NCBI GenBank assembly: GCA_964035545.1
Contig: OZ037765.1
Span: forward strand, 34,555,880 to 34,619,879
Direction: 5' to 3'
DNA from: Bugula neritina
Taxonomy: Eukaryota > Animalia > Bryozoa
DNA length: 64,000 nucleotides
Made by a program: the position numbers and the translations under genes. Within the stretch, counting starts at the first letter, position 1. Each line of letters opens with the position of its first letter. Of this stretch, positions 1-64,000 are shown one piece after another. The notes under the pieces were generated by a model. That model saw only the letters and a list, made by a program, of their open reading frames with translations. It made no database searches and had not been told where the DNA came from.

Positions 1-1006
1 TTATTAAATTTTACTAAAACACTTTAACTCAGTTTCGCTTATAGTTATTGAGTTATTCATACTGTGATTATCACTATTCGTACAAATACAAGTCATGAAG
101 TAGACTTTAACTAATAGTTAGTGTTACAGTAACTAACTAAAGTTGTGTTTTTACTAATCTTAGTTTAGATATACTTACACCAGTTTAAGTTACTAGAGTT
201 AGTCAGTTACTGTTAGAAATAAACTAGATTTAGTAGGAGTTACACTAGAACTACGAACACTAAAACTAGAAGCAAAAAAAATTGTATGTCAAAGTCTAAT
301 TACGTAATAAGTATGACTTTTACTGCAAGTCAAAGTACAGGTCCAACCAGTCTACCACTACTGCACTAGTAGTAGTAGTAGTACTAGTAGTGGTACTACT
401 ACAACGTCTGCTGCCTCTGGACCTGGCACTGGTTACTGTTTTAGCGTTTAGTACTAGTAGTAGTATTATTAGTATTACTATTACTAGTAGTAGTTATACT
501 TATACTAGTGTCTAGTAGTACTGTACTAGACCTAGTACAATAATTTATTAATTATAATATTAATTATATTATATTCGTTATAATTACTCAAATTAGCATT
601 ACAGAAAAGGAAATATGCTACCTTATATATTGACATAGACTGCCTATTTGTCAAAATAACATTGCTAATGTCAAATGAAGAAAATGCCGAAAATTTCTTC
701 GCCTTTGCAAAGGAAGCAATGGCCCAAGTATCATTTATTGTAGTTGCGGTTGTTTCACTGGTAGTAGCCATAACTTTTTACGCCGGAACTGCATAGGTAG
801 TGTTTTTGTCCTGTCGTTCGCGTACTACAATTATTCACAAATTCAGTTTTTATAGTCAAATTCACTAATGAATTTTTTTTATAAAAACGTGTTTTTATAT
901 ATAAGTTGAATGCTATAAATTTTGTTGAAAACCATATATGAAGCAAAGTAAATTGTTACTTAAAAAGAATACAACTCCTAAAACATTTATTGCTTGTTGC
1001 CTAAAA

Positions 1007-1255
1007 CAGGGCTGTCCAACAGGTGGCCCCGGATGTGCGCCCCCCCCCCTCCCGCTGACATTCATGTGACCCTCAAATGCATAATAGATAAACATGCAGC
1101 TTGCAGTACCTAATTATTGGGACTTCATTGTGTAATGACTCACAGGCATTTGGAATAAAGTTATTTTAAATTACTGATGCTGTGGCCCCCAGCCGAAGTT
1201 AAATTTTACAATGTGGCCCTCGCCATGAAATATTTCCTTTCAGTAGCCCTCGCTA
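1007..1255 (+). mobile_element. hAT-like MITE fragment
   Basis: Begins CAGGGCTGTCCAACAGGTGGCCC with repeated GTGGCCC subterminal motifs; no right TIR or TSD found. Confidence 0.4.
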
Positions 1256-1995
1256 TATGGTATAGAGTAGATATAGTATAGTGTACAGGGTAGATATAAT
1301 ATTATATATTTATAAAAACATACAATCACTTTTGATATAAAAACTGCATAAGTGGCAACTAAAAAAAATCATTAAAACCACAAACTAATAATAAACCACA
1401 ACTATATATTGATTGGCTGATCACTGAGGTTTCCCCAACAGAAGTTAAAATACTGCTACAGTCTGTCAGTGTTTAACTACAACAGCTATAATTTGATAGA
1501 TTGTACATAGCAAAGAAAAAGTTACCTATTATTACCATCATACTTTTACATATTATATAATATAAATATTCATGAAATGCTTTGTGTAACCCATCATGTC
1601 TCTATTTATAGCAGCTAATAAACTGAAAAAGCAGTAATAATAAAAGTTGCTATTGACTTCATTAATAACTTAAATGTGGAGTCTAAGCATGACTTTCCAC
1701 TCCCAGCAGATATTGATCAGGTCTTACAGTATGAAATAGCTACTGCTACCCAATATGTGATCACGTCTATCAACTGTTTACAAATAAATTGGTAAAACTA
1801 AAAAGCACGTATAAAAACTTAGCAGAATAAAAACAATGTCACGGTACATGAAAAATATATAAACTAATAAAATTAGAAATGATTGCATAAAATCAAAAGA
1901 CATATGACAAGTCTGTCTAGCAGCTGCAAGTAACTAGCTAATATGGCAGGTCTGTGTCTGCTGCATGTGAACATGTGATGTGCTGCAGACGTCAC

Positions 1996-4900
1996 TCACT
2001 GTGGGAGTTGTCTGCCATGGAACTTTGGAAAGAAGAAAAGTTTTCTGAGGTGAGTGAAAGTACATTCCTGACAATTAGGTACATTACCACCAGCTGCTTC
2101 ATCTCCTGTCTTCTTACAATATGCAATACTGACTCGTCTAACTCTGTCTTGTATCTGTAAGTATAAATGGAAGAGAAATATAAAGCTGATGACTCAACAG
2201 TCAACACACTCCACAGTATCATAAAAAGAGTAATACTGAAGTACTTACTATCCTAAACAGCTCGCTAACATCTCTGTGACAGCTGTGTCTGTAGAATGTA
2301 GCCACCAGTATTCTGATAAACCAGGTACCATAATTCTTATTCCTACCAGCCTTGTAAGCTGCAACACGTGAAAATGAGCAGTTAAATATGAATGTCAGAC
2401 TATTATGTAAATTTGTTTATATTTAAAAATTGCAATAGCTTTATTTACATGCAACAGTTTAATTTGCACCAATAAAAGTTTCAGTCAACTCAAATATAAT
2501 TTTCTTCTCACTAACTTTCTGTACTTGGCTTCACAATGTAGAAGTCATCAGCATCTAGGTGAGTGAATCTATCAAAGTGAATATTTGGAGACACATGTTG
2601 ACCTGCAGAAGACTCACTCCCAGCTGTCGCAGAAGATGAGGGTAGAGGGGTTGGTGTTGGTGGTGAAACGGTGTCTGGGCTTTGTGACTGTGCAGCATTA
2701 CCAAAGTCAGTTCTGCCTGTGTTGAAATACATACAATGTAGACTCTGTGGTATGATGGTGAGTAATAAGTTGGGACTGGACTCACAGGCAGAACTCTATT
2801 ACACAGCACTGGTTATTGGATTCCAGTTATGAGGTGTAGCTCACTTCCACATAGGCATACTCCAATAACATCAGGCATCTTGAAAATAATGATTCATCAA
2901 ATAAATTAATGTTATAGTTATAGGAAATTATGCAATCTAACTGCTAGTTCTAGTAACATGAGGAACAACTCTGCATTACTCACTGCCAGAACAAGCATGG
3001 AAGATGATGAGTTTGGGTTTTCCTCTCATGGCAAGAAAGTTACTAGCTGCGAGTAAATCTTTGACTTCTGACAAGTTGACAGGTTTACAGTATTTGTCAT
3101 AGAAGATGTTTCCAGAAGTTCCGTGTGACATGATGACTAGAATGAACATGCCAAGATCCTTGTGGTCTTTGTGGGTGGTCTCCTTCCTCACTTCTGATAA
3201 TATCTCCTGGCAAAATAAAAGTATATATTGGTGTGTAAAATCAAGTTTGGATAAGTAAATGTGTCTACGCACGAGCCAAAGCTGCTTCAAAATTACGTTA
3301 TAACATTTATAACAAAGATGACCCATTAAGCAGTGCTGCTGTTTCTAAACTAAAACTCGGAACTGAGAAAAACTAATAATTTGAATACAAGTTAACAACA
3401 TATTATTGTAGATTTGTTGGAATACAATGCCTCGGTTCTGCAGTAAAAATACTTGCTATATATTGTTGTGAAATTATGCTTCACTGCAATCAATGGGTCT
3501 ATTGAATGAAACCCACTTCGCCAGGTTTACTAATTGCTAAGAGTTTATTAACTTCAAATTACACCATAAAAGAATAACACCAACTAACACAAAACAATTA
3601 CATAATTGAGAGCTCACTACACACAACTGTACACTAACAAGTCCAAATCTTCTCTGCCGGCTACGCTGCCTAACTAGCTCCCACTACAGTTAGCAGCTAC
3701 GCCTACTAATTAGCCTGTCAGCCCTCCTTGATTGGCCAAGACGATCAGGCCATCCTAGCAGCCTGACACCAGCTGCTTCACTCAACTGTCGGCGAGAAGT
3801 ATCCTTTCGATACAAATACAAAATACTAATAATCTACTAATAATACAATTATTAATACTATTAACACACTATGAAAAACCCTTACACTCTCCCTTCCTAT
3901 CAAAAGGTACTACTCAAAAAAAACAAATAAAAGAAATATAAAATAATACAAGGGTAACACAATCAGAATAAATGTCACGTAAACTTTAAAACATTGAGAG
4001 CAATTAACAGCTCGCCAGCAGGGTTTGATGTGTCTCTTCACCAGATCATGTAGGGGAGCACGAATATAGGAAAAAAGGTTGTACGTTCACACATCTGGTC
4101 CTGTAGTCCTGGATGCAACCACATGACGGGGGGGGGGTTTAGGAACACGCTCACCTAGTCAGAGCCAAGCACGCATCTCGCCGACGCCGGTGGTCCAGAA
4201 GAATCAAGCATGACAAAGAAAAATTCCCCTAAGGAAAGGGGGGGGATCGTCACCATTTCCTTCCTCATAGGGTAGTGTCGAGCGCCAGCAGTCCATGCTG
4301 ATTAGTCGGTCGAAATACCGAAGGGGGGATATAGAGTTCGTCCTCAGGCTATTTTTCTTTCTTCTATTATCATGATTGTTATTATTATAGTCCATCTTCG
4401 TATCGAGATGTAGTTACTTTCATGCAGTATTTTATATTACTATTAAATTGCGGTTATGTTTATTACTGTCATTACGATTACGATTCGCCTCCTTCAGCAC
4501 CAATGTAAGGTGATCGAGCCACGGGCGAGAAAAGGGAAGAACTCCTTTTGTCTTTTGTTGGTTGCTACTGCTCATCACGGGGGTCGTAGGGCACCATCCG
4601 CCACGACAGTCACCAAGTCTGCTGTGCAGTCAAGCCAAGCAGTCAAGTCAAGCCAAGCAGTCATAATGTGAGTCAGCACCATGAGCACACGAATGCCAAG
4701 AGTCAGTGAACATGCAGATGAGAATGATGGGTGACTGCGTGACGGTGGTGCAAAGAGAAAGAAATGCCGCTCCGCTAATAAAGTCTCACCTGCAACAGAA
4801 TGCCAGAAACTGTTGAAGGGGTTTTTACCTGGTCAGTACGACACCTCGACTGAGTCTCGCAATCTAGTAACCCACTGATTCTTAACAAACCACGCGGGCG

Positions 4901-7900
4901 ACTGCCTCACTCAAAGTCGTCAGTGAAATTACCTGACTTAGAAAACCAGCCTTATTGTTATGATAAAGCGAGACTGATTTTAAGCTACCAGTTTGAAATC
5001 CATTTAAATAATAGAATTATACTAGTAGACTTACCATAGGACAGCCACGACGTTAGTCTACTGCCCACTTAGGCCTCATAGTTTGCCAGCTTGCCAAGTG
5101 CGTGCTCGCACGTTGGCAGTTGAAATAGAAAAGAACGCTCTTTGCAGTGAAAGTGATTACAACACACCCCCTTTCACTAGCGAGCTGGCTTCGCTCTTTT
5201 CTATACCCCGGTGGTGTTATTATGGTATATATTTACACCACTGGGTAAGCAACTCACAGTTGTGTTTCCTTGTACTTAGGAAATGCAACTCTCAGTTGCT
5301 TATCTCCCCAGATTTTTTTTTTATGATAGCTGATGGATGTTTTTCCACTGCATCACACAAGAAATCTTTCAAATAAGATGGTGGCGCCCTAGTGCGTTGC
5401 CTACGCTCAAACTGCTCTGGGGAATTTGCTGCTGCTGGTGACTCTTCCACCACGGGTGGTGTCACCAGTACGGGGGGGGGTCCACCAGTACGGGTGGTCC
5501 CTTCTCAGCTGCCTCTTCCTCATGAATTTGAGGAAATTCCATCTCATCCGGGACGACAGGGGTGTCGGCCCGCTCCACTGGTGGTGGGGCCAGCTGGGAC
5601 CGGTCTTCCGGTGTGTCGGCCTCCTCCTCCTGGGGTGGAGGTGGCCGGGGCAAGTCGGGCGGCGCGTCGGCCGCCCTCTCCTGACCTGGCAGTATCTCCT
5701 CTATCTCTCTGTATGCCATGCCTCGCCCCCTCATAGGAGGGCGTCTAGCAGGCTCTAAGAGAGGAGGTGCTTGACCTGCTGCATCAGGGTTTGTCCAGTA
5801 AGGTTTCAGATGTGCTTCTTTCTGGACCGACACTTTTCCAGACCGATCCACTTTGTAGGTGTGATTGGGCATCACCTCAATCATGCAATAAGGACCCACG
5901 AACTTCGGCTGCAACTTAGCCACCTGTCCACGCTGCCGGCGATGACTGGTCATCCAGACCCAGTCCCCCACCTTGTACAAAGGGGGAGTCATCAGGATCA
6001 CCACTCCTGACCTGCCACTGCTGCTCACGTAGCACCTCGTGAGCTGTCCTCATGCGTTTTACGAGCTCATCCACATAATCATGGACGCTGCTCTCTGGAG
6101 CCGGAACGTGGTAAGTTACGTGCTCAGGAACCCTTGTTTCTCTCCCCAGCATGAGAAAGTTAGGGGTCTTCAGTGTACTGGAGTGAGGTGTACTACGGTA
6201 TGCTCGCATGATTTGCGGCAGTACCAAGTCCCACTCTTCCTGGCTTTTACTGATAAGCAGGCTTCTCAATGAGTCCACTAGCGTTCGGTTGTTCCTCTCC
6301 ACAACCCCATTCTCTTGCGGGTGATACGGGGTCGTCCGACTCTGGTTTACCCCCCACGTTTCACAGAGATCGCTCATAAGTTGCGACTGAAACTGGGCGC
6401 CTTGATCAGAGTGTATTTGTTCCAGCAAGCCGAAATAACAGAACACCTGCTGATCCAAGGCTCTGGGCACCGTGACGGCCGACGTATCTGGAATAGCCAG
6501 TGCATCAGCCCACTGCGTGAAATGGTCAGTTAACACCAGTATCCAATTATTACCTCTCACTGTCGTGGGCATGGGTCCTACCAGATCTACAGCGACTACT
6601 TGCCACGAACGACCGGCATGGAGGCGGCGCCTCCTTGCGGTCTCAGTGGAGCGACCATGCTTGCTAGCTTGGCATATCTCACACTTCCGCACCCGGAGTC
6701 GGACATCCCGGGTCATACCGGGCCAAATCACTGGAGTTGAAGACACCTGGTCACCCGCCCAGCCCCTGCATGAGCTTGCTTATGGGTGTCCCAGATCAAC
6801 TCCTGCCTCAGAGCGGACGGACAGACTACCCTTTCTCGTTCCTGGCGATTGGTGCCCGCTGCTAGCGTTATCACTAACAGCCCATCGCCATTAAACCAGA
6901 GGGAGTCCCAGCGGTCGCAGAAATACTTAAACTCCGCACACCTGACCCGCTGTTCGGCCTCACTAGGCCGACGTCCCTCCTTCTTGGCCCAGACTAGATC
7001 AGCTACTACCCTTGGTAGCGTAACTTGGAGCCGACACAGCTCCCTGACGTTCTTGAGCAGCGTGGGGTTTGCATGAAGGTTGTTAACAGCTTAACTAAGG
7101 GTTTCGGACCAAAGTTTTCCTTTATCCCAGCTGTATATACCTGCTTTTCCCGCCTGTTCTTCAACGTCCGAGCGAGGAGGTCCGCCATCCCTACGCTCGA
7201 TATGTTGGCATTGCTTACACCTATCTGCCTGGCGGCGGCTCAGTCCGTCGGCATTACCGTGTTTCTTACCGGGTCGGTGCTCGATCCGATAAAAAAACTC
7301 TGCCAGGATTTCAAGCGAGCGCGCTACTTGGCTAAATGGTTCAGCCCGTCGACACAGCCATATCAAAGACGCATGGTCCGTTCTTAGCCTGAACGTGCGT
7401 CCGTACAGGTATAGTCTAAAGTGTTTAACCGCCTTGACTACTGCCAGGAGTTCTCTCCTGGTGGTGCAGTAGTTCTTTTCAGGCGCCAACAGGGCCTTAC
7501 TATAGTAAGCTACCACCACCTTGCGACCATCTTGGACCTGAGACAGCACAGCCCCCACATTGTGGTTACTGGCATCAGTACCCAAAATGTACTCCTTCGC
7601 CGGATCAGGATACGCCAGGATGGGCGCCTCTACCAAGCGATCCTTGGGGTGGTCAAATGCCTGCGGTTCTGTCTGCGTCCACTGCCATTGCACCCTCTTT
7701 GCTGTCAGCCGGTTTAGTGGCTGTGCAACTTCTGCGAAGTTCGGTATGTACTGGCGATAGTACCCTACCAGTCCCAGGAATGCCCGCAATTCAGGGAGGT
7801 CGACAGGGACAGCTCAGTCCCTCACAGCCCATACCTTCTCGGGGTCGGTGGGGACCCCAGCTCGACCAACTACATGGCCCAGGTATTTAACTTCTTGCTG

Positions 7901-10900
7901 CAACAACGTGCACTTAGAGGGCTTGAGCTTCAGACCAGCAGCTCGAAGTCTGTCAAACACCTCTCTGAGCCGACTGACATGTGTATCGAAGTCGGGGCAG
8001 ATGACAATGACATAATCGAGATAGATGAGCAAGGTCTTCCAGTGCAGCCCACTCAGGACCTGCTCCATGAGCCGCTGGAAGGTGGCCGGTGCAGACGTAA
8101 GTCCGAACGGCAGTACCTTCCATTTCCAGAGCCCATCCCGCGTAATAAACGCGGCCTTGTCCTGTGCATCAGGACTCAGGGGCACCTGCCAATACCCGCT
8201 TAACAAGTCCAACGTGCTGAAGAACTTGCTACCAGCTAAAGCATCTAGCGACTCATCAATCCTAGGAAGAGGGTAACCATCCTGGATGGTCACGCTGTTC
8301 AGTTTGCGATAATCCACGCAAAACCGCCAGCTCCTATCCTTTTTCCGAACCAGAACAACTGGCAACCTCCAAGCACCATCGGCTGGCTCAATCAGATCCC
8401 GGCTCAGAAGGTCTTGCACCTGTCTGCTCACTTCCTTTTCCTTCTCAGGACGTAACCGGCGAGTCGACTGCCTGGTAGGCACCGTCCCAGCCGCCAGGGG
8501 TATCTCATGACAGACAGCCTTAGCCAGGCCCATGTCGTGATCGCCACAACTGAACAAATCCTTGTACTCAGAGAGGAGCTGCACCTCTACTAGGCATTCC
8601 CGCTTGCTCTCACAGCCATCACAAGCATCCCCATACAATTCCACCAAGTGTTCAGGCACCGGCCCCCTGCCGTCCCTAATGGATACCCGTCGAGCCTCGT
8701 CCGCTGTTTCTAGGGCCGGACCAACATCCTCTTTCTGTATGGAGTGGAATTTTCCCACTAGCGACTCAGCCGGCAATTCTACTGACTCCGTGAAAGGGTT
8801 TATGCACTGTACCAGGAACTCCCCCCGCTCATCCAGCCTATTCAGACTGTTAGCGAGCTGGACGCCCCCCAGTGCTTCCTCCACCACTCCTAAATCGGAG
8901 ATTTCCCTACTGTTCACTTTGCAGCGTACTGTAGCCCGAAAGCGCCCAGGTACAGTACAACTCTGTACCACCTGCACTCCCCCCACCAAGGGTTGGCCAA
9001 ATCGGTCGACACAGGCCAGCTCACGTCCGGCCATCACCACCGCCGACTTGCTAAAGTCGATGTAGCACCTGTGTCACTTCAGAAATGGCATGCCCAAGAT
9101 GGCGTCCTCCTTGAGTTGACTGACGATAAAGGTCTCGCTGATCGTCTGATCACGGACTCGACCAGTCAACTCTATCACGCCATAAAAAGGAATACATGAC
9201 CCGTCCGCCAACGTGCCATGCTCCCCATCATATGGCTTCAGGCTAGCCTGGTCCCCAGCATTGAGTGTGTCAAACAGACGCCGGCTCAGAAGGTTTGTGG
9301 TACACCCAGTATCCAATAGGAATGTGGCAGCTTTTCCGGGGAGGAAATAGCTGCTTCCATATGGCTGGGCGCTCATTGAGCAATTTGTCTGTGGAGGTGA
9401 CACCTCGGGTGCATGGGCTTGGGAATGCACCTGCGCTTTCCGGTTGCGAGGGGGTCGTCGACGTTGCGTGGGCAAGCGGGTTACATCTCGGTCTTTCTCA
9501 CACACGGGCGGCCGAGTGAATGCTCGGTCCTGCGCTCGTGTGGGCAACCGAGGGTAATCCTTGTCTTGCTCCCACTCGTCGTACACTCCATCATCAGGCA
9601 AACCTTCAAAGTGGTTTTTGAGTGCTCAAGCCGGAGGTTTTGGCAGGCCTTGGAGCCTACTAACTCTCCTTGGGGCTTGCCACTTCAGTGAAGGCGGCCT
9701 CCTCACCCGATTGGGTTTGGGCCTTGGCCTTCGCCTCGGAGGGTTAAACCGAGGCCCACAGTTGGCGGAGTCTACCGTGGGCCGCTCCTTTAACTGCCTC
9801 CCTCTACCGTGGGGGCAGCTTTGCATGAAGTGCCCACCACTACCACAACCCCAACATACGGGGCCGCCTCCTGTCGACAGCTGCCGACAACCTGGAGGGT
9901 TGCTCGACTGTCGTTTGTTGGCGTAGTTGCCTGATCTCAGCCAACAGCTCTTGAATCAAGCTTGTGGTTAAGCTAGTCGGCTGCCGCCGTGGCGACATGT
10001 ACAGCTGTCTTGGCCGACCTCGTCGACGTCGACGCGTCGTCGTTGTCGGCCTCGACTTGCTGCAATGTTGCCCCAGGCCGGCACGTACTGTTGGCTTGGA
10101 AATAAGCATTCCCAAGCCTGAGAGCTCGCTCCATAGTCTCAACCTCAGCCACCAGCAGTTGTTGCTTCAGCCCTAGGTTGTTATTAGACTGGAGGAAAGC
10201 ATTTAGCGCCAGACTCTGCCAACCATTCGCAGGCAAATTGCCATAGGCGATTTGTGCTAGCCGCTCAACTACGGTGGCGTGCTCTCTCAAGGTAGTCTTA
10301 GGATTTCTCCTAAGTCCTTCGAGCTGCACCCGAGCATCCCGAGCAGTAAGCCCAAATCGAGCTCTTAACGCCTCAAAGATCTCGCCGATGTCCGGGCCAA
10401 TCCCATAGGGTTTGGCCGGCCCGTCAGACACAACCGTAGCTGAATCAGAGTAACCCTGGCAGGCCATTGACAGATGGCCGCCACATCACTGAACTCAGTG
10501 ATAAATTGCTCCACATCTTCTTCTCCAGAGAAGATGGGAGCGTGCAAGTGGTACCTGTCCATAGGCAGCGCTGGGCCGCCTATGCCGTCCTCCTCCATAG
10601 CTACTGGTTGTTGACGAGGTAGATCCTTTTCGTCAGCCATCTTTCACTCCCTGGCTAGGAGCATTTACAATAATTAAATCCCACCGCTGCCACCACTGTT
10701 GTGAAATTATGCTTCACTGCAATCAATGGGTCTATTGAATGAAACCCACTTCGCCAGGTTTACTAATTGCTAAGAGTTTATTTGCTTCAAATTACACGCA
10801 AAAAAGAATAACACCAACTAATACAAAACGATTACATAATTGAGAGCTCGCTACACACAACTGTACAGTAACAAGTCCAAGTCCTCTCTGCCGACTACGC

Positions 10901-11388
10901 TGCCTAACTGGCTTCCACTACAGTTAGCAGCTACGCCTACTAATTAGCCTGTCAGCCCTCCTTGATTGGCCAAGATGACCAGGCCATCCTAGCAGCCTGA
11001 CACCAGCTGCTTCACTCAACTGTCAGCGAGAAGTGTCTATTCCATACAAATACAAAATACTAATAATCTACTAATAATACAATTATTAATACAATTAACA
11101 CACTATGAAAAACCCTTACAATATCACAGCTAGTTACAGCCTGGGGAGAATCAACTACAGGAAAGGATAAGAAATTGATACAGTAACCTGTTTACTCAGG
11201 TCAAACAGAGGATCATCTTCATGGGCTACAACAAATCCCATGTCTTTCAACAAAGTTTTGATGTTAACATAGTCGATGTATGAACCATCTCGGGTTGCCT
11301 TAGTCAGTTCACTGCCATCATCTCTAAAGAATCTCTCATTGTTTATGATCATGACACGACCTCTAACAGGGTCAGTCATCGCATAAAC
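1996..11388 (-). CDS. Copy A caspase (peptidase C14A) exons: 11388-11188, 3206-2984, 2716-2516, 2358-2249, 2154-1996
   Basis: p20: YAMTDPVRGRVMIINN, RDGSYID, VIMSHG, GKPKLIIFHACSG. p10: DADDFYIVKPST, GRNKNYGTWFIRIL, LRKLFFFP. Confidence 0.95.
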
Positions 11389-14300
11389 CTGTAAACCAAT
11401 CAATTTTATCTCACTAAAAGTAGACAACTGAAAATGGATGAATGAAATCAAATATGAAATGTAATAGAAACTAAATGGAGAGCCATAAAAGCAAAAAATA
11501 TTAATAAATGATTTAAAAGAAATAAAAAAACTTGTTTTACCTTTCGGTGGTTGTCAAACAGGTGTTTCACTGGTTCATTGTTGGTAGGTTTCAGCTGCAT
11601 ACCCTCAACCTGACATATAAAAGGTTCAAGGTCATCTTTAGTAAAATCAGCATATCCTTCCTCTTCAACATCAGAGCATTCACTGATGTTGTCGTTTTCA
11701 ACAAGGACTGAGGTAGTTTGAGTTAACAAATTCTTTTCTCCACCCATCTCTAAAATAAAACAAAAGGTGATATATTCAGTGCTAAGTAACAGATACTAAG
11801 TATCATAATAACTATAAACAATGAACAGAATCAATACTTGAGTGTTTTTCTGTCAATAATTATACAAATGAATTGGAACAATTGAAGGTGTGTGAGCTTC
11901 GGCAGAGAGCCCACAGTTGGTTTAAGGTCATACTTTTCATTTTCTGGCTCTTTGCCAGGTGCTTTATGTTCTATATGAACAATGTTCCACTGATAGCTCG
12001 AACAGGTTGAATGTCACAGGAACAAAAAAAATATGAAAAGATAAAGAAACTTATGTTCTCCAATATACTTTTTTATTTTTTTCAAAAGCCAATTCATGTT
12101 TAAGTTATAGCTTGTTGAAAAACATAGTCCCCCTTCCACATTCTTTTCAATTTATACGCTCCTGACTTGTTATTGTGTCTCAATATGCCTTGTATTTGAG
12201 TGCTTGTTAGTCTCGCTTCACTAACTTTGCCTATACTTCACAAGTGCCAGTGCTGCTGGCTCAAAAGCTAAATGTTATAAACTGTCAGCTAAAACCCAAT
12301 CTTGTATTCCTAGGTTGGTTGGCCTAAATAAAACAATAGTCAAATCATGATTTCATGTTTTAAAAATTTACTCTATTCTAACCTGCTGCCTAGCTAGTTC
12401 TATTTTTGATGTATAATTACAAAATTTGTGATACATTTTTTTGGCAACCATGTGATTTATAAAATGCAGTAATGGTACTTATAATATTATATTATTATCA
12501 TTATAATATATTATATAGTATTATGTGTGTTTTTATTATACTGCATAATATCTATTTTATTATTGTTGTTGTGCAAACAAGTGCAATTAACCTAGTTTTC
12601 AAAATGTACCTCTAAATTATCAGAATATCAGTTTAGATATTTTCATGCTTTGTAAGGTAAACCTAAAAAAAGAGGCTGTATTCCCAAAGTAAAGGGTGTT
12701 GAACTATGAACTATATTAGATTAGCCACTCTGCTACCAAGTGCATTAGTATAATATTATATGAATAGCTCTAATGCTTTGTCTCCGGTGGCTGGCTGCGA
12801 TATGATAACTTGGCCAACTTCCAAGAGTTTAAAATTGGCGCAATTATTCAAGAGGTTACATACTGCACAGAGCTAGCAGTGATAGTAACCTTGCTATTGG
12901 CAGTACTTATTACAACTGCCAGCATATAAGCTGCATTGTAGAATGCCGTTGGGGTAGGCTAGTAAAACCAAATTCTGCTCTCTAATATACCTTAGACACA
13001 ATGCAGCAACATAATTGTTCATTTCAAATTACATTGCCACCCTTACATGAGCTGTGGGCTTCATAAAGATTCATATGATTAGAGATTTATGCTATAGGCT
13101 AGCTATGATGAAAATAACACACCATTGTCAAAGTTAACTTCAAGTATGTTGTTTTCCAGAAACTCAGTAATGTCCATTTATCTCTCGCATACAAATACTT
13201 ATGTAATAGCATACAGTTTAAGTTTTATTTTAGAGCACATCTGCAAACTCTACAATAAGAGCTTGCTTTACCAGTCTATTTCAGACCTGTTTTTGTAGCT
13301 AGTAATACGCAAGCTACTTATTTTTAAACTTTTGGGTTATTTGTTCAAAACCATTAGCTTTGCTAGTAACCCGAGACTATTGCAACAGTTGACTGCTATC
13401 AACATGAATTGACAGCCTAATAATTATAACCCATTTGCGCGCGAAATATTTATGTAATGATAGTCACTCATATAGTGCGCGTCTTTTTAACGATGACTGC
13501 GTGGTCCAGAGGTTAGAGGCGTCAGCGACGAGTTGGTTGGTCAAGGTTCAACCCTGGTTGTTGCAATTTTTTTTGTCAACTTATGCAAATCCTACGCATG
13601 TATAATAAATATGGCTATAATTGTAAAGTTTTTTTTTTAACTTTTGTTCAACAGTAAGACAACATACATGCATAATAATTAGATACTGAACACTGGACTA
13701 AACCTTAAATTGATCTTATAGAATACAATGTACTTAAAATAATCATATGTGAATTAGAGAAACTGAAAGTATACACCTGCTGCGCTATAGACAGACCTTT
13801 ACTGACAAGACTGCAAAGTGAAGTGATTTAGCTGAAATTAACTCTGCCAAACAAACAAAGAATTATGTTGTGCTGAGGCATTTTCAATATATTATTGTAA
13901 CATAGTGAGATGATTCAGCTAAGTGCTAATGTAAAACAGGGAACATTATGTTGGCAGAAATCCAATAGATTGCCAATTTGTGCGAGAGGGTACTATATGT
14001 TATTGTGATAGCGCAGAGCGGCAAACGTACTAGGAATGTTATAATTAGTCACAGGAGCGTAGCTAGAACCACCATATGATGAATTTAGAAAATTGCAGTG
14101 AAACTTGCAAAATGGTGTATGTTTTTACCAAATTGTGAAGAGCATAGACAGAATTTCAAAAAACAAAGAAAGTATATTAGAGAAAACATATCAAGGAATG
14201 TCAAGTTTAACTTTTAGACTTTATAAAATGAATCCCCTGTGCTACAGCAGTGGAACATGGAGGGTGTAAAATTTTACTTATTATGCAACAACTTTCTCAG

Positions 14301-17300
14301 AAAATTTTTTATTGAAAAATTAAAAAAGTATATGAAAGAGGAATGCAAGAGCTATCTTTTCATGTAAAATTTGTTAATGTGAGACAAAAACTGTTCGAGC
14401 TATCCCCTGGAAACCGTTTATATATAACATAAAGCAGTGCCTGAATCTGGAAAGTAATGACCTTAAACTAACTGTGCCTATCTAATTTGGTGTCATGGGT
14501 TCTTGTCTATTGCTGTTTACATATGACTGAGCTCACGCAAAGGATGTTATTTGTAACAGTAACAGTTTATAATAAAAACCTGATCGTACCAGGGGCAGTT
14601 GAAGCAGTCTCTTCTCTTGCAGATCTCAGTTTGTTGACACATTCTTTTATGTTATCAGCTTGTTCTGGAGAGAGGGGACTGCCTGGAGAACAAAACATTG
14701 CCAGTTACCACAAAAATTCTTATAATAATAAAAGTTGATAAAAAAACAACAGAGAAACCGACTATTTCGCATGAAGTAAAATTACACGTACATGGATACA
14801 GAAGAGCACTGAGTATCTCCTCATCACCACACAGGGTTGTTGAAGATCCACTGCACAGTCTGGGACTTGTTGGTGTGGAATGTTTCAAGGAACGAAGACA
14901 CCATGGAGGATTCAGTACTTTCTTAGGACAAGGAAGTCCTAGCAGAAGGCAGTGAGCACAGTAGCATGTAGTGACTGGTCTACTTGCTGGCCAAGTTTGT
15001 AGAACAGGTCTAATGATGTTGTTGTTGGTGGTGATGAGTGTCTCCCACATTCTGCTGATGTTGGCAGCATTAGATGACACGTAGAGTAACACCTTTCTAG
15101 ATGTATAATCGTGTACCAGCTGTGTGTAGATTCCATTTTGATAAACACTGGCTCCATTTCTTCTCACTTTAATCACAGCAAACTCATCAGGAAACGACTC
15201 CAGCAAACCAACACTCATCTGCTGATAGACATAGTGTGGCAAGGCTAGACCATTGAATTTAGTTTCAACTCGAAGGAGCATGTTTTTTGGCGAGGAGTAA
15301 GAGGTATTAAAAAGGTCATTAGCAAACTGGGGAACAATAAAGCAGGGCTCCTTGGAATCACTAGGTAAAGGACCATATAACAAACGGAATGTTTGAAGCA
15401 AGCACACAGCAACTTCTACGTTTTCCAGACTGGTAAATGATGTTTCCTGTTTAACCAGATGAGTGAGAAGGCATTGCATCATCAAACCAGTCTCAGCGAA
15501 ATGATTAACAAATTTCTCAAAGTCTTCTTTTTCAACAGGCATCCTATCCTCTGAAAAGTATGGCTGGAACTTGTCAACTCTACTCTGCCATATGTTAGCA
15601 TCATGATGATACAAAACACAGAGAAGTTTGGTAACTTCTGAAATCTTGTGGAATATGTATGGCCGGAGAGAGCTGATATCTTTATACCACAAGACTTTGC
15701 CACAGTCATGCATGTATGTGAGGATTATGTCTAGCTGACTCGGCTCAATGTGTTGATGTTGTGTTTGTACGTAGTTCAGTATCTCATCAAAAGTGCTGTA
15801 CACAGAGGGAATAGACAGAACTTTTTCATTTACTTCCTCCCAGACCAGAGGTAAAGGTTTCACAAAATGGTGACTGCTTTGGAGAAGAGACTCCTTGATC
15901 AGGTCAAACACTTCATACTTATCATCTTTCCCCACTTCATAAATGTCCTCATCAAAAAAGACTCCTTCAGTTGATTCAATGAAATGTTTGATTTGAGCAA
16001 ATTCTCCACCCAATGCTTTCTCTTCTCTAATCATTGCTTCACACAGTTGATTGGAAGTTTCTAGAAAGTTTTTCCGAAGCTCCTGAAACTCCACATTTTG
16101 AAACTTATCTTTATGTGTGAAAATAAGTTTTGGAGCACCCAGAGTTGGGTTAGCCAGATAGAGGTGAGACATGTAATCAAAGGCTAATCTTCTAACAGCT
16201 TCTCTGTGTGTTGATTCTCTTGAAATCTCCTCATACTGCTCTATGTTGACTACTATGACTGGAATACAGTTCTGTCTCAGTGTCAGTTGATAGGTGATAT
16301 GGTAGACCTCCTGGCCTCCCATATCAATGAGACGGAGTACTGTACCATCCACCTCCACCTCTTCAACATTAAACACCTTTGTTGCCTCATCTCTCACAGC
16401 ATCTGGCCCTCTGTCGGTCAGAACTCTCTTTCTGTCAGCATTCTGTAATGTTCTGATTAGACTGGTTTTCCCAACCATGGTATTGCCCAGTACAGCTATA
16501 GTAGCAAATGGTAGACTTCTACCAGCACCTTTAGCCAAATCTGTGTAGTATTGTCTCACAGCATCTACTCCTCTCTCACATATTTCTAGTGGAGGAGATG
16601 TGAGAGCATTACAATATCTAACATTCAGCATACGAAGTTGAGTTAGCTGTAGTATCTCAGGATCTAAAGATGTCAGGGAGTTATTAAAAGATATAGCCAG
16701 TATCTGCAGACTACTCAGTGTGTACACAGGAGATGGTAAACTGGTGAAATTATTCCTGTATATGATCAGTTTCTTTAACTTCTGTAGACTCTGCATGCTG
16801 AGAGAAATACAAATACTGCTTTGTAAAAAAATTAATATAATTCCATATTATACTCTATAATATATATCATTATAATGACTATCTAGGATTCTGCAATTAA
16901 ATTTATATTTATAGCTTTTCATATAGATTTTAAACTGGTAGGAGTTATTTCCCTGGTGTTTGATACAAATTGGAGCAGGTAAATGATACAATATATCACC
17001 CAGTAACTGTAGATTGACTATCATTGTAATATATCTCAGTATAACATTATAATATATCTCAGTATAATATTGTAGTGCATTTCACAATTCACTATATTAT
17101 GTGGGTCTACTTATACAAAGCTACTTCATCAGGTTGATCACGTTATATAGAATTTATTATTTACAAAAAATACAATAAATTAAACTACTAAACTAATTAC
17201 ACGATTACATAATATTGAGCACTTTATACACAACTACTCTATGCCAAGTCCCAAGCTGCTCTGCTCGGCTAGCTGCTTAGCGTGCTTCCACTACGCGTAG

Positions 17301-20300
17301 CTAGCTCCACCTGGTCCTAATTAGTAGTCACTCCTGATTGGCTAGCATTAGTAGTGCCACTGTCGACTATAAGATGCTGTCGGATAGCAGTCGACGTATT
17401 GTTGTGACTTACACAATCTAAATGCGTGGTCCCTAGCTTGTAATTATACGCTAATTATTCGCAGCAGTAGAGGGTTTACAGTGGGATTAGAATATATTTA
17501 TTTACAGTTACATAATAATAAAAAGATACATATAAAACGATTCCACTATTTAATTACATCCTTTCTAGTCTATTGCGCTCTCTACTATATACAACATCCT
17601 TCAAATTATGCATCGCTGGGGGTTGTCACCTGACACATCTCTAATTGGTTGGGGGACACGTGGAGGCGCGTATTGCGTGTTCCACTACACCGCCCCCTCC
17701 CCCAGCAGGAAGCCTACCTTCCTGATAACACAGATAAAAAAATAAAAAAATATAATAGTAGAGAAAATAAAAAAAAGGAAGAGAGATGCGTGGTACGTGT
17801 ATAAAAAAAACACAATTACAAAAAAAAACATAAAACCGTATGAACATGGCACCGCATTAATAATAGTGAGAGGCACTTATAGGCCGACGGCCCATACGAC
17901 TAAAAAATACTCTTATGGACTAGCTACCAAATTGTCATAGTGGGAGATTTATTTATGGCACCGGGTACGAGATAGAGGCTGTAAGTGAGGCATCACCTGC
18001 GGTAGAGTAAGGAATGGGGGAGTAGGACGAGTAGAGAAAGGGGGTTTAGATACTCCGTCTTATGCGTTCTTCTTCAGTTGGGCTACAGAGTCGCGGAGAG
18101 CCCGGAGTTTGGAGGCGGCGGCAGATATCCTAGGCGCCAACCTTTGCACTTCTCTCTCTAGTTCACGTATCCGTTCTTCTGTTTCCCTTAGGTTCCGGGC
18201 GGGGGCAGAGTGACGGTTGGGAGATGAAGATAGTCAACGTCATTTACAGGAGGATCTTGGAGAAACGGGAGGAGAGGGACGCCATCGTTGGGGCACTTTG
18301 ATGCGTTGCAGCACGACTCTGGGTATGGAGTTGGGACGGGGCACTGTGTGAGCGGGGGGAGTGATGAACGAGGCGTGGGTGGTTTCTTAAACCCCGGGGG
18401 CTTGAGGCAGGGTCCTTGTGTAATGACACGGGGTGCGAGGAACTCTTGACGCAGCCGTTCATAGCGAGCCAGGTCTGAGATAAATGGCCTGAAGAGATCG
18501 AGGAAATGAGAGAAAGAGGGTTTGTCGACTTCGTAGAGATGTCCAACATGACATCTCACGGTCCGCTGATGACGGAGGATGTAGTCCCTGTGGTAACTAT
18601 ATTCACCACAGGGACAGAAGGTGGTGACATAACGTTGGGGGACGTAGACCCTGAGTCTGCGAGGGGTGGTGAAATGAAGCTGACACAGACGGCAGGTGGT
18701 GCATTGGTCATCGCCTTTATATTCTCGAATAAGTGCTTCAGTGTCCTTGGTAATCCAGCATGACTGGGTTAAAAGTATTTCCGGCAGCGTGACGGGGGTC
18801 GGTTCCTCATCCCATGCCATCTCCAACGGCGGCATGTCACGAGGGAGAGGAGAGTGAGTGGTATCTAAAAGAGCAGAATTATTGTTAGATCGAGTCTGAT
18901 CTTTACAGCATAATTCTGATGACAACCGACTGTTCCTAGTCTGGGAGTCATGCATCTTTTCATACGGCACTCGAAAGACTGTGTCGTGGCATGTAGACTG
19001 ACTGAAAGACATAGTGTCAAGCTCCAGATCTAGTAGATCGTCGGCCATTGTTATGTTCTCGTCGCCTTTCACGTATGACTCAGTCCCCAGTAGTTGTGAT
19101 TCAATCAGTGCGATTAAATCAGAACTAACTGATGTTAGACCTATCTCCATGGATGGGAATGTTAGGTCAGAGCAAGCTTACCTGGGAACCCGGTATTTGA
19201 AATCATACTCAGCGTTCAAGCTTGGATGTTAGTGAATTGGATTTGGATACGTCTGCCCTTGGTGATGTCAGCGTAGGAAAAGACCGGACAGCGTGTTTGT
19301 TGCGCACGGCTGGAACTATTTGCCCCGGGCGTAGTAGTTTTGTCCACTACTCCGCCTTCGCAAAAGTTAGTATTCCCGTGGTGTACACAACTCCCACGTT
19401 TTGCTGCCAGTCTTTGCGTACGGTGCCCAGCTAGATTTTCATAACTGCCGCTTGTAACGCGGTCACATAGAAAGTCTTTTAAGTAAGCTGGGGGTTTTCT
19501 AGTACGTTGTCCCCGTTCCAGGGGAGGTGACGTACTAGCTGGGGAAGATGGTGTAGTTGTTGGTCGGGGCGGCGTACTCACTGGTGGGCTATTTTGCTCC
19601 GCCGGTGGTGTTTCTGGCCCGTCGTTAGTGATGGTATTTTATTCCCCGACATTGCCTCCGGATGTAGCCCCTCCCGCGGGGAGGTTTTGCACTTCCGGAC
19701 GCGGATGCGGACCCGGAAGTGGTGGTGGTAGGCTCGGTATTGGGGGCGATGGGCGCACTTCTGTCGATGGAAGTGGCCTTTCCTGCCTTACTGAGTCCTC
19801 CTCTCGCGGCACAACCACTTCGTATTCTGGCCCATGCCGCCGCCCGCGCCTTGCTGTCTGCCTTCTGGGCTCCAACAACAGGGGGGGGGGGTTCTCCTGC
19901 CGCTCCTGGGCTAGCCCAATACGGTTTCAAGCGGGCTTCATTCTGGACAGAGACCTGTCCAGAATGCTCCAACTTGTACGTATGATTTGGCATCGCCTCA
20001 ACTACTACGTAGGGTTCCACGAACTTAGGCTGGAGCTTAGCCGCTTGTCCTCGACGCCTACAGTAGTTGACCATCCATACCCAGTCTCCAATTTGATAGA
20101 GGGGTGGTTCCTGAGAGACCTTTTGCCGTACCTGCCACTGCTGTGTTCGCAGTATTTCATGTGCGGCTTTCAGGTCCTCTATCAATTTACTGGCATATTC
20201 AATAATGGTGTAGTCCTGTTCGGGGATGCGGTATGTGAGGTGGTCGGGCACTCGCGTCTCTCGACCAAGCATCAGGAGGTTAGGGGCCTCCCTCATACTG

Positions 20301-23300
20301 GTATGCGGTGTACTACGGTAGGCTTGCATGATTTGCTAGTACCGTATCCCATTCCTCCTGACCCCGGCCGAGGAGCAGACTGCGGAGTGCGTCGCCCAAC
20401 ATGCGGTTGTTGCGTTCTACCACCCCTTTACCTTGAGGATGGTACGGAGTGGTTCTGCTTTGGTTTACTCCCCAGAGGCGGCAGAGATCGCTCAACAGTT
20501 GAGACTGGAATTGAGCTCCCTGGTCCAAATGTATCTGCTCGGGTAGTCCGAGGTAGCAGAATACATTTTGGTCTAGCACCCTGGCCACCGTTGGGGCAGA
20601 CGCATCTTGAATAGCCAGAGCGTCGGCCCACCTGGTAAAGTGGTTCGGTCAATACTAAGATCCAACTGTTTCCTCTGGGGGTGAGAGGCATGGGTCCGAC
20701 CAGGTCAACAGCTACCACTTGCCATGGCCTTCCAGCATATAGCCTACGCCGTCCCGCTTCGCCAGGGAGACGGCCATGCTTGCTGGCCTGGCAGATTTTA
20801 CACTGCTTTACTCTGAGTCGTACATCACGCCCCATGCCGGGCCAGTACCATCGGAGCTGTAATTTGGTGAGCACCCTTTGGACCCCTGCGTGGGTCTGCT
20901 TATGGGTGTCCCATACTAACTCCCGGCGAATGGCGGCTGGGCAGACCACCCTCTCTCTCTCGTGGTGTCTGTTATAGTCGGCCACTGTCATGGTCAGCAG
21001 ACTATCCGGCCCGATCCGCAGGGAGTCCCAACGTTGGCAGTACAGCCGTAACTCGGCGCATCCCTGCCGCAGTTGTTATTCGCTGGGTCGTCACCCCTGT
21101 TTCTTAGCCTGGTACACGTCGGCTACGACCCCTGGAAGGTTTTCCTGGAGTTTTTGTAGCTCCCTGACGTTACTAGTCAAGACAGGGTTGGCGCGAAGGC
21201 TCTGTATAGCCTCCGGAGGCGTATCAGCCTTCTGTCGGAGTTTACCCTGGTCCCAGTCATACTCCATGCTAGGGTGGTTCAGTGCTCTTAACTCGTATCT
21301 TGGGGAACCCTCGTCCCTCTTCTCGATGTTAAGGCATTGTTTACACCCCTCGTCCGGCCGCCGGCTCAGTCCGTCGGCATTGCCGTGTTTCTTACCGGGC
21401 CTATGTTCGATCCGGTGAGAGAACTCGGCCAGGACCTCGAGCCACCTGGCGACCTGCTCTCTTGCATAACTAAATCAAGTACGCAGCCAGAACTTCCTGC
21501 CGTATAGATAAGGTCTGAAGTGCTTCACCGACTTGATCACTGCCAGCAGTTCCTTGCGGGCAGTGCAGTAATTTCGTTCGGTGGGTGAGAGAGACTTGCT
21601 GTAGCAGGCCACGACTACTTCGCGGCCCTCCTGCACCTGGGACAGCACAGCGCCGACGTTTTGGTCACTGGCGTCAGTATCTAGGATGTACTCCAGGGCA
21701 GGGTCTGGGTAGGCTAAGATGGGGGCCTCCAGCAGGCGGCCCTTGAGGCAGTCGAACGCCCTCTGTTCGACGGAAGTCCACTGCCAGGTAACCCCCATTT
21801 GCGGTGAGCCGATTTAACGGCTGTGCCACTCCCGCAAAGTCTGTTATGTATTGCCGGAAATACCCCACCAGCCCAAGAAATGCCCGAAGTCCGGTCAAAT
21901 CCTTGGGGGTGACCCAGTGTTCTATAGCTCGTACCTTTTCGGGATCTGTCGCCACACCGTGACGGCCGACGATGTGTCCCAGGTACTTGACCTCTGGCTG
22001 CAAGAGAGCAAACTTGGAGGGTTTGAGCTTCAGACCGGCACCTCTGAGTCGTTCGAAAACCTCCCGCAGACGACTGACGTGCGTCTGGAAGTCTGGGGAG
22101 ATCACGATGACGTCATCAAGGTATACCAGCAGTGTCTTCCAGTGGAGTCCACTGAGGACCTGTTCCATGAGCCTCTGGAACGTGGCGGGGGCAGAACTTA
22201 GTCCAAAGGGTAGGACTTTCCACTTCCATAAGCCGTCCCGCGTGATGAACGCCGCCTTCTCCTGGGCGTCAGGACTGAGGGGGACCTGCCAGTAGCCGCT
22301 CAGCAAGTCTAGCGTACTGAAGTACTTGCTGCCGGCTAGGGCGTTCAGAGATTCATCAATCCTGGGTAGGGGGTAGGCGTCCTGTATGGTCACGCTATTT
22401 AGTTTGCAGTAATCCACACAGAACCGCCAACTGCCGTCTTTCTTTCGGACCAAGACCACCGGCGAGCTCCACGCACTATGTGCTGGCTCTATGTGCTGGC
22501 TCTATGAGGCCGCGGTCCAAAAGATCCCGGACTTGTTGGCTAACCTCCTTCTCCGGTCCCAACCTCCGAGTGGGCTGTCGGATAGGGGCAGTCCCGGCAG
22601 CCAGTGTTATCTCATGACGGACAGCCGTTGTCAGGCCTACGTCATGGTCCCCACTGCTGAACACGTCACTATATTCGCGTAGCAACTGGGCCATGGCCTG
22701 GCGCTCTCCGTTGCTCGCGCAGCCGTCACACGGTGCCTGATATAGCTCTTGGACGTGTTGTGGGACGGTCCCCCGCCTAACTGACGGGCTCTGTTGGAGA
22801 CCTTCCGCCGCAGCTCCCAGCGACGGCCCTACATCTTTTTTCTAGATAAAGTGGAAACGGCTCAGCACGGACCCTGACGGTAGTTGTACCGCTTCAGAGA
22901 AGGGGTTGACGCACTGCACCAAGATCTCTCCTCGGTCAGTCAGTCGGTTAAGACTGCTGGCGAGTTGGATTCTTGTGTGCGCGCCTTCGACAACCCCTAA
23001 CCCCGAGAGTTGGCTATTGTTCACTCTGCAATGAATGGTGGCCCGGGAGCGGCCGGGTATTGTACAGTTCCGTACTACCTGCACGCCTCCCACTAAGGGA
23101 CGACCGAACTTGTCGACACAGGTGAGTTCCTTGCCGGCCATCAGCATGGCTGATTTGCTAAAGGTTATGCGGCAACCGTGTCTCTTCAAGAACGGCATCC
23201 CCAGTATAGCATCCTCTTCAAGTTGGCTGATGACGAAGGTTTCCTGGATGGCCTGGTCCCGGACGCGCCCAGTCAGCTCTGTATTACCGTAGAATGGAAT

Positions 23301-26300
23301 TCGCAACCCGTCAGCTAGGGTGCCCGGTTCCCCGGTATAGAAAGCTAAGGCTCCCCTCTCCCTGGAGGGGAGGGTGTCAAAGACCCGACGGCTGAGGAGA
23401 TTAGTGGTACACCCGGAGTCCAGTAGAAAGGTGACAGCTTTGCCAGCCACCTTTCCTGGCAAGAAATAGCTATCTCCATGAGGCTGTACCCGTACTCCCC
23501 CAGCGTGCTCGGTCTCGGCCGAAAGGGGTGGTGCCCGTTTGTTCCGCGGTTTGCGGGGCCGGTGAGAGTTTTTTTGCGGAGGGGTGGGTTAATCCCCTCC
23601 GATGTCCGAAGGGACCTCGCCAGCTGGCTCCATTTCTGGTAGCGGGCTAAAGCGGTTAGTGAGAGGCAGTGAGAAGGGTTCTTGTTGTCGGTCAGATTGA
23701 CTGGTCCGACGAGGTGTTTGCCACTGGTGGGGGGTATACCGCTGGGTCCGTGCGGACGCCTGGCGGTAATCATCCCGCTTTTCCTTCTTCTTTGGTTTGC
23801 GGAGTTCTGGGGGCTTCCGTGGGTTGTAGGATTTCCGCCGCTTCTTGGGTTGTGGACAGCTTGAGCGGAGGTGTCCCCTCATACCGCATCTCCAGCAAGT
23901 GGCAGCTGGTCTGGGGGTCTCTACTCCTGGCCTCTTGTATCCCGTGGGGTTGCTGTGTGTTATGGTCGCCACCAGCTGTTCTAGCATAGTCATTAAGTGA
24001 TCGACCTCCGTTTCCAAGGAGGGGCTGGTAGTAGCGGCGGCCACTCGGACCGGGTGGTCTGGTCTTCCGGTGACTCGCGGGGTAATCTCTATTGCTCGAT
24101 AGAGTTGTTCGGCCCCCACATAAGCCTCGCTTTCTTGTAGCACAGCCTCTATCGTGGTCACTCCTCTCGCTTGTAACTGGTGGTGAAAGCCTAAATTGTT
24201 GAGGGACTGTACAAAAACCTCTAACGTATAACGTCGTCTGTGTGTCTCTGGCAGGTCGCTATACGCGATCTGTGCCAGTCTCTTCACTAGGGTAGCATGG
24301 TCTGGGAGTGGTGTACATGTTTTGTGGAGCAGTCCTTGTAAACCGGCCCTGGCGTCTAAGACAGGTATGCCAAAACGGGCCCGTAGCGCAGCAATGATCC
24401 CGTCTACGCTAGGTCTCAGCCCGTACGGCCTGACTTGTTCTGTCAGTGCCATCCATAGTTTTATCAGGGCTACTCTCGGCGGCCATCTTGTAATGGCTAC
24501 AACTTCATTGAATTCCCGAATAAATTGTTCAACATCTTCTAGGCCCGTGAAGACGGGAGCCTCTAAGGTATATTTATATGCCTCCTCTCCGGCCTCGAGA
24601 GGGTTTACGATAAATGTCTCGCTCATCTTCTTCATTTGAAGCTGTACTTTCGGCCATGATGTTCTAATGTTCTTCCATCGTCTTTTACACAGTAGCTAGG
24701 ATCTCACCGCTGCCACCACTGTTGTGATTTACAAAATCTAAATGCGTGGTCCTTAGCTTGTAATTATACATGAATTATCCGCAGTAGTAGAGGGTTTACA
24801 GTAGGATTAGAATATATTTATTTACAGTTACATAATAATAAAAAGATACATATAAAACGATTCCACTATTTAATTACATCCTTTCTAGTCTAATGCGCTC
24901 TCTACTATATACAACATTCTTCAAATTATGCATCGCTGGGGGTTGTCACCCGACGCATCTCTAATTGGTTGGGGACACGTCGAGGCGCGTATTGCGTGTT
25001 CCACTACAGTATAGCTTATTCACACACGACGTTTTTTGTTCGTTGGGTCCGACGAATGCCCAACTAACAAACATCGCACCTCTTTGTCGCGCCAGCTGCA
25101 ATAGTAGTGTATAGTTGCTTAGCAACAGTGCTTTTACTCGCAAAGTTGTGACTAGTTAAATTTAGCTATAACCAAGTAAAAATTCCGAGTTAATAAAATA
25201 ATTATAATCAAATCTGAAACATTTAGATTATGACAAATTTATTAGCTAAACAAAAGCTAAAGATTTAGTATATTGTGGTAAATATTAGCAGTTATCCCCC
25301 TTGACACATTACTTATGGCTATTTGTCTAAATACTGTAATCATAGCTAAATATGTAGCTTAACTTTCTAATACCTTAAACACTATGGCTAATGTTGAGCT
25401 TTTAACATAGTAAATAGTTAATCCCCTTTCCCCCAATTACAAGTTACAATACGCATACACTTGGTTGGGTTCATTTTTGTTGATTCATGTAAACCGAAAG
25501 TTGGACCGATTTCGGCAGGTGGATGCAGGCAGACCGAATGTCGGTTGCCGATATTTCCAGTGTCGGTTACCGACATGACGAATGTCGGTATCCCCTGCCG
25601 AACATCGGTCCTGCTGTCGGTAGAAGGTTCTAGAGGTCCTTTGTTCTACCAGTATAAAAGGACACGCATTTTAGAGCTTCAGTCACTTGCGGACTGGAGC
25701 TCACACTGGATACTTCTCACTGCTACAATAAAGTACTGCAAACACACGGCAACCTCTCTCTCTTGTCTCTTCTACAACAAGGAGTTATGTTCTCTGCCTG
25801 ATTTCATTCTATTACCCACAAAACTACTACAATATTTATGTTTAACAACAGTTAGACTGTGAAAAGGAAATGAAAATGACACGTAAAACTACAATGCCGT
25901 AGTCGTGCTTTTGTGATATTTTTGTGGGTTGAATAGAACTAGTGCCTGAACATACTCTTTGTTAGAGAGAACAAGATGTATTGTATAGTTGAAGAAATCT
26001 TTATTTAGTCGAATAATATATAATAGTGAAAGTCTTCTGCCAGTGAGCTCCAGTAGTAGACTGAACTACACTGGAGCTCACTGGCTTTTATATACAACAA
26101 GAGATAGGGTTTTTCCTTTGTTGCCGAGATCGGAGGTCCGAAACGCCGACTTTCGGCATTTCGGGGCTTTCGGTAGCCCGAACTGCCGACTTTCGGTATT
26201 TCGGCATTTCGGAAGGCCGAAATGCCGATCTCGGGCAACAGGAAATAAATACATGCAAAAATCTACTACACCATTACAGCATTAAAAACGATACGTAACA

Positions 26301-29300
26301 GTATTTATAATACTGACGCACGCAGTTATTTCAGAATAATAGAGGATGAAAATCTATTACAAAAGAACGCAACATTAGTACAAGAAATATTACATAACTT
26401 CAGAATGCGTATTTCAGTAAAATGACATTATGTTGAAAGCTTTAACAGTAATTACCATACTTAGGCATTAGCAAGCTAGCTTACTTAACTATAATTACAG
26501 AATTAAAAACGATACGCAACAGTATTTATAATACTGTTGCACGCTGTTATTTCAAAACTAATAGAGGGTGAAAATCCATTACACTTTTATATCAAACTCA
26601 AACTGATTATTTATTTTTTCGTAGCCTTTCATTTCTTATTCTACTTATATTTTTTAGTGTTGCTAAATAAAAAATTAAAATGACCTGTTTTATAGTAGTT
26701 TTTCTATGAAAGAACTATAGCTAAAATGTTTCAGCTGAAACAATTAATATTATAAAATAAAATAAAAGTTGGTAGTGTCTACTTTAGGTAAAATGATTCA
26801 GTTGCCTCATTTTCAATTTAACTACATTTTAACTTTTTTTCAAGTCACTGCTACTCATTGTGCACATCAACTCAGTTGCTTACGTGCATCTTTGTATTCA
26901 GGATCACAAAGATCATACTGATACAGTGCAGCTGGTCAAGCTATTGTTATGTTTTTCAGATTTAGGGTTGATATGCTATCCAGAGAGCCTACTTATTTGC
27001 TATAGAACTGCACCAGGATAAGTCGAGTGAACGAGTATATTTTACACACAATTATACATTATAAAAACGATACAATACATCCAGACAAGTTATACATCTA
27101 ATCTATTTGACACTCTAGCTTCGACTGACTTAGCAGCGGGAAACTATAATTGCTGCTAACTATCAAATACGCCAATTGGCTATCCATTGTTCCGGGTCAA
27201 TTACGCGACCCTACATGTTGTGCTGCTGGTAGTTCCACGAACCACCACACCGCCCCCACCAGTAGAAAGCCGTCTTTCTGATATATATAAAAAAAACATT
27301 CATTAGTAACCGCATACATCAGTGGACAAAAATAATACATAATATACAGGAAGAGACATAATAATAGGCAGAGTCATTATAACAATCCGTTACCTACAAT
27401 TGACCAGCTATAGACGAGGAATACCGGCTAACTGTGGTGTTAGACAGGGAATAACCTGTCAAGCAGTCAAGCATTTACATGACATCTTGGTTTCTCCCAA
27501 GAGGCGAAGTTGCGGAGTACTCCGGGTAGCCGAACTAGAGTCCTTGTTGGGCACGCCGGTGCTTGGCTTGGCATGTACGCAGTTTCCGTTTCATACGGCA
27601 TACGGATCCCTTTAGCTGGAAGAGTCCTGTTGTAGTGTTAAGTAGATCTGGTGCCAGCTGGGTGAATTCTTCTTGCAATCGCAGGAGGCGTTCTTCTACT
27701 GTGGCCAGGCGGACTGGGTCTGGGGACGGTGTCCGTCTGCGGCGCATGGGGGGACTGGGGGACCTGGTTCGTCTCTTCGTCGGGGTAGGGGAGATCTCTC
27801 CTTCTTCTGGATATGTAAACTCCTCGGGGGTGTATGTAATCTGAAGGCGGTCAGACACCAACGGGGATTGTTGGCGGGTGTTGTCTAATACACGTTGGAA
27901 CCCCGAGGTCAGAACGGCTAACAGCATTGCCTTCTTCACCAGGGGTCGTATAAGTGTAAGGAACTCCGGGTAGAGCTTAGCGTCGACCACGTAGTTTTCT
28001 CCAAGGAAACAGCCCGTCGCTCGATGTCTGGTGACGGGGTAGGGATAAACATCGTTGTACCCGCAGGGGCAGAATGTTAGTAGGAGATGAGCATTGACGT
28101 GTAGTTTCAGGGAGCGGTGAGAGGCGCATTCTTCACCACAAATCTGGCATCTCGTCCGTCCTCTGGACCCCCAGGCCGTTTCTATTTCTTCCTCTGTTTG
28201 TGGAGACACCCACCGCCAACGGCGGCATAGTGGCTCAGGCCGGTCACCACTAGCATACTCCTCCGGATGCGGAGCGGGAAGTGTTCTATCCCGTACCCTG
28301 GTTGTAGCGGGTCGAGTGTAATCTGAAAAAGTTTCAACAGTGTTAATACAGTACACTGCCGTGTTGTCAGCTTGAATAGCTTGGCAACTCCTAATTCAGT
28401 TACCTCGTAGAGATTTGTGGTAGTGAATAGTCAGATAGAACACGTATTGCAATGAGATTATAAAAATCTCTAAGTCAAACTGAGTTCTTACTACGGTATT
28501 TCACTAACCTATCTCCAGCTCGATTGACTCAGTGAGTCGGAGCTGAGCGATGCAATCTAGTTTCGTATTAAGATATAGTTAACTCACCCCACGATCTGTT
28601 GTTGTAAGACATACTGAATGTGTGAAATGGTTTGAACTACTGCTTAGAAACACGTCTACTCCTGACTGCATCAGCGTATGAAAAGATCGAGCAACGTGGT
28701 TGGGGTGCGTGATTAAGACTTTGTGCACCCGGCGGATGAATTTTGTTTCTATTTCCGCCGATACAAAAGTTGATATTTCCGTGGTGTTGACAACTCCCAC
28801 ATTTGCTCGATACTTTTCTCGTACGGTTTTCCCCTAGACTTTCATACACGCCGCTTCTAACGCAGTCGCATATGAAGTCCTTCAAGTATGCGGGGGGTTG
28901 CCTCGTACGCTGTCCCCTTTCTAGGGGGGGTGACACGCTTGCCGGTTCGTTAGTAGGGGCCTCTAATGGCGTCTCTACTTCACCGTTAGCGGTCACCTCT
29001 TCTTGTTCTCCGGATGGAGCCCCTCCCTCCGTGGGGGTTTGCACTTCCGGAACCGGTTCGGTTTCTGGAAGTGATGGAATTAGACTTGGCGGTGGTGGAC
29101 ACGCTTCTGTTGACAAAAGCTGCCGCTCCTCTCTCACCAAGTTTTCTTCCCGCGGTATGACCACTTCGTATTCAGGTCCATGCCGCCGTCGCCCGCGCGT
29201 TGTTGTCTGCCTCCTGGGCTCTAACAACGGGGGGGGGCTTCTCCCACTCCGTCGGGGCTAGCCCAATACGGTTTCAAGCGAGACTCATTCTGGATAGACA

Positions 29301-32300
29301 CCTGTCCTGAGCGCTCAATCTTGTACGTATGGTTGGGCATAGCCTCGACGACCACGTAGGGGCCTACGAACTTAGGCTTCAGTTTATCAGCCTGTCCGCG
29401 ACGCCTACGGTAATTGACCATCCACACCTTATCTCCCGTTTGATAGAGAGGTGGTTCATCGGAATCTTCGTGCCGCACCTTCCACTGCTGTTGGCGCAGT
29501 ATATCGTGCGCGGCCTTCATCCGTTCCACTAGTTCACTGGCATACCCGTGAACCGAGTTGTCTTGCTCTGGAACGTGATAGGTGAGATGGTCAGGGACAC
29601 GAGTCTCTCTCCCGAGCATCAAGAGGTTTGGGGTCTCACCAGTATTGGTGTGTGGGGTGCTACGGTATGCACGCATGACTTGCGGCAACACCGTATCCCA
29701 TTCCTCTTGACTTCGTCCAAGGAGGAGACTCCGGAGTGCATCACCTAGCATCCGGTTGTTGCGCTCCACCACCCCGTTACCTTGAGGGTGGTAGGGGGTG
29801 GTCCTGCTCTGATTTACTCCCCAGAGGTGGCAAAGGTCGCTCATCAGTTGAGACTGGAATTGAGCGCCTTGATCAGAGTGTATCTGTTCGGGGAGCCCAA
29901 AATAACAGAATACATGTTGGTCTAGTGCCCTGGCCACTGTTGGGCTGACGCATCTGGGATAGCCAGAGCATCCGCCCACCTAGTAAAGTGGTCGGTTAGT
30001 ACTAGGATCCAATTTTTGCCTCTGGGGGTCAGGGGCATGGGTCCGACCAGGTCTACAGCGACTACTTGCCAGGGCCTACCAGCATATAGCCTCCGCCGTC
30101 CTGCTTCACCAGGGGGGCGGCTATGCTTACTGGCCTGGCAGATCTCACACTGTTTGACTCTGAGCCGGACGTCACGCTCCATTTGTGGCCAATACCACCG
30201 GAGTCGTAATTTGGACATCATTCTCTTGACCCCTGCGTGGGCCTGTTTGTGAGTATCCCAAATCAACTCACGGCAGATGGCCGTGGGGCAGACTACCCTC
30301 TTCCTTTCCGGGTGTCTGCCGCTGGCAGCTAGAGAGATCGTTAGTAACCCATCCTGCCCGATCCGCAGCGAGTCCCAACGCTGACAGTATAGCCGGAACT
30401 CGGCGCATCCCTGTCGTATGCGTTCCTCGCTGGGTCGTCGCCCTTCCCTTTTGGCCCGGTATATGTCTGCCACGACTCCAGGCAGCTCTTTTTGGAGCTT
30501 CTTCAGCTCTCGAACATTACCGGCCAGTACAGGGTTGGCGCGGAGGTTTTGTACACCCTCCGGGGACTCATCAACTCCTTGCCTGAGTTGACCCTGGTCC
30601 CAGTCAAACGGTGCTCCGTGGTGAGCCAGCGTCTCCAACTCGCATCGCGGGGGACCTCCATCCCTCCTCTCGATGTTGAGACACTGTTTGCAACCTCCGT
30701 CAGGTCGGCGGCTCAACCCATCCGCATTGCTGTGTCTTTTGCCCCGTCGATGTTCGATCCGGTATGATAATTCAGCTAGGATTTCGAGCCACCGGGCGAC
30801 CTGACTAGAGGGCTCTGCTCTCTTGCACAACCAGATCAGCGAGGCATGATCCGTACACAGCCGGAACTTCCTGCCATATAGGTATGGTCTGAAGTGCTTC
30901 ACTGACTTGATTACTGCCAGCAGCTCCTTGCGGGTAGTGCAGTAGTTTCGTTCAGTGGGTGAGAGAGACTTGCTGTAGTAGGCTACTACTACTTCTCGGC
31001 CTTCCTGCACTTGCGACAGCACAGCGCCAACATTTTGGTTACTGGCGTCGGTGTCGAGGATGTACTCCAGAGTGGGGTCTGGGTAGGCCAAGATGGGCGC
31101 CGTTAGTAGGCAGCCCTTGAGGCGGTCGAACGCTTCTTGTTCGACTGGGGTCCACTGCCACGTCACTCCCTTTGCGGTGAGCCGGTTTAACGGCTGTGCT
31201 ATGCCCGCAAAGTCTGGTATGTATTGTCTGTAATACCCTACCAGCCCCAAGAAAGCCCGGAGTCCGGTCAAGTCTTGGGGGTGACCCAGTCTTCTATTGC
31301 CCGTACCTTCTCGGGATCCGTTGCCACGCCGTTTCGACCGACAACGTGCCCCAGGTACTTAACCTCTGGCTGCAATAGAGCGCACTTAGAAGGCTTGAGC
31401 TTAAGACCGGCACCTCGGAGTCTCTCAAAGACCTCCTGCAGACGACTGACATGTGTCTCGAAGTCTGGGGAGATCACGATGACATCATCGAAGTAGATCA
31501 GCAGTGTCTTCCAATGGAGCCCGCTGAGGACTTGCTCCATCAGCCTCTGGAAGGTGGCTGGGGCGGAGGTCAACCCGAAAGGCAGCACCTTCCACTTCCA
31601 CAACCCGTCCCGTGTGATGAACGCCGCTTTCTCTTGGGCGTCGGGACTCAGAGGAACTTGCCAATAGCCGCTTAGCAAGTCTAACGTACTGAAGTACTTG
31701 CTGCCGGCCAGGGCGTCCAATGACTCGTCAATACGAGGTAGAGGGTAGGCGTCCTGTATGGTTACGCTATTGAGTTTGCGGTAATCCACACAGAACCGCC
31801 AACTGCCATCTTTCTTCCGGACCAGTACGACTGGCGAGCTCCACGCACTATGGGCGGGCTCTATCAGTCCCCGGTCCAGAAGATCCCGTACTTGTCGGCT
31901 AACCTCCTTCTCTTTCTCCGGCCCCAGCCTGCGTGTGGGCTGCCGGACAGGGACTGTCCCTGCAGTCAGCGGTATTTCGTGTCTGACAATTCCAGTCAGT
32001 CCCACGTCATGCTCTCCGCTGCTGAACACATCACCGTAGTCGCGTAGTAACTTAGCCATAACTTGGCGTTCTCTGTTACTCGCGCAGCCGCTACAGGCTG
32101 TGTCATACAACTCCCGGAGATGTGCGGGGACTGCCCCTCGCCCTTGAGTAGGGCACTGAGGGAGTGCCTCTGTCGCATCACCCAGCGACGGGCCTACGTC
32201 TTCCTCCTGAACAGAGTGAAAACGGCCCAGCATCGACCCAGCCGGGAGCTTGATAGACTCGGTATAGGGGTTGACGCACTGCACTAAGATCTCCCCTTGC

Positions 32301-35300
32301 TCAGTCAGCTGATTCAGACTGCTGGCAAGTTGGATCTTTTCGTGCGCGCCTTCAACTACCCCGAGTCCAGAGATCCGGCTATTATTCACCCTGCAGTGAA
32401 TGGTAGCCCGGGAGCGGCCTGGTATGATACGGTTGCGTACTATTTGCACACCTCCCACTAAAGGGCGGCCGAACTTGTCGACGCAGGCGAGTTCCCGCCC
32501 GGACATCATCATTGCAGATTTGCTAAAATCTATGTGACATCCGTGCCGTTTTAGGAACGGCATCCCGAGGATGGCATCCTCCTTGAGCTGACTGACGATG
32601 AACATCTCTTGGATCGTTTGATCACGGACTCGTCCCGTCAGCTCAATTATACCATAGAAGGGAAGGCACGACCCGTCAGCTAGGGTGCCGTACTCCCCTT
32701 CGTATGATTCCATCTCGCCCCTGACCCTAGCACTGAGGGTGTCGAAGAGTTGGCGGCTTAAGAGGTTCGTGGTACAGCCCGAATCAATGAGGAAAGTAAC
32801 AGCTTTGCCTTCCAGTTTACCGGGCAAAAAATAGCTGTTCCCATGGGGCTGCACCTGAACTCTCTCTTCAGGCCTTACTCTCGCAGGGAGTACCTCCTTC
32901 GCTTTGGGTCGCGAAGTAGGTCTCTTGGGGCGGTGGTAGGTAGGCCTCGGGGGTGCCGAGGCTAGATTCCCGGCTACCTTTGTGGGCTCCCATCCAGATT
33001 CTTGGGCTTGTAGCCCTGCGAATCTGTTGTGAAGGGGCATAGAAAAGGCAGCCGCGGGGCGAAGCCCCTTGCTGGTCCGTCGTGGTTGTTGCCACTGTTG
33101 GTTGCCAGTACGCGGTACCCGTCTGGGTGACCTGCGTTTCTTCTTTCCTGGGGTTTCATCGTCGGCCCGCAGGAGGTGGGAACATCTGCGGGCCGCGGTA
33201 GTTTAACCCCTGATTTAGGAAGGGACAGTATCGGCGGAAATGCCCTTGATTTCCGCACTCCCAGCAAAAGCTGACTGTTTCTCCCTGTGGCGGCGCCGGT
33301 GGCCGCATGGGCTCAGGGGCGGTACTCACTGGGGTTTGTGGTGTCAGTGTTGCTATCAGCTTGGCTAGCATGTCTGTCAGTTGAGTGACTTTCAATGCCG
33401 TCGCCAACTGGGACACGGCAGCCGCGGCGGGGGTTTCCTCCCCTTGTCCCGCGGCCGTGTCTGCGCGGTCTATCTCCACTTGACGGGAGCTTCCGCGACT
33501 TTTATGCATTTGATTAGCTAGGAGGTAAGCTTCCCCCTCAGTCAGAGCATCTTCAACGGTGGTGACTCCCCTAGCTAGAAACTGGTGGTGGAGACCCAGA
33601 TCGTCGACAGATGCTATGAAAGCGTCGAGGGTATACCTCTCGCGGTTGACTGGGGGCAAGTCGCTGTACGCGATCTGTGCCAGCTTCATGACCGCGGCGG
33701 CGTGCTCCCGCAGCGGGGTGCGGGGATCACGCCGCAACCTCTGCAATCGGGCCCTGGCATCTGTAGCAGAGAGGCCGAAGCGGGCCCGCAGAGAAGCAAA
33801 GATATTATCAATGTCTACGCCCAGCCCATAAGGCTTGGCTTTGTCCATCAATGCCATTCTAAGCTTCAGCAAGGCCACCCTAGGGGGCCACTGGGCGACG
33901 TCCATTACGTCGCTAAACTCTTGGATAAATTGTTCCACCTCCTCTTCACCCGTGAAGGTGGGCGCCTTTAACCGGTAGCGGTCTTCAGTTAGTTCTCGCG
34001 GAACCCTTCGCTCTTCTACTACATGGTTAACAGGCATTGTCTCTACAGCATTGTCTCTACGCTCACCTTCTACTGCCGGTGGTTGAGTTCCAGCATTCTC
34101 AGTCTCCATCTTGGATGCACTATCCCACCGCTGCCACCACTGTTATGTTTTTCAGATTTAGGGTTGATATGCTATCCAGAGAGCCTACTTATTTGCTATA
34201 GAACTGCACCAGGATAAGTCGAGTGAACGAGTATATTTTACACACAATTATACATTATAAAAACGATACAATACATCCAGACAAGTTATACATCTAATCT
34301 ATTTGACACTCTAGCTTCGACTGACTTAGCAGCGGGAAACTATAATTGCTGCTAACTATCAAATACGCTAATTGGCTATCCATTGTTCCGGGTCGATTAC
34401 GCGACCCTACATGTTGTGCTGCTGGTAGTTCCACGAACCACCACACCATGATAATTTCTATAAAAAAACGTACTTCCGCCATGAAAACTGCTTGAAATAA
34501 TTTTAAGATGCTGCTGACTAGCAAAATAATATGCTTCCTATAAATTTGCTTATTTTAACTAATTAATATTTATTATTATCAATATTACTAAAATATTGAC
34601 TATTTAATTTAGTTACAATGCCGTAATGTTTGCCATGTGCATTATGCCCGCGCTTTTTGCTTTTTTTCAATAAAAGCTTATTCACACGATCAACGAATTG
34701 GACAAATAGCGGACCAAAATGGCACGACGAATACAAATTTTGTTAGTTTTGGATCACGTGATCGGACAATTGCGTCAATTGCGCCAAACTAGCGTTCTTT
34801 GATTGGTCTGACAGCAGAAAAGTTTGTTCGTTTTGGACCACGTGATCGACTTTTCACAGTTTCGTTGGAACCTGACCCAGCTAGGTTTCAGCTGACGAAT
34901 TTTATCTGATCGCACATCATTGGCTTATTTAAAAAAGCAAAAAGCGCGGGCATAATGCACATGGCAAACATTGCGGCATTGTAACTAAACTAAATAATCA
35001 ATATTTTAGTAATATTAATAATAATAATTGCTAATTAATTAAAATGAGCAAATTTGTAGGAAGCATATTATTTTGCTAGTCAGCAGCATTTTAAAATTAT
35101 TTCAAGCAGTTTTCATGACGGAAGTACGTTTTTTTTTTATAGAAATCATCATAGCTTGACCAGCTGCACTGTATCAGTATGATCTTTGTGATCCTGAATA
35201 CAAAGATGCACGTAGGCAACTGAGTTGATGTGCACAATGAGTAGCAGTGACTTGAAAAAAGTTAAAATGTAGTTAAATTGAAACTGATGCAACTGAATCA

Positions 35301-38300
35301 TTTCACCTAAAGTAGACACTACCAACTTCTATTATATTTCATAATTGTTCCAGCTAAAAAGTCTTAGCTATAGTTTTTTCATAGAGAAACTACTATAAAA
35401 CAGGTCATTCTAATTTCTTATTTAGCAACAACAAAATTATAAATAGAATAAGTAATGAAAGGCTATGAAAAAATAAATAATCAGTTTGAGTTTGATATAA
35501 AAACACGAACATGGTGATGGTATTGCAGTTTCACGTGTCATTTTTATTTCCTTCTAACAGTCCAACTTTTGTTGAACATAAATCTACTAAATTTTTAGCT
35601 TTTGTTTAGCTAGTAAATTTTAAATTTGTCATCATTTAAATGTTTCATAGTTGATAATAATTATTTTATTGACGCAAAATTTTTAGCTGTTTATCGTTAA
35701 ATTTAACTAGTAACAACTTTACTAGTAAAAGCACTGTTGCTAAGCAACTATACACTACTATTGCGACAAAGAGGTGCGATGTTTGTTAGTTGGGCATTCG
35801 TCGGACCCAACGAACATAAAAACGTCGTGTGTGAATAAGCTATTGAAACATTAAGTATAGTGAGTATATAATTACCTGAGAGTTACTCGAAGTATATAGG
35901 CATGACACTGAAGTATCGAAAGAACAATAAAGTGGGGTCTGGCCGGCCAGGGGAAATACAAGGACCAAACGTATAGTACTGATTTATAATTAATTTATCA
36001 CAAAGTCTATCGGCGTGTTTATCTACTGTAGGCTGACATCTTTCATCTCGTAGTCTCTCGTTCGTCCTTGACCCAATATGTATTTTAATAAACAAATGCA
36101 CATGACATTATAACGTAGCATCTCGCTAGTCCGTAATTAGTGATAAACAAAAGACACATAATAATATAACATCTCCCTTCTTAAGCAGGTGACTTCCTTC
36201 TATAACATTGTGATTAAGGTTGCTGAGATTAATAATATGATACAAGTATACATGATTAATATGGATTGGGGATTAACAATGAAACTAAATAACTATGTAC
36301 AGGGTGGGAAACGGCTAATAGCTTATCCCATGTGGAAGTCCTTGTATTTAGCGGGGAGGACTCCACGGTTGCTTCTGGGTTGACGCTCTGGTGGTGGTGC
36401 CGCGTTCCTGAGAGGTGTTGCAGGCAGGGCAGGCATGTGGGGGGATTCATTAGGAGCATCCCCAACATCAGTATCAGCAGCATCAGCGACACTAAGGGTC
36501 TGTGTGTTATCTGGTTTGAGGTGAACACGATTCCTACGCACTATAGACTGACCGTTGTCAACCAAGTAGGATCTGGGGGAGTTATGCTGTTCGACAATCA
36601 TTCCTGGCGACCATTCTTTGTCAGTGCTTGACCTGATTAGTGCAGGAGTCCCAGGTTCCAGATCAGCCAACGGCCGTGCATGGCGGTCATGGTACTTCTT
36701 CTGCAAGTTTTGGTTGGCTATTAGCTGTTGGCTAGCCTCAATAACAACTGGTTTAAGCGACTCGGCAGTGATTGGCAAATCACTTCTTAGGGCTCTGTTG
36801 AACAGAAGCTCAGCTGGACTGAAAGCACAGCCAGTGATAGGAGATTGCCTGTATCTGAGTAGTGACCTGTATATATCCTCTCTTTCATCCTCACATTTTT
36901 TTAGAAAGGCTTTCATCGTTTGCACATAACGCTCAGCCATTCCATTGGACTTAGGGTAGTGCGGACTAGATGTCACAATGGTGAAGCACCAGCTTGATGC
37001 AAAAGTCTGCATGACTCTACTGCTGAAAGGCATGTTGTCCGCCAGAATGGACACTGGTACCCCGTGTACAGCAAATATGGATTTCAATGCCAAAACCACG
37101 TCTTCAGCAGTCTTTCTCCTGAGTAATCTCAGCTCGGGGAAGTGAGAGTAACAGTCCACAACTACCAACTACCAAGTAATCATTATTCTTATAGGACAGT
37201 ATATCCATAGCCACTTTATTTCATGGTAGACTTGGCAGCTCATGAGACATTAACGGCTCTTTCTGTTGACGGTTGGAAAACTTAGCGCAGGTGAGGCAAC
37301 TTGACACTTCATTCCGTATATCAGTAGATAGCCCAGGCCAATAGAATGATTTCCTCGCAAGCTCTCTGCATTTCTCAACGCCCAGGTGGCCCATGTGTAG
37401 CGACTTTAGAATGTGCTTCCTCTGTGACTTCCGAACTATAAGCCGCTCTTCAACGTAAAGAAATCCATCCACATCATAGATGTCAGATCTAACATTCCAG
37501 TAGGGTTGGATTTCTGTGGGGGCCTGACTCCGTCTACTCCATGACCAACCATCTTGCAGTGCTTTTTTCAGACTGTCCAGTGTCGGGTCTTCAGCATATG
37601 ACTGTCTCATCTCATTCATGGTGCTATCATCGGTTTCTAAGTCATGAACCATCACAACTTCACCTTCGAGATCACACTGATCATTTGTAACGCGCTGAAG
37701 GTAGGCTCGGGATAGTGTGTCAGCAATATATAAATACTTGCCCGGAACATATGTGAACTCAGCTATCCGGTATCTTTGTAGTCGCAGAAGTAGTCTTTGC
37801 AGCCTTGGGATGCCTTGTGCAACGACTTGTTCATTATCGGGACGAGAGGTTTATGATCCGTCTGTATGTGAACAGCACGTCCATAGAGGTAGCTGTGAAA
37901 GCGCTCACAGCCGAACACAACTGCTAGCAGCTCCTTATCTATTTGGGGATAGTTGCACTCAGTCTCAGTTAAGCTGCGTGAAGCGTATGCAACAGGTTTA
38001 CCTTCCTGTAGTAACACTGCACCAAGTCCCGACTTTGAAGCGTCAACTTGTAAATGCGCATCCTTGGTAACATCAAAATACTGCAAGACAGGTTCGGATG
38101 TAAGCAAGCATTTAATTACCTGGAAGCTTTCCATTTGTTCTTTGGACCACACCCACTGACTATCACTCTTCAGTAGCACTCTCAAGGGCTCAGTACAGGC
38201 TGACATGTTGGGTATGTAGGCTCTTAGAAAATTGAGAGTACCAATCAGTCTTTGTACTCCCTCTCGGTCTGTTGGGTCAGGCATGGCCTCAATAGCAGCT

Positions 38301-41300
38301 ATCTTGTCTGGGTCAGGACGCAGACCATCTTTCGATACTATATGGCCTAAATAGCGTACCTCCGTCTGATTCAACTGAATCTTCTTGCGATTAAACTTCA
38401 CATTAGCCTCTTTGGCCTTTACCAATAGCTTTCTCAGATTGGCATCATGTTCCTGTTGTGTCTTTCCAGCTACAATGATGTCATCAAAATACACTGAGAC
38501 ACCAGGCAAGTCTCCAAATATTTGCTCCACCTTCTTCTCAAAGACTTCAGCACTTGAGTGAAGACCAAATGGAAGTCTATCAAAACAGTAGCGACCATAT
38601 GGGGTGTTGAACGTTGTGAGCAGACTACTCTCTTTGGTCAAGGCTACATGCCAGTATCCATGTTTCATGTCCATGATGGTGTAGTATTGCATACCATTGA
38701 ATCTGAAGGCAATGTCTTCTAATGTGGGTATCTTGTGATGTTCTCGTCTCACTGCTCTGTTCAGGTCCTTGGGGTCTAGGCATATACGAACCGACCCATC
38801 TTTCTTTTCAACGCATACCATACTACTCACCCAGTTGGTTGGTACGTCAACCTTAGATATGATTCCAGATGCCTCCATATCATCCAGCTCCTTTTTCACT
38901 TTGTCTAACATACTGAGTGGGACACGTCTTGGATGATGAACCACAGGCTTCACACTCTCGTCAACACATATCTCGTGCTCTCCATCAAGTCTGCCAACTC
39001 CTTCAAACACCTCAGGGAACTCCTGAAGTATCGAGGTTGACAACTGATCAACTCTGCGGATCAGACCAAAAAATTCAGCAGCCTCGAGGCCAAGTATGGG
39101 AGGAAGGTCCTCATCAACCACCTCGAAGTGGACACTCTGGCTATGCTCCTTGTGGTTCACGGTGAGTTGAACTGCACCCACATTCTTGACCTTGGTCTTA
39201 TTATAGCCGTAAAGGCATACAAAAGTGGGCTTTAGAGTAGCACCAAGTGACTGAACGGTTCTTAGGTTGATGCAATTTGTTTCAGCTCCAGTATCAATCT
39301 TAAACTGAATATCATTGGCCTTTCCTTTGTCACTGACCTTCATCGGAAGAATCTAAGATTTCAATTTAGATTCATTAGAAAGAGCACCAACAGCACCTAT
39401 GAACAAGCTATTCATTTGTTTCGCTGCAAGAGCTTTGCCTTTGCAGACTTTCTCAAAGTGATTTTTCTTCCCGCAGTTATGACATGTCTGGCCATAAGCA
39501 GGACATCTACCTTTGGCATGTGTATATCCACAAAATTTGCAATCTATGTTGTCCTTACGTGTGTTACTTCTGGTTTTATTTTGCGTAGCGCCAGGCTGAC
39601 TCTGCACAGTGCTGACTGCAGCATCATTTATCTCATTGACTGTCTTTATAGTAGTATCACCGGCAGCCATCCTTGACATCTGCTGTTTGGTAATCTCAGC
39701 AGCACGGATGTCATCTAAGGCACTCTCAAGTTTAACGTTTTTGTCACGGAGTAGCCGCTCCTTCAGCTTTCCATCAGTGAGTCCAAACACAATTCTGCAG
39801 AGAAGCATTCGGTCTCGCAATTCGCCAAAATCACATTTTGTAGCTTGAGTTTTTAGACGTTTCACAAAGGTGTCAATGGGCTCTCCATCACTCTGACTGA
39901 GAGACCAAAAAACAAACCATTCATACAACACGTTACGCCGGGGATTGCAATAGGCTTCAAACTGCTCCAAAACATCAGCCACAACATCCTTGCTTTTACC
40001 TGCGCGAAAGTCAAATTGACCATAAATCTCAGTAGCTTCCTCACCAGCCTGGTTCAGAAGTATAGCAACCTGACGTCTATTAATACCCGCATTCTCAGGA
40101 GGAGGCTCTTGGCCACTCTCTTGAGGCTTCAAAATCAAATCACTTGCAAGCAAATAATTTTCCAAGGCCCTTCTCCACTTCCTCCAATTGTCTGACACAT
40201 TACCTTCAAATGATAATTCTCCAGGGGCCTTCAAACCTTCCATGACAGCTCCAAGGCAGACCAACACAGTCCACAACAACAAACAACTAAAAGCTAAACA
40301 ATCACCACTCCAGTGGCAAAGTAGGGTGCGAGTACGATCTAGCTGCCACCATGAAACATTAAGTATAGTGAGTATATAATTACCTGAGAGTTACTCGAAG
40401 TATATAGGCATGACACTGAAGTATCGAAAGAACAATAAAGTGGGGTCTGGCCGGCCAGGGGAAATACAAGGACCAAAAGTATAGTACTGATTTATAATTA
40501 ATTTATCACAAAGTCTATCGGCGTGTTTATCTACTGTAGGCTGACATCTTTCATCTCGTAGTCTCTCGTTCGTCCTTGACCCAATATGTATTTTAATAAA
40601 CAAATGCACATGACATTATAACGTAGCATCTCGCTAGTCCATAATTAGTGATAAACAAAAGACACATAATAATATAACAGCTATAATAGCTTATTCACAC
40701 ACGACGTTTTTTGTTCGTTGGGTTCGACGAATGCCCAACTAACAATCATCGCACCTCTTTGTCGCGCCAGCTGCAATAGTAGTGTATAGTTGCTTAGCAA
40801 CAGTGCTTTTACTAGTAAAGTTGTGACTAGTTATAGAAATCATCATAGCTTGACCACCTGCACTGTATCAGTATGATCTTTGTGATCCTGAATACAAAGA
40901 TGCACGTAAGCAACTGAGTTGATGTGCACAATGAGTAGCAGTGACTTGAAAAAAAGTTAAAATGTAGTTAAATTGAAACTGATGCAACTGAATCATTTCA
41001 CCTAAAGTAGACACTACCAACTTCTATTTTATTTTATAATAGTTCCAGCTGAAACATCTTAGCTATAGTTCTTTCATAAAAAAACTACTATAAAACAGGT
41101 CATTTTAATTTTTTATTTAGCAACAATAAAAAGTATAAGTAGAATAAGTAATGAAAGGCTACGAAAAAATAAATAATCAATTTGAGTTTGATATAAAAGC
41201 ACGACTACGGCATTGCAGTTTTACGGGTCATTTTCATTTCCTTTTCACAGTCCAACTGTTGTTAAACATAAATCTACTAAATCTTTAGCTTTTGTTTAGC

Positions 41301-44300
41301 TAATAAATTTGTCATAATTTAAATGTTTCATATTTGATTATAATTATTTTATTAACGCAGAATTTTTACTTAGTTATCGCTAAATTTAACTAGTCACAAC
41401 TTTACTAGTAAAAGCACTGTTGCTAAGCAACTATACACTACTATTGCAGCTGGCGCGACAAAGAGGTGCGATGATTGTTAGTTGGGCATTCGTCGAACCC
41501 AACGAACAAAAAACGTCGTGTGTGAATAAGCTATAAGCCAATGATGTGCGATCAGATAACATTCGTCAGCTGAAACCTAGCTGGGTCAGGTTCCAACGAA
41601 ACTGTGAAAAGTCGATCACGTGATCCAAAACGAACAAACTTTTCTGCTGTCAGACCAATCAAAGAATGCTAGTTTGGCGCAATTGACACAACTGTCCGAT
41701 CACGTGATCCAAAACTAACAAACTTTGTATTCGTCGTGCCATTTTGGTCCGCTATTCGTCCAATTCGTTAATCGTGTGAATAAGCTAGCAGTCGACGCAG
41801 AGTCGTCCCTGATACTAACTAACTCCATAACAATAAGCATAACGCTAGCATCTTCTACCAAGCACGCTAAGCCTAGGGCCACACGGTGCGTATTTTCGCA
41901 TGCGAAAATTGAAATCACAAGTAGCAAAGGTGTCCACTGTGAGCGTTGAGAAAACGTTGCACTTGTCGCTCTGCATTTTCAACGCAAGTGCGAATCGTCT
42001 CTGTCGTCGTCACCTAATTGGCTGGTAGTGATTAAGCGAGCCCAATTTCGTTATTTTAGTGCTAAATTCCAGTAAATTGCGTTTTATTGAAAGCGAGTGC
42101 GATTTAAAAATGAAAGCTTTATTTATCACGCATCACTGACGCTACAGTGGACACCTTTGCTACTTGTGGTTTCAATTTTCGCATGCGAAAATACGCACCG
42201 TGTGGCCCTAGGCTAACTGCCAGTGCAAATCATCTACACCTTCTATTAAGCTGATTGGCTATCCTGCGTGAGGTTGTTGATTCTATTTAACTAGTCTTGC
42301 CTTGTTTAACTGCGTACATCAGTAGCTAGCAATAATTGTCCAGCCGAGTATAAGAGAGATTTTACGCATTCTAATTGTCAGCCATTACGATGATTGATCC
42401 TTTGCACTTGTAGACATCATGCCAAGCGTATAGAGAATAAGCCACGAGGAGTTATCCTTTCGATAATAACATAAACTAAAATCCCTTACAATATTATAAT
42501 ATACCTCAGCGGGCTCAGTATAACATTATATTATATCTCAGTATAACATTATAATATATCTCAGTATAACATTATAATATATCTCAGTATAATATTATAA
42601 TATATCTCAGTATAACATTATATTATACCTCAGTATAATATTATAATATATCTCAGTATAATATTATAATATATCTCAGTATAATATAATATATCTCAGT
42701 ATAATATTATAATATATCTCAGTATAACATTATAATATATCTCAGTATAACATTATATTATACCTCAGTATAATATTATAATATATTTTAGTATAACATT
42801 ATAATATATTTCAGTATAATATTATAATATATCTCAGTATAACATTATAATATATCTCAGTATAATATATTATATCTCAGTATAACATTATAATATATCT
42901 CAGTATAATATTATAATATATCTCAGTATAATATTATAATATATCTCAGTATAACATTATATAATATAGCTCAGTATAATATTATAATATATCTCAGTAT
43001 AACATTATAATATATCTCAGTATAACAATATGTTATATATCAGTATAATATTATAATATATCTCATAATATAGACATAATTATAATAATATAAGTCACTC
43101 TGATTATGGTAAAATATTACGTCATAAGTTTCTGCACAATTATATTGACTTTATGTTTATATATATATTGTATTTATTTTAGTATTATTCTACACTATAA
43201 TATAATACACACCTGTTTGGTAGAGTTGACAGTTTACAGTAACTCATGTACAACACTCTCAATGATAGTAAGGATGTGAATATATTGTCAGGTAGACCTT
43301 CAGATAGGTTAGTTGCTGATATATCCAATACCTTAAGATTCTTCAGTGAAGATATGCTGTAACATAACATACAGGTAGAAAATCATGAAAGGTAATTGAA
43401 CTATATACTGTACATTCTACTCAACGGTATCATAAGAGGTCACTTATGAGCTTTTCATAATGTTATAGCAACTTTATATACCAATATTTATCAGAGTAAA
43501 AAGTTCCAAGTTGTCACACCATGTCTTACATCTGATAGAATAGAATAGTAAAGACATGACATCACATATATTATGTATAATGATTTATATAATGTAATTA
43601 ATTGATACAAGTCAGTTTATGTACATCACAAAAGATTAGAAGCTTCTACACCATTATTCAATAATATATTTATATATTGTATTTATTCTAGTATCATTCT
43701 ACACTATAATATAATACACACCTGATTGGTAGAGTTGACAGTTTACAGTGACTCATGTCTAACTCTCTCAATGATAGTAAGGATGTGAATATATTGTCAG
43801 GTAGACCTTCAGATAGGTTATTCGCTGATATATCCAATACCTCAAGATTCTTCAGTGAATATATGCTGTAACATAACGAAAAGGTAGAAAGTTAACCTAC
43901 TATATAAAAGTAATATTATTGAATAAGAATAATTTAGTTTTATTTAACTCTTGATCTGACCACTAAGAGTCAGATAAATAATACAGCAGTTGCTACTAAG
44001 GCTCAGGTTATTTCAAAGAGAAAGAGAAATATATAATAGCTTCACATTACACTCAGCTACAAGAGAGTATCTAACTTATATGGATATAATTTTATACTAT
44101 AACAAATTTTATACCTGGTGCCAATATAAACTGTTACACAGCAAAATAATTTATTAGAGGAGTAAGTGAGAAGTTGTTATACCATTTCTATCTGAGTACA
44201 TATCTAATAGAATAGAATACAATAATTGACTTGTGACCTATAATATACATAGAGTCTAGTTGACTCAATAAAGATAGTGCAGATAACTTCATAATGTATA

Positions 44301-46015
44301 ATATATTACACACCTGTTTGGTAGAGTTGACAGTTTACAGTACTCCATGTGCAGCTCTCTCAACGATAGTAAGTATCTGAATATATTGTCAGGTAGACCT
44401 TCAGATAGGTTATTATGTGATATATTCAATACTTCAAGATTCTTCAGTGAAGATATGCTGTAACATAACGAAAAGGTAGTAAGTTGACCTACTATATAAA
44501 AGTAATATTATTGAATAAGAATAATTTAGTTTTATTTAACTCTTGATCTGACCACTAAGAGTCAGATAAATAATACAGCAGTTGCTACTAAGGCTCGGGT
44601 TATTTCAAAGAGAAAGAGAAATGTATAACAGCTTCACATTACACTCAGCTACAAGAGAGTATCTAACTTATTTGGATATAATTTTATATTATAACAAATT
44701 TTATACCTGGTGCCAATATAAACTGTTACACAGCAAAATAATTTATTAGAGGAGTAAGTGAGAAGTTGTTATACCATTTCTATCTGAGTACATATCTAAT
44801 AGAATAGAATACAATAATTGACTTGTGACGTATAATATACACAGAGTCTAGTTGACTCAATAAAGATAGTGCAGATAACTTCATAATGTATAATATGATA
44901 CACACTTGTTTGGTAGAGTTGAGAGTTTACAGTAACTCATGTCTAACTCTCTCAATGATAGTAAGGATGTGAATATATTGTCAGGTAGACCTTCAGATAA
45001 TTTATTCCCTGATATATTCAATACCTCAAGATTATTCAGTGAAGATATGCTGTAACATAACATACAGATATGATAACGTATTAACTTATATATACTCATC
45101 ACATATTGGTTTGTTTTAAATTGAAACATAAATAGAAATACAATAAACAAGGTAAATAATACTAAAGCTAGTGTTAGTGCGAGGAGAGAAAACTCCACAT
45201 TCTACTACAAAATAATATCTCACTTATGAATATATTTTTATATTATAATATAGTACCTGGTCCAGTCAGCATTACTCTCTACTCCAGATACCCTCAGATG
45301 TGTGAGATGAGGAAACAGTTTGTTGATATTTGGAGGAATGTCATCCTCCAGTACAACATGAGTAACTGTATGATGTTTACTTATATCATTGGCCTCTTCT
45401 ATAGTGTAGGGTGTAGTATCATTCTTCATCCACTTATCATCAGCTCCATCTATACTGGATGTGTTGAACCACACCTCGTACTTCTCTATAAAATATTCAC
45501 CACTTTATAAATAATAACTTTGATATCAAATAATAGAGTGTCTCAACACTATAAACAGTATTGAAGTAAACTTGGATATTTTATAACTTCAAAATACATC
45601 CTGTGATATATTCTGACAGGTGAAAGGGTAGCCACGTTGTTTATACTTCTGTACAGTATATGTTATAGTATAATATAATATAATATAATATAATATAATA
45701 TAATATAATATGGTATATGTCAGTATAATAGTTATAGTATAATAGTTATAGTATAATAGTTATAGTGTAATAGTTATAGTATAATAGTTATAGTATGATA
45801 GTTATAGTATAATAGTTATAGTATAATAGTTATAGTATAATAGTTATAGTGTAATAGTTATAGTATAAAAGTTATAGTATGATAGTTATAGTATGATAGT
45901 TTTAGTATAATAGTTACAGTATAATAGTTATAGTATAATGTTAAAGTATAATAGTTATAGTACAATAGTTATAGTATAATAGTTATAGCATAATAGTTAT
46001 AGTATAATAGTTATA

Positions 46016-46092
<77 letters not shown>

Positions 46093-46489
46093 TAAGCAGG
46101 TATATAACATCACATAATAAACACTATAACAATATAATACTCAGATATGGTCAACACAGAGTTAGGTGCAAAGTAATGAAACAGTAGTGAAGAAATGTAA
46201 GAGAAAAGTTATGTTCTCGTGAGAATATAAACCTGCACCTCAACGTATAATTTATTAAGAACAATAAAGAACTTATGCTATCTCAACTTCTCCACTACTG
46301 CACCTTAATGTCATAACACATAAAAAAAAAGTATAAAATTTCTGTAGTTAGCAGTTGAAGTATTCATATTTATATAATTTACTAACTTAACACAGATTGA
46401 CCTGAAGGTGGAGGTGAAGGTGTAGGTGTAGGTGTAGATGGAGGTGTAGGTGGAGGTTCGGGTCGAAGTAGAGATTTACGTTGACCCAT
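1996..46489 (-). CDS. LRR-ROC-COR-caspase fusion gene, copy A (Roco/MFHAS1-like GTPase with C-terminal caspase), 14 coding exons, about 1364 aa
   Basis: Exons in transcript order: 46489-46402, 45485-45257, 45049-44906, 44457-44314, 43865-43722, 43356-43213, 16797-14792, 14682-14590, 11749-11541, 11388-11188, 3206-2984, 2716-2516, 2358-2249, 2154-1996. All junctions are GT-AG with matching phases; total 4095 nt with no internal stop. The exons from the LRR cassettes to the stop recur in the same order, with short introns, in copy B. Confidence 0.88.
3464..11120 (-). mobile_element. Ty3/Gypsy LTR retrotransposon 1 (degenerate), in the intron that splits the caspase p20 of copy A
   Basis: LTRs 10697-11120 and 3464-3886 (TG..CA, roughly 5% diverged by eye); TSD ATAT; PBS TGGTGGCAGCGGTGGGATT (tRNA-Leu type); PPT next to 3886; frameshifted gag, PR (LDTG), RT (YLDY), RNase H and integrase (5462-10640). 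Confidence 0.95.
13496..13565 (+). mobile_element. tRNA-derived SINE-like head
   Basis: A-box-like TGGTCCAGAGG and B-box-like GGTTCAACCC at tRNA spacing; no cloverleaf apparent. Confidence 0.35.
14792..16797 (-). CDS. Copy A large exon: last LRRs + ROC GTPase + COR
   Basis: LRRs ending LTSPPLEICERG; G1 GNTMVGKT, G3 DMGGQ, G4 THKD; COR motifs LPLVWEEV and LTYMHDCGKVLWY; Cys-rich end CYCAHC. Matches ORF 14655..16796. Confidence 0.95.
17400..25008 (-). mobile_element. Ty3/Gypsy LTR retrotransposon 2 (degenerate) with extra ORF3
   Basis: LTRs 24720-25008 and 17400-17689 (about 15 differences); TSD GTAT; tRNA-Leu PBS; gag 23589-24635 with CCHC knuckle; pol fragments (LDSG, YLDD, RNase H, integrase) to about 19216. 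Confidence 0.95.
18060..19150 (-). pseudogene. Element 2 ORF3: C2H2-like zinc fingers + Pro/Arg-rich segment + coiled coil (frameshifted)
   Basis: CRLCQLHF...FCPCGEYSYHRDYILRHQRTVRC; after a frameshift LRETEERIRELEREVQRLAPRISAAASKLRALRDSVAQLKKNA*; collinear with ORF3 of element 3. Confidence 0.75.
25274..25831 (+). mobile_element. Solo LTR
   Basis: TGTGGTA...TACTACA; TSD ATAT; internal TATAAAA and AATAAA; absent from the uninterrupted copies of the host element (near 35585 and 41275). Confidence 0.75.
25912..26583 (-). mobile_element. Solo LTR, related to and inverted relative to 25274-25831
   Basis: TGTGAT...ATTACA; TSD CTTT; empty site GTCGTGCTTTTATATC seen in the host-element copy near 41190-41205 (reverse complement); shares CTGGAGCTCA and CCGA-rich motifs with 25274-25831. 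Confidence 0.75.
26945..34445 (-). mobile_element. Ty3/Gypsy LTR retrotransposon 3 (young) with extra ORF3
   Basis: 305-bp LTRs 34141-34445 and 26945-27249 (2 differences seen); TSD CTAT/CCAT; tRNA-Leu PBS; gag 33156-34109 (CWECGNQGHFRRYC); pol 33040->28637 (IDSG, YFDD, RNase H, integrase) with frameshifts. Confidence 0.96.
27535..28356 (-). CDS. Element 3 ORF3: two C2H2-like zinc fingers, RS/P-rich basic stretch, coiled coil
   Basis: CQICGEECASHRSLKLHVNAH, FCPCGYNDVYPYPVTRHRATGC, KRRTRSPSPPMRRRRTPSP, LATVEERLLRLQEEFTQLAPDLL; 273-codon open frame between pol and the 3' LTR; true start codon uncertain. Confidence 0.75.
   Translation of the reverse strand: MYCINTVETFSDYTRPATTRVRDRTLPAPHPEEYASGDRPEPLCRRWRWVSPQTEEEIETAWGSRGRTRCQICGEECASHRSLKLHVNAHLLLTFCPCGYNDVYPYPVTRHRATGCFLGENYVVDAKLYPEFLTLIRPLVKKAMLLAVLTSGFQRVLDNTRQQSPLVSDRLQITYTPEEFTYPEEGEISPTPTKRRTRSPSPPMRRRRTPSPDPVRLATVEERLLRLQEEFTQLAPDLLNTTTGLFQLKGSVCRMKRKLRTCQAKHRRAQQGL
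34674..35842. mobile_element. Same TIR family, copy 2 (complete, inverted, inserted inside copy 1)
   Basis: TIRs AGCTTATTCACAC; flanked by TAA at 34671-34673 and, after removing element 4, TAA at 40684-40686. Confidence 0.8.
35844..40679 (-). mobile_element. Ty3/Gypsy LTR retrotransposon 4 (compact, Mag-like), young
   Basis: 328-bp LTRs 40352-40679 and 35844-36171 (2 differences seen); 5-bp TSD GCTAT; PBS TGGTGGCAGC; gag with two knuckles (CKFCGYTH..C, CHNCGKKNHFEKVC); PR IDTGA, RT YFDD, integrase; two stops and two frameshifts. Confidence 0.96.
40687..41533. mobile_element. Same TIR family, copy 3: rearranged derivative with the same end on both sides (about 145-bp inverted repeats)
   Basis: 40687-40833 is the reverse complement of about 41388-41533; flanked by TAA on both sides. 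Confidence 0.75.
41871..42213. mobile_element. Tourist-like (PIF/Harbinger) MITE
   Basis: About 70-bp TIRs GCCTAGGGCCACACGGTGCGTATTTTCGCATGCG; TSD TAA. Confidence 0.85.
42491..43070. repeat. 23-bp minisatellite (AGTATAAYATTATAATATATCTC)n; other half at about 17020-17070
   Basis: Direct tandem units. The same unit flanks the left end of the 25-kb nested insertion, so one array was split. Confidence 0.9.
43213..45049 (-). CDS. Copy A: four 144-bp LRR exon cassettes (48 aa, two LRRs each)
   Basis: 45049-44906, 44457-44314, 43865-43722, 43356-43213. Consensus SISSLKNLEVLNISxNxLSEGLPDNIFTSLLSLRELxMxxCKLSTLPN; each has acceptor ttacag and donor gtgtgt. Confidence 0.92.
45257..46489 (-). CDS. Copy A N-terminal exons: MGQRKS start with Pro/Thr-rich stretch (46489-46402) and LRR N-cap exon (45485-45257)
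   Basis: MGQRKSLLRPEPPPTPPSTPTPTPSPPPS joins in phase 1 to EKYEVWFNTS...IPPNINKLFPHLTHLRVSGVESNADWT, which ends in phase 2 and so fits the LRR cassettes. Confidence 0.7.
45660..46090. repeat. 14-bp minisatellite (TATAGTATAATAGT)n followed by (TA)n
   Basis: Direct tandem units. Confidence 0.9.
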
Positions 46490-46923
46490 CCTGTAGTCAC
46501 AGGTTACAGCTCTAGTTGTATTCAATAGTCTTCATTCTCATCTGTAACAACTATATACATGGTAGAATACTAGAAACTAAAGCTAGCTATTGACATTTCT
46601 GTAATATATCTATACTGATACCATGTACCAGCCATATAGTTATATCATATAATATACTCTAGAAAGGATGTAAAATCAAGTAACACCTGTAAGATGATGT
46701 ACTGAGAGATTTTATAACACCAAATAATGGTTAAATTCTTTCCATTTTGAGGTTAATCAACTCTGTAGATGTGTTCATTGCCAGTATAACTTTACCCATT
46801 ACTGTTAATTAACACATGTCAAAGTGTAATGACCGTGACACGTAGATGCTACCCCCCCCCCCCCATCAAGACCCTCCACCTCATCAGGAGCCATGTCTAT
46901 ACACCAGTCAAGCAACTATCTTA

Positions 46924-47619
46924 GGGGTAACGGAGTGGGGGGGGCACAACGGTCATAGGGGTACAAAGAGCCGATCAAATTGTGAGAGAACCTAATGACT
47001 TAGAGTTGTGATTTTCTTTTAATAAAAAGGTAATGACATAATTATTCAGCCATTGTAGTTTCAACACTTGCGGAGCATACATGTTGAAGAGGCGAGTCAA
47101 AAACTGCTTTTACCTACTTTTTGTTCGTTTTTAAGACATCATTAAAGCTCTGTTATAACTTTGTACACTCAAAGGTAACAAGTCTAGCTTTTACTGATAT
47201 TGTTGCCATTGCTTGTCTCCACATTGTTTAACTAGTCTAATATAGCAAATTCTAAAATAAATCTTCTTTGAGCCACATTTATTTTCAACTTGGCCACCGG
47301 GGCACAATGGGCCACCTGACCATTGGACCCTGATCACTGTTATTAGTTTGTTTGCTCAAATCTGCAAAGTTCCAATATATTTTCTGTGGCCCAGTGGCCC
47401 ATTGCACCCCGTACTGGGGCACAATGGGCCGTTTTTTCCGTCATGATAATTTTTTTATTCTGAAGGTTGTGAAAGAGATAGAAACAACAAACTGATATCT
47501 ATAATAAACAACTGGTGTAGCATTTAGACTAGAGATTATTGAACTAGTAACTTGAAAAACAGACGAATGAGAGCAGAAAGTTCAAAATTTGGACTGTTGT
47601 GCCTCCCTCCGTTCTCCCC
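46924..47619. mobile_element. Degenerate pogo/Tc1-like MITE
   Basis: Imperfect TIRs GGGGTAACGGAG..GGCACAACGGTC / GACTGTTGTGCC..CTCCGTTCTCCCC; TA on the left; internal GGGGCACAATGGGCC motifs. Confidence 0.5.
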
Positions 47620-49205
47620 CACCCCCTCACAAGCGCCCACACTACACCTGGCTAGTAGACTCAGTACTAGGAAACTAGTGTATAGCTTGTTGTATTATAT
47701 TAGTAATCTAAATATATTCATTTTACTACCATTACAAGCTCAGTTCTCTCTCTTAAACTTGAAGCAAAATATCACTATTTTCTAGCAACTACAACACACA
47801 TTCATAACCAACAATTCTAGTAGTTTGCTGACAACTACAACACACACATTCATAACCAAAAGATGAAGTCAGCAGGTGAGTTAAGATACTCTTCACCATC
47901 TGCACATGTACCTTGACCTAGTTCTGAGAACGGTCACCAGTTTTCCTCTCCACCTCTCATATGGTGATATATAAACACATACCTTTTAGTATATACTTGA
48001 GGTATAACTGTTACTTGAATCAAGTTATACTTTGTGGTAGTTATGACTACAGTATGTGTCACAGTGTTGTTAACTCTACAAATAGTAATGAAGACTGTGT
48101 TATACAGGTATATAATGTTATATCATAGCTACCTTATCAGTGCATATGGTCCACCCATATTTACATTCACTGATAAACTACACAGCTTAGTCAATAAGCA
48201 AAGTCCAAAGGTAAGTTGAGATACAGAGACAACATAATATGTATTACCTTTGCATCTTCATGAAGACATATTATCATGAATTCCTCTACAGTTCCTTTAT
48301 GAGTAACTCAAACAGTAGCTTTGTTGCCCATAAACTAACCTCTCGTCTATTATAGTTTTCTGAAGGACTATTTTTGACGATTTAAATGCTAATTTCTTCA
48401 ATGAAAGTTTGGGTGGATCAATGTATATTTTAAAATGATGATAATAGACTAATAAAGGCAAAGTACTAATAGTATTATCTGTAATGAGATGCCAACATGC
48501 AAAACTAGCCTTGTGGGACACACTAATCTCTGTCTTTCCATGGATCTATTTAATGCTCACCTTTATAAATAAGCCAACATATTACTGGTTCCAATAAGCA
48601 AGTGATTATTAGTATATAGGGGTTAAAATATAGGCTGAAGTCCTCAATTCTAGACTCATGAAGTAGTAATATTCCAGAACTAACTCACTGATAGTAAATT
48701 TAGCCAGTTTGATCCTATGCACACATATAATATAATCTGCCACAAAACAGGGTCCAAGCCCTTCTCTTGAACCATAAGATACAGAGGGAGCATTACTTAA
48801 AGACTAAAAGTTATGTAATTGACATATCATTGTGAAGAGCAGTCTCTTTATAGTAGAGTAACAGCACCTGCTTCTTTCACAATTTGCAGTATATATGAAG
48901 CTCACTGATACCCAAACAGGAAGCAGTATTCTTGCATGTTGGCACCCCAATACTATTCAATCTAGTTTAGTGAGCATCTTTCAATACTTCATATATAATT
49001 CATTTCAAGTAGGTGATTTTTGTCAATTACAATAAATTCAAATCAATGATTAGTAAGATAACTATCCCTATAGAATAATAAAATAAAATATATAAGATAT
49101 AAAACTGTCATTTCCAGCTCTGAACTTAGATGCAGTTTATTCATTGCACTGCTTTACCCTCTGGTTGACCTTAAAATTGTAACAAATAGATAATAATGGC
49201 TGTGG

Positions 49206-49340
49206 TACTGTTATATATTATATATTACTCTGTATATTATTACACCTAACTACTGTTATATATGATATATTACTCTGTATATTATTACACCTAACTACTG
49301 TTATATATGATATATTACTCTGTATATTATTACACCTAAC
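49206..49340. repeat. 45-bp tandem repeat, about 3 copies
   Basis: Unit TACTGTTATATATGATATATTACTCTGTATATTATTACACCTAAC. Confidence 0.85.
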
Positions 49341-49518
49341 TACTGTTTTATATGATATATAGGCTCCATGTTTATGTTTAGGCAGCTGTTAGTATATAAT
49401 TATCAATAATCGTGGTGAGGGTCGCAAATTGCCACCGCGCATCATATCAGCGCTGCGTCCCTTGGCGCACATAACTTACAGCGAGTTGATTTTCTTTTTT
49501 TCCTTAGAGACCATTGTC

Positions 49519-51153
<1,635 letters not shown>

Positions 51154-51160
51154 CCATTGT

Positions 51161-51239
51161 CCAATCAAAGGGTAATATGGACTACACCGTCCAATAACAT
51201 AGTACTTGCCTATCATTCAACGCGCTATATTCAACCAAT
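51161..51239 (+). promoter_or_regulatory. Three CCAAT boxes upstream of the NDC80-like ATG
   Basis: CCAAT at 51161, 51191 and 51235. Clustered NF-Y boxes are typical of G2/M gene promoters; function here is inferred. Confidence 0.4.
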
Positions 51240-51397
51240 TCATTGTAATAATATTATTGCCATCCACAGCCTTGCAACGCTAGACCTAGTACTTCAACTT
51301 GGAGCATTTTCATCTTGTATTACATTTTCTATCAATAAGCTCAGTTTTTTAACACGAAATCGCATGTAATTATTATTAAAAGTATCATATAAAAGGA

Positions 51398-54300
51398 ATG
51401 TTTTCGTCAAAGCGATCGGGTAAACTTAAACTAACTCTGATACTGAGTCTGATAGCCTAAAGTAAAGATAAAAGAGTAAAGTTAAACTTGAAAGTAAAAC
51501 TAAAATAAATACCCTTACTGATGGTGATACTTGAAATTAGAGTTAATACAACACTTACGCTACTTATACTTATTGCTATACTATTACTTGTAGTAGTACC
51601 AGTAGTAGTAGGCTTACTAGTACTACTACTAGTAGTAGTAGTACTAGTAGTAGTAAGCCTACTACTACTTAAAGTACTACTACTAATTACTAGTAGGACT
51701 ACTAGTACTAGTACTACTACACTACTAGTAGTAGTAGTAGTACTATTACTAGTAGTAGTAGGCATACTATTACTTATACAGTACTAGTAGTATAACTATA
51801 AGTATTATTAATATTAATAGTAACAGGCCAATAGACAATAGTAATACTAATACTTGTAGTCATAGTTATACCAATACTTACACTTGACTCTTAAGACTTA
51901 CATATATGATATTGGAGAGTTTAGACTTTTTTAAAAGTTAAAGTTCAATTTATAGTTTGTTTTATAGTAATAGTAATAGTCATACTGATACTAATCCTAT
52001 AAGTTTAACTTAGATTTTGTTCAATAAATTAAAATATAAAACTTATACTAATATTTATACTTATAGCAATACTAATACTCATAGTAATAGTAATACTCAT
52101 AGACTCATAGTGATAGTAATACTATTATCAATAGAGTTGCTGTTAGTTTTAGACATAGTTATACTTTCAATCATAATGATGATGGTAGCAAATAACTAAT
52201 GATTATTAGTAATAACTAATAAGTAATATTATTACTAATAGTAATAATAGTGGTAAGTGATTAGGTTATTATTTATTACTATTAGTAACTGTAAGTCACA
52301 AGCCCAAAGTCAATAGTTAATTATTGATTATTAATATATATTAAATTATTATACTGACTTTGATGTAGATATTAATTGAATTTAATACCATTAATAATGA
52401 TTATAATAAAGTTTTATAAATATAATAGTTGTAGTGGGTCTAAGTATTGTAATTACACCTTTAATTTTTTAGCATCCCTTGATAGACGTCTCAGCAGAAC
52501 ATCCAGGACTGGTGGGTTATCCATAAACTATTATAAACTTGTATATTTGTTGGATTGTTGGTGTGGTATGACATCACAATATATCTTGAGTCATCGTTGT
52601 TTGCTGTGCTCATTAAAAGACTTGGCTGGGAAAAGGTTTAGACAGGTTGTGAATTATTCTTCGGAATATGATAATTCTGTGACTCGCAGGGTCAGGTGAC
52701 CGGGATAAGAATGACCGACAAAGTGTACGCACGTCACGCACCAGTCTGTTTGAACCTCTACAGCGGGCGCCGGATTTCCGAGCTGATAAACAGAAGAACA
52801 TCTCCGAGCTCATTTCCTTCCTCCACACGTGGAAAATTGAAAATTTCGAAAAGTACTCGACAAAAGTAAGTTCTCCTTATTTCTCTCACCACGTGTTGAA
52901 TGTCTCTCACTATGTGTTGAAAGTGTCTATCACCACATGTTGAAAGTGTCTCCCACCACATGTTGAAAGTGTCTCTCACCACGTGTTGAAAGTGTCTCTC
53001 ACCATGTGTTGAAAGTGTCTCTCACCATGTGTTGAAAGTGTCTCCCACCACATGTTGAAAGTGTCTCTCACCACGTGTTGAAAGTGTCTCTCACCACGTG
53101 TTGAAAGTGTCTCTCACCACGTGTTGAAAGTGTCTCCCACCACATGTTGAAAGTGTCTCTCACCATGTGTTGAATGTAGTGTTATATTTACCAGTCATGT
53201 TGTTCAACTAAATAAAGGACAAGAGTTGAAGGATTAACAGTGACATTACATACTATATTCTGCAGCTCATGCAATGTCCCTCCTCCAAGATGTTTCTGGA
53301 CATATTCAACTTCCTGGTGGAGATCATAATGCCCGGATATCAACTGGCTAACAGATACGAAGAGGACTTTGTGTACATCATGAAGTCTATTGGTTACCCG
53401 TACACCATCAACAAGTCCTCCGTCTTGTCCATAGCACCACACTCCTGGCCGTCTCTCTGCCACGCCCTCGTCATTCTAACCAGGGCCATCGAGGAGATGC
53501 CCTCCGCCAAGTTTCCTGACAATCAGTTTATAGTGAGTATATACTGTATTAGTTTATAGTGAGTATATACTGTATTAGTTTATAGTGAGTATATACTGTA
53601 TTAGTTTATAGTGAGTATATACTGTATTAGTTTATAGTAAGTATATACTGTATTATTATCAGTTTATTATTCTGCATCTGCTGCCAGGACTGCTGCCTGG
53701 AAATTGCAGCCCACCCGGACAGAGTGGAGGAGCTACAGGAGCAGATGAGAAGAGAAGTTTTAGAGGAGAAGCTGATGGTGAATGAGTCTTGTGAGAAAAA
53801 GTTGGAGGCGGAGAGACGAGAGTTTGAAATGCTGCGGAGAAAAGTGAGTCACCTTGAGATTTAGACTCTCTTGTAATGAGAGATCAGTGTAGTATATGTT
53901 ACAGGTAATGAGAGAGAGATCAGTGTAGTATATGTTACAGGTAATGAGAGAGAGATCAGTGTAGTATATGTTACATGTAATGAGAGAGAGATCAGTGTAG
54001 TATATGTTACATGTAATGAGAGAGAGAGAGATCAGTGTACTATATGTTACAGGTAATGAGAGAGAGATCAGTGTAGTATATGTTACAGGTAATGAGAGAG
54101 AGATCAGTGTAGTATATGTTACAGGTAATGAGAGAGAGAGATTAGTGTAGTATATGTTACAGGTAATGAGAGAGAGAGAGAGATCAGTGTAGTATATGTT
54201 ACAGGTAATGAGAGAGAGATCAGTGTAGTATATGTTACAGGTAATGAGAGAGAGAGATCAGTGTAGTATATGTTACAGGTGATAGAAGATGAGAGAGAGA

Positions 54301-57300
54301 TCAGTGTAGTATATGTTACAGGTGATAGAAGATGAGAGAGAGATCAGTGAAATGAAGCAGAGAAATGAAGAAATTGAAGACTCGATAGCCAAGCTAGAGG
54401 AGTACGAGAGAGAAGTGAACATATATCTTGAGTCAAAGGAGGAACAACTCCTTAACTTGGATGTGGAGCTGAAACGTCTGTCTACTCTGAATGAGGAGGT
54501 GGGGAATAGGAGAGACGCACTGGGTGAGTGACTCAGAGTGTAGTATCAGTGTTGACTCACACTAACTACACACTAACTATATACTAACTATATACTGTAT
54601 ACTCACTATATACTGTATACTCACTATACACTGTATACTAACTATATACTGTATACTCACTATATACTAACTATACACTCACAGAGAAAGAGTACACACT
54701 GTATACTCACTATATACTAACTACACACTCACAGAGAAAGAGTACACACTGTATACTCACTATATACTAACTATACACTCACAGAGAAAGAGTACACACT
54801 GTATACTAACTATACACTAACTACACACTCACAGAGAAAGAGTACACACTGTATACTCACTATATACTAACTACACACTCACAGAGAAAGAGTACACACT
54901 GTATACTCACTATATACTAACTACACACTCACAGAGAAAGAGTACACACTCTATACTCACTATATACTAACTACACACTCACAGAGAAAGAGTACACACT
55001 GTATACTCACTATACACTAACTATACACTCACAGAGAAAGAGTACACACTGTATACTCACTATACACTAACTACACACTCACAGAGAAAGAGTACACACT
55101 GTATACTCACTATATACTAACTACACACTCACAGAGAAAGAGTACACACTCTATACTCACTATATACTAACTATACACTCACAGAGAAAGAGTACACACT
55201 GTATACTCACTATATACTAACTATACACTCACAGAGAAAGAGTACACACTGTATACTCACTATATACTAACTACACACTCGCAGAGAAAGAGTACACACT
55301 CTATACTCACTATATACTAACTATACACTCACAGAGAAAGAGTACACACTGTATACTCACTATATACTAACTACACACTCACAGAGAAAGAGTACACACT
55401 GTATACTCACTATATACTAACTACACACTCACAGAGAAAGAGTACACACTGTATACTAACTATATACTAACTATACACTCACAGAGAAAGAGTACACACT
55501 GAGAACACAAGAGTTGAGTGAAGAAGACAGGAAGCTGATGATACAACAAAAGACTCAACTCGCAACTCGCAAGAAACAGCTGCTGGAAGATGCGGAGAAT
55601 TTGCAGGAGAGACTCGGAGATCTGGAGATGAAGCAGTGTCAGGCTAAAGATCTGGTAACCTTGTCTACTACCTTGTCTACTACCTTGTCTACTACCTTGT
55701 CTACCTTGTCTACTACCTTGTCTACTACCTCGTCTACTACCTTGTCTACCACCTTGTCTACTACCTTGTCTACCACCTTGTCTACTACCTTGTCTACCAC
55801 CTTGTCTACTACCTTGTCTACCACCTTGTCTACTACCTTGTCTACCACCTTGTCTACTACCTTGTCTACTACCTTGTCTACCTTGTCTACTACCTTGTCT
55901 ACTACCTCGTCTACTACCTTGTCTACTACCTTGTCTACTACCTTGTCTACTACCTTGTCTACTACCTTGTCTACCACCTTGTCTACTACCTTATCTACCA
56001 CCTTGTCTACTACCTTGTCTACTACCTTGTCTACTACCTTGTCTACTACCTTGTCTACTACCTTGTCTACCACCTTGTCTACTACCTGCTCTACTACCTT
56101 GTCTACTACCTTGTCTACTACCTTGTCTACCACCTTGTCTACTACCTTGTCTACTACCTTGTCTACTACTTCGTCTACTACTTTGTCAACTACCTCTACT
56201 ACTACCTCTACTACTACCTGTATAACTATACATCTGTACATACTGTAGGCCACTGCAAAATGCAAGGAGTTCAACCACCTGGTAGACACTAACATGAACT
56301 CGTCAGTATCTGATAATCTGAAAGTAGACTGCAGTGTCTCGGGTCTCCAGAAGTTACAGCGAGCTGTCATGGTGAGTCTCTGGTGGTGTTACGAGTCAGT
56401 CAGTTGCTTGTAGCTGATTGGTCCTCTCTGTCATGTGACCTTTGAACTAAGTCAGTGCCAGGCAACACGCTGACTCTCTGTTTCAGCCATATTTAGAGAA
56501 GACGAGGGCCGACTTAGAGTCAACAAGCGAGAGAGAGTTGAAAGAGAAAGTGAAGGCGAGGGAGCAGACAGCTGCGAATCTGCGGATAAAGAAGGCGGAG
56601 CTAGACGACCTGAGGAGACAGCAGAGTTCGGTTCAGCTGAGAAGTGAGACGGCCCTGAGTCAGCTGTCAGACCAGGTGGAGGGGCTGTCTCATGACAATG
56701 AGAAGGTCAAGGATAAATACCAAAAGGTGTTCACAGCGAGGAAAGATCTGGAAGGGAAGTTGAGGAAAGAGAAAGTAAGTGTAGCTGTGAAGTAGGTGTG
56801 TCATCCAGTGTGGTACAGTTGAGTCTCACCTGCTAATAGTACTCACAGTGTTTCATCTTGTAGTAGGAGGTGTGTGCTCTCTAAGGGTTACCACAGGATA
56901 TGCTTTCCTTGTTTTGGTGTTATGACACAAATAATTAAGATTACTTCTGTTGTTGGGCAGACAAGTACAGTATTTTATTCTGCCACCAGCATGTGGTACA
57001 TTCCCATGATTGGTTAACCACTGAGAGATGCAACTGCTGAATGGCTGTGTATTTCATGTATATCAGTGCAAAAACTTTCAATTCAGGAAGATGTGAATAA
57101 ATTGGAGTCGGTGACGGCAGAGTCTAAGAAGAAGTACGAATTGGAAGAAGAAAGGAAAGTTGCAAAGTTGAAGACCGCCGTGGAAAAGTACGACACATTA
57201 AATAAGAAGGTGAAGGACACATTACGTAGGCAGCAGAGAGAGTTGAGTAGTCAGTTGGTGAGAGCCGAGTGTCTCAAAGCAGAGTGTGAGAATGTGAAGT

Positions 57301-57341
57301 TCCTAGCCCTGTCTCATATTCACAGTGACTCTGGGGACTAG
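51398..57341 (+). CDS. NDC80: Kinetochore protein NDC80/HEC1-like, 10 exons, about 565 aa
   Basis: Exons 51398-51419, 52473-52511, 52690-52865, 53266-53532, 53688-53843, 54322-54523, 55485-55654, 56249-56371, 56487-56774, 57087-57341 (1698 nt, in frame). Basic N-tail (KRSAS, RRLS, RTSLF); CH-domain motif CPSSKMFLDIFNFL...YEEDF...IGYPYTINKSSVLSIAPHSWP; long coiled coil. The first two small exons are less certain. Confidence 0.85.
51540..51800. repeat. (TAG)n/(CTA)n low-complexity tract in NDC80 intron 1
   Basis: Alternating AGT and ACT runs; a similar tract lies at about 350-540. Confidence 0.8.
52882..53175. repeat. 23-bp minisatellite (TCTCTCACCACGTGTTGAAAGTG)n, NDC80 intron 3
   Basis: About 12-13 head-to-tail units with no spacers. 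Confidence 0.92.
53525..53654. repeat. 26-bp repeat duplicating the exon 4 donor (AGTTTATA|GTGAGTATATACTGTATT)
   Basis: 5 copies; the first overlaps the exon end. Confidence 0.9.
53874..54348. repeat. About 37-43-bp repeat duplicating the exon 6 acceptor (TAGTATATGTTACAG|GT..GAGAGAGATCAGTG)
   Basis: About 12 copies; the last overlaps the exon start. Confidence 0.9.
54661..55500. repeat. 50-bp repeat duplicating the exon 7 acceptor (CTATACACTCACAG|AGAAAGAGTACACACT)
   Basis: About 17 copies; the last overlaps the exon start. Confidence 0.92.
55659..56220. repeat. 12-bp minisatellite (CCTTGTCTACTA)n, NDC80 intron 7
   Basis: Begins just after the GTAA donor at 55655. Confidence 0.92.
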
Positions 57342-58094
57342 TGGCAGACCACCCGTGTTCTGTGTGTCAAGTTATTCTACTAACAATATAGCCTGCATAC
57401 AATATTATACTGCTAAGTTACTGTTTCAATATTATTTGCTTCATCACCTTTGTTGCTTTCTACTAAATTTGTTAATTTTATAAAATATATTTATTAAAGT
57501 ACTACTCCTTGGGTGGCCACCTCATCCTAGTAATACACTCATACTTTAATCCGCTTCAATCAACTTTATGAAAACTTCAATTGGTTACTGAATTATCTAA
57601 TCTCAAGTAGAGACAACTCTTCAAATCAATTTTATTTACTAAGGCATATGCAATGGTTTCTCTACATCCTAAGAATAATATGTTGAATAGATGGTAATGA
57701 GATAAAAGTACAGAAATAACATAGATGATGGGGCTAAGCATGAAACCCCATAAACATGTTTAAGTCAATTCAACAGATTTCAACCAGGTTTCACAGCTGA
57801 ATAAACTTCTATGTGCAAATATGTGAGTGTCTATACATTTAATAAAAGTAAATAGGCAAAAAACACAAAGAATTTATGTTGTTTAGCATGCAAGTTGAAT
57901 AAAAAGTGGATGTGGTAACTCACATTTCTACTTAAATCACAGGAACAGGCAAAATATATGAATTCATAAAATTAGAAATGATTGCATAAAATCAAAAGAC
58001 ATATGACAAGTCTGTCTAGCAGCTGCAAGTATCTAGCTAATATGGCAGGTCTGTGTCTGCTGCATGTGAACGCGTGATGTGCTGCAGATGTCAC

Positions 58095-61000
58095 TCACTG
58101 TGGGAGTTGTCTGCCATGGAACTTTGGAAAGAAGAAAAGTTTTCTGAGGTGAGTGAAAGTACATTCCTGACAATTAGGTACATTACCACCAGCTGCTTCA
58201 TCTCCTGTCTTCTTACAATATGCAATACTGACTCTTCTAACTCTGTCTTGTATCTGTAAGTATAAATAGAAGAGAAATATAAAGCTGATGACTCAACACA
58301 CTACACAGTATCATACAAAGAGTAATACTGAAGTACTTACTATCCTAAACAGCTCACTAACATCTCTGTGACAGCTGTGTCTGTAGAATGTAGCCACCAG
58401 TATTCTAATAAACCAGGTACCATAATTCTCATTCCTACCAGCCTTGTAAGCTGTAACACATGAAAATGAGCAGTTAAATGTGAATGTCAGATTGATATGT
58501 GAAATAGTTTTTATTTAAAATTTGCAACAATTCTATTGACATGCAGCAAATATTTTAATTCGCACAAATAAAAGTTTCAGTCGACTCAAATATAATTTTC
58601 TTCCCACTAACTTTCTGTACTTGGCTTCACAATGTAGAAGTCATCAGCATCTAGGTGAGTGAATCTATCAAAGTGAATATTTGGAGACACATGTTGACCT
58701 GCAGAAGACTCACTCCCAGCTGTTGCAGAAGATGAGGGTAGAGGGGTTGGTGTTGGTGGTGAGATGGTGTCTAGGCTTTGTGACTGTGCAGCATTACCAG
58801 AATCAGTTCTGCCTGTATACAAGATCATCGATGATGCAGAGTGAGAACAAACCCACCACTTGATTTCCATGTAGTAAAACCAACTCAAAACTAGAAGACG
58901 TATATATGTACTTTGGTTCAAAAAAAAATTATTTGGAACCATTATTAGTTCTAATAATTACTGTAACATGAATTAATGTAATCTAACTGCTAGTTCTAGT
59001 AACATGAGGAACAACTCTGCATTACTTACTGCCAGAACAGGCATGGAAGATGATGAGTTTGGGTTTTCCTCTCATGGCAGGAAATTTACTAGCTGAGAGT
59101 AAATCTTTGACTTCTGACAAGTTGACAGGTTTACAGTGTCTGTCATAGAAGATGTTTCCAGAAGTTCCGTGTGACATGATGACTAGAATGAACATGCCAA
59201 GATCCTTGTGGTCTCTGTGGGTGGTCTCCTTTCTCACTTCTGATAATATCTCCTGGTGAGTCATATTTAAATATTAAAATAAAGAGAGCTTTTGGTAAAT
59301 TTTTGTTATCATGGTATAGAAAGACATTTTTAGAGCTGATAGAAACTAACATCTGGTGAACATAAAATATTATATATTTGTTTAGATGTATGCTAGGAAT
59401 GTTGCTTTCAATGGTGAACTTGACAGCTAGTGTTGCATTTAGAATACAATGAATAACATATTATTAATTAACAGTCTATGTCAATAGTACAGAGCTTTAT
59501 TACACAACGGATAAGAGATTGATATAGTAACCTGTTTACTCAGGTCAAACAGAGGATCATCTTCATTGGCTACAACAAATCCCATGTCTTTCAACAGAGT
59601 TTTGATGTTAACATAGTCGATGTATGAACCATCTCGGGTTGCCTTAGTCAATTCACTGCCATCATCTCTAAAGAATCTCTCATTGTTTATGATCATGACA
59701 CGACCTCTAACAGGGTCACTCATCGCATAAACCTGCAAACCAATGCATTTTATCTTACTAAGGGTAGAAACTGAAAACGGATTAATCAAATCAAATATGA
59801 GATTCAATAGAAAATAAATGAAGAGCCATAATATCAAAAAATATTTTTCAATGATCTAAAAACTTGCGTTACCTGCTGGTGGTTGTCAAACTTCTGTCTA
59901 ACTCGTTCATTGATGGTAGGTTTCAGCTGCATGCCATCAACCATAAATATAAAAGGTTCAAGGTCATCTTTAGTAAAATCAGCATATCCTTCCTCTTCTA
60001 CATCAGAGCATTCACTGAGGTTATCATCTTCACCCAGTACTAAAATAAACAAAAAGGAGATATGTTCAGTGCTAAGTATCAGATCTACTAAGATATACTA
60101 AGTATCAGAATGACTGTTAACAATGAACAGAATTATACTTTCCCGTTTTAATCAGTAATTATATAAATAATATAATAATTATATAAATCAATTAAAGCTA
60201 AGTGATTTTGTTCTATCTGAGTGTCATGAGTTCTTGTCTATTGCTGTTTACATATGACTGAGCTCAGGCAGAGGATGTTACTTCTAACAGTAACAGTTTA
60301 TGATAGAAAACTGATCATACCAGGGACAATTGAAGTAGTCTCTTCTCTTGCAGATCTCAGTTTGTTGACATATTCTTTTATGTTATCAGCTTCTTCTGGA
60401 GAGAGAGAACTGCCTGGATAATGAAAAACTGTCAGTTACCACATGAAAGTTCTATGCTTCTTAATATCAGAACATAAATAGTAGAAAGACTGATGAAAGT
60501 GAGCAAAACTAAATATTCACTTCAAACTGAATGTAAACATACATGGATAGAGTAGAGCACTTGGTATCTCCTCGTCACCACACAGAGTTGTTGAAGATCC
60601 ACTACACAGTCTGGGACTTGGTCTGAGATGTTTCAAGGAACGAAGACACCATGGAGGATTCAGCACTTTCTTAGGACAAGGAAGTCCTAGCAGAAGACAG
60701 TGAGCACAGCAGCATGTAGTGACTGGTCTACTTGCTGTCCAAGTTTCTAGGACATGTCTAAGGATGTTGTTGTTGGTGGTGATGAGTCTCTCCCACATTC
60801 TGCTGATGTTGGCAGCATTAGATGACACGTAGAGTAACACCTTTCTAGATGTATAGTCATGTACCAGCTGTGTGTAGATTCCATCTTGATAGACATTGGC
60901 GCCATTTTTCTTCACTTTAATCACAGCAAACTCATCAGAAAACAACTTTAACAAGCAAACTATCATCTGCTGGTAGACATAGTGTGGTAGCGCTAGACCA

Positions 61001-63484
61001 TTGAATGTGGTTTCAACTTGAAGGAGCATGTTTTTTGGCGAGGAGTGAAAGGCATCAAAGAAGTCGCTAGCAAACTGGGGAACAATAAAGCAGGGCTCCT
61101 TGGAATCAGCAGGTAAAGGACCATATAACAAACGGAAGGTTTGAAGCAAACACACAGCAACTTCTATATCTTCCAGACCAGTAAATGGTGTTTCTTGTTT
61201 AACCAGATGAGTGAGAAGACATTGCATCATCAAACCAGTCTCAGTGAAATGATTAACAAATCTCTCAAAGTCTTCTTTTTCAACAGGCATCCCATCCTCT
61301 GAAAAATATGGCTGGAACTTGTCAACTCTACTCTGCCATATGCTAGGATCATGATGATACAAGACACAGAGAAGTTTGGTAACTTCTGAAATTTTGTGGA
61401 ATATGTATGGGCGGAGAGAGCTGATATCTTTATACCACAAGACTTTGCCGCAGTCATGCATGTATGTGAGGATTATATCCAGCTGACTTGACTCCATGTG
61501 TTGATGTTCTGTTTGTACGTATTTCAGTATCTCATCAAAGGTACTGTACACAAAGGGAATAGACAGCACTTTTTTATTGACCTCCTCCCAGACCAGAGGT
61601 AAAGGTTTCACAAAATGTTGACTGCTTTGAAGAAGAGACTCTTTGATCTGGTCAAACACTTCATACTTATCATCTTTCCCCACCTCATAAATTTCCTCAC
61701 CAAGAAAGACTCCTTCAGTTGATTCACTAAAATGTTTGATTTGAGCAAATTCTCCACCCAATGCTTTCTCTTCTCTTATCATCTCCTCACACAGCTGATT
61801 GGAAGTTTCTATAAAGTTCTTTCGAAGCTTTTGAAATTCTGTACTTTGAAACTTATCTTTATGTGTGAAGATAAGTTTTGGAGCACCCAGAGTTGGGTTA
61901 GCCAGATAAAGGTGAGACATGTAATCAAAGGCTAATCTTCTAACAGCTTCTCTGTTTGTTGATTCATTTAAAATCTCATCATACTGTTCCATGTTGACTA
62001 CTATGACTGGAATGCAATTCTGTCTCAGTGTCAGTTGATAGGTGATATGGTAGACCTCCTGGCCTCCCATATCTATGACACGGAGTACTGTACCATCCAC
62101 CTCCACTTCTTCAACATTAAACACCTTTGTTGTCTCATCTCTCACAGCACCTGGCCCTCTGTTAGTCAAAACTCTCTTTCTGTCAGCATTCTGTAATGTT
62201 CTGATTAGACTGGTTTTTCCAGCCATCGTATTACCCAGCACAGCTATAGTAGCGAATGGTAGACTTCTACCAGCATCTTTAGCCAAATCTGTGTAGTATT
62301 GTCTCACAGCATCTACTCCTCTCTTACATATTTCTAGTGGAGGAGAGGTGAGAGCATCACAATAACCAACATCCAGCTTACAAAGTTGAGTTAGTTGTAA
62401 TATCTCAGGATCTAAGGATGTCAGGGAGTAGTTGGAGGATATATCCAGTTCTTGCAGACTACTCAGTGTGTACACAGGAGACGGTAAACTGGTGAACTTA
62501 TTCCAAGATACTACCAGTATAGATAGCTTCTGTAAACTCCGCATGCTATATTAGAGAGCATATTAAAAATATTACTTTTTTGTTGAAATTTAAAATCTTC
62601 AAGCCAAAGAATCCGTTACAATTGTATATAATTAAAATCTTCTGATACATATGAAACTTAGAAACTATTTCAAAAAAGCAAAGTCAAAAAGTTTCAGGAT
62701 TTGAACACATAAAAAGTAATTCAAGAAGCTAAAGCTTCAAGCAATATTGTGTACATCTATTCAAGTTAAGAGTTGCGGTCCGGATAGACACTAGACCCTA
62801 GAGTATTTACATTAGTATGTTGCACCAACTACCTGCGCACATTGAAACTTGGTATTTACAAATATTCTAGCTTTGTGGAAATAGATGTATGCATGTATAC
62901 TATGTATGCAGACAGTTGCTGAGTTACTGATGAGATATTATATATATTACAGTATCATTCTACGCTATAAAATTATTCACACCTGTTTGGTAGAGTTGAC
63001 AGTTCAGAGCTAATTATGTGCAACTCTCTCAATGATAGTAAGGATGTGAATATATTGTCAGGTAGACCTTCAGATAGCTTATTATATGATATATTCAATA
63101 CCTCAAGATTCTTCAGTGAAGATATGCTGTAACAAAATATACAGGTATGAAATATTTACATCATGAAGTTAAAATCCTTTAGAACTTGAAAAAGCCATCC
63201 AGTTGTATCAACAAAGAAGTTTCAAAAGAGATGAACCAACGTTCCTGTTTGGTAGAGTTGACAGTTTACAGTTGCTGAGTTACTGATGAGATATTATATA
63301 TATATTACAGTATTATTCTACACTACAATAAAATACACACCTGTTTGGTAGAGTTGGCAGTTTACATTGATTCATGTCCAACTCTCTCAATGATAGTAAG
63401 GATGTGAATATATTGTCAGGTAGACCTTCAGGTAGCTTATTATCTGATATATTCAATACCTCAAGATTCTTCAGTGAAGATATG
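58095..63484 (-). CDS. LRR-ROC-COR-caspase fusion gene, copy B (5' part outside the window)
   Basis: Exons 63484-63341, 63126-62983, 62545-60543, 60413-60321, 60039-59873, 59732-59532, 59252-59030, 58812-58612, 58450-58341, 58253-58095. Same phases and motifs as copy A (GNTMAGKT, DMGGQ, THKD, SHG, HACSG); frame open throughout. Confidence 0.92.
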
Positions 63485-64000
63485 CTGTAACAAAATATAA
63501 GTGTATTAACTTATGCATAATATAATATCATATCAATGCAGTGGTGAAACAATTTCAATAAACTAACTTCTTCTACTATCGATGGGAATCTTTATTGAAA
63601 TCAGACCATAGCTTTTCTCATTTTCCAATCTCAAACCTCTTTTAAAAAATACCTTGAATTACTTTCAGCAGTCTAGTATTATATTCCTTTCAGCCCTCAA
63701 CAGATGGATAAGGCAATGGATTAGAAAGGTGATGAAGATGTAAAGATTTCAACCCTCAACACGGCTGCTAAAGTCCAGAGCAGAAAAAAAGCATCAAGAT
63801 TGTCTAATAGAGACCATGTGAAGCTGAATGCATCACCTGATGAATGAAATAAGGCTACATCAAGAGGAGGAGAAGCCTTAGAGCGGCGGAGGAGAAGAAG
63901 TAACATTGATAGACTAGCAAAAGCTTGAAACAATTATACAAGCTTGAGAGAAAAAGTCTCAATGTTGAGAGGAAAAGCAGAATCACTCCAACAGACGACT

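What the first reader, a model, noticed from the sequence alone, without database searches (positions are those of the whole stretch)
1996..46489. Single-chain LRR-ROC-COR-caspase: a candidate Roco-type sensor/GTPase-switch/protease receptor
Seen: 14 in-frame exons link LRRs, an intact ROC GTPase (GNTMVGKT/DMGGQ/THKD), COR, an acidic linker and a full caspase (SHG...HACSG plus p10). There is no CARD, DED or death domain. The ORF track shows the parts only as scattered fragments because 26-kb and 8-kb TE-filled introns separate them; compact copy B confirms the order. Established: vertebrate Roco proteins (LRRK1/2, DAPK1, MFHAS1) carry no caspase; Roco proteins dimerise through COR in a nucleotide-regulated way; initiator caspases activate by induced dimerisation. 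Inference: ligand binding at the LRRs shifts the ROC-COR dimer state and directly activates the caspase, giving an NLR/inflammasome-like circuit in one polypeptide that uses a GTPase instead of a NACHT/NB-ARC ATPase. I do not know of a characterised animal protein with this architecture, but I could not search.
Basis: partly seen in the sequence, partly recalled or inferred. Interest (0 to 1): 0.95.

Follow-up and report, generated by a model that had tools for sequence, protein, structure and literature searches.

The report
Bryozoan GTPase-gated sensor-caspase receptor family
This is a real, intact gene, most likely from a moss animal (bryozoan), that joins a fast-evolving sensing surface, a GTP switch and a cell-death-type protease in one protein; the same layout was already predicted in bacteria and sits in amphioxus and bryozoan databases, but I found no functional study of it.

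Summary
Fourteen AG/GT exons in continuous phase encode 1,364 aa: LRRs, ROC, COR, linker, caspase; no death fold. A tandem copy, six metagenomic loci and 14 Watersipora subatra gene models repeat the order, and the close loci and the one model mapped repeat the splice sites, so the fusion is not an artefact. The source is most likely a cheilostome bryozoan.

The architecture is not new. Bacterial LRR+AP-GTPase+COR+caspase proteins were catalogued in 2021, amphioxus 'LRRs-caspase' hybrids were reported in 2008, and 12 amphioxus LRR-ROC-COR-caspase models are in databases. I found no functional study and no paper on the bryozoan family.

Additional findings: amino-acid change concentrates on the concave LRR face; LRRs come as 144-nt phase-2 cassette exons of variable number; the caspase module was swapped between paralogues at the intron after COR; the S1-pocket Gln varies (Q/H/E; HACSG here); an N-myristoylation-type start (MGxxxS) recurs.

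Best reading: a membrane-tethered innate sensor whose ROC-COR state gates caspase dimerisation. In the bacterial Roco model GTP favours the monomer, so the active caspase state may be the GDP or empty dimer. Function is inferred, not shown.

The parts
46402..46489 (-). Copy A exon 1: start MGQRKS (MGxxxS, N-myristoylation-type) plus Pro/Thr-rich stretch
   Evidence: MGxxxS also starts P0188, P0193, P0061 and a candidate first exon of L002. Least supported exon: its own sequence is not conserved in relatives
45257..45485 (-). Copy A exon 2: N-terminal cap / degenerate LRR
   Evidence: homologues in L002, L005, L008 at 44-68%
44906..45049 (-). Copy A exon 3: 144-nt phase 2-2 LRR cassette (two repeats)
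44314..44457 (-). Copy A exon 4: LRR cassette
43722..43865 (-). Copy A exon 5: LRR cassette
43213..43356 (-). Copy A exon 6: LRR cassette
14792..16797 (-). Copy A exon 7: three LRRs, ROC GTPase (G1-G4), COR-A, COR-B and a C-terminal Cys motif (C613, C616, C656 invariant in the family)
14590..14682 (-). Copy A exon 8: helix after COR
   Evidence: 72-80% identical in B, L001, L004; helix in the proxy model
11541..11749 (-). Copy A exon 9: acidic flexible linker
   Evidence: partly disordered in the proxy model
11188..11388 (-). Copy A exon 10: start of caspase large subunit with the first S1 arginine
2984..3206 (-). Copy A exon 11: catalytic His (SHG) and Cys (HACSG)
2516..2716 (-). Copy A exon 12: long intersubunit linker with Asp sites, start of small subunit
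   Evidence: disordered in the proxy model
2249..2358 (-). Copy A exon 13: small subunit with the second S1 arginine and WF motif
1996..2154 (-). Copy A exon 14: end of small subunit and stop codon
62983..63484 (-). Copy B: two LRR cassette exons (63484-63341, 63126-62983); the 5' exons are not in the window
60543..62545 (-). Copy B LRR-ROC-COR exon (P-loop GNTMAGKT), 88% identical to copy A in protein
58095..60413 (-). Copy B linker and caspase exons (60413-60321, 60039-59873, 59732-59532, 59252-59030, 58812-58612, 58450-58341, 58253-58095), intact
3464..11120 (-). Ty3/Gypsy-type LTR element in intron 10 of copy A; LTRs 95% identical, TG..CA ends, 4-bp target duplication, coding region in pieces
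17400..41800 (-). At least three Ty3/Gypsy-type LTR elements in intron 6 of copy A (17400-25008, about 26945-34450, 35844-40679) plus other repeats; same orientation as the gene, coding regions in pieces

Best explanation
An intracellular innate-immune (non-self) receptor from an expanded bryozoan family of MFHAS1-like Roco proteins, with its own protease attached. Shown from sequence: one spliced ORF; intact G1-G4 GTPase motifs; COR fold; caspase with His-Cys dyad and both S1 arginines; variable LRR face; conserved protease. Inferred, step by step: (1) an N-terminal myristoyl group holds it at a membrane; (2) at rest ROC-COR keeps the tethered caspase domains apart, most simply as a GTP-bound monomer as in C. 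tepidum Roco; (3) a ligand on the concave LRR face, or clustering on a target membrane, promotes GTP turnover and COR dimerisation; (4) the roughly 100-residue helix plus flexible linker lets two caspase domains dimerise and cut their intersubunit linkers, as initiator caspases do; (5) the protease cuts cell-death or defence substrates. The Roco module does the job that a death-fold prodomain plus adaptor plus STAND ATPase does in apoptosomes and inflammasomes.
For: Gene integrity and conserved splicing. Roco fold and caspase fold, no death fold. G-motif residues G104, G109, K110, T139, D158, G161, T227, H228 and D230 are kept in over 90% of about 100 relatives. Concave LRR positions of exon 7: pN 0.42-0.57 against pS 0.18-0.30 for the exon (Fisher p 5e-4 for A-B; 2e-5 to 0.02 for four other pairs); other LRR positions pN 0.02-0.10; ROC and COR dN/dS about 0.2-0.3; caspase core dN/dS 0.09-0.35. 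LRR cassette number is variable (1 to at least 6) and the same positions are the most variable. Large family: 14 W. subatra models with caspase on 7 chromosome-scale scaffolds, and Bugula neritina KAF6026298.1. Caspase module swapped between paralogues. Amphioxus relatives swap caspase, GT4, OTU, Death and trypsin at the same position, as the bacterial AP-GTPase systems do. Brown algal ROCOs show the same LRR exon pattern and concave-face selection.
Against: No transcript, ligand, substrate or activity data. Only monomers could be modelled, and the whole chain only through a W. subatra proxy (pTM 0.64), so domain coupling is not shown. The active-site motif departs from QAC(R/Q/G)G. Synonymous counts at the 18 concave codons are also high (5-8 of 11 sites), and the positions were taken from the LRR pattern after I had seen the alignment, so positive selection is suggested, not proven. 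Variable LRRs fit allorecognition as well as pathogen sensing. The nucleotide-dimer rule comes from a bacterial protein about 15% identical. Copy A carries at least four same-orientation LTR insertions that could impair its expression.
Confidence: 0.55

Rival explanations
1. Same biochemistry, different job: the family serves colony allorecognition or programmed tissue turnover (polypide recycling, metamorphosis) and senses polymorphic self ligands, not microbes.
For: Variable LRR faces and copy-number expansion are equally expected of allorecognition loci. Bryozoans are colonial, fuse or reject neighbours and recycle polypides (own knowledge).
Against: The genes are spread over at least 7 scaffolds in W. 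subatra, not one locus. Non-colonial amphioxus has the same architecture. The protein has a cytosolic fold.
Confidence: 0.15
2. Tripwire or release model: ROC-COR holds the caspase inactive, and activation comes from cleavage of the acidic linker by a pathogen protease or upstream caspase, or from loss of an inhibitor on the LRRs. The GTPase governs location or stability, not protease activation.
For: The linker is acidic with several Asp sites, partly disordered and evolves faster than its neighbours (dN about 0.11). MASL1 uses GTP to control complex size and chaperone binding.
Against: A released caspase domain would still need a dimerising platform (established for initiator caspases). The strongest excess of change is on the LRR face, not in the linker.
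Confidence: 0.15
3. The caspase domain has altered specificity or is weakly active, and signals by scaffolding or by cutting one dedicated substrate, not by launching apoptosis.
For: HACSG here; QACSG in W. subatra; E(T/V/A)CSG in L002, L005, L007, L008. The variable position is the Gln that lines the S1 pocket in canonical caspases (own knowledge).
Against: His, Cys and both S1 arginines are kept, and the domain is under strong purifying selection.
Confidence: 0.1
4. The fusion is a prediction artefact: an LRR-ROC-COR gene ends after exon 7 and a separate caspase gene follows; or copy A is a decaying, silenced copy.
For: The exon-7 frame runs on to a stop at 14655. Some W. subatra models end without a caspase. 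Copy A has at least four LTR insertions. No transcript was seen directly.
Against: Read-through is 2-78 aa and unconserved while the GT donor is kept in all 8 copies; exon 8 is 92.5% identical between A and B against 60% for the intron before it. Copy B has no start codon where A has an ATG in exon 9. RefSeq isoform sets join the two parts. Neither copy has a stop or frameshift.
Confidence: 0.05

Closest known systems
Amphioxus LRR-ROC-COR-caspase models (C3XQ16, C3ZI91, CAH1239456, XP_019627981), probably the 'LRRs-caspase' shortcuts of Zhang et al. 2008 (PMC2575513)
   Same: Same domain order, metazoan caspase, no death fold in most; matching intron positions inside the caspase; intron after COR; part of an expanded family with swappable effectors.
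   Different: Only about 22-26% identical in ROC-COR; QACRG motif; in the one gene mapped, LRRs and ROC share one long exon instead of cassette exons. The 2008 paper does not mention the GTPase, and I could not confirm that its models are these. Common origin is neither shown nor rejected (AU p 0.205 and 0.458).
Bacterial LRR + AP-GTPase + COR + effector conflict systems (Kaur et al. 2021, PMC8195603)
   Same: Same chassis and proposed logic; caspase is one of at least 24 C-terminal effectors, with 36 of about 2,700 supplement matches reading COR+CASPASE.
   Different: The bryozoan ROC-COR groups with animal Rocos, away from the bacterial-type rows; its caspase matches caspase-3, -9 and CED-3; the gene has 13 introns. 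No sign of recent transfer. The bacterial systems are also predictions.
Vertebrate MFHAS1/MASL1 (LRR-ROC-COR)
   Same: LRR-ROC-COR without kinase; the name RefSeq gives the bryozoan relatives; GTP-regulated complexes and toxicity on GTP loss.
   Different: No caspase; single-copy conserved gene (own knowledge); orthology not resolved in the tree.
Brown algal ROCO candidate immune receptors (PMC3341825, PMC11378527)
   Same: Expanded family, LRRs on repeated cassette exons, diversifying selection on the concave face.
   Different: One repeat per exon there, two here; mostly no effector domain (three genes carry an IPR009003 trypsin-like peptidase); the word caspase does not occur in PMC11378527.
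NLR inflammasome / Apaf-1 apoptosome
   Same: Works like them in the proposed logic: repeat sensor, nucleotide switch, caspase activation by proximity.
   Different: Ras-like GTPase with COR instead of a STAND ATPase; no death-fold adaptor; one chain; LRRs are N-terminal.

Membership tests
Roco proteins | ROC GTPase with G1-G4 motifs | tested here: met
   Pfam Roc E 1.4e-7; GxxxxGKT, switch-I Thr, DxGG, THxD kept in over 90% of about 100 relatives
Roco proteins | COR domain directly after ROC | tested here: met
   Pfam COR-A weak (E 0.002); model matches LRRK1, CtRoco and COR-only 3dpt, E 6e-23 to 2e-10
Roco proteins | GTP binding and hydrolysis; nucleotide-dependent dimer-monomer cycle | not testable with these tools
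   Biochemistry needed; only monomer models are available
Metazoan caspases (C14A) | His-Cys catalytic dyad in SHG and xACxG | tested here: met
Metazoan caspases (C14A) | Canonical QAC(R/Q/G)G pentapeptide | tested here: not met
   HACSG in A, B, L001, L004; QACSG or ExCSG in relatives
Metazoan caspases (C14A) | Two S1-pocket arginines that bind the P1 Asp | tested here: met
   Both align with the caspase-3 arginines through P0069
Metazoan caspases (C14A) | Large and small subunit fold with intersubunit linker | tested here: met
   By proxy: W. subatra P0189 model, TM 0.79-0.87 to caspase-3/6/7/8/9 and CED-3; window exons 10, 11, 13, 14 align to it at 40-58%
Metazoan caspases (C14A) | Asp-specific proteolysis | not testable with these tools
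   Assay needed
Classical initiator caspases | CARD, DED or death-domain prodomain | tested here: not met
   No hit in the exons scanned; proxy linker is one helix plus coil
NLR / STAND receptors | NACHT or NB-ARC ATPase | tested here: not met
   The nucleotide domain is a Ras-like ROC
Bacterial AP-GTPase conflict systems | LRR + AP-GTPase + COR + variable C-terminal effector | tested here: met
   Architecture as in PMC8195603; caspase module swap
Bacterial AP-GTPase conflict systems | Descent from the prokaryotic clade | tested here: not met
   ROC-COR lies among animal Rocos (SH-aLRT 96-99); metazoan-type caspase. The outgroup rows are unnamed and taken as bacterial from their annotations and contigs
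Amphioxus Roco-caspases | LRR-ROC-COR-caspase in one chain | tested here: met
Amphioxus Roco-caspases | Single common origin of the fusion | tested here: inconclusive
   The best ROC-COR tree separates them, but AU p = 0.205 (ROC-COR) and 0.458 (caspase); long bryozoan stem, few reference caspases
MFHAS1/MASL1 orthologues | Orthology to vertebrate MFHAS1 | tested here: inconclusive
   Same broad animal clade, unresolved at its base
Brown algal-type variable ROCO receptors | LRRs on symmetric cassette exons with a diversifying concave face | tested here: met
   144-nt phase 2-2 cassettes in variable number; concave positions most variable; no codon site-model test was run
Brown algal-type variable ROCO receptors | Alternative splicing or somatic shuffling of LRR exons | not testable with these tools
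   Needs transcripts or several individuals

The most novel reading that the evidence does not exclude
Bryozoans independently built a large family of GTPase-gated, membrane-tethered sensor-caspases that does the work of inflammasomes without STAND ATPases or death-fold adaptors. It diversifies at both ends: LRR cassette exons change what is sensed, and swapped caspase modules with Q, H or E in the S1 pocket change what is cut. With amphioxus and bacteria this would be a third separate invention of the circuit, and it would give a direct protease read-out of the Roco dimer-monomer cycle.
Probability: 0.25. Interest if true: 0.85.

Novelty: new variant of a known kind. Interest (0 to 1): 0.62.

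Why it matters
It would show that Roco GTPases can serve as the switch of an animal immune receptor, in parallel to NLR ATPases. That idea has been proposed from genomes of bacteria, brown algae and amphioxus; I found no test of it. A caspase needs to dimerise to work, so this protein is a natural reporter for an open question in the LRRK2/Roco field: which nucleotide and oligomer state is the signalling state. It also gives bryozoan immunity, on which my searches found no such paper, a concrete candidate receptor family with clear mutational tests. The score is held down because the architecture is already in the literature and in databases, and function here rests on inference.

Tried and rejected
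All searches went exon by exon by reference, and W. subatra RefSeq proteins stood in for the whole chain. One unnamed 1,048-aa MFHAS1-like protein (P0263) was left out of all analyses because it might be vertebrate.

Led nowhere: two metagenome-contig scans found no locus; Huang et al. 2008 on amphioxus immunity could not be retrieved; the model ids behind the 2008 'LRRs-caspase' figure are images and not searchable; two Roco reviews mention no caspase fusion; searches on bryozoan caspases, Roc-COR plus caspase and LRR-caspase returned nothing relevant. No RNA-derived contig spanning COR to caspase turned up: the metagenomic and Logan proteins inspected stop in intron read-through.

Rejected: recent transfer from bacteria (tree, introns, caspase type); a hidden death fold in the linker; an independent caspase gene starting at the ATG in exon 9 (absent in copy B); extra LRR or caspase exons inside the TE-filled introns. 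The formal tree test of the caspase swap on exon 11 alone was uninformative; the swap rests on crossed identities and the DNA breakpoint.

Full report
1. Observation. The gene is on the minus strand. Exon-by-exon checking gives 14 exons from 46489 to 1996, every intron GT..AG, continuous phases, no internal stop, 1,364 codons plus stop. Introns 6 and 10 are 26,415 and 7,981 nt and hold at least four Ty3/Gypsy-type LTR elements in the gene's orientation, with LTR pairs 95-99% identical and coding regions in pieces. Copy B (63484 to 58095) repeats two LRR exons and everything from ROC-COR onward, intact; its 5' exons are not in the window. An NDC80-like gene on the plus strand lies between the copies.

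Is the fusion real? Between A and B the exons from the end of COR to the stop are 92-99% identical and the introns 59-89%. The donor after COR is kept in eight copies, while read-through beyond it runs anywhere from 2 to 78 residues. Loci L001 and L004 carry exons 7-14 in the same order; L002, L003, L005, L007 and L008 also have caspase exons downstream of ROC-COR. The W. subatra model XP_067935178 has the same layout: MG start exon, cap exon, five LRR cassettes, a 668-codon ROC-COR exon, helix exon, linker exon and five caspase exons with matching boundaries. No transcript was seen directly.

2. What it is. Pfam finds LRRs, Roc and Peptidase_C14, but COR only weakly. The exon-7 model (pLDDT 92.5) matches LRRK1, LRRK2, C. 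tepidum Roco and an isolated COR domain. The GTPase motifs are kept in over 90% of about 100 relatives, and three cysteines at the end of COR are invariant, with a fourth at the splice junction; this is probably a zinc site (inference). A W. subatra paralogue folds as LRR-ROC-COR, one helix, a flexible linker and a two-subunit caspase with TM 0.79-0.87 to caspase-3/6/7/8/9 and CED-3, with no death fold. The catalytic exon's best solved relatives are caspase-3. The dyad and both S1 arginines are present, but the pentapeptide is HACSG.

Source. The closest named relatives are from the bryozoans Watersipora subatra (30-38% identity) and Bugula neritina. The six closer ones I fetched (52-87%) come from JGI sample 3300002729, an unnamed metagenome rich in animal DNA. 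I infer a cheilostome bryozoan other than W. subatra. The family is large: 14 W. subatra models with a caspase domain on 7 chromosome-scale scaffolds and about 28 JGI clusters for the ROC-COR exon.

(a) Sensor-like variation. At the 18 concave-face codons of the LRRs in exon 7, pN is 0.42-0.57 against an exon-wide pS of 0.18-0.30 (Fisher p 5e-4 for A-B). Other LRR positions have pN 0.02-0.10, ROC and COR dN/dS about 0.2-0.3, and the caspase core 0.09-0.35. Caveats: synonymous counts at those codons are also high, and the positions were chosen from the LRR pattern after seeing the alignment. (b) The upstream LRRs are 144-nt phase 2-2 cassettes, one to at least six per locus, most variable at the same positions. 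(c) Effector swap. A and L005 are 80% identical in ROC-COR but 47% in the catalytic exon, while L005 and L002 are 51% and 74%. DNA similarity of copy B to L005 and L007 stops at 60535, just inside the intron after COR. (d) The residue before the catalytic AC is Q in W. subatra, H in this subfamily and E in the swapped subfamily; it lines the S1 pocket in canonical caspases (own knowledge). (e) The start MGQRKS fits MGxxxS, as do 3 of 19 W. subatra models and a candidate first exon in L002, suggesting N-myristoylation. (f) A and B differ at dS 0.21 in exon 7 but 0.05 in the caspase core, which suggests gene conversion of the protease half.

3. Mechanism. I commit to an intracellular non-self receptor in which ROC-COR gates proximity activation of the tethered caspase (confidence 0.55). 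Shown: the anatomy, the intact motifs, the pattern of selection, the family expansion and the module swap. Inferred: membrane tethering, ligand binding, nucleotide control and proteolysis. On direction, GTP turns C. tepidum Roco into a monomer (PMC11052575), a review proposes dimerisation at the membrane on GTP hydrolysis for LRRK2 (PMC6337361), and loss of GTP increases MASL1 toxicity (PMC3995007). Initiator caspases need to dimerise (established knowledge), so the simplest fit is a GTP-bound monomer at rest and an active GDP or empty dimer. That predicts a P-loop mutant that is switched on, not off. Rivals: allorecognition or tissue turnover (0.15), a tripwire or release model (0.15), an altered-specificity or scaffold caspase (0.10), and an artefactual fusion or dead copy (0.05).

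4. Comparison with what is known. Kaur et al. 2021 describe bacterial LRR + AP-GTPase + COR proteins with at least 24 C-terminal effectors including caspase, as predicted counter-invader systems; 36 supplement matches read COR+CASPASE (PMC8195603). Zhang et al. [quoted passage not shown] Databases hold 12 amphioxus LRR-ROC-COR-caspase clusters, within a family whose close ROC-COR relatives carry GT4, OTU or Death domains instead, and more distant ones a trypsin-like domain. That these are the 2008 genes is likely but unconfirmed. Brown algal ROCOs show the cassette-exon and concave-face pattern. In trees the bryozoan ROC-COR forms one clade (100) among animal Rocos, away from bacterial-type rows, and a locus of its nearest outside group carries a weak Death hit after COR instead. 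The best tree separates it from the amphioxus Roco-caspases, but a single origin is not rejected (AU p 0.205; caspase tree p 0.458). It is a Roco protein and carries a caspase-family domain with a non-canonical motif. It is not an NLR and not a classical initiator caspase, though it probably works like both together. No other animal group showed ROC plus caspase in one protein, but those searches see limited candidates and lengths.

5. Novelty. Not categorically new: the architecture and the idea are in print for bacteria and, in part, for amphioxus, and bryozoan members are in RefSeq under automatic names. I found no functional study of any such protein and no description of the bryozoan family in 10 searches of an open-access library. 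The cassette LRRs, the caspase swap, the S1 variation and the myristoylation-type start make it a new variant of a known, still untested kind.

6. Verdict. Observation confirmed; interpretation partly supported; novelty: new variant of a known kind; interest 0.62. The most novel reading not excluded has probability 0.25 and would deserve 0.85.

Noticed in passing
window 52660-57340, + strand: An NDC80/HEC1-like kinetochore gene (Pfam Ndc80_HEC E 7e-17 on 53269-53556, coiled-coil exons near 56500-57300) lies between copies A and B, with minisatellite-filled introns.
   Followed up: partly
window 3464-11120, 17400-25008, about 26945-34450, 35844-40679: Four Ty3/Gypsy-type LTR elements, all in the gene's orientation and all inside copy A, with LTR pairs 95-99% identical. 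Copy B has none. Their coding regions are in pieces.
   Followed up: partly
window 25010-26944 and 34448-41786: A further family of repeats of about 250-700 bp occurs in direct and inverted copies around the LTR elements, one copy apparently split by the 35844-40679 element. Not identified.
   Followed up: no
window 43705-45061: A 766-bp tandem duplication (94% identical) covers an LRR exon and its intron, a recent cassette duplication.
   Followed up: partly
window 49700-51060: A long inverted repeat around a TA-rich core, seen by eye; possibly a non-autonomous DNA transposon.
   Followed up: no
window 1839-3210 against 57937-59256: The caspase halves of A and B are far more alike (dS 0.05) than their ROC-COR exons (dS 0.21), suggesting gene conversion.
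   Followed up: partly
L002 13791-14009, L005 13270-13491, L007 6456-6677, L008 13079-13297: A caspase subtype with Glu in place of the S1-pocket Gln (ETCSG, EVCSG, EACSG) and THG; its specificity may differ from that of ordinary caspases.
   Followed up: partly
L006 7248-7416: The second-sample copy of the L005 gene has a break in its catalytic caspase exon; an assembly error or a null allele.
   Followed up: no
L009 10001-24944: An unnamed animal contig with two tandem genes of 1,881-codon LRR-ROC-COR exons, the second followed by a weak Death-domain hit; its group is nearest to the bryozoan clade in the tree.
   Followed up: partly
proteins P0292 and P0295: Unnamed metagenomic proteins that combine an LRRC8/pannexin-like N-terminal region (PF12534), LRRs and a caspase domain without ROC: another sensor-caspase fusion.
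   Followed up: no
proteins P0214-P0247, P0252-P0255, P0277-P0290: Amphioxus Roco proteins carry a wide range of effectors (GT4 glycosyltransferase, OTU, Death, CARD, FIIND, trypsin-like), echoing the bacterial AP-GTPase systems.
   Followed up: partly
proteins P0065 and P0195, P0198 and P0208, P0210: W. subatra has near-identical Roco models with and without the caspase, and RefSeq isoforms cut short inside the caspase; possible decoy forms or model errors.
   Followed up: partly

Follow-up and report, generated by a model that had tools for sequence, protein, structure and literature searches.

Animal proteins with an LRR-Roc-COR core include MFHAS1, LRRK1/2 and the Trichoplax ROCOs with CARD or death domains, and the Roc-COR GTPase itself is known mostly from LRRK2. 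To our knowledge, cassette diversification has no precedent in animal LRR-Roc-COR proteins such as MFHAS1 and LRRK1/2. Genes A and B, which lie in a 64,000-nucleotide stretch of the Bugula neritina genome (hereafter the window), share the LRR-Roc-COR core with MFHAS1 and LRRK1/2, but the latter are few-copy in vertebrates and, in place of a caspase, carry a kinase or lack an effector. The diversified xxLxLxx face of their LRRs resembles that of plant NLRs and lamprey VLRs. Unlike plant NLRs, which use a STAND ATPase, the bryozoan genes use Roc-COR; their products may work like an NLR but are not NLRs. Unlike lamprey VLRs, which are extracellular and somatically assembled from gene fragments, the bryozoan germline genes are complete and spliceable, which argues against VLR-type somatic assembly.

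A similar design has been described in the ROCO genes of brown algae (Ectocarpus), in which 72-bp exons encoding one LRR each are shuffled, omega is about 5.9 on the concave face, gene number ranges from 9 to 47, and inverted and non-coding cassettes occur (PMC3341825, PMC11378527). The bryozoan genes likewise carry an N-terminal LRR arm built from a variable number of symmetric exons and joined to a Roc-COR core, together with gene birth and death, intra- and intergenic recombination and positive selection on the concave face (omega of about 5.9 there and 5.7 here). Different from the algal genes, the bryozoan exons are 144 bp long and encode two LRRs, the number of genes is at least 66, no inverted or non-coding cassettes were seen among 107, and a full caspase follows the core, whereas the Ectocarpus proteins are described as LRR-Roc-COR. 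The two lineages are unrelated and are likened here by design rather than by tested descent. Bacterial LRR-AP-GTPase(Roc)-COR-effector conflict proteins, for which at least 24 effector domains, a caspase among them, have been predicted (PMC8195603), also combine fast-evolving LRRs, a Roc-COR switch, a C-terminal effector and several paralogues per genome; unlike these intronless genes, the bryozoan genes vary by exon cassettes and encode a protease that matches animal caspases.

Neither an animal or bryozoan ROCO-caspase family nor a bryozoan immune receptor family was found in the literature searched, which was thin on subscription journals. Here, we propose that the cassette exons are probably swappable building blocks from which an expanded bryozoan family of intracellular LRR-Roc-COR-caspase proteins makes its sensor arm, and that these proteins would sense varied non-self.

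Gene architecture and the family in bryozoans

Genes A and B have the same layout, but insertions into two introns spread gene A across 45 kb. Gene B is nearly complete in the window, with two cassettes, a 2-kb Roc-COR exon, two linker exons and five caspase exons, and its cap exon lies just outside (C1:34623164). The main parts other than the cassettes are as follows.

46402-46489, minus strand: gene A first coding exon, with the MGQRKS start and a proline-rich tract
45257-45485, minus strand: gene A exon 2, encoding the cap at the N-terminal end of the LRR arm (phase 1/phase 2)
16798-43212, minus strand: intron of gene A, 26 kb long, containing retrotransposon-like ORFs and, close to each end, a 23-bp minisatellite
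14792-16797, minus strand: gene A large exon encoding the last LRRs, the Roc GTPase and COR, with a phase-2 acceptor and a phase-1 donor (Pfam Roc 1.7e-07)
1993-11388, minus strand: the five exons for the gene A caspase, interrupted by an insert of 7.6 kb with LTRs at its borders
60543-62545, minus strand: gene B large exon encoding the last LRRs, Roc and COR, with P-loop GNTMAGKT and DMGG
58092-59732, minus strand: the five exons for the gene B caspase, which contains SHG and HACSG and terminates at a stop following the small subunit

Within each of the two genes, splice phases agree from one exon to the next, and the frame of gene A runs from the MGQRKS start to a complete caspase; frame continuity was judged by splice phases, with exons searched singly rather than as a joined gene model. 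The splice joint across the 26-kb intron of gene A is predicted from the phases and the layout of gene B. Roc (Pfam PF08477) scored above the cut-off in both genes and showed sequence matches to 6hlu and 3dpu, and the Roc-COR exon matched C. tepidum Roco and LRRK1/2. The match to COR-A was weak and below the cut-off in genes A and B (E 0.0025-0.0056), with a position and length that fit COR, and was stronger in a relative (1.6e-05). Both caspases contain SHG and the catalytic Cys in HACSG, aligned to caspase-3/6 (in gene A, the catalytic His and Cys fall within 2984-3206), and the exons for the small subunit are present and in phase. In both, His stands where QACxG has Gln, so the predicted specificity may be unusual and cleavage after Asp is uncertain. 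Between genes A and B, pN/pS was 0.23 for Roc and 0.33 for the COR region. No NACHT or NB-ARC (STAND) ATPase was found in these genes, whose switch is Roc-COR.

The MGQRKS start of gene A, which recurs in L008, L009 and L050, fits the MGxxxS myristoylation consensus, and neither a signal peptide nor a membrane anchor was seen, suggesting that the sensor is probably cytoplasmic.

In the 216-Mb genome, related Roc-COR exons number at least 66; the counts are 138 for caspase catalytic exons, 67 for related copies of the gene A cap exon and 154 for matches to a 24-base cassette motif. Family members are clustered over about 1.2 Mb surrounding the window, and paralogues lie on several chromosomes. 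A caspase catalytic exon was found downstream of all 32 Roc-COR exons closest to gene B, at a distance of 1-4.5 kb except in gene A. Cassette arrays hold 2-9 cassettes each within the stretches fetched, in agreement with the gain and loss of cassette exons that the preliminary description of this locus had proposed; each cassette adds two LRRs with no change of frame.

The closest named relatives are proteins of the bryozoan Watersipora subatra that are automatically named MFHAS1 homologues. Two of them (RefSeq XP_067947674.1 and XP_067948342.1) match the Roc-COR exon along its full length and combine LRRs, this region and a caspase in a single chain. In one Watersipora gene, six phase-2/2 exons of 141 bp encode two LRRs each, with a different scaffold and variability at the same motif positions. 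As judged from these matches, Watersipora has the same predicted LRR-Roc-COR-caspase design with cassettes. Since the cassettes form the front end of a Roc-COR-caspase protein, selection on them gains a likely meaning.

Divergence of and selection on the cassettes

The six cassettes of the window, each of 144 bp on the minus strand and encoding two LRRs (25 + 23 residues), are bounded by AG and GT, have phase 2 at both ends and are open in frame, as the preliminary description had stated for four symmetric exons in gene A and two in gene B. The cassettes and the two 448-bp introns between A1 and A3 are listed below.

44906-45049, minus strand: LRR cassette A1, 144 bp, phase 2/2
44458-44905, minus strand: first 448-bp intron of gene A, a type common to at least five other genes
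44314-44457, minus strand: LRR cassette A2, the most divergent among A1-A4
43866-44313, minus strand: second 448-bp intron of gene A, with 11 differences from the first
43722-43865, minus strand: LRR cassette A3, 144 bp, phase 2/2
43213-43356, minus strand: LRR cassette A4, 144 bp, phase 2/2
63341-63484, minus strand: LRR cassette B1, 144 bp, phase 2/2
62983-63126, minus strand: LRR cassette B2, 144 bp, phase 2/2

Exactly 11 sites (2.5%) differ between the two introns, as counted before. The exon divergence of about 12% given earlier applies to A1/A2 (18/144) and A2/A3 (17/144), but A3/A4 and A1/A3 differ at 9 and 10 sites, so that the range is 6-12.5%. These two larger values exceed the intron difference (Fisher p of about 1e-5 for A1/A2 and 3e-5 for A2/A3) and are mostly due to A2 alone. 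A simple unequal crossover producing A2 as an A3/A1 hybrid was rejected, since many sites set A2 apart from either one, and a search of 106 cassettes revealed no source for the tract that is private to A2. The residues listed earlier at the x positions of the LRRs are correct, and EGLPDNIF, described as invariant, is so in the six window cassettes but exact in just 72 of 106 family cassettes. Family analyses covered 106 cassettes (107 for the ends); the C6 gene group and some 50 further cassettes lay outside them. AG/GT ends and an open 144-bp frame were present in 105 of the 107, the remaining two having a GC donor and an in-frame deletion, respectively.

The same 448-bp intron follows cassettes in at least five other genes and differs there from the window copies by 2.7-5.0%, a similar distance; being a module common to many genes, it does not date the adjoining exons, and we rejected it as a clock for A1-A3. 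Both flanking introns are shared in only 62 of the 5565 cassette pairs, making introns the less conserved part family-wide; 438 pairs share one flank, and the contrast of 438 with 62 indicates that introns and exons have been reshuffled by exchange inside exons. The earlier claim that exons diverge faster than their introns therefore fails across the family and holds for a few codons in pairs with homologous flanks.

A fair comparison was made on 28 disjoint cassette pairs with both flanking introns homologous, the xxLxLxx strand being chosen beforehand from the motif. Intron divergence was 0.040, whereas pN and pS in the strand were 0.215 and 0.067, and outside the strand 0.043 and 0.035. Exon divergence exceeded intron divergence in 21 of the 28 pairs (p 0.0005). 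Thus, the excess of exons over introns is real and restricted to few codons. An orthologue found in another sample (a public metagenome) has the same five cassettes in the same order, and in this comparison strand pN was 0.139 against 0.072 for introns (p 0.012), with a scaffold pN of 0.042 and a Roc-COR pN/pS of 0.28. A second orthologous comparison, of three cassettes, showed no excess (strand pN 0.069, introns 0.097).

Among the 106 cassettes, codons 39, 14 and 38 encode 16, 15 and 12 amino acids, whereas the motif Leu positions and Pro46 are nearly fixed. The allele counts exceeded those of all 80 diversity-matched neutral simulations, in which each codon had a separate tree, equivalent to free recombination, and no codon encoded more than 9 amino acids. 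Site models, run with our own GY94 codon code on a fixed tree shape and not with PAML, favored M2a over M1a (2dlnL 319), with an omega of 5.7 at sites 11, 14, 34, 36, 38, 39, 41 and 43, and M8 over M8a (2dlnL 302). Three neutral data sets with recombination gave 2dlnL values of 0.5, 75 and 146, compared with the observed 319, and omega near 2.6 in the two inflated sets. Recombination thus inflates the likelihood ratios; we did not take their p-values at face value and gave more weight to the tree-free results.

The selected sites correspond to LRR motif positions 3, 5, 7, 8, 10 and 12, which in established LRR structure face the concave side. The cassette aligns to VLR-type repeats in solved structures, and a Watersipora relative is modelled (pLDDT 84) as a regular solenoid in which each repeat contributes one short strand. 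The predicted location of the selected positions on the concave face follows from the LRR motif and this model rather than from side-chain coordinates. The proposed excess of amino-acid change at exposed positions is borne out, and none of the three outcomes that the preliminary description had set against its own reading, namely low dN/dS, buried or scattered sites, and intron-only conversion, was found.

These data bear on a neutral account, in which the pattern arose with no selection, either by conversion of exons alone from old paralogues or through a local hotspot of mutation. Conversion is real, the 448-bp intron is not a paired clock and recombination alone inflates the site-model tests, all of which suit this account. 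Conversion alone, however, would raise synonymous sites too, yet scaffold pS equals the intron rate (0.035 vs 0.040, p 0.57). A mutation hotspot is opposed by four selected codons (11, 36, 41 and 43), where variability is high at the first base (0.51-0.66) but low at the third (0.07-0.09). The allele counts beyond all 80 simulations, and the variation at the same motif positions on the different scaffold of Watersipora, also speak against neutrality. This account is unlikely and already largely refuted, and we give it very little credence.

Sources of cassette variation

Conversion inside exons, as suggested earlier, is seen in close pairs. The cassettes at C1:34228931 and 34351520, with flanks 1% apart, are identical to base 77 and then show 10 differences, 7 of which are matched by a third cassette in one 53-base tract. 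Among 15 close pairs (flanks 2.1% apart), the three most variable codons have already diverged in half of the cases, two or three bases are altered in half of these changes, and 22 of the 23 swapped hypervariable codons are present in other cassettes; exon divergence in close pairs is overdispersed 4.5-fold. Replacement of half an exon and the sharing of alleles between cassettes suggest that crossover and conversion within exons, in the germline, are probable sources. Four-gamete violations occurred in 49% of site pairs; linkage decayed weakly with distance (p 0.056), a test that does not separate recurrent mutation from very short conversion. Recurrent mutation also contributes to the variation and is not separable here from conversion.

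Expression was assessed from three runs presumed to be RNA, whose contigs were matched at 90% likeness and hence represent the family rather than gene A itself. The cassettes and the cap exon are covered by contigs, whereas introns are empty or almost so, and joints fall at the predicted sites, including a joint 45049-45257 with CT..AC ends; the loose ends beyond 45485 resemble the proline tract.

Some contigs join exon 2 to A1-, A2- and A4-like cassettes. Such joints would be compatible with somatic cassette choice, in which skipped exons or rearranged DNA would provide individual zooids or cells with receptors of their own, which the symmetric exons permit and for which brown-algal ROCO LRR exons, being alternatively spliced (PMC11378527), offer a parallel. 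Yet joints of exon 2 to A2 or A4 are expected from cross-mapping of paralogues at 90% likeness and were not accepted as skipping; the frame allows skipping, but short contigs from many paralogues do not separate it from cross-mapping. Moreover, no inverted or orphan full cassettes were present among the 107, apart from which one 28-bp orphan end was seen, each array lies on one strand, and the five-cassette orthologue has retained its cassettes in order. Somatic choice thus seems most improbable.

Predicted mode of action and its meaning

Based on the above, we suggest the following germline mechanism. The near-identical exon scaffold serves as a homology block for unequal crossover and gene conversion, because of which cassettes, half-cassettes and introns move within and between genes. 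Diversifying selection changes motif positions 5, 7 and 8 (and 3, 10 and 12), while Roc-COR and the caspase stay conserved. The variable concave face may bind varied non-self molecules, probably of microbes or parasites. It is likely that a ligand bound there shifts the nucleotide and dimer state of Roc-COR, which would bring two caspase domains together and activate them by proximity, leading to proteolysis, signalling or cell death. The whole protein would be a one-piece counterpart of the NLR inflammasome. Dozens of genes thus look like one-piece immune receptors, a role that we infer from architecture and selection.

Two other roles fit the same data less directly than direct recognition. 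The same mechanism could serve allorecognition between conspecific colonies, with caspase killing at rejected contact. Bugula is colonial, and its genes are clustered, highly variable and linked to a death effector; clustering and variability also mark the loci for allorecognition in other colonial animals. Against this stand the probably cytoplasmic sensor, with its myristoylation-like N-terminus and no signal peptide or membrane anchor seen, the spread of diversity across many paralogues on several chromosomes, and the lack of any bryozoan allorecognition gene in the literature searched; we consider this role improbable. We think no better of the chance that the LRRs are guards or decoys, watching host proteins or binding pathogen inhibitors and varying to escape antagonists. 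The selection pattern would be the same, and the polar and aromatic residues at the variable sites (N, D, Y, E, S, G, R, H, W) suit protein binding, but the 100 distinct five-site surfaces among 106 cassettes suggest many ligands.

The direct recognition of non-self can be extended to an undescribed, NLR-independent bryozoan system of about 70-100 receptor-caspases, in which germline LRR recombination and selection are combined with two caspase types swapped between genes and with splice choice multiplying the repertoire within a colony; in this full form, it is rather doubtful. If direct recognition by receptor-caspases is true, an animal phylum would use a Roc-COR GTPase as the switch of a diversified sensor wired to a caspase, a design that earlier work had predicted in bacteria and, minus the caspase, in brown algae. 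The family would then allow the role of ROCO proteins as immune switches to be tested directly, and would be a clear case of receptor diversity arising from symmetric exons, a conserved scaffold and conversion, without somatic recombination.

Sequences inserted into gene A and decayed cassettes

The introns of gene A, one of the two minus-strand LRR-Roc-COR-caspase genes, contain several inserted and repeated sequences, and a cassette fragment lies in gene B:

3464-11120 and 17400-41800, retrotransposon-like inserts, gene A introns
3464-3886 and 10697-11120, direct-repeat pair, 95% identical
17022-17074 and 42514-43065, shared 23-bp minisatellite, near either end of the 26-kb gene A intron preceding the Roc-COR exon
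63245-63272, orphan 28-bp copy of the cassette 3' end, intron between the two gene B cassettes (B1 and B2)

The gene A exons around the retrotransposon-like inserts are still open, and the inserts of the 26-kb intron look as if they had landed inside or next to the minisatellite. Separately, a 386-bp inverted-repeat pair (93%) flanking an AT-rich tract at 49562-51096 resembles a non-autonomous transposon.

The 28-bp orphan has no GT donor and is a remnant of an earlier duplication. In the Watersipora gene of the same design, the cassette at L052:9722-9862 is degraded: its 5' end and acceptor are gone, and it contains a stop. The caspase is annotated there as a gene of its own, 38 bp further along.

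Protein ends and caspase types

46402-46489, minus strand, gene A start exon (MGQRKS)
2985-2999, minus strand, gene A caspase motif HACSG
59031-59045, minus strand, gene B caspase motif HACSG

The MGQRKS start matches the N-myristoylation consensus and is conserved in three further paralogues, suggesting membrane anchoring via the N-terminus; a variable proline-rich tract follows it in each paralogue.

Using the gene B catalytic exon (59031-59258) as query across the ~1.2-Mb family cluster around the window, we found two types of caspase behind Roc-COR exons, with 87-100% versus 45-49% identity to it. Caspase type was independent of Roc-COR similarity: a Roc-COR of 89% was paired with a caspase of 47%, and one of 68% with a caspase of 100%. 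This mismatch suggests that family genes may have swapped their effectors. In public contigs, the second type carries EVCSG, EACSG or ETCKG. Since the usual Gln is substituted in these motifs and HACSG alike, both types may differ in substrate preference from Asp-specific caspases.
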